Origin: Capsulimonadaceae bacterium
GTDB taxonomy: Bacteria; Armatimonadota; Armatimonadia; Armatimonadales; Capsulimonadaceae
DNA length: 64,000 nt
Reading direction: 5' to 3'
Assembly (NCBI GenBank): GCA_965215505.1
Contig: OZ244065.1
Span: forward strand, 3,136,001 to 3,200,000
Shown: piece by piece, positions 1 through 64,000 of the stretch
How positions within the stretch are numbered: position 1 is the stretch's first letter
How the letters are laid out: the number at the start of each line of letters is the position of its first letter
Notes under the pieces: generated by a model
Databases searched by the model: none
Seen by the model: the letters and a program-made list of their open reading frames with translations, nothing else
What the model was told of the DNA's origin: nothing
Translations under genes and position numbers: made by a program

Positions 1-866
1 CCACGCCGCCCTTCCGCGTCGTCGCCTATCTGCCCGACTACCGCGTCGGGGCGCTCGACCCCGCCGCGCCGGCCCTGAACGATCTCACCGACCTCATCTT
101 CTTCTCGCTGGAGCCGACCCCGGCGGGCGGTCTGAACGCCGCCCGCCTGACGCCCGCCCTCACGGCCAAACTTCAGGCCATCAAGCGCCGCCATTCCCTG
201 CGGCTGTGGGTGGCGGTCGGCGGCTGGGAGCGGTCGGCGGGCTTCGCGCCCGTCGCGACCGACCCCGCAAAGCGCCGCCTGTTCGCTCAGGCTCTGACCT
301 CCTTCTGCCTGAGCCACGGCTTCGGCGGCGCGGACTTTGATTGGGAACACCCCGCAAGTGCCTCCGAGGAGGCCGGGTACGCCGCCCTGCTGGCCGAAGT
401 GCGCCGCGCCTTCGCCCCGCACGGGCTGCGCCTGTCCGTCACGATGGCCCCCTGGCAGAAGCTGGCCCCGGACGGCATCGCCGCCGTGGACGCGGTGAAC
501 CTGATGGCCTACGACCACGACGGCCGCCACTCCACGTCCGCCCAGGCGGACGTGGCCGGGTTCCTGCGCCTCGGCGTCCCGCCCCATAAGCTCCTGCTCG
601 GCCTGCCCTTCTACGGGCGTCAGATCACCCACACCGACACCGCGCTGGCCTACGCCGACATCCTGCGCCAGTACCACCCCGCCCCCGCCGTGGACGAGGC
701 CGGCGGCCTGTACTTCAACGGCCCCGCCACCATCCGGCAGAAGACCCGCGACGCGCTCGCCCGGCACCTCGGCGGCGTCATGGTCTGGGAGATCGGCCAG
801 GACGCGCCCGGCGACGGCTCACTGCTAAGAGTGATCCATCAGGCGGTGGCAGGGGCGGGCCAGTGA
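1..866 (+). CDS. GH18 chitinase-like glycoside hydrolase (5'-truncated by window)
   Basis: Frame open from base 3 (FRVVAYLPDY...). Catalytic DxDxE (GADFDWEHP), NLMAYD, LLLGLPFYG and GGVMVWEIGQD motifs. Confidence 0.9.
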   Translation, partial: TPPFRVVAYLPDYRVGALDPAAPALNDLTDLIFFSLEPTPAGGLNAARLTPALTAKLQAIKRRHSLRLWVAVGGWERSAGFAPVATDPAKRRLFAQALTSFCLSHGFGGADFDWEHPASASEEAGYAALLAEVRRAFAPHGLRLSVTMAPWQKLAPDGIAAVDAVNLMAYDHDGRHSTSAQADVAGFLRLGVPPHKLLLGLPFYGRQITHTDTALAYADILRQYHPAPAVDEAGGLYFNGPATIRQKTRDALARHLGGVMVWEIGQDAPGDGSLLRVIHQAVAGAGQ

Positions 867-883
867 GACTTCGCTAGTATCTA

Positions 884-912
884 TTTACAATATTATCAGT
901 TTGTGGTACTAT
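884..912 (+). promoter_or_regulatory. sigma70-type promoter of higBA (TTTACA-17-TACTAT, extended -10)
   Basis: TTTACA 884-889, TG 904-905, TACTAT 907-912. ATG at 919. Confidence 0.65.
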
Positions 913-918
913 GTCGGC

Positions 919-1200
919 ATGATACTCAGCTTCAAGTCGCCGGAGGCGGAAGTCATCTTCGGCGGCGGGGTTTCCCGGAGGCTGCCCAGTGACATCCAAC
1001 AGGTGGCGTTCCGCAAGCTAGGCTATGTTGACTCGGCGAGTCGGCTGGATGACTTGCGGGTCCCGCCGGGTAACCGCTTGGAGGCGTTGGAGCGGGATCG
1101 TAAAGGGCAGTATTCTATCCGAATCAATGACCAGTGGCGTGTCTGCTTCGTCTGGGATGAGGGCAACGCGCGGGATGTTGAGATCGTCGATTATCACTAG
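919..1200 (+). CDS. higB: HigB/RelE-family toxin
   Basis: MILSFK...DLRVPPGNRLEAL..DRKGQYSIRINDQWRVCF...VEIVDYH is the typical HigB signature. Toxin lies upstream of antitoxin. Confidence 0.92.
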   Translation: MILSFKSPEAEVIFGGGVSRRLPSDIQQVAFRKLGYVDSASRLDDLRVPPGNRLEALERDRKGQYSIRINDQWRVCFVWDEGNARDVEIVDYH

Positions 1201-1210
1201 GAACAAAGCC

Positions 1211-1513
1211 ATGGAACTGCTGGAAAACACCCACCCCGGCCTGATGCTGCGCGAAGACTATCTGGAACCCCTCGGCCTGACGGCTTACAAAGTGGCGAAG
1301 GGAACCGGACTGACCCCGATTCACATCTCGGAACTATTGCGCGGCGAGCGCAACGTCACGCCGCTGACCTCGCTCCTGCTCGGCAAGTACTTGGGCATGT
1401 CGCCCCGGTTCTGGCTGAACTTGCAGAACCGCCATGACGTGATCGAGGCCCAGCGCAACCAGCAGGACCGTCTGGCGCGGGTCACGCCTTACCGCGAACA
1501 GCAGGCGGCGTGA
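1211..1513 (+). CDS. higA: HigA antitoxin (Xre HTH)
   Basis: HPGLMLREDYLEPLGLT...ISELLRGER.VT...SPRFWLNLQ. Directly follows higB. Confidence 0.92.
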   Translation: MELLENTHPGLMLREDYLEPLGLTAYKVAKGTGLTPIHISELLRGERNVTPLTSLLLGKYLGMSPRFWLNLQNRHDVIEAQRNQQDRLARVTPYREQQAA

Positions 1514-1522
1514 GGCGCGCAC

Positions 1523-1568
1523 AGTGTATTACATAAGTGTATTACATAGCGGTTCCATGTGGTACAAT
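1523..1568 (+). promoter_or_regulatory. operator (2x AGTGTATTACATA) and extended -10 TGgTACAAT of the vapBC-like operon
   Basis: Perfect 13-bp tandem repeat at 1523-1535 and 1536-1548, each with a TGTA-T-TACA palindrome. TACAAT at 1563-1568. Confidence 0.6.
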
Positions 1569-1586
1569 GGGCTGGAGGAGAACATC

Positions 1587-1838
1587 ATGGGAAGCGTTCG
1601 TCTGGACCCCAAAGTAGAAGAGAGGGTACGTCAGGTAGCGGCCATCAAGGGGCTGACTCTTTCCGAAGTCCACCGCCTCGCTTTAGCAGAGTATTGCGAG
1701 CGTGAGATGGCACCGGCGAAGACCAGCCGCTACGACGACATCATCGGCATCGGCGAAGGTCCGCGCGATCTGGCCGCCCGCTCTGAGGAGATTTTCGGGG
1801 AGATCATGGATGAAAAGCACCGTAAACACGATCATTGA
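1587..1838 (+). CDS. ribbon-helix-helix antitoxin (VapB-like)
   Basis: GGAGGAG RBS. MGSVRLDPKVEERVRQVAAIKGLTLSEVHRLAL fits an RHH pattern. Overlaps the PIN gene. Confidence 0.8.
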   Translation: MGSVRLDPKVEERVRQVAAIKGLTLSEVHRLALAEYCEREMAPAKTSRYDDIIGIGEGPRDLAARSEEIFGEIMDEKHRKHDH

Positions 1839-2238
1839 TACTGGACCGCTCGTTGCTGTTTTGAACCGCAACGATGACTACCACGCGGAGTGTTCCCGTC
1901 TCATCCGGGCCTTGGACAGCCCGTTCTACACGACGATGGCAGTGCTGACGGAGGTGATGTACCTTTTGTGGACGCGGGTCGGATGGGTCGCGCAGGAAGC
2001 CGCGTGGCGGATGGTCTTGCGCGGCGATCTTCTCGTGGAACACCCTTCCCCCGCAGAACTCGTCCGCATGTCGGAACTGATGAGCAAGTACAATGACCGC
2101 CCGATGGACTTTGCGGATGCCTCGCTGGTCGCCCTGGCCGAGCGCCTGACGCTCGACCGCATCTTCACCGTGGACCGCCGCGACTTCTCCGTCTACCGAT
2201 TGCACGGCAAGAAGCCGTTTACCATCATCGGCCCCTGA
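1810..2238 (+). CDS. vapC: PIN-domain toxin (VapC-like)
   Basis: IIDTGPLVA, VLTEV, MDFADASLVALAE and IFTVDRRDF supply the PIN acidic residues. Confidence 0.88.
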   Translation: MKSTVNTIIDTGPLVAVLNRNDDYHAECSRLIRALDSPFYTTMAVLTEVMYLLWTRVGWVAQEAAWRMVLRGDLLVEHPSPAELVRMSELMSKYNDRPMDFADASLVALAERLTLDRIFTVDRRDFSVYRLHGKKPFTIIGP

Positions 2239-2284
2239 CGGTTACACTCGAGGGGAACACGCCGATTGCGATACGGGCCGCCCT

Positions 2285-3127
2285 TTGGAGCAACATCGCG
2301 CCTTGAGACTGAACATCCACGTTACCGCCGAACTCGCCCTGCCCGCCCCCACCCCGACCACGCTGCAAGTCGAGGCGACGGTCCTCGACGGGGCGCAGGC
2401 GGTGGAGGAGTCGCAGCTCTCCATCACGCCGTTCGCCCCCGCCGAGCCGTTCCGGGACTTCTACGGCAACCCCTGCCGGCGGCTCCTGATGCCCGCCGGG
2501 GACGTGAGATTGGAGTACACGGCGACGGTCTCGCAGCCGGACACGCGGTTCCCCCTGCTGAAGCCCTACGAGGCCGACGCCCTGCACCTGCCGGTCGAGA
2601 CGCTGCTGTACACCCTGCCCTCGCGCTACTGCCAGTCGGACAAGCTGGTCGCGATGGCGGCCGACATGTTCGGGTCGGTCGCGCCGGGCTTCGCGCGCGT
2701 CCAGACGATCTGCAACTGGATCAACGAACACGTCACCTACCAGTATGGCACCTCGGACGCGGGCACGTCCGCCTACGACACGGCGACGCAGCGGATCGGG
2801 GTCTGCCGGGACTTCGCGCACCTCGGGATCGCCTTCTGCCGCGCCCTGAACCTGCCCGCCCGGTACGTCTCGGGCTACTGCCTGGGGCTGGAGCCGCCCG
2901 ACTTCCACGCCTATTTTCAGGCGTATTTGGACGGCCGCTGGGTGTCCTTCGACGCCACCGAGCGGCAGCCGCGCCCCGCCCTGGTGCAAGTGGCCGTCGG
3001 GCGTGACGCCGCCGACTGCGCCTGGGCGACCTTCTACGGCTTCGGCGAGACGAAGCATCTTTCGGTGGAAGTGACGGAAGTCGCGGAAGAGGACGAGACG
3101 GCGGCGCAAGGAGAGACGACCCCATGA
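2285..3127 (+). CDS. transglutaminase-like family protein
   Basis: LPSRYCQSD, GVCRDFAH (Cys), DFHAY (His) and FDAT (Asp) form the catalytic triad. Confidence 0.88.
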   Translation: MEQHRALRLNIHVTAELALPAPTPTTLQVEATVLDGAQAVEESQLSITPFAPAEPFRDFYGNPCRRLLMPAGDVRLEYTATVSQPDTRFPLLKPYEADALHLPVETLLYTLPSRYCQSDKLVAMAADMFGSVAPGFARVQTICNWINEHVTYQYGTSDAGTSAYDTATQRIGVCRDFAHLGIAFCRALNLPARYVSGYCLGLEPPDFHAYFQAYLDGRWVSFDATERQPRPALVQVAVGRDAADCAWATFYGFGETKHLSVEVTEVAEEDETAAQGETTP

Positions 3128-3822
3128 GCCAGGAAACCGAGATACTCAAGCACGTCCCCCTGTTCGCGGGTCTGGACGAGGACGCCCTGGCCGCGCTGGC
3201 CTCCCGCCTGCGGCGGCGCAGACTGCCGCCGGGGACGCCCGTCGTCTACAAGGGCGACCCGGCGGGGGCGCTGTACCTGATCGCCTCGGGACGGGTCAAG
3301 GTGCATCAGGCGACATCGGGCGGCGACGAGGTGATCCTGGAGGTGATGGGGCCGGGCAACTTCTTCGGCGAGATGAGCCTGCTGGACGGCCAGCCGCGCT
3401 CTGCCGATGTCAGCACCCTGGCGGCGACCGAGCTTCTGCTGCTGGAAGGCGAGGCCCTGCGCGAGACGATCACGGAGCAGCCCGCCGTCGCCTGGACACT
3501 GCTGCGGATCCTGTCCCAGCGCGTGCGGGACATGGACGACCGGGCGGAGATGCTGATGACGCGGGACGTGGCGGGCCGGGTCGCCGACTGGCTGCTGCGC
3601 CTGGCGAAGTCGCACGGGACGGCCCATCCGGACGGCAAGAGCATCCGGCTAGACGTCTGCCTGACACAGAGCGACATCGCCGCCTTGATCGGCGCGACCC
3701 GCGAGCGCGTCTCGCGCGCCCTGACCGCCTTCCGCAAGTCCGGCGCGATCGCCTGGGACGCCGATACGGGCTGCTGGATCATCCGCAACCGGGCCGCCCT
3801 GGCGAAGCGGGCGGAGATGTAG
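3124..3822 (+). CDS. Crp/Fnr-family transcriptional regulator (CRP-type)
   Basis: cNMP-binding FFGEMSLLDGQPRSA and HTH TQSDIAALIGATRERVSRAL. Confidence 0.93.
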   Translation: MSQETEILKHVPLFAGLDEDALAALASRLRRRRLPPGTPVVYKGDPAGALYLIASGRVKVHQATSGGDEVILEVMGPGNFFGEMSLLDGQPRSADVSTLAATELLLLEGEALRETITEQPAVAWTLLRILSQRVRDMDDRAEMLMTRDVAGRVADWLLRLAKSHGTAHPDGKSIRLDVCLTQSDIAALIGATRERVSRALTAFRKSGAIAWDADTGCWIIRNRAALAKRAEM

Positions 3823-3839
3823 AGGGACGCGCGGGCGTC

Positions 3840-3876
3840 AAAAAGAAGGGGGCAGGCCAGATGGCCTGCCCCCTTC
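3840..3876 (-). terminator. intrinsic terminator between convergent crp and array gene A1
   Basis: Hairpin GAAGGGGGCAGGCCA-ga-TGGCCTGCCCCCTTC with an A-run on + (U-tail on -). Confidence 0.75.
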
Positions 3877-3910
3877 GTCGTCTCGTCGGCCCCGCCTACG
3901 GCCCTGCCGA

Positions 3911-6900
3911 CTACGGCCCGGCGCTGACGGCGGTGGCGCTCCACAGGTTGCCCGGCCCGTTGTCGGTGTAGGGGCCGTAGCCCGCCACGGTGAAGTTGAA
4001 CGAAGGGTCCAAGCCCCACAGCATCGCCCGATTGTCCGTGTTGCCCCAGAGCAGGTGCGAGAGGCCGTCGGGACCCGTCGCCAGGGCGGTGGCGCTCCAC
4101 AGGTTGTTCGCGCCGTTGTCCGTGTACGGCCCGTACCCGGCCAGCGTGAAGTTGAACGCACTGTCTACGTTCCAGAACATGGCCCGCCGGTCGGTGTTGC
4201 TCCACAGCAGGTGGGTCAGGTTGTCCGGCCCGACCGACGCGCCCGTGACGCTCCACTTGTTCTGGGGTGCGCCGTCCGTGTACGGCCCGTAGCCCGCCAG
4301 CGTGAAGTTAAAGGAGCTGTCCACGTCCCAGAGCATGACGCGCCCGTCGGCGTTGTTCCAAGCGATCCGGCTCTTGCCGTCCGGCCCGGTCGCAAGGGCC
4401 GCCGCCGACCAGAGGTTGCCGGAGTCGCCGCTGACGGAGGTGTCGGTATAGGGGCCGTAGCCTGCGAGGCTGAAGTTGAACGCGCTGTCCACGTTCCACA
4501 GCATGACGCGGTGGTCGGTGTTGTTCCACAGCAGATGCACGACGTTGTCCGGGCCGACCGAAACCGCCGTCGCGCTCCACTTGTTGTTCGCCGCCCCGTC
4601 GGTGTAGGGGCCGTAGCCGGCAAGGCTGAAGTTGCCGCTGTCGTCCACCGTCCACAGCATGACGCGCCCATCCGTGTTGTTCCACAGAAGGTGCGAAACG
4701 CCGTCCGCGCCCGTCGCCACCGCCGTCGCGTGCCAGACGTTCTGCGGCGCTCCGTCCGTGTACGGCCCGAAGCCGTTCAGCGTGAAGGAGCCGTCGCCGG
4801 CCACGCTCCACAACATGACGCGACCGTCACTGTTGTTCCACAGAAGGTGCGTGTGCGTGGGGGGCTGCACCGCCAGCGGAGCGGAGGCGGTGGCACCGCC
4901 GGAGACGGCCGAGACGGTGATCGTCGCGGACGCAGTCACCGGGCGCGTGGCGACGGCGAACGTGGCGCTCGTCCGCCCCGCCGCGACGGTGACGCTGGCC
5001 GGGAACGAGGCCACGTCGGAGTTGCTGCTGGACAGCCAGACGGTGACGCCGCCGGCCGGTGCGGGCGCGGACAGCGTGACGGTCCCGGTCGTGGCCCCGC
5101 CGCCGACAACCTGGGCAGGGGAGAGCGTCACCAAGGCGGGCGCGGGCTGGGTGTTCGGGATCAGCGAAGTGCGGACCAGGAAGACCTGGCCGCCGCTGCG
5201 AAAGGCAAGCCCGTCCGCGCCCCAGCGGATCAGGCTGCTGGGGCCGGCGTAGGGGGTCGCGGCGACGCCGGAGACAGTCAGTGAGCCAACCGGGAGGAAG
5301 GTGTTGGGGTCGAAGGCTTGGATGAGGGCCGTCCCGTCATTGCCAAAATTGGGACTGCTCACAAAGAAGACGCGGCCGTCGGCGACATCCGGCTGCACAT
5401 TCGCGTTGTAAGGTACACCGGAGAACGTGCCGACCAGGCTGGCCGCCTCGGGGTCTATGACCTTGCCGTTTGTGGAGAAGAGGAGGCCGCTGTCGAACTT
5501 GATTGCCCCGCCCGGCGCTCCTCCGGTCGGCACATCTCCGACGGCGACGCCGCTGCTGCTGACGTTCAGGCGCACCAAGTTGCCGTTCGAGCCGTAGAGG
5601 CGCGAGGGCGAGGCGGAGAACGCCAGTGTATCAATTTGGTAGGGGTACTGGCCGAGGGCGTTGGGACGCTGGACGCCGTTGTCATAGATGCCCAGGCCGA
5701 CCTGGCCCGGACCGAACACATAAATCCGCTCCGAAATGGCGACGGAGTTCACACTGCCGGGGAGGACCTGGATGTCATTCGGGTAGAAAGGCCCGTCAAA
5801 GCTCGCGTCGCCGCCGAGATGAAACAGCGGATCAGCCGAGTCCGTTGGCAGGTCCAGGTGACGGACGGCCGCCGCGCCGTTCAAGCCGACGAACAAAGAC
5901 TGCCCATTGTCGGAGAGGGCGAGTTTACCCGGCTCGCTGCCGATGAACACCGGGGCATCCATCACGCCCGTCAGTGGGTCGAACCCCACGATGCTGTTGC
6001 CGGGGCGGCCCCCTGGCACGACGGCACCGCTGGGGATGCTAGCATAGATCTTTGCGGTCACGCGGTCATAGATGAGGTCGTTGGAAGGAAGGTTCAGGCT
6101 GCGAACGCCGGCCGGGTAGCCAGGGTCACCAGCCGTATCCTGCACGGCCAGGGTCGCCTGACAACTCTGGGAACCATAGGCGGCGGTGACGCTGAAATTC
6201 GTGGTGGTAGTGACGGTGTTCGCGAGGAGCGGGAATGTCGCGGTCCGCGCGCCCGCCGGGACCGTGACGGAGGCGGGAACGGTGATCGCCTGCGTGTTAG
6301 TGGCGGAGAGAGTTACGGTGGCCCCGTCCGCCGGCGCGGACTGGGTCAGGGTGACGGTCCCTGTGGCCGCGGCCCCTGCGGCAAGGTTCGTCGCGCTGAG
6401 GGTCAGTGAGGCCAAGCCGGGAAAGCTGCGGGAGTCGATCAGGAAGAGCTGCCCACCACTGGTGCGGAACGCAAGCCCGTTCGCGCCGTAGGCGATGAGG
6501 TTGTCAGCCCTCCCGGAGACGCCCGAAAGGGTGAGCGCTCCCACGGGCCGGTAGGTGGCCGTGTCGTACTCGAAGATCTGGGCGGTGCTGCTGTTCCCCG
6601 TCGGGTCTCCGGTCAGGAAAAAGACGCGGCCGTTCGCGGCGTCGGAAGCAAGCGAAGTGCTGGAGCCGCCGAAGTAGGTCGTCGGGAACCCCGTGAAGCT
6701 GCCCAGGAGCGCTTGGGCGGTCGGATCAACCGCCTGCCCTGAGCTGCTGTAAATCAAACCGCCGTCGAACGAGAGGTCGGCGTTCGCCAGGTAGGCATAG
6801 GAACTCGTGTTGACGATGCCAGTTGCATTGGGGGTCATCGTGTAAAGGGTAGAGCCATAATCCCCGGTGCCGTACAGAACGCCTGTGGCGGGGTTAAACT

Positions 6901-7435
6901 TGATGAAGTAGGCACCGTCGTGGTCGGGAGTCGTGGTGGGTCTCTGGACGGCGTCGTCGAAGACCGCTACGCCGGCGATGTCCGGCGACACTCCCGTATA
7001 CCGGCGGGCGACCGCGACTGAGTGAGGGTTGCCGGGCAGGACGGCAAGGCCGGCGGCATTATAGTTGCCGAAAAACGAGGCACTCCCCAGGCTGAACTGC
7101 AAGCCCGCCGTCTGAGTCGGCAGGCTGACGCGGCGGACGGCGGCGGCACCATCCAGGCCGACATACAGGAACTGCCCGTCGTCCGAGACGGCCAGACGAT
7201 TCGGCTCGCTCCCGACGAACACCGAGGGGCCGACCGTGCCGGTGACCGGATCAACCGGCGTGATGCTGTTGCCGCCGACCCCGACGCTGCTGGGGACGCT
7301 GGCGTAGATCTTCGCGGTGTGCGCGTCATAAATGATGTCGTTCGTGACGAGTGAAACCTGGCGCACGTTCTGCGCCTGCGCTGTGGACAGCGGGGCGCAC
7401 GCCAGAGCGGCGAGGAGGGGGGCGATCTTTTTCAA
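3911..7435 (-). CDS. array A1: exported protein, 2x(beta-propeller + Ig-like) + six-repeat C-terminal module
   Basis: TTG start (KKIAPLLAALACAPLSTAQA signal peptide). Internal duplication NDL/IIYD..TAKIYAS...GSEP..LA.SD.GQ...G.DGLAFR. Module at 3911-4855. Start site uncertain. Confidence 0.85.
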   Translation of the reverse strand: MKKIAPLLAALACAPLSTAQAQNVRQVSLVTNDIIYDAHTAKIYASVPSSVGVGGNSITPVDPVTGTVGPSVFVGSEPNRLAVSDDGQFLYVGLDGAAAVRRVSLPTQTAGLQFSLGSASFFGNYNAAGLAVLPGNPHSVAVARRYTGVSPDIAGVAVFDDAVQRPTTTPDHDGAYFIKFNPATGVLYGTGDYGSTLYTMTPNATGIVNTSSYAYLANADLSFDGGLIYSSSGQAVDPTAQALLGSFTGFPTTYFGGSSTSLASDAANGRVFFLTGDPTGNSSTAQIFEYDTATYRPVGALTLSGVSGRADNLIAYGANGLAFRTSGGQLFLIDSRSFPGLASLTLSATNLAAGAAATGTVTLTQSAPADGATVTLSATNTQAITVPASVTVPAGARTATFPLLANTVTTTTNFSVTAAYGSQSCQATLAVQDTAGDPGYPAGVRSLNLPSNDLIYDRVTAKIYASIPSGAVVPGGRPGNSIVGFDPLTGVMDAPVFIGSEPGKLALSDNGQSLFVGLNGAAAVRHLDLPTDSADPLFHLGGDASFDGPFYPNDIQVLPGSVNSVAISERIYVFGPGQVGLGIYDNGVQRPNALGQYPYQIDTLAFSASPSRLYGSNGNLVRLNVSSSGVAVGDVPTGGAPGGAIKFDSGLLFSTNGKVIDPEAASLVGTFSGVPYNANVQPDVADGRVFFVSSPNFGNDGTALIQAFDPNTFLPVGSLTVSGVAATPYAGPSSLIRWGADGLAFRSGGQVFLVRTSLIPNTQPAPALVTLSPAQVVGGGATTGTVTLSAPAPAGGVTVWLSSSNSDVASFPASVTVAAGRTSATFAVATRPVTASATITVSAVSGGATASAPLAVQPPTHTHLLWNNSDGRVMLWSVAGDGSFTLNGFGPYTDGAPQNVWHATAVATGADGVSHLLWNNTDGRVMLWTVDDSGNFSLAGYGPYTDGAANNKWSATAVSVGPDNVVHLLWNNTDHRVMLWNVDSAFNFSLAGYGPYTDTSVSGDSGNLWSAAALATGPDGKSRIAWNNADGRVMLWDVDSSFNFTLAGYGPYTDGAPQNKWSVTGASVGPDNLTHLLWSNTDRRAMFWNVDSAFNFTLAGYGPYTDNGANNLWSATALATGPDGLSHLLWGNTDNRAMLWGLDPSFNFTVAGYGPYTDNGPGNLWSATAVSAGP

Positions 7436-7541
7436 GGGACGTTCTTTCGTTGGGAAGGGGCCGATGGGGCAGCCGACACGGGGCGACGGGCTCAGGGCGG
7501 GCGCGGCCACGACGGTCGCACCTCTCCTCCCTTTATCATAC

Positions 7542-7557
7542 AGCACGAACCATGCCA
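7542..7557 (-). promoter_or_regulatory. sigma54-type -24/-12 promoter for A1
   Basis: Minus strand TGGCATGGTTCGTGCT (GG-N10-GC). Confidence 0.6.
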
Positions 7558-7606
7558 AAACGGCCGGAACCAGGCAGAAATACGAACTAATTTACCGGCG
7601 CGGCCT

Positions 7607-10174
7607 CTACGGCCCCGCCGAGACGGCGGTGGCGGCCCACAGGTTGCCGGGGTCGAGGCTGACGAAATCGTCCGTGTACGGGCCGTAGCCGGCGACGGTG
7701 AAGTCGAACGCGGAGTCCACGCCCCACAGCATAGCCCGGTGGTCGGTGTTGTTCCACAGGATGCGGCTGACGTTGTCCGGGCCGGTCGCCAGGGCCTTCA
7801 CCGACCACAGGTTCTGCGGCGCGTCGTCGGTGTAGGGGCCGTAGCCCGCCAGCGTGAAGCTGAAATCGGCGGCGACGTTCCAGAACATGGCCCGGCGGTT
7901 CGAGTTCCCCCACAGGAGGTGCGTCCCATTGTCCGGGCCGACCGAAACCGCCGTGGCGTGCCAGTCGTTGCCGGGGTCGTAGGAATGGGGATCGGGGATG
8001 ACGGAGTCGTCGGTGTAGGGACCGTACCCGGCATAAGCCAGCAGGCTGAAGCCGCCGTCCACGTCCCAGAGCATGGCGCGGTGGTCGGCGTTGTTCCACA
8101 GGATGCGGCTGACGTTGTCCGGGCCGGTCGCAAGGGCCGTGGCCCTCCAGGGGTTGTAGGACTGGCCGCCTCCCACGCTGTCGTCGGTGTAGGGGCCGTA
8201 CCCGGCCAGCGTGAAGGAGGACTCGTCGGTGCCACCGTTCCAGAGCATGACGCGGTTGTCCGTGTTGTTCCACAGCAGGTGGACCGCGTTGTCCGGCCCG
8301 ACCGAGATCGCCGCCGCGCTCCACAGGTTCGTGGGGGAGCTGTTGACCGAGGTGTCGGTGTAGGGGCCGAAGTAGGCGGCGCCGCTGACGCCGCCCGCGT
8401 CGTCCACGGTCCAGACCATGACCCGGCCGTCGGTGTTGTTCCACAGGACGTAGCTGCGGCCGTCCGGCCCGGTCGCCAGAGCGGTGGCGCTCCACTTGTG
8501 TGTCTTCAGGGGGGCGTTGTCGGCGTAGGGGCCGAAGCCGTGGGGTGTGAAGGTGCCGTCGCCGGCCACGCTCCACAGCATGACGCGCCCGTCGGCGTTG
8601 TTCCAGAGCAGGTGCGTGTGACCGCCCGCGACTCCCGCCGCGCCCTCATAGGCCCCGATGGTGGGCGGGTCCGGGCGACCCTTGCCGTCCTTGTCGGTGG
8701 TGACGCCGCCGAGGAACACGCCCCCGCCGATGCAGGGCGAGCCGGCCCGGAGGTGCAGGTCGCCCCCGGCGGCATTGACGAACAGCGGGTCAGCATCGAT
8801 CACGATGCCGCCTGGCCTAATGTTCCCGCTCAAATAGCCGCCCTGTATGTCACAGCCGTCACAGGAGACGAGATCCACAGTCCGGGCGATCTCTCCGCCC
8901 CTGTCCCCATAGACGATACAGTCGGAGGGGCCGTGCCCATAAAGGCCGTTGTAAAAGCCGCCGCCGTCAGAGGCGGCGTTGCCGGTGATGGTGCAGCTCG
9001 TCACGGAGCCGCTCCCGTTGTAAACGCCGCCGCCGACGGCGGCCGTGTTGCCGCTGATCGTGCAGTCGCCGATCACGCCGACGCTGAAGACGCCGCCGCC
9101 GTTGTAAACGCCGCCGCCGCCGCCGCTGGCCGTGTTGCCGCTGATGGCGCAGCGCGTCACCGTGCCGATGCTGGAAACGCCGCCGCCGTTGCCGCCGGCC
9201 GTGTTGCCGCTGATCGTGCAGCCCGTCACCGTGCCCTCGTTGGTGAGGCCGCCGCCCGCCCCGCCGTTCGGGGAGACGCCGCTGGCCGTGTTCCCACTGA
9301 TCGTGCAGCCCGTCACCGTGCCGCTGTTGTCCATGCCGCCGCTGGAAGGCGCGGTGTTCTCGCTGATCGTGCAGCCCGTCACCGCGCCGCCGTGGAAGAC
9401 GCTGCCGCCGTTGAAGACGCCGCCGCCGCTGACGCCGGCGGTGTTGCCGCTGACCGTGCAGTGCGTCAGCGTGCCCGCGTCGTAGCTTGCAACGCCGCCG
9501 CCGGAGGTGGTGGCCGTGTTACCCGTGATCGTGCAGTCCGTCACCGCGTCGTAGCCGTAGACGCCGCCGCCGACACTGGCCGTGTTGCCGCTGACGGCAC
9601 AGCCCGTCAGCGTGCCCTCGTTGTAGACGCCGCCGCCGAGGTTTGCCGTGTTGCCGGAGATCGTGCAGTCCGTGAGTGTGCCGTAGTTGGCGACGCCGCC
9701 GCCGCCGGAGCCGGCGGACGTGCTGCCGGTAATCGCGCAGTGCGTCACCGTGCCGTAGTTGTAGATGCCGCCGCCGCTGTCCGTGGACTCGTAGCCGTTC
9801 CTGACGGTGAAGCCGCTGACCACCGCGCCCCGCTCGCCGTCCCGCAGGGTGAAGCCCCGGTGGTTGGCGGACGCCGAGCCGCCGCAGTCAATGATCGTCC
9901 GGGCCGGGTCGCCGCTGGCGGACCGGACCGTGAGGCTCTTGCCGCCGAAGTCAATGTCGCGGTTGCCCGGCCCGCCGTAGGTGCCGTCAGCCACGAGGAC
10001 CGTGTCGCCGCTGGACGCAGCGTTGACAGCGGCCTGGATGGTCGGGTAGCCGGCCGTCGGGACGTTGAGCGTGGCGGCATGGCCGGACGCGGCGAGGAAG
10101 GTCAGAGCCAGCAGGGCCAGGAGCGGCCCGCCGGGGGGGAGCAGACGGCGCGGGCGAGTGGTTTCAGGCGGCAT
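7607..10174 (-). CDS. array A2: exported right-handed parallel beta-helix protein + six-repeat module
   Basis: AAGGAG RBS and signal peptide (AASGHA/AT). YPTIQAAVNAA, many CTISGNTA..GGGV repeats, GDLHLRAGSPCIG...IGAYE. Module at 7607-8620. Confidence 0.87.
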   Translation of the reverse strand: MPPETTRPRRLLPPGGPLLALLALTFLAASGHAATLNVPTAGYPTIQAAVNAASSGDTVLVADGTYGGPGNRDIDFGGKSLTVRSASGDPARTIIDCGGSASANHRGFTLRDGERGAVVSGFTVRNGYESTDSGGGIYNYGTVTHCAITGSTSAGSGGGGVANYGTLTDCTISGNTANLGGGVYNEGTLTGCAVSGNTASVGGGVYGYDAVTDCTITGNTATTSGGGVASYDAGTLTHCTVSGNTAGVSGGGVFNGGSVFHGGAVTGCTISENTAPSSGGMDNSGTVTGCTISGNTASGVSPNGGAGGGLTNEGTVTGCTISGNTAGGNGGGVSSIGTVTRCAISGNTASGGGGGVYNGGGVFSVGVIGDCTISGNTAAVGGGVYNGSGSVTSCTITGNAASDGGGFYNGLYGHGPSDCIVYGDRGGEIARTVDLVSCDGCDIQGGYLSGNIRPGGIVIDADPLFVNAAGGDLHLRAGSPCIGGGVFLGGVTTDKDGKGRPDPPTIGAYEGAAGVAGGHTHLLWNNADGRVMLWSVAGDGTFTPHGFGPYADNAPLKTHKWSATALATGPDGRSYVLWNNTDGRVMVWTVDDAGGVSGAAYFGPYTDTSVNSSPTNLWSAAAISVGPDNAVHLLWNNTDNRVMLWNGGTDESSFTLAGYGPYTDDSVGGGQSYNPWRATALATGPDNVSRILWNNADHRAMLWDVDGGFSLLAYAGYGPYTDDSVIPDPHSYDPGNDWHATAVSVGPDNGTHLLWGNSNRRAMFWNVAADFSFTLAGYGPYTDDAPQNLWSVKALATGPDNVSRILWNNTDHRAMLWGVDSAFDFTVAGYGPYTDDFVSLDPGNLWAATAVSAGP

Positions 10175-10252
10175 GGCAGTAGACTCCTTGATCGGCGCGC
10201 GGGCGGCGCAGGGGGCTTGTCCCCGCTCCCCGCCATATTTACGGTCCCGCGT

Positions 10253-12316
10253 TCACGGCCCCGCCGAGACGGCGGTGGCGCTCCACAGGTCGCCCGGCCC
10301 GTTGTCGGTGTACGGGCCGTACCCCGAGACGGTGAAGTTGAACGCGCCGTCCATGCTCCACAGCATGGCCCTGTCGTCGGTGTTGCCCCACAGGATGCGG
10401 CTCAGGCCGTCCGGACCGGTCGCCACCGATGTGACGCTCCACAGGTTGTTCGCGCCGTTGTCATTGTACGGGCCGAAGCCCGCCAGCGTGAAGGCCCCCA
10501 GGCCGTCCAGGTTCCAAATCATCATCCGCCGGTCCGCGTTGCCCCAGACGAGGTGGATCTTCTCGTCCGAGCCGACCGAGACGGCCTGGGCGCTCCAGAC
10601 GTTCGCGGGCGAATTGCTGACGAAGCTGTCGGTGTACGGCCCGTAGCCCGTCACGCCGAACTGGAAGGCGGGGTTCACGTTCCAGAGCATGACGCGCCCG
10701 TCCACGTTGTTCCAGGCGATGTGCGATTCGTTGTCCGGCCCGGTGGCGAGGGCGACGGCGCTCCACAGGTTGCCGGGGCTGCCGTTGACGGAGTTGTCCG
10801 TGTACGGTCCGAATCCGGCCAGGGTGAAGCTGAAATCCTGGGCGACGTTCCACAGCATGACCCGGTGGTCGGTGTTGTTCCACAGCAGGTGGACCACGTT
10901 GTCCGGGCCGACCGAAACCGCCGTCGCGCTCCACTTGTTCTGGGGTGCCCCGTCCGTGTACGGCCCGTAGCCCGCGTAGGTGAAGCCGCCGCTGTCGTCC
11001 ACGGTCCAGAGCATGACGCGCCCGTCCGTGTTGTTCCACAGCAGGTGCGAGAGGCCGTCCGCGCCGGTCGCCACCGCCGTCGCGTGCCAGACGTTCTGCG
11101 GCGCTCCGTCCGTGTACGGCCCGAAGCCGTTCAGCGTGAAGGAGCCGTCGCCGGCCACGCTCCACAGCATGACCCTGCCGTCCGTGTTGTTCCACAGAAG
11201 GTGCGTATGTGGGGGCAGGACCGTGTGCGTCACATGGCCGTCGGCATAGGCGGTCGTCGGGGAGCCGTCGGCATAGGGCGGCGTGTCCTGGAAGAGTACA
11301 GTGGTAGCCGGGTCAGTGATGGAGGCGAGGCTGACGCCGCTGAGGGCGGCGTTCGGGACAAACGGCTGGCCGCGCGTGTTGGAGAGAGGTTTGAGGCTTC
11401 TCGTATATGGTGCGAGGGCTGCCTGGAACTCCGACACGTTCCCCATCGGCGGGTAGACCTCATCATAGTCCTGAGTGTACTGCACGATGGCGATAAAGAG
11501 TTGTTTCGCGCGGCTCGTCGTGGTGACGTTCGGGTCGCCGAACTCGATGCCGCCGCGTTCCAGGTGGCCGTCCGCATAGGCGATTGTGGGAGCGCCGTCT
11601 ACATAGGGGGCGGTGTCTTGGATGAGGATTGTATGGATCGGGTCGGGGACGGCGCTGAGGAAGACGCCGCTGAGGGCGGCATTAGGGACGAACGGCTGGC
11701 CCGTAGGCGAGTAGAAGATGCGGTGACTGTGAGTGAAAGGATAGACTGCGGTTTGTAGTTCATCCAGCGTGTGCATCGGCGGATATGTCTCGTCGGCATC
11801 CTCCGTGTACTCGATTATGGCAATCGCCACGGCCTTCTCCCGCTCGGTGATGATGGCCGTCGCGTCGCCGTACTCGACGCCGCCGTGTTCCACATGACCG
11901 TCCAGGAACACGACCGTGGCCTGGCCGTCCCCATGCGGCGCGGAGTCGCGGACCACCTCGATGACATCCACATCGGTCGTGTAGGGCGGATACGTTCCTC
12001 GGCTGAGGGCGGCGTTGGGCGTGTAGGGCAGGCCGGTATCCGGGCAGCGGAATACGGAGGCATCCCCGACATACGGCATCAGCGCCGCCTGGAACTCCTG
12101 CGCGTTCCCCATTGGCGGGAAGTTCTCGTCGTTGTCCTGGGCATACCGGGTGAAGGCCGCTTGGAGCCGGTGCAGATTGGCCGCGCAGGCGGCGGTGGTG
12201 TCCGCCCCCGATGCCATGCGACGGGCCGTGCCGAGCCACTGCCCGATCACCAGGAAGGCCAGGAGGCCCAGCCCCAGAAGAACGGCCCCCTCGGCCAGGA
12301 ATGACGGTTTACGCAT
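10253..12316 (-). CDS. array A3: DUF1559/H-X9-DG-like (pilin-like) protein + six-repeat module
   Basis: ATG at 12316 after GGAAGGGA. N-terminal hydrophobic helix, CAANL..L..A..RYAQDNDENFP, three units ending FLDGHV/YADGHL/YADGHV. Module at 10253-11209. Confidence 0.8.
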   Translation of the reverse strand: MRKPSFLAEGAVLLGLGLLAFLVIGQWLGTARRMASGADTTAACAANLHRLQAAFTRYAQDNDENFPPMGNAQEFQAALMPYVGDASVFRCPDTGLPYTPNAALSRGTYPPYTTDVDVIEVVRDSAPHGDGQATVVFLDGHVEHGGVEYGDATAIITEREKAVAIAIIEYTEDADETYPPMHTLDELQTAVYPFTHSHRIFYSPTGQPFVPNAALSGVFLSAVPDPIHTILIQDTAPYVDGAPTIAYADGHLERGGIEFGDPNVTTTSRAKQLFIAIVQYTQDYDEVYPPMGNVSEFQAALAPYTRSLKPLSNTRGQPFVPNAALSGVSLASITDPATTVLFQDTPPYADGSPTTAYADGHVTHTVLPPHTHLLWNNTDGRVMLWSVAGDGSFTLNGFGPYTDGAPQNVWHATAVATGADGLSHLLWNNTDGRVMLWTVDDSGGFTYAGYGPYTDGAPQNKWSATAVSVGPDNVVHLLWNNTDHRVMLWNVAQDFSFTLAGFGPYTDNSVNGSPGNLWSAVALATGPDNESHIAWNNVDGRVMLWNVNPAFQFGVTGYGPYTDSFVSNSPANVWSAQAVSVGSDEKIHLVWGNADRRMMIWNLDGLGAFTLAGFGPYNDNGANNLWSVTSVATGPDGLSRILWGNTDDRAMLWSMDGAFNFTVSGYGPYTDNGPGDLWSATAVSAGP

Positions 12317-12358
12317 TGTGCTTCCCTTCCGCGTCCGATCTCCGAACGTGGTGAGGGC

Positions 12359-12387
12359 AGTATAGCACGGACGCGCGGCATTAGCAA
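12359..12387 (-). promoter_or_regulatory. sigma70-type promoter for A3
   Basis: TTGCTA-17-TATACT with TG extension on the minus strand. Confidence 0.65.
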
Positions 12388-12416
12388 GGAGGCAGCGGAA
12401 AGGCTTCCGGGACCGA

Positions 12417-14573
12417 TCAAGGCCCGGCGCTGACGGCGGTGACGCCCCACAGGTTGCCGGGCGCGTTGTCCGTATAGGGGCCGTAGCCGGCCACGCTGAA
12501 GTCGAGGGCGTTATCCACGCCCCACAGCATCGCCCGGTCGTCCGTGTTGCCCCACAGCAGGTGCGAGAGGCCGTCGGGACCCGTCGCCAAGGCGGTGGCG
12601 CTCCACAGGTTGTTCGCGCCGTTGTCCGTGTACGGCCCGTACCCAGCCAGCGTGAAGTTGAACGCACTGTCCACGTTCCAGAACATCGCCCGGCGGTCCG
12701 TGTTGCTCCACAACAGGTGCGTCAGGTTGTCCGGCCCCACCGAGAGGCCCACGGCGCTCCACTTGTTCTGCGGCGCACCATCGGTGTACGGCCCGTAGCC
12801 CGCCAGTGTGAAGCCGAACGAACCATCTACGTCCCAGAGCATGACGCGGGTGTCTGTGTTGTTCCACAGGATGCGCGTCAGCCCATCACCGCCAGTGGCA
12901 AGGGCGGTGGCCGTCCACAGGTTGCCTGGTGCGTTGTCGGTGTACGGGCCGTAGCCCGCCAGCGTGAAGGTGAAGTCGGAGGCGACATTCCAGAGCATCG
13001 CCCGGTGGTCGGTGTTGCTCCACAGCAGGTGGACGGTGTTGTCCGGGCCGACCGAGACGCCAACGGCGCTCCACTTGTTCTGCGGGGCGTTGTCCGTGTA
13101 GGGACCGTAGCCCGCCAGCGTGAAGTTGCCGCTGTCGTCCACGGTCCATAGCATGACCCTTCCGTCCGTGTTGTTCCACAGAAGGTGCGAAAGGCCGTCC
13201 GGCCCGGTCGCCACCGCCGTCGCGTGCCAGACGTTCTGCGGTGCGCCGTCGGTGTAGGGGCCGAAGCCGCTAAGGGTGAAGCTGCCGTCTTGTGCGATGC
13301 TCCAGAGCATGACGCGCCCGTCGCTGTTGTTCCACAGAAGGTGCGTGTGGCCGGAGGGGGAGAAGGCACCCGCGTACTCATATGCGCCGATGTCGGGGGG
13401 GCCGGCGCGTCCCGCCCCGCGCTGGTCCGTGGGGGGAGTGCCGACGGCTGTGCCGGCGTCAATACAGGGGGAGCCGGGCAGGAGCGCCCTCGTCTGGGTG
13501 GGGCCACCGTTGTTCTGCAAGGGGCCAAGGCGCGGGTCGGCGCTGAGGTTGCCGCCGCCGTTTGTGTAGACCGCCCCATAAACCGATGCCGAAACGAGAT
13601 CGCAGTGGGTGATGGTCATGGTGCCGGGGTTGCTGCCGTCGCCATTGTTGAAGAAGATCTCGTCGCCTCCACCTTGCGGGGAGCTATCGCCGTAGAAAAT
13701 GTCGTTGGTCAGCGTCGTCGTGCCCCGGACGAGGGCGATCGCGCCGCCGCCGCCGTAGACGTTGTCATAGGTCGTCACCGTGTTTCCCGTGAAGGTACAG
13801 TTGGTCACCGTCAGGATGCCGGTGAGGCTGGAGATGCCGCCACCGCCGTTGCTGCCGGCGACGTTCCCCGTCACGGTGCAGTCGGTCAGCGTCAGCGTGA
13901 CGCCGCCGTTGCCGTTGTAGATGCCCCCGCCGGCACTGCCGCTGGTGTTGCCAACGAGGGTGCAGCCGGTCAGTGTCATCGTGCCATAGGTGAAAATGCC
14001 GGCCCCACCCTGTTGGACAGTGTTACGGGCAACCGTACAGTTGACCAGCGTCAAGGTGCCGTCGTTGAACACACCGCCACCGTTTTCGGCCGTGTTCCCC
14101 TGCATGACGCAATTCGTCAGCGTCAGCGTCCCGAAGCGGTTGTCCAGGCCGCTGCCGGCGGGGTCGTTCTGAATGATCAGGTTGCTGGCGGAAGACGTGG
14201 CGGTGTCGGACCCGAAGACGAGGATGGGCTGGGCGCTCCGCGCTGGGATCGCGCTCCCATCAAGGACCACGCCCGCCGTAGGACCCTGGATGGTCACGCC
14301 GACGTAAGCGAAAAGGAGGCCGTTGACGATGGGGATGGTCTGCCGGGTGGCAAAGACGGTCGGGTCGAAGGTGATGACATCCCCATCGCCGTCCGCCCTG
14401 CTGGTGTCGAGGGCCGCGCGCAGGGACCCCGGCCCACTGTCGGCGGTGGTGGTGACGACCAGCGTGGCGGCGCGGCTCAGGCTCGCAAAGCCGAAGAAGA
14501 GGGCCACGACGGACAGCAGAGTCCAGAAAGCGTGGGACCGGGGGCGGGCGTGAACGACTTGAGTGAGCAGCAT
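12417..14573 (-). CDS. array A4: exported beta-helix / choice-of-anchor-Q-like protein + six-repeat module
   Basis: AAGGA RBS and signal peptide (LSRA/AT). [20 protein letters not shown] and [26 protein letters not shown]...[13 protein letters not shown]. Module at 12417-13349. Confidence 0.87.
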   Translation of the reverse strand: MLLTQVVHARPRSHAFWTLLSVVALFFGFASLSRAATLVVTTTADSGPGSLRAALDTSRADGDGDVITFDPTVFATRQTIPIVNGLLFAYVGVTIQGPTAGVVLDGSAIPARSAQPILVFGSDTATSSASNLIIQNDPAGSGLDNRFGTLTLTNCVMQGNTAENGGGVFNDGTLTLVNCTVARNTVQQGGAGIFTYGTMTLTGCTLVGNTSGSAGGGIYNGNGGVTLTLTDCTVTGNVAGSNGGGGISSLTGILTVTNCTFTGNTVTTYDNVYGGGGAIALVRGTTTLTNDIFYGDSSPQGGGDEIFFNNGDGSNPGTMTITHCDLVSASVYGAVYTNGGGNLSADPRLGPLQNNGGPTQTRALLPGSPCIDAGTAVGTPPTDQRGAGRAGPPDIGAYEYAGAFSPSGHTHLLWNNSDGRVMLWSIAQDGSFTLSGFGPYTDGAPQNVWHATAVATGPDGLSHLLWNNTDGRVMLWTVDDSGNFTLAGYGPYTDNAPQNKWSAVGVSVGPDNTVHLLWSNTDHRAMLWNVASDFTFTLAGYGPYTDNAPGNLWTATALATGGDGLTRILWNNTDTRVMLWDVDGSFGFTLAGYGPYTDGAPQNKWSAVGLSVGPDNLTHLLWSNTDRRAMFWNVDSAFNFTLAGYGPYTDNGANNLWSATALATGPDGLSHLLWGNTDDRAMLWGVDNALDFSVAGYGPYTDNAPGNLWGVTAVSAGP

Positions 14574-14668
14574 TGACAGAGTCCTTCCTGACGCACAGGC
14601 GGAAGCCCTCACGGGGCCGCCGCCAAACAAAAACAGGGATGACGAAAATGGGGTCTGGTGTTTTTGCC

Positions 14669-14684
14669 TGCACGAACCGTGCCA
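14669..14684 (-). promoter_or_regulatory. sigma54-type promoter for A4
   Basis: Minus strand TGGCACGGTTCGTGCA. Confidence 0.68.
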
Positions 14685-14732
14685 GGTATCAGAAATCCAC
14701 GCTCTAGTTTAGCATTCGGTGGCGGGGGCGTC

Positions 14733-14748
14733 TGTGCCCTTTGTCACA
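14733..14748. promoter_or_regulatory. CRP-like box upstream of A4
   Basis: TGTGC-N6-TCACA, a 9/10 match to TGTGA-N6-TCACA. Confidence 0.5.
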
Positions 14749-14826
14749 CGGATCGCAGCGGATGCTCGTCAGGAGCCTGCAAATCTCAGGGCAGAGGCCG
14801 TGCCCGGTGCAGTTTTTTCGCATGGA

Positions 14827-16494
14827 CTATGGCCCAGCGCTGACGGCGGTGACGCTCCACAGGTTGCCCGCGCCGTTGTCGGTATAGGGGCCGTACCCGG
14901 CCACCGTGAAGCTGAACGAGTTATTGATGCCCCACAGCATCGCCCGATTATCCGTGTTCCCCCACAGCAGGTGGCTCATCCCATCCAGGCCGGTCGCCAG
15001 GGCGGCAGCACTCCACAGGTTGCCGGGCGCGTTGTCGGTGTAGGGGCCGTAGCCGGCGAGCGAGAAGCCGAACGCACTGTCCACGTTCCAGAGCATGGCC
15101 CGATGGTCCGTGTTGCCCCACAGCAGGTGCGTCAGGTTGTCCGGCCCGACCGACAACCCGACCGCGCTCCACTTGTTGCCGGCCGCCCCGTCGGTGTACG
15201 GCCCGTACCCGGCCAGGGTGAAGGTGAAGTCCGGGGCGACGTCCCACAGCATGACGCGCCCGTCGGTGTTGTTCCAGACGATCCGGCTGACGCTGTCCGG
15301 GCCGGTGGCGAGGGCAGTGGCTGACCAGAGGTTGCTCGGGCCGTTGTCGGTGTACGGCCCGAACCCGGCCAGGGTGTAGTTAAAGGACGAGTCCACGTTC
15401 CAGAGCATGACGCGGTTGTCGGTGTTGTTCCACAGAAGGTGCGTCACGTTGTCCGGGCCGACCGAAACCGCCGTCGCGCTCCACTTGTTCAGGGCCGCGC
15501 CGTCCGTGTACGGCCCGTAGATCGCCAGGGTGAAGACGCCGGCGTCGTCCACGGTCCAGAGCATGACGCGGCCGTCGGTGCTGTTCCACAGAAGGTGGCT
15601 CTTGCCGTCCGGCCCGGTCGCGAGGGCCGTGGCGCTCCACCGGCTGTCGGGCGGGATGACGACGGCGGGCTGCCCGCCGGGGGCGCGTCTGGCCGAGGGG
15701 ACCTTGTTGCCGGTGTACGGCCCGAAGCCGTGCAAGGTGAAAGAACCGTCGGCGGCGATGCTCCACAGCATGACGCGCCCGTCCGTGTTGTTCCACAGCA
15801 GGTGCGTGTGGCTGGTGGCGGCGGCTGCCGGGGCGGTGGCGATGTCGAAGCGGTTGAGGAACAGGCTGTAGTGCGGGGTGAGGCCGGTGTAGGCGATCCG
15901 GTAGATGTCCGGGGCGGCGTCCAGGATGCCGACGAACGGGGCGGAATTGTCGCCCCTGGCGCTGAACGTGCCGTTCCGGGTGAACGAGGCGAGCAGGCCG
16001 CCGTCCTTGCCGAACGCCTGGACCTGCACGGTGAAGGCCCCCGCGCCGGAGGCTGCCGTCGTGGGCACGGCGAGCTGCGCCCCGCCGCCGTAGACCCCGC
16101 GCGGGAAGGAGAGCGACACCGTGCCGCCGTCCATCGCGTCCAGCACCCGGTCGCCGGGCGCGAAGTTGCCGTTCAGCGTACCCTCCGCCTGGACATTCCC
16201 CGCCTGGAGGAGCGTGGCGAAGAGGCCGCCGTTCGAGTCGGTCAGCCCGTGCCCGGCCTCGCTGACGATGACGGCGGTGCCCAGGGAGGAAACCTGGCCG
16301 AACGGGTCGCTGATGCGGGTGGCGCGGTCCCCCAGGCCCGCCCAGTCCAGGCGGTCGGTGCCGGACAGGGAAGCCCGGCTGGTCAGGAGCGTCTGACACC
16401 GCGCCGGCCCGGCGAGGGCGGCGGCGGCGAGGACGACGGCCAGCAGCAGCAGACAGAGGCGGGCCGGGAGTGCGGCGAGCGTGCGGACTAACAT
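14827..16494 (-). CDS. array A5: exported protein, unknown beta-rich domain + six-repeat module
   Basis: Signal peptide, ~190-aa passenger, APAAAA linker. Module at 14827-15810. Confidence 0.85.
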   Translation of the reverse strand: MLVRTLAALPARLCLLLLAVVLAAAALAGPARCQTLLTSRASLSGTDRLDWAGLGDRATRISDPFGQVSSLGTAVIVSEAGHGLTDSNGGLFATLLQAGNVQAEGTLNGNFAPGDRVLDAMDGGTVSLSFPRGVYGGGAQLAVPTTAASGAGAFTVQVQAFGKDGGLLASFTRNGTFSARGDNSAPFVGILDAAPDIYRIAYTGLTPHYSLFLNRFDIATAPAAAATSHTHLLWNNTDGRVMLWSIAADGSFTLHGFGPYTGNKVPSARRAPGGQPAVVIPPDSRWSATALATGPDGKSHLLWNSTDGRVMLWTVDDAGVFTLAIYGPYTDGAALNKWSATAVSVGPDNVTHLLWNNTDNRVMLWNVDSSFNYTLAGFGPYTDNGPSNLWSATALATGPDSVSRIVWNNTDGRVMLWDVAPDFTFTLAGYGPYTDGAAGNKWSAVGLSVGPDNLTHLLWGNTDHRAMLWNVDSAFGFSLAGYGPYTDNAPGNLWSAAALATGLDGMSHLLWGNTDNRAMLWGINNSFSFTVAGYGPYTDNGAGNLWSVTAVSAGP

Positions 16495-16499
16495 TCCCC

Positions 16500-16528
16500 A
16501 TTATAACACAGGCCGCCCGCCATGGCAA
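16500..16528 (-). promoter_or_regulatory. sigma70-type promoter for A5 (probably leaderless)
   Basis: TTGCCA-17-TATAAT with TG. Only 5 nt separate the -10 from the ATG. Confidence 0.7.
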
Positions 16529-16581
16529 ACGCCCGGTTTCCCGCTCCCGCCCCCGCCCCCGCCGATGCTCCCGCGCCCCGT

Positions 16582-18186
16582 TTACGGCCCGGCGCTGACG
16601 GCGGTGACGCTCCACGGGTTGCCCACGCCGTTGTCGGTGTAGGGGCCGAAGCCCGCGACGGTGAAGTTGAAGGCACTGTCCATGCCCCAGAGCATCGCCC
16701 GATAGTCGGTGTTCCCCCACAGCAGGTGGCTCATCCCGTCCGGGCCGGTCGCGACCGCCTGCGCGCTCCACAGGTGCTGGGGCGTGTCGTCGGTGTACGG
16801 CCCGAAGCCCGCCAGCGTGAAGGAGAAGTCCGGGTTCACGTCCCAGAACATCGCCCGGCGGTCGGTGTTCGTCCACAGGATGTGCTGCACGTTGTCCGGG
16901 CCGACCGAGATGCCGGCCGCCGACCACAGGTTCTGGGGTGCCCCGTCCGTGTACGGTCCGAAGCCTGCCAGCGTGAAGCTGGAGTCCGGGTTCACGTCCC
17001 AGAGCATGACGCGGTTGTCCGTGTTGTTCCACAGGATGTGGCTCAGGCCGTCCGGCCCGGTGGACAGGGCGGTGGCCGACCACAGGTGCTGGGGGGTGTC
17101 GTCGGTGTAGGGGCCGAACCCGGCCAGCGTGAAGCTGAAGTCAGACTGGACACTCCACAGCATGGCCCGGTTGTCGGTGTTGCTCCACAGCAGATGCACG
17201 ACGTTGTCCGGCCCGACCGAGACGGCCGTGGCGCTCCACTTGTTCTGCGGTGCCCCGTCCGTGTACGGCCCGTAGCCCGCCAGCGTGAAGGTGCCGGCGT
17301 CGTTCACGGTCCAGAGCATGACGCGCCCGTCGGTGTTGTTCCACAGAAGGTGCGAGACGCCGTCCGCGCCGGTCGCCACCGCCGTCGCGCTCCACTTGTT
17401 CTGCGGCGCACCGTCGGTGTACGGGCCGAAGCCGTTGAGCGTGAAGGAGCCGTCGGCGGCGAGGCTCCAGAGCATGACGCGCCCGTCGGTGTCGTTCCAG
17501 AGCAGGTGAGTGTGAACAGTCGCCGGGGTGATCGAGGAGACGAAGATCAGGTTGCTCGCCTGGACGGCCGCGCCGGACTGGTAGTTGTTGATCAGCGGGA
17601 TATGGTCAAAGGGGGAGCCCTGGTTGGAAACGGGCACGGCGGCGATCTGGTCCATGACGGCGAGGCTGGCGGCGTCCGTGACCTTGCCGAAGACGGTGAA
17701 GCCGCCGTTCTGGTTGTCCAGGTTTGCGGCGTTCGAGTCGGACTCGTTGAAGAACCACTGGCTGGTGGCGCTGTTCGGATCACTGCCGACCTTCGCCATC
17801 GCGATCGTGCCGCGCGTGTTGGACAGGTGGAACTCATTGACGACGGGCGGGAAGGCGGTGATCGTCTGGACTTGGCCGTTCGGGAAGGTGTAGCCGCCCC
17901 CCTGGATGACGAAGCCCGGCGGCGAGCGGTGGATGAATGAGTTGTTGTAGGCACCCGTGGTGACGTAGTGAAGGAAGTTCGCCACCGTCTGCGGGGCCAC
18001 GTCCGGGTAGAGCTGGACGGAGATGTTGCCCAGGCTCGTGTGGAAGACGTAGACGGGGTCCGTGCTGCTCTGCGCGCGCGCCGGGGTGGCCGCGGCCCCC
18101 AGGACGAGGACGCAGAGGACGAGCGCGCGCGCCGGCGGGCAGGCGCGGAGGCAGGCGTTGACGAGGCTCAAGAGGCGGCGGGACAT
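16582..18186 (-). CDS. array A6: exported cyclophilin-type PPIase + six-repeat module
   Basis: AGGAG RBS. APQTVANFL.Y, FIHRS..GFVIQGG, SNTRGTIAMAK, SATSQWFFN, FTVFGKV. Module at 16582-17514. Confidence 0.9.
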   Translation of the reverse strand: MSRRLLSLVNACLRACPPARALVLCVLVLGAAATPARAQSSTDPVYVFHTSLGNISVQLYPDVAPQTVANFLHYVTTGAYNNSFIHRSPPGFVIQGGGYTFPNGQVQTITAFPPVVNEFHLSNTRGTIAMAKVGSDPNSATSQWFFNESDSNAANLDNQNGGFTVFGKVTDAASLAVMDQIAAVPVSNQGSPFDHIPLINNYQSGAAVQASNLIFVSSITPATVHTHLLWNDTDGRVMLWSLAADGSFTLNGFGPYTDGAPQNKWSATAVATGADGVSHLLWNNTDGRVMLWTVNDAGTFTLAGYGPYTDGAPQNKWSATAVSVGPDNVVHLLWSNTDNRAMLWSVQSDFSFTLAGFGPYTDDTPQHLWSATALSTGPDGLSHILWNNTDNRVMLWDVNPDSSFTLAGFGPYTDGAPQNLWSAAGISVGPDNVQHILWTNTDRRAMFWDVNPDFSFTLAGFGPYTDDTPQHLWSAQAVATGPDGMSHLLWGNTDYRAMLWGMDSAFNFTVAGFGPYTDNGVGNPWSVTAVSAGP

Positions 18187-18281
18187 GAAGCACTTACTCC
18201 TAGGACCGGATGAGATCGGACAAGATCGGACAAGATCGGTTGCGATGGCCGGTCGCGGCGGCGGGCCGGGACCGCAGGGCC

Positions 18282-18310
18282 ATTATAACACGGACGGGCG
18301 AACGGCGCAA
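18282..18310 (-). promoter_or_regulatory. sigma70-type promoter for A6
   Basis: TTGCGC-17-TATAAT with TG. Confidence 0.7.
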
Positions 18311-18324
18311 GGAAGCCGGACGAC

Positions 18325-18353
18325 AAAAACGGGCGCGGCCTCTGCCGCGCCCG
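18325..18353 (-). terminator. shared array terminator after A7
   Basis: AAAAACGGGCGCGGC-ctct-GCCGCGCCCG. Confidence 0.75.
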
Positions 18354-18375
18354 CTCCGACCCTTCCGCGCCTGGT

Positions 18376-21300
18376 TCACGGCCCGGCGGAAACTGCGGTG
18401 ACGCTCCACTGGTTCTGGTCAGCGTTATCGGTGTACGGCCCGTAGCCCGCCACGGTGAAGTTGAACGCCGAGTCCACGCCCCAGAGCATGGCCCGGTAGT
18501 CCGTGTTGGCCCACAGCAGGTGGTTCAGGCCGTCCGGCCCCGTCGCAAGGGCCGCGGCCGACCACAGGTTGCCGGGCGCGTTGTCGGTGTAGGGGCCGTA
18601 CCCGGCCAGCGTGAAGCCGAAGGAGCTGTCCACGTTCCAGAGCATCGCGCGCCGGTCGGTGTTGCTCCACAGCAGGTGCGTCACGTTGTCCGGCCCGACC
18701 GAAACCGCCGTGGCGCTCCACTTGTTCTGCGCCGCCCCGTCGGTGTACGGCCCGTAGCCGGCCAGGGTGAAGCTGAAGTCCGGGGCCACGTCCCAGAGCA
18801 TGACGCGCCCGTCGGTGTTGTTCCAGGCGATCCGGCTGACGTTGTCCGGCCCGGTGGCAACCGCCGCCGCCGACCAGAGGTTGTTCGCGCCGTTGTCGGT
18901 GTACGGCCCGAACCCGGCCAGGGTGAAGTTAAAGGACGGGTCCACGTTCCAGAGCATGACGCGCCCGTCGGTGTTGTTCCACAGCAGGTGCATCACGTTG
19001 TCCGGCCCGACCGAGACGGCCGTGGCGCTCCATTTGTTCTGCGCCGCCCCGTCGGTGTACGGCCCGTAGCCGGCCAGGGTGAAGCTGCCGGCGTCGTTCA
19101 CGGTCCAGAGCATGACGCGCCCGTCCGTGTTGTTCCACAAGAGGTGCGAAACGCCGTCGCCCCCCGTCGCGACGGCCGTGGCGCTCCACTTGTTCTGCGA
19201 GGCACCGTCGGTGTACGGCCCGAAGCCGTTGAGCGTGAAGGAGCCGCCGGGGGCGACGCTCCAGAGCATGACGCGCCCGTCGCCGTTGTTCCACAGAAGG
19301 TGCGTGTGTGTGACGCCCCCCTGGATGGTGAGGGACAGGGCGGCGGAGGTGCCGCCGCCGGGGCCTGGGTTCACGACGGTCACGGGGTACACGCCGACAG
19401 GAAGGAAGACGGACGACGGCAGGTAGAAAGTGAGCTGCGTCCTGTCGTCGCTGAGGCTCTCCGGGGAGAACACATGGCTGCCGAGGTGGATGACCGAGTG
19501 GTGCATGAAGTTGCCGCCGGTGAGCGTCACGGAGGAGCTGCTCCGGATGGGCTGCATGCTGCTCGGGCTGATGCCGGTGAGGACCGGCACGGGGTAGGGG
19601 CCGTCGGTGATGGCTTGGGTGGTGCCGGCCGTGCCGCCGCCGGGGGCGCTGTTGGTCACGCTGACGGTGACGAGGCCCGGCGCAGCCGCGTCCGGGCCGG
19701 AGGCGATCAGGCTGTAGCCGGAAATGAAGGCCGTGACCCGCGTCGGCGAAACATAGGTCGTGCTGAAGTTGAAGCCGCCCCAGTTGACGATGGTGCTGGG
19801 CGTGAACCCCGTGCCGTTGACGGTCAGGGTGAAGCCGGGGAGTCCGTCGGCGACAAGCGAGGGCGGGCTGATGCTCGTGATGGTGGGCGCTGGGTTGACG
19901 ACCGTGAGGGTCGGCTGGGGGGTACTCTGCGCCGCCCCGCGCTGGCCGGGGGTGTAGGCGTAGAACGTCAGGATCGTCCCGACGGTCATCTGGGCGGCCG
20001 GGAGGCGCACGGTGATCCGCGTGTGGTCGGAGGACGCCGACAGCACGGTGAGAGGGGTCTGACCGGGGGCGACGTAGCCGAAGGCGATCTGCGTCTCCGG
20101 GTAGAGGCCCGTGCCGGCCAGGGTGAGGGTGGTATCCGGGCTGCCGGCGGGCAGGGAGGCGGGGCTGACTGAGGTGAGGGTCGGGACGGGGCGCACCGGC
20201 AGGACGACATACGGCCCGGACCCGGCCCGGCCGTCCGGGTTCGTGACGGTGACGGTGTGCGTCCCCGCCGTAAGGTCCGCAGACGGGATGTGGGCGATGA
20301 TCTGCGTCTCCGCGTAGACGGTCGCCGTCAGGGGGACGCCGTCATAGGTGACGACGGCCCCGACCTGGAACCCGGTCCCCGTGATGTCCACCGTCTGGTC
20401 CGGGTCGCCGGCGTCCGGCGGCTGGGGCTGGATGAGCTGGATCGTGGGGGCGGCGGGGGCGGCCCGCCCCGCCGGCGTGAGCAGTAAGGCGTGAAAGCCA
20501 GACGCGGGCTGCCCCGCCGGCTGCCCGATCGCGGCGATCTGCCCGACGTCATTGATGCCGACGGCCTCCCACAACTGGAATGCGCCCGCGTTGGGTGCCT
20601 GTATGTGCAGGTTGAGGTCGTACATCAGCCCGGCTTGTTCCAGGAAAGCGCCCGAAGGCCCGTTGGAAAGGTAGCTCGTGCCCACCAGGTCCTTGGACGA
20701 GTTCAGCGCGGTGGGGTAGGTGCTGAAGGCGGGGAAAGCGGAGTTGCTCAACGAGTAGGGGTCGAAGAACAGCCCGCCGAGGTCCACGGCGCTTATGGTC
20801 GTGTCCGCCGGGTTGAAGGCGGACACATTGGCACTCGCCCAGAAGACCTGGGCGCTTGCCGGCAGTTGTCCGTCCGTCAGCGCCCCCGGAGGCGGCACGG
20901 GCGAGTCCGTGCCGGTGCCGGAGACGAAGTGCCCCGCGGTGGCCCCCAGGTGATCGGGAACCCAGACGAAGGGGTTGACGGACACCGTCGGCGTGGAGAA
21001 GTTCCCGTAAATGTCACCGTGCGCGTCCGTGCGTAGGAGTACGAACCTGTACCCAGAGTACAGCCCGTTCGGGTCGAAACCGGGCGGGTCGCCCAGCGGA
21101 ATCGAGTTCTGCCCGTCGTAAAGAGTCAGCACCCCGTTCAGGAGGCCGATGACACGCCCCGAGTCGTCCAGCAGGGACGGCACCAGCAGGCCGAGGTCCT
21201 TCATCTGCGGGTTGGAAGGGGCGCCGCCCGTGCCGCCCGGCGTCCACAGGAAGCCATGCGGGGGGTCGATGTTGCGGTAGCCCTGGGGGGTCAGGGTGAG

Positions 21301-21837
21301 CGCGTCCGCCGTCCCGAGGACCTGTCCGTGGTTGTTGATGGCGACGGCGGTCGTGCCGATGTCGGCCTGGCTGTTCGCCACCAATGTTCCGAGGTCCTGG
21401 ATCGTGCCCGATCTGTCATCCGGCGCAGGCGTCCACAGGAAGGCGTGGCTGACGGACACTAACTGCCCGTCGCTGGAGAACGAAGCTCTCACCTCGGACT
21501 GCCCGGTGATCTGCCCCTGGTCGTTCATCGCCACGGCGGCCCGGAAACCCTCGGCCGGGTAGGAGCCGGCCGGCCGGTTCTCCGGCAACGCCCCGACGTC
21601 TATCATGCCTCCTTGCGGACTCCAAAAAAAGATGTGGCCCGGCAGGCTCAGGTTGGTGGTCGAGGGGGTGGCGCTGCCGAATACCTGACCCGCCTGGTTG
21701 ATCCCCTGGGGCTGGGCGGAACCGCCCGGCGTGAGGCTCCCGAGGTCTTGAAGGGTGTACTGCGGGGCGGCGGCAGCAACTGGAAGGGCGGCGAGGCAGC
21801 AGAGCGAGAGCGCGGCGAGCAGCCGGAGGGGGGACAT
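18376..21837 (-). CDS. array A7: exported HAF-repeat-like + 4 IPT/TIG-like domains + six-repeat module
   Basis: YTLQDLGSL, GINQAGQV, HAFLWTP..QDLGTL, AINNHGQV, then repeated P.P.LTSISP...TLTG..F. Module at 18376-19308. Confidence 0.85.
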   Translation of the reverse strand: MSPLRLLAALSLCCLAALPVAAAAPQYTLQDLGSLTPGGSAQPQGINQAGQVFGSATPSTTNLSLPGHIFFWSPQGGMIDVGALPENRPAGSYPAEGFRAAVAMNDQGQITGQSEVRASFSSDGQLVSVSHAFLWTPAPDDRSGTIQDLGTLVANSQADIGTTAVAINNHGQVLGTADALTLTPQGYRNIDPPHGFLWTPGGTGGAPSNPQMKDLGLLVPSLLDDSGRVIGLLNGVLTLYDGQNSIPLGDPPGFDPNGLYSGYRFVLLRTDAHGDIYGNFSTPTVSVNPFVWVPDHLGATAGHFVSGTGTDSPVPPPGALTDGQLPASAQVFWASANVSAFNPADTTISAVDLGGLFFDPYSLSNSAFPAFSTYPTALNSSKDLVGTSYLSNGPSGAFLEQAGLMYDLNLHIQAPNAGAFQLWEAVGINDVGQIAAIGQPAGQPASGFHALLLTPAGRAAPAAPTIQLIQPQPPDAGDPDQTVDITGTGFQVGAVVTYDGVPLTATVYAETQIIAHIPSADLTAGTHTVTVTNPDGRAGSGPYVVLPVRPVPTLTSVSPASLPAGSPDTTLTLAGTGLYPETQIAFGYVAPGQTPLTVLSASSDHTRITVRLPAAQMTVGTILTFYAYTPGQRGAAQSTPQPTLTVVNPAPTITSISPPSLVADGLPGFTLTVNGTGFTPSTIVNWGGFNFSTTYVSPTRVTAFISGYSLIASGPDAAAPGLVTVSVTNSAPGGGTAGTTQAITDGPYPVPVLTGISPSSMQPIRSSSSVTLTGGNFMHHSVIHLGSHVFSPESLSDDRTQLTFYLPSSVFLPVGVYPVTVVNPGPGGGTSAALSLTIQGGVTHTHLLWNNGDGRVMLWSVAPGGSFTLNGFGPYTDGASQNKWSATAVATGGDGVSHLLWNNTDGRVMLWTVNDAGSFTLAGYGPYTDGAAQNKWSATAVSVGPDNVMHLLWNNTDGRVMLWNVDPSFNFTLAGFGPYTDNGANNLWSAAAVATGPDNVSRIAWNNTDGRVMLWDVAPDFSFTLAGYGPYTDGAAQNKWSATAVSVGPDNVTHLLWSNTDRRAMLWNVDSSFGFTLAGYGPYTDNAPGNLWSAAALATGPDGLNHLLWANTDYRAMLWGVDSAFNFTVAGYGPYTDNADQNQWSVTAVSAGP

Positions 21838-21908
21838 CGTTTGATCCTTTCGGAACCGATCATTGCAAGAGAATCCCCTTGCATGGGCTTTCGGACCAGG
21901 GCACGGCC

Positions 21909-21937
21909 ATTATAGCACGGCAGGCAAGGGAGCGCAA
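21909..21937 (-). promoter_or_regulatory. sigma70-type promoter for A7
   Basis: TTGCGC-17-TATAAT with TG. Confidence 0.7.
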
Positions 21938-21953
21938 GCAAGCCGGACAACAG

Positions 21954-21982
21954 AAAACGGGCGCGGCATCTGCCGCGCCCGT
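21954..21982 (-). terminator. shared array terminator after A8
   Basis: AAAACGGGCGCGGC-atct-GCCGCGCCCGT. Confidence 0.75.
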
Positions 21983-22006
21983 CCGTGTCTGCCGCCGAAG
22001 AGGCGC

Positions 22007-24238
22007 CTACGGTCCGGCGCTGACGGCGGTGACGCTCCACAGGTTGCCCGGCCCGTTGTCCGTATAGGGGCCGTAGCCGGCCACCGTGAAGTCGAAGGCG
22101 CTGTCCATGCCCCACAGCATCGCCCGGTCGTCCGTGTTATTCCACAGGACATGGCTCAGGCCGTCCGGCCCGGTCGCGAGGGCGGCGGCTGTCCAAAGAT
22201 TCAGGGGAACACCGTCCGTGTAAGGGCCATAGCCGGCCAGCGTGAAGCCGTAGGAGGCGTCCACGTCCCAGAACATCGCGCGCTTGTCCGTGTTGCTCCA
22301 CAACAGGTGCGTGGTGTTGTCGGGGCCGACCGAGACGGCGACCGCCGACCACAGGTTCTGCGCCGCCCCGTCCGTGTACGGCCCATAGCCGGCGAGGCCG
22401 AAGCTGAAATCGGCGGGGACGTTCCAGAGCATGACGCGGTTGTCCGTGTTGTTCCAGACGATGCGGCTGACGTTGTCCGGGCCGGTCGCAAGCGCGGCGG
22501 CCGTCCAGAGGTTTTGGGGGGTGCCGTCGGTGTAGGGGCCATAGCCGGCCAGGGTGAAGGTGAAGTCCGGCGCGACGTTCCACAGCATGACCCGGTGGTC
22601 GGCGTTGGTCCACAGCAGATGCACGACGTTGTCCGGCCCGACCGAGACGGCCGTCGCGCTCCACTTGTTCTGCGGTGCCCCGTCCGTGTACGGCCCGTAG
22701 CCCGCCAGCGTGAAGGTGCCGGCGTCGTCCACGGTCCAGAGCATGATGCGCCCATCCGTGTTGTTCCATAGAAGATGGGAAGCGCCGTCCGGGCCGGTCG
22801 CGACGGCGGTGGCGCTCCACTTGTTCTGGGGTGCGCCGTCTGTATAGGGGCCGAAGCCGTTGAGCGTGAAGGAGCCGTCGGGGGCCACGCTCCACAGCAT
22901 GACGCGCCCGTCACTGTTGTTCCACAAGAGGTGCGTGTGGCCGGAGGCGGGCGGAACGCCCCCGTACTCATACGCGCCGATGTCGGGGGGGCCAACGCGG
23001 GCCGCGCCGCGCTGGTCCGTCGCGGGCGCACCGGTCGCCGTCCCGGCGTCGATGCAGGGCGTGCCGGGCAGCAAGGCCCTCGTCTGGGTCAGGCCGCCGT
23101 TGCCCTGCAAGGGGCCGAGGCCGGGGTCGGCGCTGAGGTTGCCGCCGCCGTCGGTGTAGAGCGGCCCGCTCGCCGGCCCGCGCCCCGGCCCGTAGACGGC
23201 GGACGCGGCGATGTCGCAGTGGCTGATTGTCAGGCTGTTGCCCGCACCGCCCTGGTTGAAGAAGATCTCCTCGCCGCCGCCGCCGGGAGCCGCATCGCCG
23301 GAAAAGATGTCGTTGGTGAGCGTAGTCGTGCCACGGATGATCGCGATCGCCCCGCCGCCGCCGTAGACGTCGTCGTTGGTGGTGGCCTGGTTGCCGGTGA
23401 AGGTGCAGTTGGTCACGGTCAGGGTGCCATCCACGTTGGAGATGGCACCGCCGCCGTCGGTGCCGGCGACGTTGCCCACGAGGGTGCAGTCGGTCAGGGT
23501 CAGGTGGACGCCGCCATTGCCGTTGTAGATGCCGCCGCCGGGGCCACCGGAGGCGTTCCCCGAGAGCGTGCAGCCGATCATCGTGACCGGGCCATAGGTG
23601 AACAGGCCGCCGCCGACCTGCGAGGCGGTGTTATTGGCGAAGGTACAGCGGATCGCGGTCAGGTGGCCGTCGTTGAGCATCCCACCGCCGCTGCTGGCCG
23701 TGTTGTTCTGGAAAACGCAGTCCGTCATCGTGAGCGTCCCGAAGCGGTTCAAGAGGCCGCCACCGATGCCGGCCGTGTTGTTCTGGAAGATCAGGTGGCT
23801 GATGGAGGAGGTGCCGTTGTCGCTGCCGATGATCAGCTCCTCTTGGTCCACGTTGGCCGGGGCGAGGCTGCCGTCCAGTACCACGCCCGCCGGGGGGCCT
23901 TGGATGGTCACGCCGGTGTTGGTGATGAGCGCGGAGGAAACCAGGATGGTGCGCCGGGCGGCGAACACGGCGGGATCAAAGGTGATGACGTCGCCGTCGC
24001 CGTCGGCGACGGAGGCGTCGGTGGCCGCGCGCAGCGACCCCGGCCCGCTGTCGGCGACCGTGGTGACGACGAGGGTGGCGGCGCGGCCCGCCCCGGCCAG
24101 GCCGGAGCAGAGGACGAGCATCGGCAGGAGGGTCCAGGCGGGGCACCGCCGGTGAAGGGGAGTGGCGGGGCGGGTGCCTTCGGGAGTGGCCCGAGAACCG
24201 CTCTGAGGAACGCCAGGGGAAGTGACTGGTGACAGCAT
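22007..24238 (-). CDS. array A8: paralog of A4 (beta-helix / choice-of-anchor-Q-like) + six-repeat module
   Basis: [28 protein letters not shown]; colinear with A4. Module at 22007-22939. Confidence 0.87.
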
Positions 24239-24322
24239 TGGGAAAGTCCTTTCGGGGCCGCCGGTGGCTCCCGCGCCGAGATCTGGGGTTCCGCCGTCGG
24301 GGCGGACCCTGGTAGTCTTGCC

Positions 24323-24338
24323 TGCATAAACCGTGCCA
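24323..24338 (-). promoter_or_regulatory. sigma54-type promoter for A8
   Basis: Minus strand TGGCACGGTTTATGCA. Confidence 0.7.
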
Positions 24339-24359
24339 AGTGCGGGCAAGAGGGCGGGG

Positions 24360-24375
24360 TGTGACAAGAGTCACA
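24360..24375. promoter_or_regulatory. perfect CRP box upstream of A8
   Basis: TGTGA-CAAGAG-TCACA. Confidence 0.62.
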
Positions 24376-24425
24376 GGTGGGGCTGGCAGCGCAGCAGGGG
24401 GCTGCGGGCAAGGGAGCCGGGCGAC

Positions 24426-24454
24426 AAAACGGGCGCGGCCTTCGCCGCGCCCGT
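24426..24454 (-). terminator. shared array terminator after A9
   Basis: AAAACGGGCGCGGC-cttc-GCCGCGCCCGT. Confidence 0.75.
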
Positions 24455-24481
24455 CCTTGCTCTTCGCTCCCTCAGAGGCCC

Positions 24482-26722
24482 TTACGGCCCGGCACTGACG
24501 GCAGTGGCGCTCCACAGGTTGTTCGCGCCGTTGTCGGTGTACGGGCCGTAGCCCGCCACGGTAAAGTCGAAAGCGTTGCTCACGCCCCATAGCATGGCCC
24601 GGTTGTCCGTGTTGGCCCACAGGATGTGCGAGAGGCCGTCCGGCCCCGTCGCCACGGCGGTGGCACTCCACAGGTTGCCGGGCGCGTCGTCGGTGTACGG
24701 CCCGTACCCGGCCAGCGTGAAGCTGAAGTCCGGGGCGACGTCCCAGAACATCGCCCGCCGGTCCGTGTTGCCCCACAAGAGGTGGGTCACATTGTCCGGC
24801 CCCGCCGAGACGCCCACCGCCGACCACTTGTTGGCCGACGGGTCGCCGCCCACGCTGCCGTCCGTGTACGGCCCGTAGCCCGCGACGCCCAGGACGTTCG
24901 ACCCGCCCGGCCCGCCCAGCGTCCACAGCATGACGCGGTTGTCGGTGTTGTTCCACACGACACGGCTCACGTTGTCCGGCCCGGTCGCGAGGGCGGTCGC
25001 CGACCAGACGTTGCCGGGGTCCGGGCTGACATAGTCGTCCGTGTACGGCCCGTAGCCGCTCAGGCCCAGGAGGTCCCCCTGGGCGTCCAGGTCCCAGAAC
25101 ATCATGCGTCGGTCCGTGTTGCTCCACAGCAGGTGCGTCAGGCCGTCAGGCCCGACCGAGATGCCGACGGCGCTCCACAGGTTGCCGGGGCTGCTGCTGA
25201 CATAAGTGTCCGTGTACGGGCCGTAGCCCGTGACGCTCAGGACAGCGCCCTGGGCGTCCAGGCTCCAGAGCATGACGCGGCGGTCCACGTTGTTCCAGAC
25301 GAGTCGGCTGGTGCCGTCGGGGGCGGCGGCGAGGGCGGTGGCGTGCCACTTGTTGTTCGGGTCGCTGCTGACGTAATCGTCGGTGTACGGGCCATAGCCG
25401 GCGTAGGTGAACGTGCCGTCCTGGGCGACGTTCCAGAGCATGACGCGCCCGTCGGCGTTGTTCCACAGCAGGTGCGTGGTCGAAGGCACAGGGATCTTGA
25501 AGACCGTGCCGGTGTTGTTGGCTCCGCCCGCTGCGGTTGTGCCATATAGAAAGCCATCACCAAGAACAAGCGGAGAGGACACAGGATTAGCACCATCGGT
25601 GACACCACTGAAGTCGTACAGGACTTGGAAGCCCGTGCCATCTGGATGCAAGCGGTAGACACTCCCGAGGCCGCTCGTGCCGCCGTTATTAGTCAACCCG
25701 CAAAGAGATCCATCGCCAAGGACAATGAGTGAGGCCGAAGGCTGCCCATCAGGAAAGGTGAGAAGTGTTTGGAAGCCCGTCCCATCCAGCTTGATTTTGA
25801 AAATGGTTCCGCAGCCACCTCTAGCGTTGGCGAGCTGGTTTGTGCCGTACAAGTAGCCATCCCCCGGAGCAAGTAGGGTGGAACTTGGGTAGGCCCCGTC
25901 AGTGTCACCACGAAAATTGTAAAGCGTTTGAAAGCCCGTGCCGTCTGGATGCAAGCGGTAAATACTGCCGAGGCCGTTCTGAAAACCGGAACTGGTTGTA
26001 CCATAGAGAAACCCATCACCAGGAGCGACCAGCGCGCTCTGTGGGCCGGAGCCGTCACCGCCGCTAAAATTATGCACCACTTGAAAGCCCGACCCATCTG
26101 GATGCAAGCGGTAGACGGTCCCGCCATTCAGGGCACCATTAAAATCGGCCGTGCTATAGAGAAAGCCATCCCCAGGGGCAATCAACGCAGCCTGTGGCCC
26201 ACTGCCATCTATCTCGATGCCGTTTTGCCTATCTTCAAATCTGTAGATCGTTTGGTAGCCGGTTCCGTCGAGTCTGATCCGGAAAATGGTTCCATAACCG
26301 AAGGCGGCACCGTGTTCGGTCGTGCCGTACAAGTAGCCATCGCCCGGAGCAAGTAAGGAAGCAGCCGGATTGGCTCCATCAGCGCCGGTTTGACCACTGC
26401 TGGTGAAAAAATAAAGTGTTTGAAAGGCGGACCCATCGGGCTTGACCTTGAAGACCGAGCCTACGCCGTATGCCCCGCCGTACTGAGTGGTGCCGTACAG
26501 AAAGCCGTCGCCAGGCGCAATCAGTGAACATGTGGGGCTAGCACCATCAGCGCTGAGGCCAGTGCTGGGATCAACTGCGAACGTGTGCAGGGTCGTCAGC
26601 GGCGGACTAGCGGCCTCTGCACCTATCGCAGAAACCATAACAAGGAGTAGGCAAAGCAAGGCCGTGTTCAGCGACCGAAGGAAGAGGATGGCGCTAATGC
26701 GTATGAGGAGACAGACGTGCAA
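24482..26722 (-). CDS. array A9: exported Gloeo_Verruco (TIGR03803-like) repeat protein + six-repeat module
   Basis: About seven repeats DGA.P.A.L.APGDG(F/Y)LYGTT..GG..G.G(T/S)(I/V)(F/Y)R...DG.GFQTL. Module at 24482-25480. TTG start uncertain. Confidence 0.85.
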   Translation of the reverse strand: MHVCLLIRISAILFLRSLNTALLCLLLVMVSAIGAEAASPPLTTLHTFAVDPSTGLSADGASPTCSLIAPGDGFLYGTTQYGGAYGVGSVFKVKPDGSAFQTLYFFTSSGQTGADGANPAASLLAPGDGYLYGTTEHGAAFGYGTIFRIRLDGTGYQTIYRFEDRQNGIEIDGSGPQAALIAPGDGFLYSTADFNGALNGGTVYRLHPDGSGFQVVHNFSGGDGSGPQSALVAPGDGFLYGTTSSGFQNGLGSIYRLHPDGTGFQTLYNFRGDTDGAYPSSTLLAPGDGYLYGTNQLANARGGCGTIFKIKLDGTGFQTLLTFPDGQPSASLIVLGDGSLCGLTNNGGTSGLGSVYRLHPDGTGFQVLYDFSGVTDGANPVSSPLVLGDGFLYGTTAAGGANNTGTVFKIPVPSTTHLLWNNADGRVMLWNVAQDGTFTYAGYGPYTDDYVSSDPNNKWHATALAAAPDGTSRLVWNNVDRRVMLWSLDAQGAVLSVTGYGPYTDTYVSSSPGNLWSAVGISVGPDGLTHLLWSNTDRRMMFWDLDAQGDLLGLSGYGPYTDDYVSPDPGNVWSATALATGPDNVSRVVWNNTDNRVMLWTLGGPGGSNVLGVAGYGPYTDGSVGGDPSANKWSAVGVSAGPDNVTHLLWGNTDRRAMFWDVAPDFSFTLAGYGPYTDDAPGNLWSATAVATGPDGLSHILWANTDNRAMLWGVSNAFDFTVAGYGPYTDNGANNLWSATAVSAGP

Positions 26723-26785
26723 AAGGTACTCACTTTCTCACAAGAGGACGAGATTACTCCAACAGAAGTAGAAAATCGCGGGGTT

Positions 26786-26814
26786 ATTATAACACGGTCG
26801 GCGGGCGGGGTCAA
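26786..26814 (-). promoter_or_regulatory. sigma70-type promoter for A9
   Basis: TTGACC-17-TATAAT with TG. Confidence 0.72.
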
Positions 26815-26833
26815 GAAAGTCGGACAACAAAAC

Positions 26834-27129
26834 AGGGCAATCGCACATCATACCCGGCCGTGCCATGATTAAGCCGTGCCATGATTAAGCCGTGCCATGA
26901 ATGGCACGGCTAGGGTTTTAGTGGGGTAGACGGCCTTCGGCCACAAAGTACCGCTTCTGCACTGGGCAGCACTGACTACCCGGAGGGCAGACCCGGAGGG
27001 CGCGGGGTTAAGATATCTCTTTGACTGCATTCCGAGTGCCGCGAAGCGGTACTTCCTGGCGTCTGCGCCGCGTAGCCGTACCATTCATGGTATGGGCAGA
27101 GGAACCCAGAGTGATGTGCAATCGTCCCA
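26834..27129. mobile_element. MITE/REPIN-like palindromic insertion
   Basis: Imperfect inverted ends (gcacatca 26843-26850 / tgatgtgc 27112-27119). Inner inverted hairpins GCCGTGCCATGAATGGCACGGC and GCCGTACCATTCATGGTATGG. GACAACA occurs on both sides. Confidence 0.55.
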
Positions 27130-27137
27130 GACAACAG

Positions 27138-27166
27138 AAAACGGGCGCGGCTTTCGCCGCGCCCGT
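27138..27166 (-). terminator. array-type terminator after the barrel gene
   Basis: AAAACGGGCGCGGC-tttc-GCCGCGCCCGT. Confidence 0.75.
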
Positions 27167-27190
27167 CCGTGTCTCTTGCTGAAGGAGCGT

Positions 27191-28441
27191 CTACCGCCCG
27201 CCGAAGGTCAGGCCGAGGGCGACCTGCTGCTGCGGGTCCGTGCCGGTCGCGAGGTCCAGGCGCGCGCCGCCCAGGGACAGGCCGATGCCGGCCACGAAGC
27301 GGCTCTGGTCGTAGCCGCCGCGCAGGGAGAACGTGCGGCCGAGGGGGTACTCGACGCCCAGGTGGAAGGAGCGCTTGCCGCCGTTGACGTTGCCGAGGTT
27401 GTGCAGCTCGGCGGCATAAGTGACCTTGTTGTAGGTGGACAGGCCGCCCAGGTCTATCTGCGGCTTCATCTGGAAGTTGAAGTCGCCGGCCGGGATGACG
27501 CCGAGCGAGTTGCCGTTGACGACGCGGGGGAGGCGGAAGGTCGGGGACAGCAGGTTGCGGACCACGACCGCGCCCCGGATGTGGTAGAGGGGATCGGGCA
27601 CGGACGTGAAGCCGAGGTCAACGTCGAACTTCTGCTGGTGAACCTCTTTGTAGGTCGCGCCGACGATGTTGCCGTTGGGTGCCCCGGTGGCCGGGTCAAT
27701 GCCGTTGCTGGTGTCGGTCTCGTCCACCAGGAAGCCCGCCGAGGCGAAGGAGGCCTGGGTGAAGCGCGGGCTGATGCCGACCGTCCCGACCGCCACGGGC
27801 AGGGAGAAGGGGACGGCGACGTTGGTCAGGCCCAGGGCACCGTAGCGGGCGTAGACCTTGCCGGTCGGCCCGGCCAAACCCGTGACGGGGATGGCGATGG
27901 GCTGCAAGTCCACGCGGGCGGCCAGCGTCCCGTAGGCGACCAGGCCGACGTTCTTGACCGAGAAGCCGACCAATGGGGCGACCGTGGCACTCAGGGTGGC
28001 CGGGGACCCGGTCCGGTCATTCGCGCCCGCGCCGGTGGCGAAGTTGTAGACCTTCTGAAAGGAGTCGCGGACGGGTGCCAGTGACCCGTTATTGTTGTTG
28101 AACTGGTCGCCTAAGTGTTTCAGGCCGTTGGACAGGTCGTTGATCTTGGCGACGTGGACATTGGAGGTGCGGCCCACGGCGCTCTGCGTCTCGCTGTAGG
28201 AACCCGCCGTCCCGACCGAGGCGGGGTTGAAGGCGGCCCCGCCCACGTCGCCGGGCAGCAGCAGGTCCGTCCCGCCCATGCCCATGGCGCGGGCGCGGGC
28301 CCGGAACTGGGTGCGGTCGAGTTCGGAGGGCGTCACCGGCGCGGGCGCCTGGGCATGAGCCGCCCCGCAGAGCGCGGCCGAAGTGAGCGCGGCGGTCGTC
28401 AGCGCGGCGAGGGCGGGCAAGCCCCGTTGCTTCTTTGTCAT
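27191..28441 (-). CDS. outer-membrane beta-barrel, FadL/PorV/TraF-like
   Basis: Signal peptide (AAHA/QA). N-terminal plug motif ARAMGMGG....GD....FNPA. C-terminal amphipathic strands HLGVEY..FSLRGGY..AGIGL..LDLA..ALGLTF. Confidence 0.72.
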   Translation of the reverse strand: MTKKQRGLPALAALTTAALTSAALCGAAHAQAPAPVTPSELDRTQFRARARAMGMGGTDLLLPGDVGGAAFNPASVGTAGSYSETQSAVGRTSNVHVAKINDLSNGLKHLGDQFNNNNGSLAPVRDSFQKVYNFATGAGANDRTGSPATLSATVAPLVGFSVKNVGLVAYGTLAARVDLQPIAIPVTGLAGPTGKVYARYGALGLTNVAVPFSLPVAVGTVGISPRFTQASFASAGFLVDETDTSNGIDPATGAPNGNIVGATYKEVHQQKFDVDLGFTSVPDPLYHIRGAVVVRNLLSPTFRLPRVVNGNSLGVIPAGDFNFQMKPQIDLGGLSTYNKVTYAAELHNLGNVNGGKRSFHLGVEYPLGRTFSLRGGYDQSRFVAGIGLSLGGARLDLATGTDPQQQVALGLTFGGR

Positions 28442-28470
28442 CTTGGGTTCTCCTGAGTGGTGTGGACTTG

Positions 28471-29199
28471 CTAGCCGGCGCTGACGGTGAGCGTCGTGGT
28501 GTCGAACGTGATCTGCATCGGCGTCCCCCCCGGCACACTCGCGCTGGTCCCGTTCAGCGTCACGACCACCTGCTTGTTCTGATCCTCGCCGGTGATGATG
28601 TTAATCAGCGAGGTCAGGGTCGCCCCCTGGATGCTCACGGCGGCGAGCTGGAACGCGGACGGGTTATCGGCGGAATAGGTCCCGTCCGGCTGCTGCGTGA
28701 ACGAAACCGGGCCGGAGGTCGCCAGGGCGGGCAGGGTGACGCGGTCGGCGACGGCCCCGCCGGCGGCGGCACTCAGGTCGTCCGCCTCGGCGGTGACGGA
28801 GAAGGTCGTGAGGGTGAAGTGGGCCGGCAGGGGGGCGGCCCCGGCCTGGCCGCCATTGGCGGCGGTCAGCGTCACGACCGGCTTGGGGCTGATGCGTAGG
28901 GTCGCGCTCGCCACGCTCGAAAGGTTGATCGTCTGCTTCGTGAACGGGTAGACGTTCGTGTTGGCGTCGTGCGGCGTGCGCGCGGCGGTGCGGGCGGCAC
29001 CGACGACCGGGTTGGTGAGGTCAACGGTGGCGGCCTGCTTGTCCAGCCCGAAGGGGTTGGCGACGGTGACGTTGGGGACGTTCACCTGGGCCGAGTCGAG
29101 GTTCTTGACGACTCCGCTGCACCCGGAGAGGACCGGACCGGCGGCGAGCAGCGCGGCAAGGGCGATGGCGCGCGGCAGAAGGCGGGGACGAAGATGCAT
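28471..29199 (-). CDS. lipoprotein, unknown function
   Basis: GGAGG RBS, lipobox LSGC, beta-rich. Ends 29 bp before the barrel gene. Confidence 0.75.
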   Translation of the reverse strand: MHLRPRLLPRAIALAALLAAGPVLSGCSGVVKNLDSAQVNVPNVTVANPFGLDKQAATVDLTNPVVGAARTAARTPHDANTNVYPFTKQTINLSSVASATLRISPKPVVTLTAANGGQAGAAPLPAHFTLTTFSVTAEADDLSAAAGGAVADRVTLPALATSGPVSFTQQPDGTYSADNPSAFQLAAVSIQGATLTSLINIITGEDQNKQVVVTLNGTSASVPGGTPMQITFDTTTLTVSAG

Positions 29200-29438
29200 G
29201 GGAAATTCCTCCAAAACTAAGGGCATGGTGCGGCGAAGGGAAGCGCTCGGGACGGGGCCGAAAGGGAGGCCGGTTCACGCTCGGGCCGGGAACATTGTTC
29301 CACAAGAGCGTCAGAATCCCCAGCATCTTTTGCAGCCCCGGCACGTCGCCGGCTCACGGCACCACGCCGTCAGTATCGGTAGATTTACCGGGTTTTTGGA
29401 GGGCAGATTTTGGAGGGTAGGTTTCTTGGGGTGGCGGC

Positions 29439-29690
29439 TCACACCCAGACGTTCAGCACGGCCAGCACGAGCAGCCGGGTGACGCTGGGGACGCCGCAGC
29501 GGGTCTGGAGCGCGGCCAGGAGGCGCTGCGCGTCGCCCTGCGACATGCCCAGGGCGGGGGCCGCGTCCGCCAGCGGGTGTCCGGACACCAGCAGCCGCAG
29601 CAGGGCGTGTTCCACCGGTGCCAGCGGTATGCCGGGCGTCAGGCGCACGCGCCCCCGCCCCGCCCCATCGCTCGTCGTTGATTCCGTCAT
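29439..29690 (-). CDS. small stand-alone LuxR-type HTH-like protein
   Basis: LAPVEHALLRLLVSG....AAPALGMS......LAAL....GV.S.T.L..LA resembles the LuxR C-terminal pattern. GGAG RBS. Confidence 0.55.
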   Translation of the reverse strand: MTESTTSDGAGRGRVRLTPGIPLAPVEHALLRLLVSGHPLADAAPALGMSQGDAQRLLAALQTRCGVPSVTRLLVLAVLNVWV

Positions 29691-29812
29691 GGTGGTCGTC
29701 CGCTCCCGTTCCCTCGAAGGATGCCGTCAGTATGACCGCCGGGCGCATGTCCGGCTTTACCGCGTGTCACGCCCAGACTGTGACATCGGGCACACCCGCG
29801 AGCGGCGTTTCC

Positions 29813-29841
29813 TTGACAAAATCCCGCCGTCCTGCCAGAAT
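29813..29841 (+). promoter_or_regulatory. sigma70-type promoter
   Basis: TTGACA-17-CAGAAT with TG. Confidence 0.55.
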
Positions 29842-29892
29842 GAGGCAGTGGGATACTGATGGGCGGGATCAGGAGCGGGTGAAGGCGGCCTC

Positions 29893-30111
29893 ATGCACGA
29901 GATGATCAAGCGGGACGGCAACGTCCTCATCGGGCAGGTGATGAAGATGCAGACGGTCCGCAACTCGAACGTCGTGGACCTGGTCGAGATCCTGTGGGTG
30001 GAACACGGCATGATCCGGCTGCGCTTCATGGAGCGCAGCCGCAAGCCCGTGGTCTGGGTGCCGGTTGACAGCATTTTGGAGTTGCGCGAGACGGACGAGA
30101 ACCTGCGGTAG
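29893..30111 (+). CDS. small hypothetical protein
   Basis: 72 aa with GC3-rich codon usage, downstream of a promoter. Confidence 0.6.
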   Translation: MHEMIKRDGNVLIGQVMKMQTVRNSNVVDLVEILWVEHGMIRLRFMERSRKPVVWVPVDSILELRETDENLR

Positions 30112-30213
30112 TGTCATGCGCCCGTGGTTAGACCCGGCCCTGAAGGGCCGGGACAACAGGAGTCGGGACAACAGGAGCCGGGACAGCGGGGCCGCCGCGC
30201 GAAAGGTGCATCA

Positions 30214-30777
30214 GTGAACATCGTCGCCATCTCGGGGAGCCTGCGCGCCGCCTCGACCAACACAGCCCTGGTGCGGGCCGCCGCCGCACTCGCCCCGGAC
30301 GGCATGGACGTCACGGTCTACGGCGGCCTGGCCGACCTGCCGCACTTCAGCCCGGAACTCGACGGCCCACCCGGCGTCGGGGATGCGCCCCCGCCCGTCC
30401 GGCACCTGCGCGGGCTGCTGGCCGGGGCCGACGGTGCCCTGGTCTGCACCCCCGAATACGCCTACGGGATGCCGGGCAGCCTGAAGAACGCCCTGGACTG
30501 GCTGGTTTCCTCGGGCGAGCTGTGGCGCAAGCCGGTCGTCGCCCTCAGCGCCTCCCCGTCCGCGCTGGGCGGCGAGAAGGCCCACGCCGCGCTCCTCTTG
30601 ACGCTGTCCGCCCTGGAGGCGCGCGTCGTCGCGGCGGGGTCCCTGACCATTCCGTTCGTCCGCACCAAAGTCACGAAAGAGGGCGGGATCGCGGACCCGG
30701 AAACCGCGCGGGCTTTGCGGGCGTCATTGGCGGCGCTGGCGCGGGCGGTCGAGGCGGTGCGGGCAGAGGGGCTGTAA
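30214..30777 (+). CDS. NADPH-dependent FMN reductase
   Basis: IVAISGSLRAASTN and TPEYAYGMPGSLKNALDW. Confidence 0.9.
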   Translation: MNIVAISGSLRAASTNTALVRAAAALAPDGMDVTVYGGLADLPHFSPELDGPPGVGDAPPPVRHLRGLLAGADGALVCTPEYAYGMPGSLKNALDWLVSSGELWRKPVVALSASPSALGGEKAHAALLLTLSALEARVVAAGSLTIPFVRTKVTKEGGIADPETARALRASLAALARAVEAVRAEGL

Positions 30778-30846
30778 CGCGGCGAACTCTTTTCCCGCGT
30801 CCTCCGTATTAGAAGGCAAGTATCGGCGCACCGGGCGCGGGAGGGA

Positions 30847-31089
30847 ATGACGATGCACGTTGACGGACAGCAGATCATCGCGCTGGGCATCGTGGCTGTG
30901 GCCGCGCTGGCGGTCGGGCGGCGGCTGTGGCGGCAGGCATCTGCCTTCCGCGCCCGGCCGGGCCGGGGCGATGGCGGCGGCTGTGACGGCTGCCCGAGCG
31001 GCGGCGCGTCCAAAACGCCCGCCGCCCCGCCGCTGATGCAGATCCAGACCAAGCCGCCGGTGCATCTGCGGAGGCCACCGGCGGGATGA
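30847..31089 (+). CDS. small Cys-rich membrane protein (FeoB-associated-like)
   Basis: N-terminal TM helix followed by GGGCDGCP. Confidence 0.55.
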   Translation: MTMHVDGQQIIALGIVAVAALAVGRRLWRQASAFRARPGRGDGGGCDGCPSGGASKTPAAPPLMQIQTKPPVHLRRPPAG

Positions 31090-31502
31090 GGCGAGAAAAA
31101 GGGCGCGGCAGACAGCGCCCCCACGTTCTGGTCCTGGCGGGCCTTGCGTTCTGCGCCGGCTGCGCCCCCCACCCCGCCGCGCCGCCCGCCGAGGCGCGGG
31201 ACCCGAACCTGAACCTAGCCCTGGAAATGACGCCGCGCCCGGTCACCTCGCTCGACCCTACCGTCCTGACCGTGCGCGTTACGGACAGCGCGGGGAAGCC
31301 GGTCAGCGGGGCGGACATCATCCTGCACCTGGACATGCCGGCGATGCCGATGGGCGACAACGCGGTGGCGGTGCGCGAGACGGCATCGGGAAGGTACGCT
31401 GGGACGGGCCGGTTCACGATGGCCGGGGAGTGGCGCGTGACGGCAGCGGCCGTGAAGGGATCGGGGCGGGCGGTGCGGGTGTTCCCCGTGGAGGTGAGGT
31501 AG
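31086..31502 (+). CDS. YtkA/FixH-like lipoprotein
   Basis: Lipobox CAGC, GKPVSGA...MPAMPMG, GRY...FTMAGEW. Confidence 0.72.
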   Translation: MRREKGRGRQRPHVLVLAGLAFCAGCAPHPAAPPAEARDPNLNLALEMTPRPVTSLDPTVLTVRVTDSAGKPVSGADIILHLDMPAMPMGDNAVAVRETASGRYAGTGRFTMAGEWRVTAAAVKGSGRAVRVFPVEVR

Positions 31503-31509
31503 AGACACG

Positions 31510-31983
31510 ATGGGCACATACGAACCGGGCGAATACGGGGATGGGTTTGGGAATGGGTACGGGCGCGAGCCGGGCAGCGTCGGCGGCGGCTGGCTGGGCA
31601 CCTACTCCTACAAAGGGGCCATGGGGACCCAGCCGCCGGTGCGGTTCGAGGCGACTCTGAGCGAGCCGGACGGCGAGGGCAAATTCCGTGGCACCATCCT
31701 CGACGACCACGGGCTGGGCGAGGCGAACGTCGCGGGCGGACAGAGCGGCGCGGGCGTCCGGTTCTCCAAGCGCTACCGCAAGCGCGGGCAGGCGTCCGTC
31801 TCTTACGAGGGCACTTTGGCCGACGACGGGCGCACGATGCAGGGGACGTGGCGGATTGCGGACATGGCGCACGGCGTCTGGGACGCCCGCCGCCTCTGGT
31901 CCGAAGCGGGCGGCGAGGAGGCAGTGGAGGAGAGCGAGGAGCGCGAAGTGGTGCGCGTCCGTGAAGTGGTCCGGCTCGGGTGA
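31510..31983 (+). CDS. hypothetical protein
   Basis: GAGGT RBS and operonic position. FSKRY...YEG.L..DG..M.GTW. Confidence 0.65.
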   Translation: MGTYEPGEYGDGFGNGYGREPGSVGGGWLGTYSYKGAMGTQPPVRFEATLSEPDGEGKFRGTILDDHGLGEANVAGGQSGAGVRFSKRYRKRGQASVSYEGTLADDGRTMQGTWRIADMAHGVWDARRLWSEAGGEEAVEESEEREVVRVREVVRLG

Positions 31984-32681
31984 GCGGCGTCCCGGCAGAT
32001 TCCTTGTACCTCCTGACCCTGGCGATGGGGCTGGCGAGCGGCTTCTCGCACTGCATCGGCATGTGCGGAATCTTCGTCGTCTCGTATGCCGGGATGCCGG
32101 GCAAGGGGGAGGCGCGGCTGCTCCACCCCGCCCGGCACCTATTGTTCCACGGCGGGCGTCTCGCCGCGCTGGCCTCTTTGGGTCTGGTCGGCGGGTCCAT
32201 CGGGGCCTTGGGACATCGCTGGGCTTCCGCGCAGGGCACGGTCAGCCTGGCCGTCGGCGTCGTCATGCTGGGCCTTGCTCTCGGCCTGGCCGGCTTCGTG
32301 CCGCGCTTCCGGCTGCCCGAGCCGGACGTGCTGGGGGCGGGCGGCGGGCGGCTGCGGCGGCTCTATTTGCGCGTCTTGCAGTCCCGGAGCGCGCTGAAGC
32401 CGCTGGGCGTCGGCGTCTTCGTCGGCCTCCTGCCCTGCGGCCTGACCTATAACGCTTTGATGATGACCTTTACCCAGCGCCCGCTCTCGGGTGCCCTCCT
32501 GATGCTCTGCTTCGGCCTGGGCACAGTCCCCGGCCTGCTGGCCCTGGCCCTCTTCGGCAACGCGCTCTTCGGCGGCCTGCTGATGCGAATACCCTTCCGC
32601 CTCGCCATGACGCGCGTGTCTGCCCTGTTCATGGCCGCGCTGGGCGTGGCTTTTCTGTGGCGCGGTTGGTCGAGTCTTTAG
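31980..32681 (+). CDS. DsbD_2/TauE-SafE-like membrane protein
   Basis: HCIGMCG and GLLPCGLTY...MLCFGLGTVP motifs, multiple TMs. Confidence 0.85.
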   Translation: MSGVPADSLYLLTLAMGLASGFSHCIGMCGIFVVSYAGMPGKGEARLLHPARHLLFHGGRLAALASLGLVGGSIGALGHRWASAQGTVSLAVGVVMLGLALGLAGFVPRFRLPEPDVLGAGGGRLRRLYLRVLQSRSALKPLGVGVFVGLLPCGLTYNALMMTFTQRPLSGALLMLCFGLGTVPGLLALALFGNALFGGLLMRIPFRLAMTRVSALFMAALGVAFLWRGWSSL

Positions 32682-32751
32682 GCAGGACAAAAGCAGCCGA
32701 TCGTGTGCTACAATCCACTGGCGCAGTCTATTTCACAGGAGAACCCCCTCA

Positions 32752-33018
32752 ATGACCAAGCAGATCGTGGCGGCAGTCGCCGCCGGAGTCACCCTCTTTT
32801 CCGCCGCAGCGGGCATGGCGCAGCAGAAGCCGGCGATGCACAAGCCCGCCGCCAAGGCGACGGCGGCCAAGTCCGTCTATGTGTGTACGGAGTGCAAGGA
32901 GTACTTCTCGGCGATGTCCGCCAAGAAGATGGGCTACAAGGACAGCATGGGCCACAAGCTCGCCAAGGTGAGCAAGGCTCCCGCCGGCTTCGCCGACGGC
33001 TCCAAATCAACGATGTAG
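32752..33018 (+). CDS. small exported CxxC...H putative metal-binding protein
   Basis: AGGAG RBS, signal peptide, YVCTECK...MGHKL. Upstream TGcTACAAT. Confidence 0.7.
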   Translation: MTKQIVAAVAAGVTLFSAAAGMAQQKPAMHKPAAKATAAKSVYVCTECKEYFSAMSAKKMGYKDSMGHKLAKVSKAPAGFADGSKSTM

Positions 33019-33037
33019 TCCCGCCGGGCGAGGCAAG

Positions 33038-33071
33038 AACGGCGGCCGGCCAAGTGGCCCGCCGCCGTTTT
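33038..33071 (+). terminator. intrinsic terminator
   Basis: AACGGCGGCCGGCCA..TGGCCCGCCGCCGTTTT. Confidence 0.6.
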
Positions 33072-33112
33072 CCGTCTTTCGTGGCCAAGTCGGGTATACT
33101 GCTAGGCATATC

Positions 33113-33601
33113 ATGAAAGAAAGCACACTCACCTCGGAAGAGCGGCGGGACGCCATCACGGCCGCCGCCGACGACAAGAAGGCCAACTACATCACGGCCC
33201 TGGACCTGCGCGGGAAGACGGTCATCGCCGACTTCTTCATCATCTGCTCGGGCACCTCCAACATCCACATCCGCTCGGTCGCCGACGGCATCATGGAGGC
33301 CATGGAGAAGCGCGGCATCCGGCAACGGCGCATTGAGGGCTACAGCGAGGCCACCTGGGTCCTGCTGGACTACGGCGACAACATCGTCCACGTCATGTCC
33401 GAGGAGCAGCGCTCCTTCTACGGGCTGGAGAAGCTCTGGACCGGACAGGCCCCCCCGGAGCGCGAGCCGGACCGGCTTGAGGGCATGGGGGTCGGCGAGT
33501 TCGAAGAGGACGAGGAAGACGACCTCGACGAAGACGACCTAGAGGACGAAGACGAGGACGAGGAAGACGACGCGGAGGCGAGTCATGGCCGCGCCGCCTG
33601 A
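33113..33601 (+). CDS. rsfS: ribosome silencing factor RsfS (Iojap) with acidic tail
   Basis: DKKA....LDL....IADFFIICSG.S..HIRS...WVLLDYGD..VHVM..EQR.FY.LEKLW. Confidence 0.93.
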   Translation: MKESTLTSEERRDAITAAADDKKANYITALDLRGKTVIADFFIICSGTSNIHIRSVADGIMEAMEKRGIRQRRIEGYSEATWVLLDYGDNIVHVMSEEQRSFYGLEKLWTGQAPPEREPDRLEGMGVGEFEEDEEDDLDEDDLEDEDEDEEDDAEASHGRAA

Positions 33602-34298
33602 CCCGGCCGCCCCCGACCCGGCTTCGCCCGGCGCGGCCCTGCCCGCCGGCCCGCGCCCCCCGGCGCGTCCGGCCCCGACCCGCCCCAAGCGCGATTACGC
33701 GGCGGAGGAGGAAGCCGGGCGGCGGCTGACGAACGCCCACATCCAGTTCCGGCGCGGGCTGACGTCCGAGGCGGAAGCCTCCGTCGGGGCGATCCTGGCG
33801 GAACGGCCCGCCGACGCCGCCGCGCACGAGCTGCTGGGCGACGTCCTGGCCGCAAAAGGCGATTGGGAGGCGGCGGGGGCATCGTATCAGGCCGCGCTGA
33901 CCCACGAGCCGGGCCGGGCCTCGGCGGAGACGAAGTTTGGCACGGCGACACTGCGCCGGGCGGAGCGGGAGCGGCAGGAGAAGCTGGGCGTCTCCTATGC
34001 CGCCGCCGACACGGCGATGGTGCGGCGCGAAGGCGGGGCACGCGGCGCGTGGCCGGTCATCCTGGGGTCTTTGATCTGCCCCGGCCTGGGCCAAGTGGTC
34101 CAGGGGCAGACGGTCAAGGGTGCCATCCTCATCGGCATCTTCCTGCTCGGCCTGCTCCTCCTGGCCTGGCTGCCGCACGGCGGTTCGGGCCGCTCCTACT
34201 TCGGCCCCGCCTTCTGGCTCGTCACCGCCCTGATGACCGCCGACTGGCTTTATGCCGTCGCCGACGCCGTCCAAGCCTCGTCGCGCAAACAGGACTGA
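33585..34298 (+). CDS. TPR-like membrane protein
   Basis: TPR-like AHELLGDVL..KGDW..A...Y..AL. SLICPGLGQ followed by three TMs. Confidence 0.7.
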   Translation: MAAPPDPAAPDPASPGAALPAGPRPPARPAPTRPKRDYAAEEEAGRRLTNAHIQFRRGLTSEAEASVGAILAERPADAAAHELLGDVLAAKGDWEAAGASYQAALTHEPGRASAETKFGTATLRRAERERQEKLGVSYAAADTAMVRREGGARGAWPVILGSLICPGLGQVVQGQTVKGAILIGIFLLGLLLLAWLPHGGSGRSYFGPAFWLVTALMTADWLYAVADAVQASSRKQD

Positions 34299-34417
34299 CG
34301 AAGACCGACAAGGACCAGCCCCGCTGAAACAAAACCCCCTGTGAAACAAAACTCCCTGCCGGTTGTCTGAGAGGGCAACACAAGGAACGAACCCAAGACC
34401 GACAGGAGACAACTTCA

Positions 34418-35251
34418 TTGCAATCACGACAACGCCGGGCCGGGGTCTTCTCCGCCCCTACGGCCGCCCTGCTCGGGGCCGGGGCGGTCTTCGCCGCCCT
34501 CCTGAGCGCCGGGTGCGGCAGCAGCGGCAGCGACCCGACCGCCCGGCTCCGGGGCGTGGACCTCTCGCCGAACGCGGGCACGGCCGGCGTCCTGGGCAAC
34601 AGCTACGCGCTGGGCGGCGACCTCAACTTCGGGCAGGGCAGCCCCTACCTCTTCGCCGGGCAGGGCGTCTCGACCTTCGGGTACACGACCAGCACCAGCA
34701 CGCCGTCAACCGTCACAATCACTTTTCCGCCCTCCCCGACGCTGCAACTCAATAATAACTCTTTCTACACGGCCTACCTGATCGGCATCGCTGCCCTGCC
34801 GGACGTCAGCGTCGCCAAACCCGACCCGCGCCTCCTCCAGACCGTCGTGACCGGCGACAAGGGGGCGGCGGCCGGCTATACCGGGGGCGTGACCTACAGC
34901 GACCCGCCCGCCGGCTCGGCCAACCTGCGTGTACTCAACGGCGCACCCGACGCCGGCACGGTGGACGTGCTGATCAACGGCAAAGTCGCCTTCACGGCCG
35001 TCGCCTACCCCGCCTTCCCCACGCGGGCCGCCGCCACCGACACTTCAGACCCCGCTGTCACCCCGGTTACTCTGTACCAGGTCGTCCCCTCCGGCACACT
35101 CTCGGTGCAGGTGAACGCCACGGGGACATCCAAGGTGATCGTCCCGGCCACCAACGTCTCCGTCTCGTCCCTGAGCGCCTACACGCTCGTCGTCACGGAG
35201 CCGACGACCACGCCGACCTACGGGGTGTATACGTCGAGCGACCAGCCGTGA
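34418..35251 (+). CDS. DUF4397-like lipoprotein
   Basis: AGGAG RBS, TTG start, lipobox SAGC. ARLRGVDLSPNA and ANLRVLNGAPDAGTVDVLING. Confidence 0.75.
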   Translation: MQSRQRRAGVFSAPTAALLGAGAVFAALLSAGCGSSGSDPTARLRGVDLSPNAGTAGVLGNSYALGGDLNFGQGSPYLFAGQGVSTFGYTTSTSTPSTVTITFPPSPTLQLNNNSFYTAYLIGIAALPDVSVAKPDPRLLQTVVTGDKGAAAGYTGGVTYSDPPAGSANLRVLNGAPDAGTVDVLINGKVAFTAVAYPAFPTRAAATDTSDPAVTPVTLYQVVPSGTLSVQVNATGTSKVIVPATNVSVSSLSAYTLVVTEPTTTPTYGVYTSSDQP

Positions 35252-35964
35252 CGTAACCCCGCGACACCGCCAATGAATCCTAAGTCGCGCCGCTCCCCTG
35301 TTCGCGAAGGGTAATGCCTCAGACGAAAGCCCCCAACTCTGGACGAGAAATGGGGGCTTTTGCCTTATTTCATCTTCACTGCTATGAGTCTGCAAAAGGC
35401 ATCAAGGCGGCTTTGGCTGACATTTTGAAGTAGATTTTCAACTGTTTGTCTCACTTCAAGGGTGGTAACGCCTATTCCTCTTCTATCCTTGCGACTCCCT
35501 ACTGCGTCATGGCTCGGCTGTACGCACACAGCCGAACCAACAAAGGCAAAGATGACGGATTGCGGACGAAGATCGGACACGATTGCAGAAAATGTGTTGA
35601 TAGGGCAGAAATATGTTGACAACCGCCGAAGCGATATGGTAGCATAAGAATGTCGAAAACGACGGACCGGTATGGTAAGCCCGGTCACTCCTACCTCCCC
35701 GATAGGAGTTCTGCTTAACGCTTCTGCGTCAAGCCCACGACGATGCTACAAAGGCTTTATTGCGCCTAGTCATCGTCCGGTGGGCTGATCATGACGTGGG
35801 AGAAAACTCCTTTTCTTTCTCGCCTTTTCTTTCTCGCCTTTGACGGGTAACTACGTCCGTTCGGATGAAACCGCCGACAAAGCGTAAGTTTCTCCCCGAT
35901 GCAATCAAGCCTTCTTTGGCTGATGGCAGTGGACCGTCAGCCTGTCAAAAAAGAAGGGCTACGC

Positions 35965-36402
35965 ATGGAAAGTACAGGCATTGAAATCGCGAAGTGGATC
36001 GTGGCGGCAATCGCCGTGTTCAACGGCGGCGGGTACATCGCCGATGCCGTTGTCCCGTGGGGGGCGAAGCAGCACATCCACAACCCGCACTGGCCGCCGC
36101 ACGCCAAGTTCCACAACGGCCAGGGAATGCTTATGGGGATCGGTCTGGGGCTGCTCTCCCTGGTGACCCTGTTCGCGTTCCGACCACTGACGCTCCCCCT
36201 CTTCACTCTGGCGACGGCGACCGCCGGGCTGTACTTCGTCAGCATGCTCCTCGCGCCGCTATTCCCAGGGACCGGGTGGTCCGATCCCGAATTCAGGGCC
36301 GAAACGCCGACCCCTCTGGGCCTGCCTGCACAGAAGCTCGTGAGCATCGTCGTTTGCACGCTGCTCCTCGTCGCCCTCGGGATCGCTTACACAGTGAAGT
36401 GA
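35965..36402 (+). CDS. DUF6640-like membrane protein
   Basis: HIHNPHWPPHAKFHNGQ motif and four TMs. Confidence 0.7.
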   Translation: MESTGIEIAKWIVAAIAVFNGGGYIADAVVPWGAKQHIHNPHWPPHAKFHNGQGMLMGIGLGLLSLVTLFAFRPLTLPLFTLATATAGLYFVSMLLAPLFPGTGWSDPEFRAETPTPLGLPAQKLVSIVVCTLLLVALGIAYTVK

Positions 36403-36416
36403 AAAGGACGGATCAG

Positions 36417-37013
36417 ATGACTAATGCTAACAGCCGAACCGCCGACTATCCGATTGATCCGATGTTCCTGGCGCGCTGGTCGCCACGCGCGTTCACAGGC
36501 GAGCCGATCAGCGAGACGGATTTGCTGACCATGCTGGAGGCCGCACGGTGGGCGGCCTCCTCGTACAACGCGCAGCCGTGGCGCTTCATTTACGCGCGGC
36601 GCGACACGCCGCATTGGGACAAGTTCCTGGGCCTGCTCGTACCCCACAACCAAAGCTGGGCGAAAGAGGCCGCCGCGCTCATCATCCTGATCTCCCGGTC
36701 TTTGATGCGACTGCCAGGCGCGGACAAGGATGTGCCTTCGCCCACCCACTCCTTCGACACAGGCACCGCGTCCGGCTATTTCGCCCTTCAGGCCCACAAA
36801 ATGGGTTGGTTCACTCCCGGTATGGTCGGTTTTGACAGGGACCGCGCCTTTGCCAATCTCAACGTGCCCGAAGGTTACATGGTCGAGGCTGCGTATGCCG
36901 TTGGGCACCTGGGCGATCCGTCTCAACTGCCGGAGGCGCTACAGGCACGGGAGCAGCCGAGCGCACGCCTGCCGCTGACTCAACTCGCGTTTGAAGGCTC
37001 TTTCCGAGGATAA
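36417..37013 (+). CDS. nitroreductase family protein
   Basis: AAGGA RBS. RWSPRAF, EAARWAASSYNAQPWRF, SFDTG. Confidence 0.9.
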   Translation: MTNANSRTADYPIDPMFLARWSPRAFTGEPISETDLLTMLEAARWAASSYNAQPWRFIYARRDTPHWDKFLGLLVPHNQSWAKEAAALIILISRSLMRLPGADKDVPSPTHSFDTGTASGYFALQAHKMGWFTPGMVGFDRDRAFANLNVPEGYMVEAAYAVGHLGDPSQLPEALQAREQPSARLPLTQLAFEGSFRG

Positions 37014-37201
37014 CCTAAGCCCCTGGGGAGATAGCGCACGATATAGTAACGATCGAGCCTTCGATGAAGGATCAAAATAAGGTGAAAGCCCCTGCCTCTT
37101 GTCCAGAGGCGGGGGCTTTTTCATCGGTCTGTTCTCTGTCTCCTTACCCTTCCCTAACAGGGAAGGGTCGCGACTTAGGCTTTATTGGGGCTGTCGCGGG
37201 G

Positions 37202-38254
37202 TTAGGTCTTCATCGCAATCCCCACCAGCGCCCCCGCGTCTGCCGCACTCTTCGGCGGGCGCGGCAGGCGCTGGAGCTGCCAGTAGATGTCGTGTTCCAT
37301 TTTTTCGCCGTGACTCAGCGGGGCCAGCGGCCCGAGCAGCTCCATCTCGATGTACGCAGTCGCCCCGGCATTGGTGTAGACCTCGGCGGACGCCCCGCCG
37401 TCCGGGTAGAGAGCGCCGGGCCGGTAGGGGTAGTGTTCGGAGAACAGGACGGTGCCACCGTAGAGCGAGGCCATCCAGCCCGCTGCCGACCCCGACCCGA
37501 CCTTGTGAGACTTGGCGAGGTCGCGGGCGATCCGCAGCAGCCCCGCCTGCGTCGTGAAGTACGGGGCGGCGGGCACGTCGCCAGGGTCGCCCAGCACCGT
37601 GTATCCGGACGGTGACGACGCGCCGCCGGTCGGCAGGGGCAGGAAGACCGTGCCGTCGCCGCGCGTCTGCGTGATGGACCAGAGGCCGATGGGGAAGCCG
37701 TCATGCGCGCCCTGCGCGTCCGGGTCTTTCAGCAACGTCTGGGCGATGTAGAGGCGGGCCTCCCCCGGCTTCATCGTGATCGTCCGGGCGGCGCGGGCGG
37801 CGAAGGCGGTGCTGTCCGGCGTGCAGAGGCGGACGCCGCCGGGCACGTCCTGGGCGACCTCGGGGTCGCCGTCGAAGGCCTGGTCGGGGGGCCAGGCGCG
37901 CACGTTATGGTTTGCCCACTCGCTCTGCGGGGAGGGCCAGAGCTTGTCGCCGCCGAAGGCCGCCCAGGTGGCCGGGTCGGCGTCGGCGACCGTCTTGCCT
38001 TCCCAGTCTTTGTTGTCGAAGACCGGGCTTGTCTCGGGGTGCCCGGCGAACTGGAAGCTCATCACGCGCCCGATGGTCGGGACGATGACCGCCTCGACGA
38101 TGCCGTTGGAGAGCAGGACCGCCCCGGCCCAGCCGTGCCAGGTGAGGCGCGTGACGGTGACGGGCGGGGCGGCCTTTTTCGGGGCAGCGCCCGCCGCCTG
38201 GGCGGACAAGGCGAGGGCGGCGCAGAGGGCGGCGATCTTTCTCATGGGCCTCAT
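37202..38254 (-). CDS. exported DUF4380-like protein
   Basis: Signal peptide. LSNG.VEA.IVP.IGRVMSF, GGDKLWPSPQ, YIEMELLGP. ATGA overlap with the upstream gene. Confidence 0.7.
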   Translation of the reverse strand: MRPMRKIAALCAALALSAQAAGAAPKKAAPPVTVTRLTWHGWAGAVLLSNGIVEAVIVPTIGRVMSFQFAGHPETSPVFDNKDWEGKTVADADPATWAAFGGDKLWPSPQSEWANHNVRAWPPDQAFDGDPEVAQDVPGGVRLCTPDSTAFAARAARTITMKPGEARLYIAQTLLKDPDAQGAHDGFPIGLWSITQTRGDGTVFLPLPTGGASSPSGYTVLGDPGDVPAAPYFTTQAGLLRIARDLAKSHKVGSGSAAGWMASLYGGTVLFSEHYPYRPGALYPDGGASAEVYTNAGATAYIEMELLGPLAPLSHGEKMEHDIYWQLQRLPRPPKSAADAGALVGIAMKT

Positions 38255-39450
38255 GGGCGGCGGCTGGCGACCAGCATCTTCTTCCCCGCCTGTACGCCGT
38301 TCTTCTTGCGGCCCGCCTTCGGCTTCAGCCCGGCGGGATCGTTGTAGACCACCAGTGTCGCGCCGTCCAGCCGGTTCGTGTTGACGGACTTCGCTTCGGA
38401 GCGCGGCACGGCGAGCGTGTCGCGGTTGCCGTCGCTGACATACGGGGGGATGCGGCGCGAGGACAGCGCCTTGATGGCGCGCTCGACCCAGCCCGGCCCG
38501 GTCCCGATGCGGCTGACGCGGTCGGGGTCGAACTTCTTGTCCGTCCAGGAGCGGCTCGGCCCGCCCCAGGCCATCAGGATGCAGCGGTTGCGGTAGACGA
38601 TATTGCCCAGACGCCCGCGCAGCAGGTCGTTCCAGAGGGCGTGGTTCTTGGGGGCGGCCCCGCCCGGCAGGGCCATCGTGTCCATCGTCGCGCCGGGCGC
38701 GCGGTCCCGGACGTAGCGCTGGCACTCGGCCATCTCCCAGGTCAGCTCCGCCCCGGACAGGTGCGTCATCATGCGGTGCGTGGTCGAGTGGTTGGCGACC
38801 TCGAAGCCATCCGCGACCAGGGCGCGCAGCTTCTCGGTCTCTTTGCCGGGCTGCCAGAAGGGGACGGGGTTCCAGGCGGACTTGGGCAGGACGTAGAAGG
38901 TCCCCCGCAGCGGCCAGTCCGCGTGTTCCCGGTGGAAAGCCTCCAGGATGCCGACGGCGCAGTTCGGGTCAACCGTCCCATCCTTCAAATAATGGAACTG
39001 GCTGCCGCGCGCATCATCAAAGGTCAGCACGACCGGCGTCATGCCCGCGGGCGCGTCGATGTGCGAACTCAGCACGTCCCGCATGTTGACGGGATACCAG
39101 TGGGCGGCGTACATCAGGTCCAGGTGCTTGCGGAACGTCTCCGGCGCGATGTTCAGCCCCTGCGAGTCGTAGCGCGCCCCCCGGTGGGCGGGGGCACCGA
39201 TGGAGTGGTACATCAGGATAGGGATGCGCCCCGTCTCGTCGGCGCGCAGGGCCGCCAGTTGCGCGGAGGGGAGGGGCGGCTGGCCGGCGTGGGGCGGGGC
39301 GGAGTGGGCCACATGGCCGTGAGCGGCGGGGTTCACGGCGACGGCGTGGGGGTGGGCGAGGCGAACGGCGGCGACGCCGGTCACGAGCAGGCCCAGGCCG
39401 GCGAGGGCCACCGGGGCGGCGAGTTTTTTGGAAGGAACAGGGGGATTCAT
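38251..39450 (-). CDS. polysaccharide deacetylase (NodB/CE4)
   Basis: IPILMYH, VVLTFDD, FEVANHSTTH, ALPGG. N-terminal TM helix. Confidence 0.87.
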   Translation of the reverse strand: MNPPVPSKKLAAPVALAGLGLLVTGVAAVRLAHPHAVAVNPAAHGHVAHSAPPHAGQPPLPSAQLAALRADETGRIPILMYHSIGAPAHRGARYDSQGLNIAPETFRKHLDLMYAAHWYPVNMRDVLSSHIDAPAGMTPVVLTFDDARGSQFHYLKDGTVDPNCAVGILEAFHREHADWPLRGTFYVLPKSAWNPVPFWQPGKETEKLRALVADGFEVANHSTTHRMMTHLSGAELTWEMAECQRYVRDRAPGATMDTMALPGGAAPKNHALWNDLLRGRLGNIVYRNRCILMAWGGPSRSWTDKKFDPDRVSRIGTGPGWVERAIKALSSRRIPPYVSDGNRDTLAVPRSEAKSVNTNRLDGATLVVYNDPAGLKPKAGRKKNGVQAGKKMLVASRRP

Positions 39451-39640
39451 GCGCGGTCTCCGTTGATCATTGGGGCATTGTACCATAAGACCGGGAAACG
39501 TGCAAACGGATAAGACCAGCAAGGCGTGCCCCCAAGGGAGAGAAAATCGTGCCAGGGTTTTGTGCGGTTTTGCGGCGCGGCGGCCAGTCTAGGGCAGGGA
39601 ACGCCTCGGGAGGGGACGGAACGGGAGGGGATGGGAGAGG

Positions 39641-41605
39641 ATGAACTCGTTACGGGACGATCAATTGCTGCGCCGCTGGGCCGAGAGCCGGTCGCAGGCG
39701 GCATTCTCTGAACTTGGGCGGCGCCATGCCAGGATGGTTTACGGCGTCTGCCTGCGCGAGATCGGCAGCCACGACGAGGCCGAGGACGCCGCGCAGGCGG
39801 TGTTCCTGCTGCTGGCGCAGAAAGCGCCTCTGCTGCGGAAGGAGGGGGCCTTGACCGGCTGGCTGTTCCGGGCGGCGCGGCTCGTGTCGCGCGGCGCGCT
39901 ACGCCGGCAGCGGCGGCGGGTCCGGCGTGAGGCGCAGGCGGACCGCGAGCTGCGCCTCCAGGCCGACTCGAGCGGCGAGAACGCGCTCTGGGAGGAGGTC
40001 GAGCCGCTCCTCAATGACGCCCTCGCCCGCCTGAAGTCCACCGAACGCGAGATCGTGTTGCTGCGCCATTTTGAGGGGCACACGCTGGCCGAGATCGGCG
40101 CGGCCTTCAGCGTCCCGGAGAACACGGCCCGAATGCGGGTCGCCCGCGCCGTGGAGAAGGTGCGCGTTTCCCTGTCCAAAGCGGGCGTCGCGGTGCCCCT
40201 GACCGCCCTCACCCTGCTGCTTTCGGAGCGGGGGGCGCGTTCCGCACCGGAGGCGCTGACTCAGGCGATCTCCCGCATCGCCGTCGGCCCCGCCGCGCCG
40301 CCGACCTCCGGAAGCGCGGCACGGGCGGCACAACTCGCAAAAGGAGCTAATCGGACGATGATACTCTCAACACTGAAGACAATCAGCGCCATCATTTGCG
40401 TCTTCATAATGACGGCTTTCCTGGGCGTGACGGCGCAGAAGGCCCTCACGCGCCAAGCGCCCACGCCGAACGCGCCCGCCCTTTCCGAATCCCGCGCCGA
40501 GGCGCTGCTGACGGAGGTGGCCGCCGCCGTCCGGCAGACCCACTCGCTCGCCTGCGTCTGCGACAAGATCAGCCGTGACCCCGGCACCGGGCGCGTCGAA
40601 CACCGGCAATACCTCGTAAGCCTGCTCCGGCCCAATCTCGTGCGCGTGGACCGGTATCTGATCCGCGCGGGCGGAGGGCGGGAGCGGCTCGTCAGTCTGC
40701 TCTCGGACGGCAAAACGCGCCGGACGCTTCTGCTCGACAACCGGACGGAGGACGAAGCCGCCGCAGCGAACGGGGGGAACGTCGGCCTGCTGCTGCCCGA
40801 CCCCCTCTACGACTTTTACGCGCCGGAAAACTCCTACAAGGAACTGGTACGGCAGGCCCATGCCGACGGGACGTTCGCGGGGCTGACGCTCGACGCGCCG
40901 GAAGAGTGGGAGGGGACGACCTACCGAGTGGTGACGTTCACCAAGGCGGTCCAGGCGGGCGACAAAGCGCATCTCTATAGGAATCGCATGTTCGTCGGCG
41001 CGGACACCCTAGTACACCGCCTCACCGTCACGGACGGCGCGGGCGTCCTGCTCGACGACATCGGGCTGCGCGCCGTGCGCGTCAACGCGCCGCTCCTGCC
41101 CTCCGACTTCACTTACACGCCGCTGCCGGTCCTGCCGCCCGCGAGGCCGGCCGCCCCCGCCCTGCTGCCCGTGGGCGCGGTCGCGCCGGACTTCACGCTC
41201 ACGGGAAGCGGGGGCGGGCCGGTCTCGCTCGCCGGCCTGCGCGGCAAGACCGTCATCCTGGACTTCTGGGCAACCTGGTGTCAGCCCTGCCTGGCGTCGC
41301 TGCCGGACCTCAACCGGGTCGCCGCCCGGCGCGGGCCGGGGGGCGTCATCGCGCTGGCCGTCAACGTGTCCGACACGCAGGCCGCGTTTGACCGGTGGGT
41401 CCCGCGCCACCCGCAGTACGGCGCGGTGCGCTTCGCGATCGACCCCCGCACGGACGGGAAGGATGTCGCCACTGTCCTTTACCATGTCAGCGGCCTGCCC
41501 ACGCAGTACGTCATCGGCCCGCAGGGGAAGGTCGTGGCCGTGTTCGTCGGCTATAACCCGTCTACGAAGGAACTGGGAGACGCGCTGGATCGGGCGGCGA
41601 AGTAG
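39641..41605 (+). CDS. ECF sigma factor fused to TM, LolA-like domain and TlpA-type thioredoxin
   Basis: sigma2 (AEDAAQAVFLLL...GWLFR), sigma4 (EREIVLLRHFEG.TLAEIG...ENTARMRV.RA), TM helix, then APDFTL...ILDFWATWCQPC. Confidence 0.85.
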   Translation: MNSLRDDQLLRRWAESRSQAAFSELGRRHARMVYGVCLREIGSHDEAEDAAQAVFLLLAQKAPLLRKEGALTGWLFRAARLVSRGALRRQRRRVRREAQADRELRLQADSSGENALWEEVEPLLNDALARLKSTEREIVLLRHFEGHTLAEIGAAFSVPENTARMRVARAVEKVRVSLSKAGVAVPLTALTLLLSERGARSAPEALTQAISRIAVGPAAPPTSGSAARAAQLAKGANRTMILSTLKTISAIICVFIMTAFLGVTAQKALTRQAPTPNAPALSESRAEALLTEVAAAVRQTHSLACVCDKISRDPGTGRVEHRQYLVSLLRPNLVRVDRYLIRAGGGRERLVSLLSDGKTRRTLLLDNRTEDEAAAANGGNVGLLLPDPLYDFYAPENSYKELVRQAHADGTFAGLTLDAPEEWEGTTYRVVTFTKAVQAGDKAHLYRNRMFVGADTLVHRLTVTDGAGVLLDDIGLRAVRVNAPLLPSDFTYTPLPVLPPARPAAPALLPVGAVAPDFTLTGSGGGPVSLAGLRGKTVILDFWATWCQPCLASLPDLNRVAARRGPGGVIALAVNVSDTQAAFDRWVPRHPQYGAVRFAIDPRTDGKDVATVLYHVSGLPTQYVIGPQGKVVAVFVGYNPSTKELGDALDRAAK

Positions 41606-41653
41606 GGAGCGGCGGGATGGTAGGGCGATTCGTCGGGTACAATAACCGTACCC

Positions 41654-44242
41654 ATGCACTATCGCCCCATGCTCCGGCCTTCGTTCCAGCCCTTTTTCCT
41701 GCTCGCCCTGCTGCTGCTCGCGCCGCTCCGCGCCCCCGCCCAGGCTGTCCCCGCGCCTCAGCCCGCCGCGCCGTCCGTGGCCGGGCGGGAGCAGGTCGCG
41801 CTCGACGGCCCCTGGCGCTTCGCGGGCGAGCCACGGGGGACGCACTTCGAGAAGCCCGGCTTCGACGACCACGCCTGGTCGGCCGTCGCCGTCCCGCACA
41901 CCTGGGACTCCAGGACTTCCGTGCGGACGCACAAGGCGGCCTGGTATCGCACCCACTTCACGCTGGGCGAGGCGGACCGGGGCCGGGAGATCTTCCTGTA
42001 CTTTGAGGGGGCGGCGACCGTCGCCGACGTCACCCTGAACGGGGTCCACCTGGGGCAGCACCGGGGGGCCTTCACGCGGTTCGTCTTCGACGGGACGCGG
42101 GCCGCGACTTTCGGGGGCGACAACGTGCTGGCGGTGCGCTGCGACACGGACCCCAAGGACACATCCGACTGCCTGCCCGCCGGCAACGGCTACCAGCTCT
42201 ACCACGTCTACGGTGGCCTGTACCGCCGCGTCTGGCTCCTGAAGACCGCGCCGGTCCACATTGACCCGACCGACTACGCCGCCTCGGGCCTCTATCTGAC
42301 CCCGCAGGTGGCGGACGGCGGGGACGGCGCGATGACCGTCCGGACCCTGGTCCGCAACGACAGCGCCGCCCCGCAGACGGTGACGGTCGCCGGCACGGTC
42401 CGGGACGCCGAGGGACGGACCGTCGCGGCGACGAGCGAGACGCTGACGCTGGCCCCGAACTCCAGCGCGGCCAGCGTCCAATCGGCACACGTCCCCGCTG
42501 CGCACTTGTGGAGCCCCGCCGACCCGTACCTGTACCGCGTCACGGCCGAAACATCGGTGGACGGGCGGCCGACCGACGCGGTGACGGAGCGGGCCGGCTT
42601 CCGGTCCTTCCGGATGACGACGGCCGGCTTCTTCCTGAACGGCGCGCGGACCGACCTGCGGGGCGTCGCCAAGCACCAGGAGACCGAGGAACACGCCTCC
42701 GCCGTCACCGAGGAGGACCTGCGGCGCGACTGGGACGACCTGCACGAGCTGGGGGTGAACTTCGTCCGGCTGGCCCACTACCCCCACGCCGCCCTGGAGT
42801 ACGACCTGGCCGACGAGAAGGGCATCGTCGTCTGGGCCGAGAACGGCCACTCCAACGCCGCCGCGCCGACCGAAACCGGCGACACGATCACGCGCGAGAT
42901 GGTCCGCCAGAACTACAACCACCCGAGCATTTGCTTTTGGAGCGTCGGCAACGAGGCACTCAGCAAGGCTTCGGACATCACGACGCTGGAACACTACGCC
43001 GCCACCGTCCGCGCGCAGGACACGACCCGGCTGGTCACTTACGCCAGCAACACGACGTTCCACACCGACCCCGCCCTGGACTTCGTCGCCGTCAACCGCT
43101 ACCTCGGTTGGTACGGCGGGGCCATCGCGGCCTTCGACGCCCACGCGGCCTACTACCACTGGATTTCGGAAACGGGCGCGGGCGGGGTGGTGTCCACCCA
43201 CACGAACGCCGCCGTCCCGACCCACGGCGTCAACGTCTATGAGCCGGAGGAGTACCAGCAGGAGCTGGCCGAGTCGCGCTGTCAGACCGTCTTCCGGACT
43301 CTGGCGGATCAGGTGCCGCTGTTCACCTGGTGGACCTTCCGGGACTTCGCCGACCCGCGCTACAAGGGGGTGAACGCCAAGGGCCTGGAAACCTACGGCG
43401 CGTTCCACAAGGACGTCTACTCGCTGTTCCAGTGCTTCCTGAAGCCGCAGACGCCGGTCGTCCACCTGTGCGGAAAGCCCTGGTTCCTGCGCCGGCGCGA
43501 CTCACCCTTCGACGCCCTGGGCGTCAAGGCCTATGCCAACGTCCCCGCGCTCACCCTGACGGTCAACGGCGTGTCGGTCGGCACGGTGCGTAACGGCGGC
43601 TACCTCCTGGCGAACGGAACGCGGGCGGACAACGTCTTCTTCTGGGAGGCGGCCCTGCGGCGGGGCCGCAACGAGCTGACCGTGGACGACGGGGCCGGGC
43701 ACTCCGACAGCGCGGTAGTCTACGCCGAGGGCGGCGAGGAGACGGGCCTGGTCAGGAACCTCACGTCCAGCAATCTGGACAACCCCGCCTACTTCATCGG
43801 CACCCCGGTCCAGGCCGAGTGGCCAGTCTATGACGACTTTGATGGGACGGGCGACAACACCTTCCACGACATCCCGCCCGCCCTCCTGGGGGCGCAGTGG
43901 ATCACGATGGGCCGGCCCAGCAAGCCCGAGAACCGGACCGCCCTCGACTTCCGGATCGCCCCCGAGGCCGGGGCCACGGACGTCTTCCTCCTGTTCTCTC
44001 CGCCTGGCACCGCCGACGCTGCGCCCAAGGCTCTTAAATCCAAGACGCCGCCTGCTCCCCCTTCCATGCCCCCGGACTTCCTCTCGGGCTTCGCCGACAC
44101 CGGAGTTCGCGGGACCTGGCGCGACAATTCGTTGAACCTGGTCCCCTACGCCCTCTACCGCCGCACCGTCGGCGGCGGCGAGGCGGTCCACATCCCTGGC
44201 GCGACCCTGGGTTATGTCGTGCTGGTCAAGCCCCACTCATGA
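41654..44242 (+). CDS. GH2 beta-galactosidase-like glycoside hydrolase
   Basis: LYFEGA, YGGLYR, NFVRLAHYPH, NHPSICFWSVGNE, ISETGA. Signal peptide. Confidence 0.9.
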   Translation: MHYRPMLRPSFQPFFLLALLLLAPLRAPAQAVPAPQPAAPSVAGREQVALDGPWRFAGEPRGTHFEKPGFDDHAWSAVAVPHTWDSRTSVRTHKAAWYRTHFTLGEADRGREIFLYFEGAATVADVTLNGVHLGQHRGAFTRFVFDGTRAATFGGDNVLAVRCDTDPKDTSDCLPAGNGYQLYHVYGGLYRRVWLLKTAPVHIDPTDYAASGLYLTPQVADGGDGAMTVRTLVRNDSAAPQTVTVAGTVRDAEGRTVAATSETLTLAPNSSAASVQSAHVPAAHLWSPADPYLYRVTAETSVDGRPTDAVTERAGFRSFRMTTAGFFLNGARTDLRGVAKHQETEEHASAVTEEDLRRDWDDLHELGVNFVRLAHYPHAALEYDLADEKGIVVWAENGHSNAAAPTETGDTITREMVRQNYNHPSICFWSVGNEALSKASDITTLEHYAATVRAQDTTRLVTYASNTTFHTDPALDFVAVNRYLGWYGGAIAAFDAHAAYYHWISETGAGGVVSTHTNAAVPTHGVNVYEPEEYQQELAESRCQTVFRTLADQVPLFTWWTFRDFADPRYKGVNAKGLETYGAFHKDVYSLFQCFLKPQTPVVHLCGKPWFLRRRDSPFDALGVKAYANVPALTLTVNGVSVGTVRNGGYLLANGTRADNVFFWEAALRRGRNELTVDDGAGHSDSAVVYAEGGEETGLVRNLTSSNLDNPAYFIGTPVQAEWPVYDDFDGTGDNTFHDIPPALLGAQWITMGRPSKPENRTALDFRIAPEAGATDVFLLFSPPGTADAAPKALKSKTPPAPPSMPPDFLSGFADTGVRGTWRDNSLNLVPYALYRRTVGGGEAVHIPGATLGYVVLVKPHS

Positions 44243-44280
44243 GGCCCTGCTCCGGCGCTTTTTGACCGCGCCGGGCCGTT

Positions 44281-44296
44281 TGGCATGAATCATGCA
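44281..44296 (+). promoter_or_regulatory. sigma54-type promoter for the acyltransferase
   Basis: TGGCATGAATCATGCA (GG-N10-GC), 40 bp upstream of the start. Confidence 0.6.
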
Positions 44297-44335
44297 GAGA
44301 AGTCTCTCGGAATACGTTTCCGAAAGGAATAAACA

Positions 44336-45412
44336 TTGTCCGTTCCCACGCAACCCGTGCCCGCCGCCCGCACGCCCGCGCCCGCGCTCCACATCAACTT
44401 CCTCGACGGCCTGCGCGGACTCGCCGCCCTCTACGTCGTGTTCGTCCACTTCCTCGACATGGACCGCGACGGACTCGCCCACTGGCAGCTGCGACTCGCC
44501 TCGCTCGCCCAGGCCGGGCACAGCTCCGTCACCCTCTTCATCGTCCTGTCCGGATTCAGCCTCATGCTCCCCGTCGCACGCGCCGCCGACGGCACCCTCA
44601 AGGGCGGGACGGCGGGCTTCCTGAAACGCCGCGCCCGCCGCATCCTCCCCCCCTACTACGCCGCCCTCGCCCTGTCCCTGCTGGGCCTCCTCCTCACCCC
44701 GGCGGGCCTGGCCTTCCTGCGCGGGGCGCGCGACCCGCTCTTCCTGGCCGAACTCTCCGCCCCCGCCATCCTCACGCACCTCCTGCTGCTCCACAACCTG
44801 AGCTTCGCCTGGGGCCACAAGATCAATCTGGCCCTGTGGAGCGTGGCGACCGAGTGGCAGATCTACTTCGTGCTGCCCTTCGTCCTGCTGCCCGTCTGGC
44901 GGCGCCTCGGCCCCTGGGCCATGGCCGCGGCGGGGGCTGGGCGTGCCGTTCGCGCTGGGCGCTCATCGCTGGTACCGTCGTTCGCTGGGGGCGGCGGGGG
45001 CCGCTGGTGGCGCGCTGGCCGAGGCGCCGCTGAGGCCCGGCCTGCGCCGCGCCGCCCTGCTTCCCGTCCTCTATCCCCGAGTTCGTCGCGATCTGGTACA
45101 ACGGGGTCGGGACTACCTCCTCGTTCGCGCTGGGGGCGGCTGGGGGCCGTCTGGGACGCTCGGCGCCTTCTCCTACAGCCTCTACCTCACCCACTGCGTC
45201 GTCCTCAGCCAGGCCGACGGCTGGATCGCCGCCCGCCACGTCGGGCCGCAGGAGGGCTTCGTCCTCAAGGCCGCCCTCGGCATCCCGCTCGCCGTCGCCT
45301 GCGCCTGTTCCACCTCGCCTGCGAGAAGCCCTTCATGGTCACCAGCCCCAGCCGCAACACACGCCTCCTCGCCGAAGCACCCGAAACGAACGCACAACCC
45401 CAGAGGTCATAG
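44336..45412 (+). pseudogene. frameshifted duplicate of acyltransferase-3 (or assembly artefact)
   Basis: Near-identical to 45433 onward for ~600 bp, then multiple deletions. Identity resumes near 45155-45392 out of frame. Confidence 0.7.
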
Positions 45413-45432
45413 GGTCATAGAGAGGAAAAACA

Positions 45433-46689
45433 TTGTCCGTTCCCACGCAACCCGTGCCCGCCGCCCGCACGCCCGCGCCCGCGCTCCACATCAACTTCCT
45501 CGACGGCCTGCGCGGACTCGCCGCCCTCTACGTCGTGTTCTTCCACTTCCTCGACATGGACCGCGACGGACTCGCCCACTGGCAGCTGCGACTCGCCTCG
45601 CTCGCCCAGGCCGGGCACAGCTCCGTCACCCTCTTCATCGTCCTGTCCGGATTCAGCCTCATGCTCCCCGTCGCACGCGCCGCCGACGGCACCCTCAAGG
45701 GCGGGACGGCGGGCTTCCTGAAACGCCGCGCCCGCCGCATCCTCCCCCCCTACTACGCCGCCCTCGCCCTGTCCCTGCTGGGCCTCCTCCTCACCCCGGC
45801 GGGCCTGGCCTTCCTGCGCGGGGCGCGCGACCCGCTCTTCCTGGCCGAACTCTCCGCCCCCGCCATCCTCACGCACCTCCTGCTGCTCCACAACCTGGGC
45901 ACGGCCTGGGGCCACAAGATCAACCAGGCCCTGTGGAGCGTGGCGACCGAGTGGCAGATCTACTTCGTGCTGCCCTTCGTCCTGCTGCCCGTCTGGCGGC
46001 GCCTCGGCCCCTGGGCCATGGCCGCGGCGGGCCTGGCCCTGGGCGTCGCGCCGGTCGTGCTGGTGGCCGTGAACTTCCCGCTCATCCCCGAGGCGATCTG
46101 GTACATCGGGTCGTTCGCGCTGGGGGCGGCGGGGGCCGTCTGGGCCTGGCGCGGGCTGGCCGAGGCGCCGCTGAGGCCCGGCCTGCGCCGCGCCGCCCTG
46201 CTCGGGCTGGCGGGGGGCGCCGTCCTCTACGTCCTCGCCAGCAAATACGTCGCCCCGCCGCACACCCTGGTCGTGGACGCCGGCCGCAGCTACCTCAACG
46301 GGGTCCTGAAGGACTACCTCCTGAGCGCGATGATCGCCTGCGTCCTCGTCTACGGCACCCTCGCCCGCGACCTGGCCGCCTCCTGGCGCTTCGCCGCCTT
46401 CCGCCTCCTGGAGACGCGCCCCCTGCGGACGCTCGGCGCCTTCTCCTACAGCCTCTACCTCACCCACTGCGTCGTCCTCAGCCAGGCCGACGGCTGGATC
46501 GCCGCCCGCCACGTCGGGCCGCAGGAGGGCTTCGTCCTCAAGGCCGCCCTCGGCATCCCGCTCGCCGTCGCCTGCGCCTACCTGTTCCACCTCGCCTGCG
46601 AGAAGCCCTTCATGGTCACCAGCCCCAGCCGCAACACACGCCTCCTCGCCGAAGCACCCGAAACGAACGCCCCGGCCGCGCCGGCATGA
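45433..46689 (+). CDS. acyltransferase-3 (OafA-like)
   Basis: LDGLRGLAALYVV..H, FIVLSGF, RRARRILPPYY, WSVATEWQIY, SYSLYLTH, EKPF. Confidence 0.9.
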   Translation: MSVPTQPVPAARTPAPALHINFLDGLRGLAALYVVFFHFLDMDRDGLAHWQLRLASLAQAGHSSVTLFIVLSGFSLMLPVARAADGTLKGGTAGFLKRRARRILPPYYAALALSLLGLLLTPAGLAFLRGARDPLFLAELSAPAILTHLLLLHNLGTAWGHKINQALWSVATEWQIYFVLPFVLLPVWRRLGPWAMAAAGLALGVAPVVLVAVNFPLIPEAIWYIGSFALGAAGAVWAWRGLAEAPLRPGLRRAALLGLAGGAVLYVLASKYVAPPHTLVVDAGRSYLNGVLKDYLLSAMIACVLVYGTLARDLAASWRFAAFRLLETRPLRTLGAFSYSLYLTHCVVLSQADGWIAARHVGPQEGFVLKAALGIPLAVACAYLFHLACEKPFMVTSPSRNTRLLAEAPETNAPAAPA

Positions 46690-46727
46690 CACGCTCATGC
46701 CGCATGACAGGCGGCATGGGCAAGACT

Positions 46728-46807
46728 GTAGGGGCGCTGCATGCAGCGCCCCCTTCCCCTACCGCGTCTCTCCTCCTGGCCCCGTAGGGGCGCGATTCAT
46801 CGGCCCC
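46728..46807 (+). repeat. two GTAG-type REP-like palindromes
   Basis: GTAGGGGCGCTGCATGCAGCGCCCC at 46728 and GTAGGGGCGCGATTCATCGGCCCC at 46784. Confidence 0.65.
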
Positions 46808-46886
46808 TCTTTCCTTCTCCTTGCCCTTCCCCCTTGGAGACAGCGACCACGCCCCGCCATCCACGCCGGTCAGACATCCACGCCGG

Positions 46887-49466
46887 TCAGAGCTTGCGCT
46901 TGGGCGCAGGTGGTCGTTTCCGCCTTCTCACAGCCGGTGGCGGCGTCTCCCCCGCACGCTCCGAGGCCGGGCGCAGGCTCGCCACGACCGCCTCCACGAT
47001 GGGCCGCATCTCCGGCGTCAGCTTCTCGATCAGCGCCTCGTCGCCGGTGGCGAGGTAATCCAGGGCGCGGGCGAGGGGAAAGAACTGGCCTTCGGTGTTG
47101 GAATTGGCGATCAACTCCCGCACGAGAGGCCCGTGTCCCCGTTGGGCTACGGTCAGGAGTTGTCGAGAAGCGTAGGCCACCCACTTATCCTGTTGCCCTC
47201 CCGCTTTGGCTGCTGCGTACCAGTCCTCTGCCGCAAGTGCTGGCCGTCCGAGAGCCATTTCTGACTCGAACTTAGAGAGATGAATGCGAGCCTTGGAGTT
47301 CATGTCCTGTTCGGCCACAGCCATCAACGCCCGGCTATAACTCGTCACCGCCGCCTCATGCCGGCCTAATTCGTCCATCACGATGCCCCGGTCGTGCCAG
47401 ACGGTAGCTTCTTGCGGGTCCAACGCCAGCGCCTGGTCGTAGCTCGCCAGGGCCTCCTCGTCCCGACCTGAGCGGCGCAAAGCAATGCCTTTGTTGTGCC
47501 AGGCGTGTGCATTCCTCTCGTCTAGCGCCAGCGCCCGGTCGTAGCTCGCCAAGGCTTCCTCAATCCTATTCAGGTGGTCTAAGGCAACGCCTCGGCCTTC
47601 CCAAAATCTTGACTCCTGCGGGTCCAAATTCAGTGCCCGATCGTAGCTTGCCAAAGCCTCCTCAAGCCGGCCGGATCGCCCCAGCGCATTGCCCCGATTG
47701 TACCAAGCTCTCGGTTCCTGCGGGTTCAAGCCCAACACCCTATCATAGCTCACCACTGCTTCATCATGCCAGCCGAACTCGTCCAACACGACGCCCCGAT
47801 TGTACCAGGCGCTCGCCTTCTGTGGGTCCAGCGCCAGCGCCCGGTCGAAGTTCGCTAACGCTTGCTCGAGATTGCTTTGTGCCTCAATTCTCAGCAGTGA
47901 CGTGGCAATCGCAAGAGGCAGGGCAGCCTCAGCTTTCGCTGTGATTTGTGATGCATGGGAAGCGACGTGCGTAGCCTGAGCATGGGCCGCCCGTTCAGCC
48001 GTAAGGCACCCCACCGTCACAAGCTGATCCAGCGTTTCGGGGGAAAGATTTTGCAGTTGGTCGTCGGTCAGCCCAAACTCTTTCAGCGCGCCGATGTCCC
48101 TAAGCGTGAGATAGCCCTGGATGACGCTCTCCATTGCCGGGGCTGAATAGGAACGGTCGGGCATGGCTTCGACCAGCCAGCGGCGATATTTCAGTGCGCC
48201 GCGTGCCTCGTGAACTTGCCCTGCCGACAGCAGGGTTTGAAAACGATCTCCCTGAAAACGGCTCTCCTCGCCTAGCTCTTCCGCCGTGTAAAAGCCTTGG
48301 AGGAAGTCCACCAGCCAGGCCATGCGCTGGCGGGCATCGCGGCCAAAGCGCATCTGATACCACAGGGAATACAGCGGCTCGGAGAGGGTGTAGGAGGCGC
48401 TGCGGCCCCGCAGGTTGGCGCTCTGGACGTAGCCCGCGTCGGCCAGGCGCTTGAGCTGGGCGCTGACGAGCTGGGGGGTCAGGCGCACCGCCGAGGCGAT
48501 CTCGGACGGGGACGCGCCTTCCCGGCTCTGGCCACCCGTGCGGGCGATGTGGTCCAGAATCTTGCGCTGCTGGGGGGGCAGGTCTTCGGTCTTGGCCTTG
48601 TAGAAAGGCGTGACCTGGTCCAGCAGCTTGTCTAGGCCCTGCCGCACTTCCAGCAGGGCGGACTGAGCTACCACTCGGTACAGCATTAGGACCAGGCGGA
48701 CGTTGCCGCCGGTGAAGTATTCCAAGGCGCGCAGGCGGAACGTGTTGGCGTCCAGGTTCTTCTCGAAGTCTGTCAGCCCGTCGGCGGCGGCGCGCTGGAG
48801 CAGGAGGGCGCGCATGTCGTCGAAGGTCAGGCGCTCCAGGCTTTCGACTTTGAAGAAGTTATACAGCGGCTCGTCGTAATTGCTGGCCTCCTTGAAGAAC
48901 GACGGGGCCGCGCCGAGGATCATCAGGAACCCCTCGTTCATCAGGACGTTGCGGAGGGCGGCGGCCTGCTGCTCGTCGAGCGCGGCGAGAATCTGGTGGA
49001 AGTTGTCTACCAGCAGCAGCAGACGCCGCCCGTGCGTCCGGCACCACTCGCGCAGCAGGGTCAGGGCGGCTTCCTGGAGCGTGTCGCCGTCCGGATAACG
49101 GGCCTTGATCTGTTGCGTCTTCTCGGTCAGGGACGGGTCCCCGGCGGCGTGGGACAGTTCGGCCAGCGTTTCCAGCCAGAAGTCGGCAAGGTCGGTGACG
49201 CCATAGAGTTCTTCGGGGAACCGGAGCGCCAGCCACGGCGGGTCCAAGCCCTGGTCCGTGGCGGCGAACTGCACCATCAGCAGCATCGTCGTCTTGCCCA
49301 TGCCGCGCGGGGCCACCAGGACGACGTGCTGCACCCCCGCCCCGTCCGGCTGCCGCCGGACCAGGGCGACCAGCCGGTCCAAGAGCGCCTGTCGGGCAAC
49401 GAAGGTCGCCTTGATCTCCTGCTCGGACATCTGATCCGGATTGTACAGGTGTTCCATCTCAGGCAC
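46887..49466 (-). CDS. STAND-like P-loop ATPase + winged helix + TPR repeats
   Basis: Walker A APRGMGKT, Walker B LLVDNF, FTGGNVRL, SPSEIA...VSAQLKRL, then ~6 TPRs (AWYNRG..L...EEALASYDRAL). Confidence 0.85.
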   Translation of the reverse strand: MPEMEHLYNPDQMSEQEIKATFVARQALLDRLVALVRRQPDGAGVQHVVLVAPRGMGKTTMLLMVQFAATDQGLDPPWLALRFPEELYGVTDLADFWLETLAELSHAAGDPSLTEKTQQIKARYPDGDTLQEAALTLLREWCRTHGRRLLLLVDNFHQILAALDEQQAAALRNVLMNEGFLMILGAAPSFFKEASNYDEPLYNFFKVESLERLTFDDMRALLLQRAAADGLTDFEKNLDANTFRLRALEYFTGGNVRLVLMLYRVVAQSALLEVRQGLDKLLDQVTPFYKAKTEDLPPQQRKILDHIARTGGQSREGASPSEIASAVRLTPQLVSAQLKRLADAGYVQSANLRGRSASYTLSEPLYSLWYQMRFGRDARQRMAWLVDFLQGFYTAEELGEESRFQGDRFQTLLSAGQVHEARGALKYRRWLVEAMPDRSYSAPAMESVIQGYLTLRDIGALKEFGLTDDQLQNLSPETLDQLVTVGCLTAERAAHAQATHVASHASQITAKAEAALPLAIATSLLRIEAQSNLEQALANFDRALALDPQKASAWYNRGVVLDEFGWHDEAVVSYDRVLGLNPQEPRAWYNRGNALGRSGRLEEALASYDRALNLDPQESRFWEGRGVALDHLNRIEEALASYDRALALDERNAHAWHNKGIALRRSGRDEEALASYDQALALDPQEATVWHDRGIVMDELGRHEAAVTSYSRALMAVAEQDMNSKARIHLSKFESEMALGRPALAAEDWYAAAKAGGQQDKWVAYASRQLLTVAQRGHGPLVRELIANSNTEGQFFPLARALDYLATGDEALIEKLTPEMRPIVEAVVASLRPASERAGETPPPAVRRRKRPPAPKRKL

Positions 49467-50670
49467 CCTCTAGCGCATAGTGGCGCAGCCACCAGTCCCG
49501 CAGCAGCTTGCAGGCGAACTCGTAGCGCCCCGCCTCAGCGTCATAGCGGATGTAGAAGTCGTTTTCGAGGTTGTTGATGGTGGTATTAAAGGCATCAGCC
49601 CCGACCGACTCGCCGCCCAGAGCCTCCAGGTACAGGGCAAAGCACGCATCGCGAGTCATCGCGCCGACCCGCGCAAGTTCGCGCAGGAGACGCTTGACGG
49701 CCTTCTCCTCCTGGGGAGTGTAGTAGTCACGCAGGCGGCCGTAGTAGTGGTCGAAGTAGCTCTTGCAGTCAACACCCAACACTTTTTCGCGGTAGATGCG
49801 GGCGATCATGTCCGGCGTGACGGGTTCGCCGGTAAGTAGGTAGGCTTTGGAAACCTCGGAGAACAGGATTTGCAGGAAGTAGGGGACCAGGATGCCGACC
49901 AGTTCCAGAATCTTCTCCCGGCACTCCGCCGAAAGCGGAACCTGCTCGGTTTCGGCCAGCGCCTGGAGGAATCGGTCGGCCACGGCGGGCGGGAACGGGT
50001 CGAGTTTGAGCGATTGGAAGTCGTTGATCGCCTTGATCTCGCCCAGCTCGGTCAGGACCGCCTCGATGCCGATGGAGCCGGCGATCAGGAACCGCACGCT
50101 GCCTAGCTCCGGCGACTGGCGCAGCGCCCGCAGCCAGTTCAGCAGTACGCGCGCCTCCTCCCGCTTCTCGGGCGTCCGCGCCATCCGGTCGATCATCATC
50201 GGGAACTCGTCCAGGATGAATAGCACCGGATGCCCCGCCGAGCCGACCCGGCGGAACACCTGCCGCCCGACCTCCTGCCACTGGGGCCTCATCTGCTCCC
50301 GCAGCTTCAGCTTGACGTCGAACATCTCGACTTCATCCAATGTGCCTCGCAGACCGCTCCACACCTCTTTAGTGATAGATGTGACCCCATCGAGCAGCCG
50401 CCCCATCTTGTCGTCCTTGGACAGCTTGACTACCAGTTCCAGCATCAGGTCCGCCGGGTCCGACAGGTGTTCCAGGTCCGCATGGACGATCTTGTAGCCA
50501 CCGCGCGGTGCGTCCATCAGCCGATACATCACGCTGGTCTTGCCGAAGCGGCGCGGGGCGGCCAGAAGCACGCTCCCTTTTGCCAGCTCTCGCCAGGTCA
50601 GGTCTACGAACGAGTCCCGCCCGAAGAAGTTGTCTCCTCGGACTGCCGAGCCGACGATGTTGTTCACCAT
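49459..50670 (-). CDS. STAND/AAA-like ATPase
   Basis: GGAGG RBS. NFFGR, APRRFGKTS, FILDEFP, LIAGS, VPYFLQ, F.CKLLRDWW. Confidence 0.85.
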   Translation of the reverse strand: MVNNIVGSAVRGDNFFGRDSFVDLTWRELAKGSVLLAAPRRFGKTSVMYRLMDAPRGGYKIVHADLEHLSDPADLMLELVVKLSKDDKMGRLLDGVTSITKEVWSGLRGTLDEVEMFDVKLKLREQMRPQWQEVGRQVFRRVGSAGHPVLFILDEFPMMIDRMARTPEKREEARVLLNWLRALRQSPELGSVRFLIAGSIGIEAVLTELGEIKAINDFQSLKLDPFPPAVADRFLQALAETEQVPLSAECREKILELVGILVPYFLQILFSEVSKAYLLTGEPVTPDMIARIYREKVLGVDCKSYFDHYYGRLRDYYTPQEEKAVKRLLRELARVGAMTRDACFALYLEALGGESVGADAFNTTINNLENDFYIRYDAEAGRYEFACKLLRDWWLRHYALEGA

Positions 50671-50778
50671 TCTTTGCCTCCATGACGGCATTGATATACG
50701 ACAAATTAGTTATACAACAAAAACGCTTTATATGTCAAGTGCTTGCACGAATTCTCACGCGAAGCATCGGTTCACTTC

Positions 50779-50839
50779 AGGGTAGGGACAAGCCCTACCC
50801 TTACGGGTCCGATGTAGGGGCGGGGCTTGTCCCCGCCCT
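50779..50839. repeat. inverted pair of GTAG-type REP-like palindromes
   Basis: AGGGTAGGGACAAGCCCTACCCTTAC followed by GTAGGGGCGGGGCTTGTCCCCGCCCT. Confidence 0.65.
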
Positions 50840-50976
50840 CCTGTCTACTAACCCGTCTAAATCCGGGCTGTGCTGGTTGAGGGGGTCTGATGGGGAGAAG
50901 GCTCAAGGGGGGCGAGAGCAGACAATCATTAAGGCGATGATCGGAAACCAGAAGCAGCACCCGTGTTCAACATCAC

Positions 50977-51810
50977 TTACGACGCGGTGATGTAGACCGC
51001 GCGGACCGAGTCCTGGCCCGGCGCGGTGATCTCCAGATAGTAGGTGGCGTCGTTCTCCAGGTCGTAGCCGTCCTTGCGCTGCACGCGCCAGGCGTTCGCG
51101 CCCGAGCCGGAGACGGTGATGTTCTGCTCCTCGTTGCCGGGCGTGTCGGTCCCGCGCGCCTCCTTGTAGCGGTGCAGCGAGACGGTGAACTGCGCCGGGG
51201 GCGGGAAGGCCGCGCTCCAGGACAGCACGAAGGCGGAGTTCTTGGGGATGTTGACCGCGCCGGGGGAAGGGTTGATGGTCAGGCCGGACAGGCTGCCGCC
51301 CGCGCCCGTACCGACCGTCTGCGTACTCTGGTTGTCCGCGACCGTCGGCCCGCCGTCCGCGATGAAGGCGGCCTGCTGGGTGTCGCCCGCGCCCGAGTGC
51401 AGGTCCAGGAAGTAGACGCCGCCGGTGTCAAGCTGGAAGCCGTCTGAGCGCGCGACGTTGTAGACGAAACCTGCCCCCTGCTGGGACACGGTGACGTTCT
51501 GGGTGCCGGTGTCCTTGGACTCGCCGCCGCGCGGCTCCTGGTAGCGGTGCAGCAGGACGCCGAAGGTGGCGGGCGGGGGCGCGGCGGCGCTCCAGGAGAG
51601 CTGGAAGGTGGCTGCGGGGCTGATGAAGGCCGACCCGGTGCGCGGGCCGATCTGCACGTCCTGGAGCCGGCCCATGGCCCCGGTGCTGATGTCCGAGGAG
51701 CCGTGGCTCCCGCCCCCGCCCCCGCCGCACCCGGTCAGGGCGAGGCTGCCCAGACTGAGGCAGGTCAGGCCGAAGAGATACGGCACTAGGGATACTTTTT
51801 TCGGCATCAT
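50977..51810 (-). CDS. lipoprotein with two homologous beta domains
   Basis: Lipobox LTGC-GGGG. F.LSWSAA.PPPA.F.V.LHRY.E.RG...QN.TVS occurs twice. Confidence 0.78.
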   Translation of the reverse strand: MMPKKVSLVPYLFGLTCLSLGSLALTGCGGGGGGSHGSSDISTGAMGRLQDVQIGPRTGSAFISPAATFQLSWSAAAPPPATFGVLLHRYQEPRGGESKDTGTQNVTVSQQGAGFVYNVARSDGFQLDTGGVYFLDLHSGAGDTQQAAFIADGGPTVADNQSTQTVGTGAGGSLSGLTINPSPGAVNIPKNSAFVLSWSAAFPPPAQFTVSLHRYKEARGTDTPGNEEQNITVSGSGANAWRVQRKDGYDLENDATYYLEITAPGQDSVRAVYITAS

Positions 51811-51824
51811 CTGCTCCCCGCGTG

Positions 51825-52076
51825 TCACGCGGCCGTGCGGGTGTCCGCGGGTCCCCAGAAGAAGCGGGCGGCGATGAAGCAGCAGACCGCGAGGGCCAGG
51901 GCCAGGATGCCGTGCTTGGTGTGGTGTGTCATCGCCTCCGCCGTGCCCGCCGCCGCGTGGCCGGGCAGGAATCCGGGCAATGCCTGGGCGGACTGGGTGA
52001 AGTACAGCCCGGCGGCGACGATGAAGAGCAGGCCGACGAGGACGGCGAGGCCGGTGGTGAGTTGTTTTGTCTGCAA
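51825..52076 (-). CDS. small two-TM membrane protein
   Basis: Two hydrophobic helices, ALPGFLPG...HHTKHG. Confidence 0.65.
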   Translation of the reverse strand: MQTKQLTTGLAVLVGLLFIVAAGLYFTQSAQALPGFLPGHAAAGTAEAMTHHTKHGILALALAVCCFIAARFFWGPADTRTAA

Positions 52077-52161
52077 GTTGTGAGGGTTCCTTATACGGGA
52101 TTGGGGCAGGCCCCGCCTAATGTTCGCCCCCCGACACGCGCTTTCCTGCCGCCCTTCGCGC

Positions 52162-53871
52162 CTAGAGACTCGCCCGCACGATCAGGGACAGAAGCACGGC
52201 GCAGAAAACGCACACGCCCGCGAAGCGCAGTTGTGCCCGCCACTCGGCCTGCGCGGGCGCGGGGACGACCCGCCCGTCGCCCGCCGCCGCCTGCTCCTGG
52301 CCCACGCCGGACGCCGCGACGCCCAGGCCCAGCACCAGCCACAGGAACAGCGAGGCCCCGGCGGACTGCCAGGAGGCGTCGCTGTAGGCTTCCACCGCCT
52401 GGCCCGCGACGGCGGCGAGGCAGCCGATCAGGACGCGGCGGTGGAGCGGGCTGTCCCCGGCCTTGACTTCCTCCGCCCGCCCGAGTGCGCGGCCCCCGCC
52501 GAGGAAGAAGAGCGCCAGGGCGACCGCCCAGAGGGCCAGCCCCGGCAGGCCCGTCTCGACCGCCATCTGGAGGTAGGCACTGCGGGCGCGGTCCGCCGCC
52601 GACGGGCCGTGGCGGCGGACGACGGCGGCGGCATCCCCCTGGTGAGTCCATCCCTCCTGGAACACCGCGTAACAGCCAAGCCCCCAGCCCAGGACCGGCC
52701 GCGCCGCGATCATCGCCAGCAAAGCCCGCGCGTCCTGACCGCCCTGCGGCGTCTCACCGCGCGCCGTACCCGAAGCCGCCCGCGAGACGCCGCGCAGGAA
52801 GCCGCCGAACGAAGCCGCCCGGAAGAAGCGTGCCGGCGAGCCGCCCGCATAGGGATGCGGGCGGACCGCAGCCGCGAGGCCGGCCCGCCCTTGACGCAGG
52901 GCGTCGCCGCCGCCCGGCGTCAGCGAGAGGAACACGGCGGCGGCGCAGAAGAGCGTGATACCGTAAAGCGCCGTGTTCCGGGCCATCCGCCGCCGCTCCG
53001 CCGCCGCCCGCTCGCCCCGCCTCCCCGTGCGGTGGCGGGCCTGGGAGCGTCTCGATGCCGCCGCATTCCGGGCAGCCTGGATGCGCGCCGCCAGTGTCAC
53101 TCCCCCGGACGGCCACACGCGGACGCCCAGCCGCCGGCAGGTCAAGCCGAGGACCAGGAAAGCGACCAGCGCGCCGCGCTCGGCGGGGTGCCAGCGCGCC
53201 AGCAGCAGGGCGAGGACGCCCAGCACGGCCGCCGCCTGCCCGGCCCCGCGCTGGCCTAACGTGCCGGGTGCCCCGGCGGACAGGGCGACGACCGGGAGCA
53301 GGAGCATCAGGAGCGCCCCGAAGGAGCGGTGGGTCAGTGCGCCCGCGTCCATGCCGCCCGTCAGGAGCAGGCTGCCGATGGCGAGCGCGGACACCAGCAG
53401 GGTCACGGCGTTCAGGACGTCCAGCGCCAGCCGGAAGTCGGCCCCCTTGCGGACGCGGGAGGCGACCGTCGCGTAGACCGCCAGGCCCGCCCCCAGGTGC
53501 AGGAACCCTTGGAGGGCCGCCGTCCCGCCGTGCGCGAGGGCGGCGGTCAGGGCACTCCACACCCCGAGGCACAGCAGCCAGGGCGTCGGCCCGCGCTTGG
53601 CGAAAGCCAGGGCGCGGCGCAGTCCCGGCCCATCGGCCCGCAGGAGCGCGGCGGCAAGCAGCAGGACGCCGCCCGCCTCGAAGGCCGCCCCGCTCGCGCC
53701 GTCCCACGGCAGCGCGGGCCGGGGGCCGGGGAGGAGCGGCACCGCCAGCGCCATCAGCAGTGCCAGCGTCAGGGGCGGGTTGTCGCGGAGCAGGAGCCAC
53801 GGGCTTGTCTTCTGCCGGCGGCTGGACCTACGAGGGGTTGTAATGGTCATTGCGCTTCCCGGCGCTGACAC
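52162..53871 (-). CDS. O-antigen ligase-like (Wzy_C) membrane protein
   Basis: Many TMs. RGALVA, MIAARPVLGWGLG, SAYLQMAVETGLPGL. Confidence 0.7.
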   Translation of the reverse strand: MSAPGSAMTITTPRRSSRRQKTSPWLLLRDNPPLTLALLMALAVPLLPGPRPALPWDGASGAAFEAGGVLLLAAALLRADGPGLRRALAFAKRGPTPWLLCLGVWSALTAALAHGGTAALQGFLHLGAGLAVYATVASRVRKGADFRLALDVLNAVTLLVSALAIGSLLLTGGMDAGALTHRSFGALLMLLLPVVALSAGAPGTLGQRGAGQAAAVLGVLALLLARWHPAERGALVAFLVLGLTCRRLGVRVWPSGGVTLAARIQAARNAAASRRSQARHRTGRRGERAAAERRRMARNTALYGITLFCAAAVFLSLTPGGGDALRQGRAGLAAAVRPHPYAGGSPARFFRAASFGGFLRGVSRAASGTARGETPQGGQDARALLAMIAARPVLGWGLGCYAVFQEGWTHQGDAAAVVRRHGPSAADRARSAYLQMAVETGLPGLALWAVALALFFLGGGRALGRAEEVKAGDSPLHRRVLIGCLAAVAGQAVEAYSDASWQSAGASLFLWLVLGLGVAASGVGQEQAAAGDGRVVPAPAQAEWRAQLRFAGVCVFCAVLLSLIVRASL

Positions 53872-54012
53872 CGCCCCTGTCCACTGAGGGGAACGGTGTG
53901 GGCACCAGACACATTATAACACGCATTTGCCGGCAGGGGATGAGTGAAAGTTGTTTCTGTCTTGCGGCGGGCGGGTCGAGGCGGGTGCCGGATCGGTGAG
54001 TCGGACGAGTCG

Positions 54013-54168
54013 GACGAGTGATTGAAATCACTCGCTAATCGGGACCTGTCCAGGGGACAGAAAAGGGGACGGACAGAAGAGGGGACGGACAGAAGACCGT
54101 GATGGCGGCCTCTGCCCCCTTGTCCCTTGGACAAATCGTGCCAAAGCGAGTGATTTCAATCACTCGTC
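54013..54168. repeat. REPIN-like element
   Basis: Perfect 24-bp inverted repeat at 54013-54036 and 54145-54168, each copy self-palindromic. Inner TGTCC..GGACA pair. Confidence 0.7.
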
Positions 54169-54227
54169 CTGATCCTCTCGTCCTGGCTCGCTCTAAATGA
54201 CGTGCCTCAGCGCCCAGTGCCAGTTGA

Positions 54228-54731
54228 TTAGTCTTCCTCTTCGGCCCACGCCAGCCCAATCGCGAGCCGGGTGACCATCACGACGCCGGTGTCGAACGTG
54301 CTTTCCGTGGCTGGATTGCAGCCGAGCATCGGCCTCAGATGCACGTCGTACATGGCCGGACCGTCCACGGCCTTGCCGTTCGTGAAGTATCGGTGCCGCT
54401 GCCCGGAAGTACCTCGCGCACAGGCGGTCATGAATCCCTCAGTCAGCCTTTTGGCTTCCCTCTCGTCCATGATCTCCGTCCGGTAGGCGAGACTCCTGGA
54501 AAGCATCCGTACCATGATCCATCGGGCCGTGTCGTGGTTGACTTCATTCCAGCCATCGCCGAGCGGTTCGAGTCGGTGTTCGGCGGCGAAGGCATCCAGC
54601 AGGGCCGTCACGTCACCATTGAAGACGGCTTGCAAGCCTCTGGAGAAGCCGTCGAGCGGCGGCTGCAAGCGCGAAATGCCGCAGCGGACGGCCTCCGGGT
54701 CGGCGTCAGACACGAACGAGGTCCCGGTCAC
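54228..54731 (-). CDS. hypothetical protein
   Basis: GTGA overlap with the upstream gene. NPATESTFDTGVV...W.EEED C-terminus. Confidence 0.6.
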   Translation of the reverse strand: MTGTSFVSDADPEAVRCGISRLQPPLDGFSRGLQAVFNGDVTALLDAFAAEHRLEPLGDGWNEVNHDTARWIMVRMLSRSLAYRTEIMDEREAKRLTEGFMTACARGTSGQRHRYFTNGKAVDGPAMYDVHLRPMLGCNPATESTFDTGVVMVTRLAIGLAWAEEED

Positions 54732-56662
54732 AGCCCCGTCCCCGGCGTGCCGCTGTAGAGGATGACCGGCGGGTCGGGCTGGCCCGACGCCTTGCGGGCG
54801 GCGTGCTGGCGGCGGACATCATCCAATAGCCCCGGCACGGACTGGGGCGGGGCGGCGGGGGCGGAGAAGGCGGCGGTGAAGGTGGGCCAGAACTGGTCTA
54901 TATTGTGGGAGTAGTCGAAGACCATGACGCCCTGGGTGGAGGCCGTCGCCGCCTGCAAGGCGCGGGCCAGAAGCTCGGGGTGGCCGTTGTAGTTGGACAG
55001 GGCGATGCCCGCATAAACGAAGGTCTGGTCGTTGACGGCGCGGTTGGAGAACTGGCCCGCCGCCTCGACGCTCTCGCCCGCCGGTCTACCCGCCGCGATG
55101 GCGTCGGCCACCGTGGCGGGCGGGTAGTAGCAGCCCGTGGTCAGCCAGTCGATCAGCCCGGCGAAGCCGGTCTTCTGGTAGGTGGGGGTCAGGAAGCGCA
55201 GGCCCGCCGAGAAGTCGTCCGCGCCCCAGTTGGAGCCTAAAGTCGGGTACTCGGGATACCAGGACCCGGCATAGACGCTGACCTGGGCGGCCGGCCGGAT
55301 GGCCTTGACGGTGGCGACGGCCGAGGCCAGCCAGTTGCGGATGGTCAGGGTGCGGAAGACCAGCCAGGCGTCATAGTCCGGGCCGGGGACGATGCGTTTG
55401 GCGAGCGACGGGTAGGCCACCTGATAGGAAAACACGTCATCGGGCCAGCGGACGGGGTGGCCGACGTAGGCTTCAAACTGGGCGTGGGTGATCGGGCTGA
55501 AGTCGGCGTTCGCGCCCGCGTAGCGCATCCGGTCATCAAAGATGACGCCGTCCACCTGGTAGCCGCGCACGACCTCGGCGACCATGGACAGGATGCGGGT
55601 CTGGACGGCCGGGTCGTTCGGGTTGACCATCAGCGGCACCTGCTGCTCGGGCCGGGCGCTAATCGGGACGAAGGCCGAGTTGGTGAGCATCGAAACCTGC
55701 GCGCCGACCGGGGCGAAGCGCCGCAGCCAGTCCCCCGCCGCCCCGCCGCCGACCAGGGCGCTGCCGCCGGGCGGGACAGTGGCGGAGATGGAGGCCAGCG
55801 CCGCGCCATCTGCCAAAGCGACCACGCGCAGGTCGGCGTTCACCAGGGCCACGACGCTTCCCGGCACCGCCTTCATGCTTGCGGTCTCGGTGTAGGCCGC
55901 CAGCAGGTCCGGCGTCCGGGGCGGAACATTCGCCCGGTCCGACAGGCCGTAGGGGGACGCGCCGGCCGCGTTGGACATGACGCTCAGGGCCGGCTCACAG
56001 AGCGTCGTCTGCCACTCGGGGTGCGTGTACCCCGGACCGTACTTGACGTCCCGGTGGCCCTCGCTGAAGACGTTCATGCTCGCGACGATCTGGAGGCCCT
56101 GAGCGTGGGCCTGGGCGACCATAGCGGCCAGCGGATCAAAGTCGGCGGGCAGGGTCTTCCCGTTCAGCCAGGTCGTCAGCTTGGGCGCATACTTGCTGGG
56201 GTAGAGGGTGTAGCCGACGATGGGCTTGACGTCCATGACGATGGTGTTGAAGCCCGCCTTCTTGACCAGGCCGACCAGTGTCGCGATCTTCTCCTGGCTG
56301 TTGGTCCGGTTCAGGTTCGCGGTGGCATCCACCCAGATGACGCGCGCCTGCGCTCCCTTCGCCCGCGCCGCCTGCTGCGCGATGCCGACGCCGTTGTTGG
56401 CCTCGTCGAGTTGGACGGCCGGGATGCCTTTCAGCGGCACATAGGCCGGGGCGGCGACCGGGGCGGGCACGGCCAGCGGCGGCGCGACCGTGACGGGGGG
56501 AGGGCTGTTCGGGGGCGCGGGCAGCGTTATGTCCGGCGGCGGGACTGAGATCGGTGCCCCTCCGACGGGCGGGGCGGGGACCTGTGCGGCCAGCGGGCCG
56601 CCGGCGAGTGCATTCATTCCGAGGCCGAGCGCAAGCGCGGCGATCCAGTTCGGGCGGGTCAA
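54728..56662 (-). CDS. GHL10/DUF187-like glycoside hydrolase, exported, Pro-rich linker
   Basis: GAAGGA RBS, TTG start. AGFNTIVMDVKP..G.TLYPS, DPLA.MV..AH..GL, NP.DP.VQ, VDGVIFDD.MRY. Confidence 0.8.
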   Translation of the reverse strand: MTRPNWIAALALGLGMNALAGGPLAAQVPAPPVGGAPISVPPPDITLPAPPNSPPPVTVAPPLAVPAPVAAPAYVPLKGIPAVQLDEANNGVGIAQQAARAKGAQARVIWVDATANLNRTNSQEKIATLVGLVKKAGFNTIVMDVKPIVGYTLYPSKYAPKLTTWLNGKTLPADFDPLAAMVAQAHAQGLQIVASMNVFSEGHRDVKYGPGYTHPEWQTTLCEPALSVMSNAAGASPYGLSDRANVPPRTPDLLAAYTETASMKAVPGSVVALVNADLRVVALADGAALASISATVPPGGSALVGGGAAGDWLRRFAPVGAQVSMLTNSAFVPISARPEQQVPLMVNPNDPAVQTRILSMVAEVVRGYQVDGVIFDDRMRYAGANADFSPITHAQFEAYVGHPVRWPDDVFSYQVAYPSLAKRIVPGPDYDAWLVFRTLTIRNWLASAVATVKAIRPAAQVSVYAGSWYPEYPTLGSNWGADDFSAGLRFLTPTYQKTGFAGLIDWLTTGCYYPPATVADAIAAGRPAGESVEAAGQFSNRAVNDQTFVYAGIALSNYNGHPELLARALQAATASTQGVMVFDYSHNIDQFWPTFTAAFSAPAAPPQSVPGLLDDVRRQHAARKASGQPDPPVILYSGTPGTGL

Positions 56663-56769
56663 GGCATGTCCTTCAAGCAGCCCCGGCGGCTTCGAGGGGT
56701 CCAGAAAGCGCGTCGGGGTGGCGTGGGCGTTGGACTCATTATAGCACACGGCGAGCGGGGGGTAGGCAG

Positions 56770-56799
56770 AAAAAAGCGGCAGCCCATCAGGCTGCCGCT
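56770..56799 (-). terminator. intrinsic terminator
   Basis: AAAAAAGCGGCAGCC-catca-GGCTGCCGCT. Confidence 0.7.
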
Positions 56800-56819
56800 C
56801 TCAGTCTTCTGTATTCGCC

Positions 56820-57185
56820 CTAATAGGCGGGGGGCGTGATCGCCGGGCCGACGAGGGGCGACAGCGCGGGCGGGGCGAGTGAGTAGATGTTCGCGTTGGC
56901 GTCCATGGCCGAGTCGCCGATGTCGGCGATGATCTGCGCGGCCTCTTTCCAAAACTTCGCGAGGAAGAAGGTCAGTGCGGCGAAGGCGGCCCCGATGAGA
57001 AGGACGATGAACCCGGCGAAGCCGTACTGGCTCATCAGGGTGATCCCGCCGATGATCGCCCCCAGCCCTTGAAGGCCCGCGATGATCATCAGGATGGTCG
57101 TAATGATCCCGATGATGCCCCGGTAGGTGGGGTAGGCCGTGTTGGCACGAATGGCGTTCACATGCGCCTGTTTCCCTGTGTCCAT
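56820..57185 (-). CDS. small two-TM membrane protein
   Basis: YPTYR followed by two hydrophobic helices, then EAAQIIADIGD. Confidence 0.7.
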   Translation of the reverse strand: MDTGKQAHVNAIRANTAYPTYRGIIGIITTILMIIAGLQGLGAIIGGITLMSQYGFAGFIVLLIGAAFAALTFFLAKFWKEAAQIIADIGDSAMDANANIYSLAPPALSPLVGPAITPPAY

Positions 57186-57325
57186 GGTTGTTGGTGTTCC
57201 TTGAAGATGTGCTTGCAGCGTGAGAAATGTTTACAGCTTGCCTTCCTGGATCGTTTGCGGGGTGTCATGTCCCCTTTCTCTATGTCTCCTTCCTCATGGC
57301 GTTCCGTTCGGCGCTCATTCCGTGG

Positions 57326-59476
57326 CTACCTGGCCTCCTGCGCCTTCATGACCTGGGCGATGTCGGCCCGGTGGTTCTGGGCGGCATAGTCCAGCGCGCT
57401 CTTCCCCCGGCTGTCTTTGGCGTGGCTGTCCGCGTGATGCGCCAGCAGCAGTGTCACCATCTCGGCCTGCCCCGCCTGGGCGGCGAGCATCAGCGCGGTC
57501 TGCCCGGACAGCGGCTTCGGCTTCTTGGCGAACAGGCCGCTGATCGCGCTGCCGATATCCACCTGGTAGCCGTTCGCGGTCTTGTGGAGGATGCTGTTGC
57601 TGTCCGCCGCGCCGGATTTGCCGCCCTGCTCGGTCGCGCGGCTCGCGTCCGCCCCCTTCTCCAGCAGCACCTGCACGACATCGGCGTGCGAGAGCGAGGC
57701 CGCCGTGACGATGGCCGGGAAGCCCTCGCCGTCCTTGACGTTGATGTCCGCGCCCCGGTCGAGTTCGGTTTGGATGCGCTGGGCCATGTCGCTCGGGGCG
57801 TAGTGGCCGGTGTTGAGCGTCACCATGAGCTGCAAGAAGGCCGCGTTCTCCTGCTGCGGATCGAGCCGGGGCTGAGGGCCGACGGGCGGCGCGGCCAGCG
57901 CCGGGTGGTCCTGCGTGAATTGTATCCCCGGCACTTGCGGGGCCGCGCCGGGCGCTGCCACCGTGCCTACATCCAGAGTAAGCACCTTCTTACGCTTCGG
58001 CGGGTTGGCCGAATACTCATACGCCCCAATACTGGGCGGGCTGGGGCGCTTCTGCCCGTCGGCGTCGGTCGTGACGCCGGGGTCGGGCTTGGCGTTAGAG
58101 TTGTTGGGATCGGCCTTGGCGGGTCCAATCGTGATGCCTGCGCCCCGGCAGGGGGAACCAGCTTGTAGGTGCAGGTCGCCGTTGGCGGCGTCTGCGAAGC
58201 CAGGGTTGGCCTTGATGTTGCCGGTCCCGCTCAGGCCACCTTGAATGTCGCAGTAGGTCACGGTCGTCGTTTGGTTGCCGTCCGCAGGCGTCCCTATTTC
58301 GGCGGCGTTTGCTGCGGTATTGCCCCAAAGAATATCATTCGTTAGGATCGCTGTGGCATCATTTTCCAAACCGCCGCCTTGAGCTATGGTTCGGGCATCT
58401 GTTGACGCTTTAGCGATGTTCCCCGATATACTGCAAAAACGGATAATGGCGTGGCCTGTATTTAGCAGGCCACCGCCATTGCCTGTAGCAGTATTACTAG
58501 AAATGATGCAGTTGGTTAGTATCAAAGAACTACGATTGGAAATACCGCCGCCTCTATCACTGGTGTTGTCAGTGAATGTGCAGCCGGTCACGATCAAGAC
58601 TCCAGGACCAAATAGATTTTCATTCTCTACGCCACCACCACTGCCGTTACTAGTGTTGCCGATGAAGGCGCATTTAACTACTGTAGCGGTGCCACCATTG
58701 TTCATGCCGCCCCCATAGCTACCACAAATGTTACTGGCGAAGGTGCAATCGATCAGCGTTGCCGTACCAGCATTATTAACACCGCCGCCGTATTCGCTTT
58801 TGTTGTTAGTAAAGGTACAGCCGGTCAGCATCGCCGTGCAGCCGTTGCCGTTTAAAACGGCACCGCCGCTGTATTCGCTTTTGTTATTAGTGAAGGTACA
58901 GCCGGTTAGGGTCGCTGCACCACGGTTGGAAACGCAACCGTTAGAGTTGCTAAGGAAAAGGCAGTCGGTTAAGGTAGCCGTACCGCCGTTGAAAACGCAG
59001 CCGCCGGTGTTATCTCTGAAGCCACACTTGTTGAGCTTAATCGTACAGTCCCCAACTCTCACAGCGGCTTGGCTATTTCCATTCTTGATCGTCAAGCCGT
59101 CCAAAAGGATATTCTTCTCCTTGCTGTGGAAGTTGAAAGCATAATGCTGTGCCTCTTGTGTACCCTGGCAGTCAATGATCGCCTTGCCCGGACCGGACTG
59201 CGACACAATGCTCAGGCTCTTCCCCGCGAAGTCTATGTCTCGGTTGCCGTTGCCCTGATAGATGGCGTAGGCCAGGGCGATGGTGTCGCCGGTGGACGCA
59301 TTGTTGACGGCGGCCTGGATCGTCTTGTAGGGCGAAGCGATGGCACCGGAGTTGTCGTCGCTGCCTTTCGGCGAGACGTAGAGCGTGGCGGCGCGTACCG
59401 GCAGAGTGAGGGCGCAGAGCAGGAGGGCGCAGAGGATGAGTGCGGGAAGCGGGCGAACGGGGGCGAAGGTGAGCAT
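57326..59476 (-). CDS. exported parallel beta-helix protein with C-terminal ankyrin repeats
   Basis: AGGAG RBS and signal peptide. YVSPKGSD..SG...PYKTIQAA, CTF..N...GGG repeats, IGAYE, then GADINVKD..G and GQTALMLAA..G..EMV.LLL. Confidence 0.85.
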   Translation of the reverse strand: MLTFAPVRPLPALILCALLLCALTLPVRAATLYVSPKGSDDNSGAIASPYKTIQAAVNNASTGDTIALAYAIYQGNGNRDIDFAGKSLSIVSQSGPGKAIIDCQGTQEAQHYAFNFHSKEKNILLDGLTIKNGNSQAAVRVGDCTIKLNKCGFRDNTGGCVFNGGTATLTDCLFLSNSNGCVSNRGAATLTGCTFTNNKSEYSGGAVLNGNGCTAMLTGCTFTNNKSEYGGGVNNAGTATLIDCTFASNICGSYGGGMNNGGTATVVKCAFIGNTSNGSGGGVENENLFGPGVLIVTGCTFTDNTSDRGGGISNRSSLILTNCIISSNTATGNGGGLLNTGHAIIRFCSISGNIAKASTDARTIAQGGGLENDATAILTNDILWGNTAANAAEIGTPADGNQTTTVTYCDIQGGLSGTGNIKANPGFADAANGDLHLQAGSPCRGAGITIGPAKADPNNSNAKPDPGVTTDADGQKRPSPPSIGAYEYSANPPKRKKVLTLDVGTVAAPGAAPQVPGIQFTQDHPALAAPPVGPQPRLDPQQENAAFLQLMVTLNTGHYAPSDMAQRIQTELDRGADINVKDGEGFPAIVTAASLSHADVVQVLLEKGADASRATEQGGKSGAADSNSILHKTANGYQVDIGSAISGLFAKKPKPLSGQTALMLAAQAGQAEMVTLLLAHHADSHAKDSRGKSALDYAAQNHRADIAQVMKAQEAR

Positions 59477-59647
59477 TTCTTTCTCCTGTTGCGGAACGGC
59501 GGGACGCGGCGGCAACCCACTAAAGGGCCAGGAACAACGGTGCATCAGGTGGCGCGCATTGACCGCAGCAGTGCGGGCGGAGGGACGGGAGCGAGATCGG
59601 GTAGTGCAGTGTTCGCGGCGGTGGTGCAAGGAAGGCCGGAACGCTGT

Positions 59648-59677
59648 ATTCTATCACACGGGCGGGCGTCCTGTCAA
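59648..59677 (-). promoter_or_regulatory. sigma70-type promoter
   Basis: TTGACA-18-TAGAAT with TG. Confidence 0.6.
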
Positions 59678-59735
59678 CATATGGCGCAGGGGTTTTGCCG
59701 GCCTTTTTGTGCGGGCTTGTCGGCCCCGGAAGATA

Positions 59736-59905
59736 CCACGGGTTGAAACCCGAGGCTGAGGAAGGCCCACCGTCCAAGGGACGTTACGAGGATGTGGCAG
59801 GGAAGGGATAGGAGGGCGGGGGGACCCCGCCCCTACGCGCTTGTGTTCTGCTTCTTGCGTCCCCTGGACGCTGGGCTTTTCGGTGCCTCGGGTTTCAACC
59901 CGTGG
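59736..59905. repeat. REPIN-like element with a central GTAG REP
   Basis: Perfect 21-bp inverted repeat CCACGGGTTGAAACCCGAGGC / GCCTCGGGTTTCAACCCGTGG. Inner CGTCC..GGACG pair and a REP at 59813-59836. Confidence 0.7.
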
Positions 59906-59990
59906 CGTGAGGCCCCCACGCGATGTTTGTGAGGTACACTAAGGCCAGGACGCGGCGGCGCAAGCGACGGCCCCGCGCGGGAGCAAACCG

Positions 59991-61205
59991 ATGGACGGCA
60001 AGCGGCTACTACATTCTTTGAGGTTCGAAAACTTCCTGTCCTACGGCCCGGAAGGCGTTCAACTGGAGCTAGAGCCTCTGAACATCCTGATCGGTCAGAA
60101 TGCGTCGGGGAAGTCGAATCTCATCCAGGCGATTGAACTGCTTCGTGCCGCGTCCAACGGTCTTGCCGCTTTCCTGAGACAAGGCGGCGGTGTCGTCGAG
60201 TGGCTTTACAAAGGTGGAAGAAATTTAGCGACGGCGGAGGTTGCCGCGTCGGTGGATTATCCTGCGTTGGATGACCAGTTGCAGCATATTCTGTCATTCA
60301 CAGTAGACGGCCAACAGCTAGAAATCGTTGACGAGGCAGTCAACAGCACTATCGTCAGCAAAAGGCCAGGGATGCCTACCGTCTACTACAGTTACGGGCA
60401 TGGCGAGCCGGCTGTAGCGGTGCGGGTGAGTACCGTCAGTGGGTATGAAGAGACCCCAACGCTACGATGGGGGAAACAGCCAATTACCGGCATCAAGCCT
60501 GATGCGTCTATACTCTCGCAGCGGACTGACCCTGATGTCTATCCCCAGTTCAACTATTTGGCGGAACAGTATCGGGCCATCAAAGTCTACCGCGACTTCA
60601 GCTTGGAGGGGCAAAACTCCATGCGTCGCCCGCAACTGGCTGATCTGCCTGCGGATTTCTTGGAGGAAGACGGGCGCAACCTCAGCCTCGTCCTTTCCCG
60701 CCTGCAACACTGGGGCCTTTTGGAAACCATTAGCGAGAAGCTGAGGGCAGTTTATGAGGATGTAGACAGGATCAGCGTCAACCTCGACGGCGGTACGGTG
60801 CAGACGTACATCTACGAGCGCGGCATGAGCAGCGCGATCCCCGCCGCGCGGCTGTCTGACGGGACGTTGCGCTACCTGTGCCTGCTGGCGATCCTGTACC
60901 ACCCCACCCCGCCGCCGCTCATTTGCCTGGAGGAGCCGGAGATCGGGCTGCACCCGGACCTCATTTCCGGCCTCGCCAAGATGCTGAAGGAAGCATCACA
61001 ACGTACCCAACTTATCGTGACCACACACTCCGACTTGCTGGTTTCCAAGTTCAGCGACACGCCGGAGGCGGTCGTCGTCTGTGAGCGGACGCCAAACGGA
61101 ACCACTCTGGAGCGGCTGGATACAAGCAAGCTAGGCTTCTGGCTGGAAGAATACTCGCTGGGCGAGGTCTGGATGAAAGGCGCTATCGGGGGAACGCGCT
61201 GGTGA
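59991..61205 (+). CDS. AAA_21-like ABC-type ATPase
   Basis: GQNASGKSN, LSDGTLR, CLEEPE.GLHP, IVTTHS. Confidence 0.88.
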   Translation: MDGKRLLHSLRFENFLSYGPEGVQLELEPLNILIGQNASGKSNLIQAIELLRAASNGLAAFLRQGGGVVEWLYKGGRNLATAEVAASVDYPALDDQLQHILSFTVDGQQLEIVDEAVNSTIVSKRPGMPTVYYSYGHGEPAVAVRVSTVSGYEETPTLRWGKQPITGIKPDASILSQRTDPDVYPQFNYLAEQYRAIKVYRDFSLEGQNSMRRPQLADLPADFLEEDGRNLSLVLSRLQHWGLLETISEKLRAVYEDVDRISVNLDGGTVQTYIYERGMSSAIPAARLSDGTLRYLCLLAILYHPTPPPLICLEEPEIGLHPDLISGLAKMLKEASQRTQLIVTTHSDLLVSKFSDTPEAVVVCERTPNGTTLERLDTSKLGFWLEEYSLGEVWMKGAIGGTRW

Positions 61206-61861
61206 CTCTGATAGTGTTCCATGTTGAAGGCGGCATCAGCAAAAATCAAGATGGCGAGATGCGGGAGGGCTTCCGTAAATTCTTTGCCGAACTTGACGGA
61301 TCGGTCAGAAGTAAAGGCAACCGGATTCAGTTCGTCCCGGTTGGCCCGCGCCTTCAGGCTTACAACCACTTTCGCGCCGCTCTCAAGAGTGAGCCGGAGG
61401 CATATCATGTACCCCTGGTGGACTCGGAAGACCTGGTAGCGCAGTGGGGTAAATGCTGGCGACATCTTCGTGAGCGTCGGGGTGACGGGTGGAAGAAACC
61501 TGCCGGTGTGACGGACGCGCACTGTCACTTGATGGTGCAGGCGATAGAAGCCTGGCTTTTTGCCGATCTGGAAGCCCTCGAAGGGTATTACAAGCAGGGC
61601 TTTCAGGCGGGCAGCCTGCCGAAGCGGCGGCATGTGGAGGAGGTTCCAAAGAGCCAGCACATTCCGGCCCTGGAAGCAGCGACACGCCATTCACAGAAAG
61701 GCCTTTACCACAAGACACGGCACCTGCCGGACCTGCTTGGTGAGATTGACGTTGCAAAAGTCCGTGAGCGCGCCTGGCACTGCGACCGCATCTTTGTCAC
61801 GCTGTCGAGAAGACTCGGGACGGAACTGCCGCCGCTTTGCACATTACAGCCGGAGCCGTGA
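61202..61861 (+). CDS. DUF4276-like (TOPRIM/RloB-like) protein
   Basis: VEGG, LVDSE, MVQAIEAWLFAD, Y.K..H. GTGA overlap with the ATPase. Confidence 0.75.
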   Translation: MTLIVFHVEGGISKNQDGEMREGFRKFFAELDGSVRSKGNRIQFVPVGPRLQAYNHFRAALKSEPEAYHVPLVDSEDLVAQWGKCWRHLRERRGDGWKKPAGVTDAHCHLMVQAIEAWLFADLEALEGYYKQGFQAGSLPKRRHVEEVPKSQHIPALEAATRHSQKGLYHKTRHLPDLLGEIDVAKVRERAWHCDRIFVTLSRRLGTELPPLCTLQPEP

Positions 61862-61867
61862 GTGTGC

Positions 61868-62005
61868 GTAGGGGTGCCGCTTGCCGCGCCCCCCTTTTCC
61901 TTGCTGTGCCCCACGCCGGGGAAAGGCGTGATGAAGGAGGGCGTGATGAATCACGCCCCCACGCCGATAGGTCAGATGGCCGTAGGGGCGGGGTTCCCCC
62001 GCCCT
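61868..62005. repeat. cluster of three GTAG-type REP-like palindromes
   Basis: Copies at 61868 (+), 61938-61962 (-) and 61982 (+), between convergent genes. Confidence 0.65.
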
Positions 62006-62044
62006 CTTCGCTTGCCACCCTCTTCGCCCACGCCTCACCGCCCC

Positions 62045-63004
62045 CTACCCACCCACCAGCAGGTTGACGCGCTTGTCGGACAGGCCGATGCGGGCAATCC
62101 GGCCGCTGTTGAATTCCAGGAAGTCGTCCTCGATGCCGTCGCTGAAGATGACGCCGCTCTGGGGCATCTGCGAGGTCACTTCCAGGCACTGGCCCGCCCC
62201 GATGTGGCCGAAGACCAGGCCCGCCGAGGAAACGCGCGTCTCGAACGGCTCGCGGACGCTGTAGCAGAGGGACTCGGCCTCCCAGTCGAAGCCGTAGCCG
62301 GTGCGCGCGGCCGTCACTTCGGCGCTTGGGGCCTTGCCGCCGGGGGCGAACGTGCCGACGATGCCAGCCGCGCCGGTCAGGACGGAGCGGAGCCAGCCGG
62401 TCGAGCCGGCCCCGGTCGAGACGATGATGCCGCTGGAGGACTGGTCTTCCGCCCGGTCCCCGAGGGACAGCCGGTAGCGGGCGGACTGGTGGGTGCGCCG
62501 GCCGAGGAACAGGTCGTTGACGGCGTCCAGCGTCTGGCCGTCGTTGAGGGTGACGCGGGCCATCGTGATGCGCTTCCGGCGCAGCTCGCCGCGCAAAGCC
62601 GACCGGAGCGGCCCGCCCGCCTCGCCCGCGCGGAACGGCAGCAGGACGCCGTCAATGCGGTCCGGGTCGGGGTTGACGGCGAACAGGGCTTGGCCGTCCA
62701 GGTACTTGGCCGTGTTGACGACCAGCCCGTCCGGGCCGACCGTCAGCACCAGGTCGTCCTCGCCGAAGAGGAAGGTGGGAACGAAAGCGCGCTCCACCCA
62801 CTGCGCCCGCGTCCCCGGTGGCAGGGCGTCCCTGACGCGGGCCAGGGCGTTTTGATAGGCCGCGTGCGAGGCTTCGTACTCGGCGAATGAGACGCCGCTG
62901 TGTTCCAAATAAAACCGGGCCTGCTCGCGCGTGTTGAACTGCTCGACCAGCTCCTCCAGCGCGGTCTTCTTGGTCACGATGACCACTTTGTCAACGATTG
63001 CCAT
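62045..63004 (-). CDS. NAD kinase-like protein
   Basis: TVGPDGL..NTAKY, AVNDLF, SSGIIVSTGAGSTGW. Confidence 0.8.
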   Translation of the reverse strand: MAIVDKVVIVTKKTALEELVEQFNTREQARFYLEHSGVSFAEYEASHAAYQNALARVRDALPPGTRAQWVERAFVPTFLFGEDDLVLTVGPDGLVVNTAKYLDGQALFAVNPDPDRIDGVLLPFRAGEAGGPLRSALRGELRRKRITMARVTLNDGQTLDAVNDLFLGRRTHQSARYRLSLGDRAEDQSSSGIIVSTGAGSTGWLRSVLTGAAGIVGTFAPGGKAPSAEVTAARTGYGFDWEAESLCYSVREPFETRVSSAGLVFGHIGAGQCLEVTSQMPQSGVIFSDGIEDDFLEFNSGRIARIGLSDKRVNLLVGG

Positions 63005-63903
63005 CAGCGCGGCCCCCCAGTCTCCAGTAGTTGGGGGGCCGGCCCGTTGAGGAGCGAGGCCAGCGTCTCGGTCGTGATGTTCAGGCTGCCGATGCGCTCG
63101 GCGTTCGCGCCCATCTCCTTCAGGGCGAGCGCGAGGATGGCGCGCGGGTCCATCGCCTGGTAGACGGCCAGCGTCTTCTCGGCGGCCTGCGCCTGGTACT
63201 CCGCTTCCCGCAGGGCGTTCTCCCCTTCCAAGGCGATCAGCGCCCGCCGCTGTTCTTCCAGGGCGATCTCGGTCGCCCGCTCGCTCTCCTTGATCTTGCG
63301 CTCCTCGGCGACCGCCGCCCCGCGCCGGGCGTAGATGGCCTCGTCCGCCTGCCGCAGCAGAGTCTCCCGGTACTGCGCCTCCAGGGCGCGGGCGATCTCG
63401 GGCGTGGGCTTCGCAGCCAGGAAGTACAGGCTGGTCAGTTCGACGCCCAATGTCTGGAGCAAGGCCCCATCGCGGATGCGGGCCAGGGTCGCCCCGGCGA
63501 TCTCCTGGGACTGGCGCAGGGTCTCTTCCAGCGTCAGCCGCCCCAACTCGCGCCGCGTCTCCATCTGGATGATGTTGGCGATGCGCCCCGGCAGGCTCTC
63601 GGGGTCCCTGGCGGCATAGGCCGCGCGGCGCGGGTCGTAGGCAAAGTTGAGCTGGGCGGCGGCCTGGGCGGGGGCGGCGATGCGGTAGGTGAACTGGCCT
63701 TGCAGGGTGACGGACTGGAAGTTGTTGGTCAGCTCGTTGAAGACGAAATTGGCGTCCTGCGTGCTGGTCGGGACAACGACGATCTGCGTGTTGCGGGTGA
63801 GGTAGTAGAACGCTCGCCCAAGACCTTCCTTGGTGACGCGCCCGCCGACGTACTTGATGATGTAGTCGGTCGGCTGGCCTTTGAAGAATGATATTCCGAG
63901 CAT
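63004..63903 (-). CDS. SPFH/band-7 domain protein
   Basis: AAGGAG RBS. GLGRAFYY, FQSVTLQGQFTYRI, coiled-coil ADEAIYARR..AV.EERKIKE. Confidence 0.82.
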   Translation of the reverse strand: MLGISFFKGQPTDYIIKYVGGRVTKEGLGRAFYYLTRNTQIVVVPTSTQDANFVFNELTNNFQSVTLQGQFTYRIAAPAQAAAQLNFAYDPRRAAYAARDPESLPGRIANIIQMETRRELGRLTLEETLRQSQEIAGATLARIRDGALLQTLGVELTSLYFLAAKPTPEIARALEAQYRETLLRQADEAIYARRGAAVAEERKIKESERATEIALEEQRRALIALEGENALREAEYQAQAAEKTLAVYQAMDPRAILALALKEMGANAERIGSLNITTETLASLLNGPAPQLLETGGPR

Positions 63904-63917
63904 TTCCTATGCTCCTT

Positions 63918-64000
63918 TCAGTACGGCGGCAGGAGCCGCCGGAAGCCGTGCGCCAGGACGACGGCGGCGAAGAAGACGTTGCGCGCAACCAGTGCCTGGA
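63918..64000 (-). CDS. 3' end of an upstream gene (truncated by window)
   Basis: Open frame ...LVARNVFFAAVVLAHGFRRLLPPY* ends just before the SPFH RBS. Confidence 0.4.
   Translation of the reverse strand, partial: QALVARNVFFAAVVLAHGFRRLLPPY

Follow-up and report, generated by a model that had tools for sequence, protein, structure and literature searches.

The 64,000-nucleotide stretch of Capsulimonadaceae DNA analysed here (referred to as the window) carries on its minus strand, between positions 3911 and 26722, nine neighbouring co-oriented genes (A1–A9) which encode different exported proteins ending in a common C-terminal module. Three of these have a beta-helix passenger: A2 (7607–10174; module 7607–8620), with a signal peptide and a right-handed beta-helix matched by Beta_helix, A4 (12417–14573, longest ORF 12417–14630; module 12417–13349), with a signal peptide and a choice-of-anchor Q helix (choice_anch_Q, 84.5 bits), and its paralogue A8 (22007–24367 as the longest ORF, with homologues supporting an ATG start at 24121; module 22007–22939), also of the choice-of-anchor Q type (76.3 bits). 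A signal peptide is followed by a cyclophilin-type peptidyl-prolyl isomerase in A6 (16582–18186; module 16582–17514; Pro_isomerase, 120.5 bits), by HAF repeats and four CoaZ/TIG Ig-like domains in A7 (18376–21837; module 18376–19308; CoaZ_rpt_PGGG, 194 bits), and by seven GloVer (Gloeo_Verruco) repeats in A9 (24482–26722; module 24482–25480; 274 bits). The passengers of the remaining genes matched no Pfam or NCBIfam family: two ~415-aa repeats in A1 (3911–7558 as the longest ORF; module 3911–4855), three ~105-aa tandem repeats behind an N-terminal hydrophobic anchor in A3 (10253–12316 from the database start, longest ORF 10253–12667; module 10253–11209), and a ~190-aa region behind a signal peptide in A5 (14827–16494; module 14827–15810). 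The A1 start in the database is 7510; when read instead from the TTG at 7435, the protein has a signal peptide like that of its homologues.

Signal-like N-terminal hydrophobic segments were found by eye in all nine proteins, in agreement with the export signals claimed by the initial annotation, with that of A3 resembling a membrane anchor, and the Pfam and NCBIfam searches bore out its description of beta-helix passengers in A2, A4 and A8 and differing passengers elsewhere. Terminator-like hairpins on the same strand close the array after A1 (3845–3876, with a 14-bp stem and a T run after it) and lie between A8 and A7 (21955–21984), and a promoter-like site is found for A5 (16528–16500). The second of the two hairpins makes it probable that the nine genes are transcribed as two or more units.

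The module is 310–337 aa long and consists of exactly six repeats of ~52 aa (range 48–69 aa), starting with HTHLLWN (TTHLLWN in A9, the most divergent of the nine) and ending with W..TAVSAGP at the stop codon. The modules share 65–79% identity with that of A6 and are rich in tryptophan (18 in 310 residues). When the window was searched in all six frames with a profile built from the nine, it gave nine matches (E 1.4e-189 to 2.7e-165) and no tenth at E ≤ 1, so that the ORFs, the motif and the profile together confirm the array of co-oriented genes with a six-repeat, SAGP-ending module which had been proposed. This nine-copy pattern is far beyond chance, and the modules are under constraint (median dN/dS of 0.33, with all 36 pairs within 0.18–0.55).

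The module had also been thought undescribed and lineage-specific, and this does not hold, as relatives with modules 75–80% identical to those of the window carry PF07483 (W_rich_C), a family named after cyanobacteria, and 1334 cluster representatives match the module profile. The window proteins themselves miss the PF07483 gathering cut-off of 26.2 bits (16.4–23.9 bits, with five of the nine listed at E ≤ 0.01; A1 23.9, A4 22.5, A9 17.2 and A5 16.4 bits), as do the lone modules of A6 (18.0 bits) and A9 (21.8 bits). The current model detects about one relative in five or six: the cut-off was passed by 12 of 69 scanned relatives (top score 49.4 bits), and precomputed PF07483 annotations were present in 23 of 120 listed homologues, including P0156, with a module 80% identical to those of the window, and P0164, with one 75% identical. 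In the opposite direction, the module profile matched the PF07483-positive proteins P0035 (E 1.8e-82), P0089 (3.0e-51) and P0120 (2.7e-46), and in P0035 the PF07483 match (488–532) falls inside the module (300–603). By sequence, the window module is thus a divergent member of PF07483, a known but functionally unstudied family with which it shares the repeat signature, the C-terminal position and the abundance of tryptophan. The PF07483 model, at 105 positions, spans about two repeats and not the whole six-bladed unit. The family comes with neither a function nor a structure, and our literature search found one paper, in which it is an entry in a domain table.

Detailed counts were made on the best 150 of the 1334 representatives. 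Among these the module is C-terminal in 128, has six blades in 115 and follows a passenger as a C-terminal module in 115, and an N-terminal hydrophobic run is present in 104 of the 116 relatives with more than 60 aa upstream of the module. The partner domains are varied and include Beta_helix, GDSL lipases, cyclophilin, matrixin, astacin and M23, as well as GH16, S8, pro-kumamolisin, Ig-like and LGFP domains. Copy numbers per genome can be high: one 3.5-Mb contig supplies 23 of the 120 listed module proteins, and a contig equal in length to the one holding the window has two copies in addition to the nine here. The profile search that had been suggested therefore returned a mostly C-terminal module with partner domains, as foreseen, but one which belongs to an existing and uncharacterised family.

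These observations agree with the view that the module occupies the slot of an anchor, given its C-terminal bias, its many copies per genome and its position behind varied exported passengers, five of the nine in the window matching 'choice-of-anchor' models (the choice_anch_Q score of A2 being below the curated cut-off). This is the slot held elsewhere by the T9SS C-terminal domain (CTD), PEP-CTERM, LPXTG and SLH domains, which are likewise common to many otherwise unrelated proteins in one genome. Known anchors were reported as absent from the array and we also found none, with no Pfam or NCBIfam match to PEP-CTERM, T9SS CTD, LPXTG or autotransporter models at E ≤ 0.01 in the nine proteins. 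Unlike such anchors, the module is a predicted propeller of 310 aa that lacks a transmembrane helix and matches none of their models, SLH included, and it can also be repeated or stand at the N-terminus: giant relatives bear 15–18 blades, and in 10 of the best 150 relatives the module comes first and other domains follow it. These N-terminal cases do not suit a sorting signal that has to be C-terminal.

The AlphaFold2 model of the A6 module (pLDDT 82.5, pTM 0.83) has 24 strands in 6 × 4 order, and the predicted fold is a six-bladed beta-propeller with four strands per blade. Within each repeat the strands are joined by three short hairpins of 4–5 residues, with one long loop containing a helical turn at the expected D-to-A blade crossing. 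Foldseek returned at least 500 matches to this model at E ≤ 0.001, the ~40 matches listed all being propellers, with no closely related solved structure. Four strands per blade is also the arrangement of WD40 propellers, and the register of the module (inner strand, x-G-P-D-G turn, strand B, T-D-G turn, and strand C ending in W) aligns with RACK1, ERCC8 and G-beta; in the HMM alignment to RACK1, the ATAVAT, HLLWNN and RVMLW segments fall on WD40 strands A, B and C. WD40 proteins differ in usually having seven blades, rather than six with 52-aa repeats, and in being cytoplasmic rather than exported.

We infer that the chain would begin with strands B-C-D of one blade and finish with the inner strand A of the same blade, closing the propeller ring by a one-strand 'velcro' (one C-terminal plus three N-terminal strands, in contrast to the usual 3+1 of WD40 proteins). 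The tail of the module is a beta strand of the propeller in this model, and an S-x-G-P-D hairpin comes after the inner strand of every blade, so that the terminal SAGP is most simply the truncated first half of this hairpin at the closing strand, and not a special signal. Among the best 150 of the 1334 relatives, 57 end in S[ATVS][GA]P and 23 in a GPY-like sequence; the 15 SAGP-type relatives listed, of the 57, begin directly at strand B, whereas in 20 of the 23 GPY-type relatives a segment corresponding to strand A is found just ahead of the first strand B. The latter reads as a sister subtype with strand A at the N-terminus and a GPY end, giving the family two putative permuted closures.

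The resemblance to WD40 proteins raises the question of whether the propeller might be a protein–protein platform of the same kind, by which the passengers are built into a lattice or multi-enzyme complex or docked on one protein partner. WD40 scaffolds provide the only sequence-level similarity to solved structures (RACK1, ERCC8, G-beta and IPI3, E 8e-4 to 7e-3, with RACK1, G-beta and IPI3 at 8e-4 to 3e-3 using a broader profile), and many WD40 propellers are among the Foldseek matches listed. However, the window modules fall below the cut-offs of the WD40 Pfam models (the best, WD_LRWD1, scored 18.4 bits against a cut-off of 30.7), and no conserved partner gene was found at a Capsulimonadaceae locus with a solitary module gene (L003). 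It should be noted that weak tblastn matches in cyanobacterial loci proved to be ordinary WD40 proteins. The blades of scaffolds with one partner are also normally divergent, whereas those of the module are very alike, with 54–69% identity between blades of one window protein and a symmetry that is family-wide (median blade identity of 0.52 in the 115 six-bladed relatives). We regard such a platform as quite improbable.

High blade symmetry is typical of multivalent lectin-type propellers and not of single-partner scaffolds, and the beta-propeller lectins (tachylectin-2, AAL/SapL1, RSL and PLL/CV39L types) resemble the module in being highly symmetric and aromatic-rich with near-identical blades. 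The profile searches found no sequence similarity between these lectins and the module, and by TM-score they fit it no better than other propellers do (0.55 for CV39L, 6gxs, and SapL1, 6trv, compared to 0.45–0.63 for lactonases, G-beta and Seh1), with binding-site residues that are not transferable. FG-GAP and VCBS propellers gave no Pfam match on the module, and the only leads to them were feature-based Atlas ones below 0.9.

Our preferred reading, to which we assign a probability of roughly 0.45, is that the propeller is a portable and multivalent binding or retention module, with binding function, ligand and compartment all being inferred. Each protein would combine an N-terminal export signal and a gene-specific passenger with a common non-catalytic tail, and this tail, a highly symmetric, tryptophan-rich, six-bladed propeller with a WD40-like register, would keep enzymes and adhesin-like proteins that are otherwise unrelated bound to a single repeating ligand shared by all of them, most likely a polymer from the envelope or matrix of the producing cell itself. 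The periplasm would fit as well as the surface, given the PpiA-like cyclophilin of A6, the M23 peptidases of relatives and the membrane-anchored A3. Several blades in A2, A5 and A9 have D-A loops with insertions of 4–17 residues (four of the six loops are enlarged in A2, and blade 1 of A5 has a 17-residue insertion), which makes the putative binding face uneven, and the conservation of the H, T-D and W positions might reflect structure alone, as it does in the hydrogen-bond network of WD40 proteins.

A symmetric and tryptophan-rich propeller might instead be directed at a substrate or target in the manner of a carbohydrate-binding module, delivering secreted hydrolases and adhesins to a polymer outside the cell or onto other organisms' surfaces instead of keeping them on the producer. 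This would be in keeping with the fusions to varied hydrolases (GH16, M23, S8, S53-type, matrixin, astacin and GDSL lipases), and in P0144 the module lies N-terminal to the GH16 catalytic domain. However, the substrates of the catalytic partners (protein, lipid, glucan and peptidoglycan) have little in common chemically, and many partners are not enzymes at all (beta-helix, HAF, GloVer, TIG and cyclophilin), so that a common site of residence explains the set more economically than a single external substrate would. None of the carbohydrate-binding families in Pfam or NCBIfam resembles the module either, and we consider targeting of this kind unlikely.

Directly upstream of the array are genes for a strongly conserved FadL/PorV-like outer-membrane barrel (27191–28441) and, beside it, a lipoprotein (28471–29226). 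These suggest a further possibility, resembling the pairing of PorV or PorP/SprF with the C-terminal domains of type IX cargo, in which the propeller would be the recognition or attachment tag of an undescribed Armatimonadota surface-display route, with dozens of cargoes per genome passed to the barrel and lipoprotein for export, receipt or holding at the outer membrane. The C-terminal bias of the module, its many cargo-like paralogues per genome and its choice-of-anchor passengers would suit such a tag. The best structural matches of the predicted barrel (pLDDT 82.8) include the PorV chains in structures of the type IX translocon (6h3i_F and 8gl6_F) along with FadL, TbuX and TodX, and FadL-type transporters fit the fold equally well; its homologues are assigned to TraF_2 (PF13729) by precomputed Pfam, with the Atlas giving the same family, and with the NCBIfam PorV model, which has a cut-off of 90 bits, it reaches only 21.8. 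Barrel homologues (62–98% identity) occur on contigs equal in size to module-bearing ones, including short contigs of 10,767, 15,768, 33,221 and 55,722 nt, and one locus (L005) keeps the order of lipoprotein, barrel and module genes. However, as all of the linked cases are from fairly close relatives, the shared order may reflect common descent and not function, and L003 has no barrel within 10 kb of its module gene. The barrel is separated from A9 by ~470 bp (from the longest ORF of A9) to 550 bp (from its database start), no further component of a type IX system was found in the window, and N-terminal modules, giant proteins and two permuted termini are not what a cargo tag would lead one to expect. 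The barrel gene beside the array is only a lead, and we judge the display route very improbable; to our knowledge no such surface-display or type IX-like system is known in Armatimonadota, and if true, it would represent a functional analogue there of type IX cargo handling.

One close relative carries a mosaic module that resembles A8 at 20 of 21 informative sites in its first half and A7 at 29 of 30 in its second, showing that the tails of neighbouring genes swap sequence, which bears on how such families evolve; gene conversion may partly maintain the blade symmetry. The analysis supplies PF07483, an old family of unknown function, with a predicted fold, a six-blade unit size and two putative permuted closures, and a rebuilt model would annotate many secreted metagenome proteins. 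Should the propeller serve for retention, it would mark out the surface or envelope proteome of a phylum that has been little studied, and would provide both a simple sequence rule for predicting cell-associated enzymes and a new display scaffold.

The array consists of nine minus-strand genes (A1–A9, 3911–26722) lying in the same orientation with short intergenic gaps, each encoding a passenger of its own followed by a common C-terminal module. The module is 310–337 aa long, opens with HTHLLWN (TTHLLWN in the ninth gene) and contains exactly six repeats in each protein, and all nine proteins stop at W..TAVSAGP. The modules share 65–79% amino acid identity with the A6 module and 70–83% identity amongst themselves at the DNA level. 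When a profile built from the nine was searched against a six-frame translation of the whole window, exactly nine matches were obtained (E 1.4e-189 to 2.7e-165) and no tenth was found at E<=1; given this and the uniform start, repeat count and ending, the initial annotation had described the array correctly as nine co-oriented genes with a common six-repeat C-terminal module. Domain matches also agreed with the passenger identities assigned there, with a beta-helix carrying choice-of-anchor Q in A4 and A8, a beta-helix in A2, a cyclophilin in A6, HAF repeats plus CoaZ/TIG domains in A7 and GloVer repeats in A9. The A1, A3 and A5 passengers had no family match in Pfam or NCBIfam; that of A1 (gene 3911–7558, minus strand) is made of two ~415-aa repeats which are 41.5% identical, and that of A3 (gene 10253–12316, minus strand) of three tandem ~105-aa repeats with 36–54% identity. 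Each A3 repeat finishes in a D-G-H-V/L-E motif, which we take to resemble the H-X9-DG tail of prepilin-like proteins. A hydrophobic signal-like segment was recognised by eye at the N-terminus of all nine proteins, and none matched the PEP-CTERM, T9SS, LPXTG or autotransporter models, in keeping with the absence of such anchors that had been noted earlier.

Terminator-like and promoter-like sites inside the array suggest that it is divided into several transcription units, and weaken the case for a single nine-gene operon. Eight plus-strand terminator-like hits within the modules (at 4816, 10858, 13310, 15252, 17319, 18801, 18957 and 22900) were set aside as false positives because, when read by eye, they are near-identical reverse complements of the conserved stretch coding for W-N-N-T-D-G-R-V. 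We similarly dismissed as genes the antisense or out-of-frame ORFs lying over the module genes (7739–11758, plus strand; 15380–17083, minus strand; 18520–20172, plus strand), which reach 1339 aa with Arg/Gly/Val-rich translations and owe their length to the high G+C content (62–74%) and the repeats.

Several other genes in the window deserve mention in their own right. An AAA_21 ATPase (59991–61205, plus strand) and a DUF4276 protein (61202–61861, plus strand) match the PADLOC candidate defence pair HEC-01 (HEC-01A at 504.8 bits and HEC-01B at 207.5 bits, respectively) and lie in a stretch of lower G+C (0.587–0.588), and a 767-aa protein with a Chlam_PMP-type repeat and C-terminal ankyrin repeats (57326–59629, minus strand) gives a weak PADLOC match to PDC-M72A. 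An HTH_3 protein (1025–1513, plus strand) followed by a PIN-domain protein (1702–2238, plus strand) looks like a toxin–antitoxin pair. In a single 654-aa ORF (39641–41605, plus strand), regions 2 and 4 of an ECF-type sigma-70 factor are joined to a C-terminal AhpC/TSA-redoxin domain; this may be a sigma/anti-sigma-like redox sensor produced by fusion, or a pair of genes read as a single one. An 859-aa regulator-like protein (46887–49466, minus strand) carries AAA_16, a MarR-like helix-turn-helix and many TPR repeats.

An AlphaFold2 model produced from the nine-sequence alignment (mean pLDDT 82.5, pTM 0.83) contains six four-stranded sets (24 strands in all), and the module is therefore predicted to be a six-bladed beta-propeller. 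The blade register, taken from an alignment of the module to RACK1, places WSATAVS on the inner strand A, HLLWNN on strand B, RVMLW on strand C and FTLAGY on strand D, with a G-P-D-G/N turn after A, a T-D-G turn after B and a long D-to-A crossing made of Y-G-P-Y-T-D and a variable stretch; the model agrees with this register in having, per repeat, three hairpins of 4–5 residues and one long loop with a helical turn. The blades resemble one another to an unusual degree: those at different positions are 54–69% identical and same-position blades of different genes 68–79%, and the nearest blade was the same-position blade in 47 of 54 cases. The A-to-B turns alternate between an ATGPDG and an SVGPDN type, which hints at a two-blade ancestor, and the 105 positions of the PF07483 (W_rich_C) Pfam model would fit such an origin.

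Neither Foldseek nor sequence searches found a close solved relative of the module in the PDB. The Foldseek matches listed were all generic propellers (TM 0.45–0.63), including 6-phosphogluconolactonase-type enzymes, G-beta, Seh1, LRP6 and two lectins, and sequence searches with the module retrieved only WD40 proteins (E 8e-4 to 7e-3); the same search with P0089, the strongest PF07483 relative, gave no match. A role as a WD40-style protein docking platform would agree with these sequence matches, but we regard it as distinctly unlikely. The clusters to which an Atlas search with the module led (<=0.93) were unnamed or of the FG-GAP or W_rich_C kind; these leads were of low recognition value and were not used as evidence.

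The initial annotation had seen in the module a candidate undescribed surface-display system, and its proposed profile search bears on this. Of 1.84 billion cluster representatives searched, 1334 proteins matched at E<=1e-3, of which 711 also passed E<=1e-10 and 316 passed E<=1e-30. The expected C-terminal position and varied partners were both seen, but some of the relatives carry a Pfam family. PF07483 appears in the precomputed annotation of 23 of 120 listed homologues, including proteins whose modules are 75–80% identical to those of the window, which themselves score 16.4–23.9 bits, just below the cut-off of 26.2; no NCBIfam model for the module was found. By homology, the module thus belongs to a known but unstudied Pfam family and cannot be called undescribed. 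Among the papers searched, W_rich_C / PF07483 was found in one, PMC2605481, whose passages on it place the domain in a table of protease architectures with nothing on function, and titles and abstracts yielded nothing relevant on Armatimonadota secreted beta-propellers, 'choice-of-anchor' or Armatimonadota type IX secretion. Three cyanobacterial loci from the genome scan (L013–L015) were rejected as members of the family, being ordinary WD40 proteins.

Amongst the best 150 of the 1334 proteins, the module runs to the final residue in 100 and stops no more than five residues short of it in 128. A passenger of >60 aa precedes it in 115, there is little ahead of it in 13, it is N-terminal with at least 200 aa behind in 10, and other arrangements account for 12. 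Exactly six blade matches were seen in 115 of these 150, the remainder being mostly fragments or proteins with one blade missed, and there are also giant relatives with 15–18 blades. An N-terminal hydrophobic run is present in 104 of the 116 proteins in this set which start with M and have >60 aa upstream of the module. The partners include enzymes (GDSL lipases, cyclophilin, matrixin, astacin, M23, GH16, subtilase, pro-kumamolisin and alpha/beta hydrolases) as well as Beta_helix, FG-GAP/VCBS, Ig-like, cadherin-like and LGFP domains, and the module is found, as judged from domain annotation, with exported enzymes and adhesin-like domains. The hydrolytic partners would suit a binding module directed at a substrate or prey, but many partners are not enzymes, and this reading seems to us unlikely.

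The topology also bears on the SAGP ending, which the initial annotation had proposed to test by removal. The chain opens at strand B and runs to strand A plus S-A-G-P, the four residues with which the S-x-G-P-D turn after every other strand A also starts, and the last strand would complete the first blade as a one-strand 'velcro', the chain stopping where the N-terminus already supplies the next strand. The family supports such a closure. Within the same best 150 of 1334 relatives, 57 end in S[ATVS][GA]P and 23 in a GPY-like sequence. GPY-type proteins stop after strand D, and 20 of these 23 have a strand-A segment (W.A...VG.DG..) directly ahead of the first strand B, whereas all 15 listed SAGP-type proteins (of 57) begin directly at strand B; the two types would thus be one propeller circularly permuted by a single strand. 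The simplest account of SAGP is that of a structural ending, and a sorting motif was rejected in favour of strand permutation, with the ending appearing to follow from propeller topology in two permuted subtypes.

Close relatives found in the genome scan lie in three MAGs, one from Armatimonadales (11 loci), one from Capsulimonadaceae and a further one from Armatimonadota, with tandem arrays of three module genes at locus L004 and two at L005; both loci share flanking genes with the window array. Two further paralogues (P0163 and P0008) are on a contig equal in length to that of the window, and one 3.5-Mb contig supplies 23 of the 120 listed module proteins. In the module tree, the nine modules of the window are interspersed with those of other genomes, and the paralogues are therefore old. 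The median module dN/dS (NG86) is 0.33 (range 0.18–0.55, 36 pairs), indicating that the modules are under constraint. P0151 is a near-identical A8 orthologue with a passenger 99.2% identical to that of A8, but its module is a mosaic when compared with those of A7 (18376–19308) and A8 (22007–22939): the first half is A8-like at 20 of 21 informative sites and the second A7-like at 29 of 30, with a clean recombination breakpoint at ~residue 150, between blades 3 and 4. DNA is identical between A1 and A3 over a tract of 100 nt and between A6 and A8 over one of 73 nt, which likewise points to module sequences being exchanged among paralogues.

Directly upstream of the array and co-oriented with it on the minus strand are genes for a 416-aa protein (27191–28441) and a putative 251-aa lipoprotein with a lipobox-like LSGC signal (28471–29226). 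The former is predicted to be an outer-membrane barrel (pLDDT 82.8) whose model resembles FadL, TbuX, TodX and the PorV chains of type IX translocon structures (TM 0.41–0.52); its homologues are annotated TraF_2 (PF13729), and it matches the NCBIfam PorV family weakly (21.8 bits against 90). The barrel is strongly conserved, with near-full-length homologues 58–98% identical, barrel and module proteins come from contigs of matching length, four of them short, and the barrel/lipoprotein order is the same at L005. These associations would be expected if the module were a cargo tag for a barrel-dependent route, but the Capsulimonadaceae locus L003 has a lone module gene with no barrel gene within 10 kb, and we consider such a tag quite improbable; barrel and module as one system is at most a lead.

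We prefer to see the module as a portable, multivalent binding or retention tail for exported proteins, to which we give a probability of about 0.45. In favour of binding, it fills the anchor slot behind passengers of very different chemistry, genomes carry it in many copies, and the family as a whole retains the six-fold symmetry. Against this, conservation of the residues may reflect structure, gene conversion may account for part of the blade symmetry, loop insertions visible in the modules break their uniformity, and some of the passengers would be just as well placed in the periplasm as on the surface. Of the earlier interpretation of a sorting or surface-binding domain, the anchor slot is retained, the undescribed domain and special ending are not, and any sorting machinery is hypothetical. 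Through such a tail, otherwise unrelated exported proteins would be held at a single repeating ligand, for which a polymer of the producer's own envelope or matrix is the likeliest candidate.
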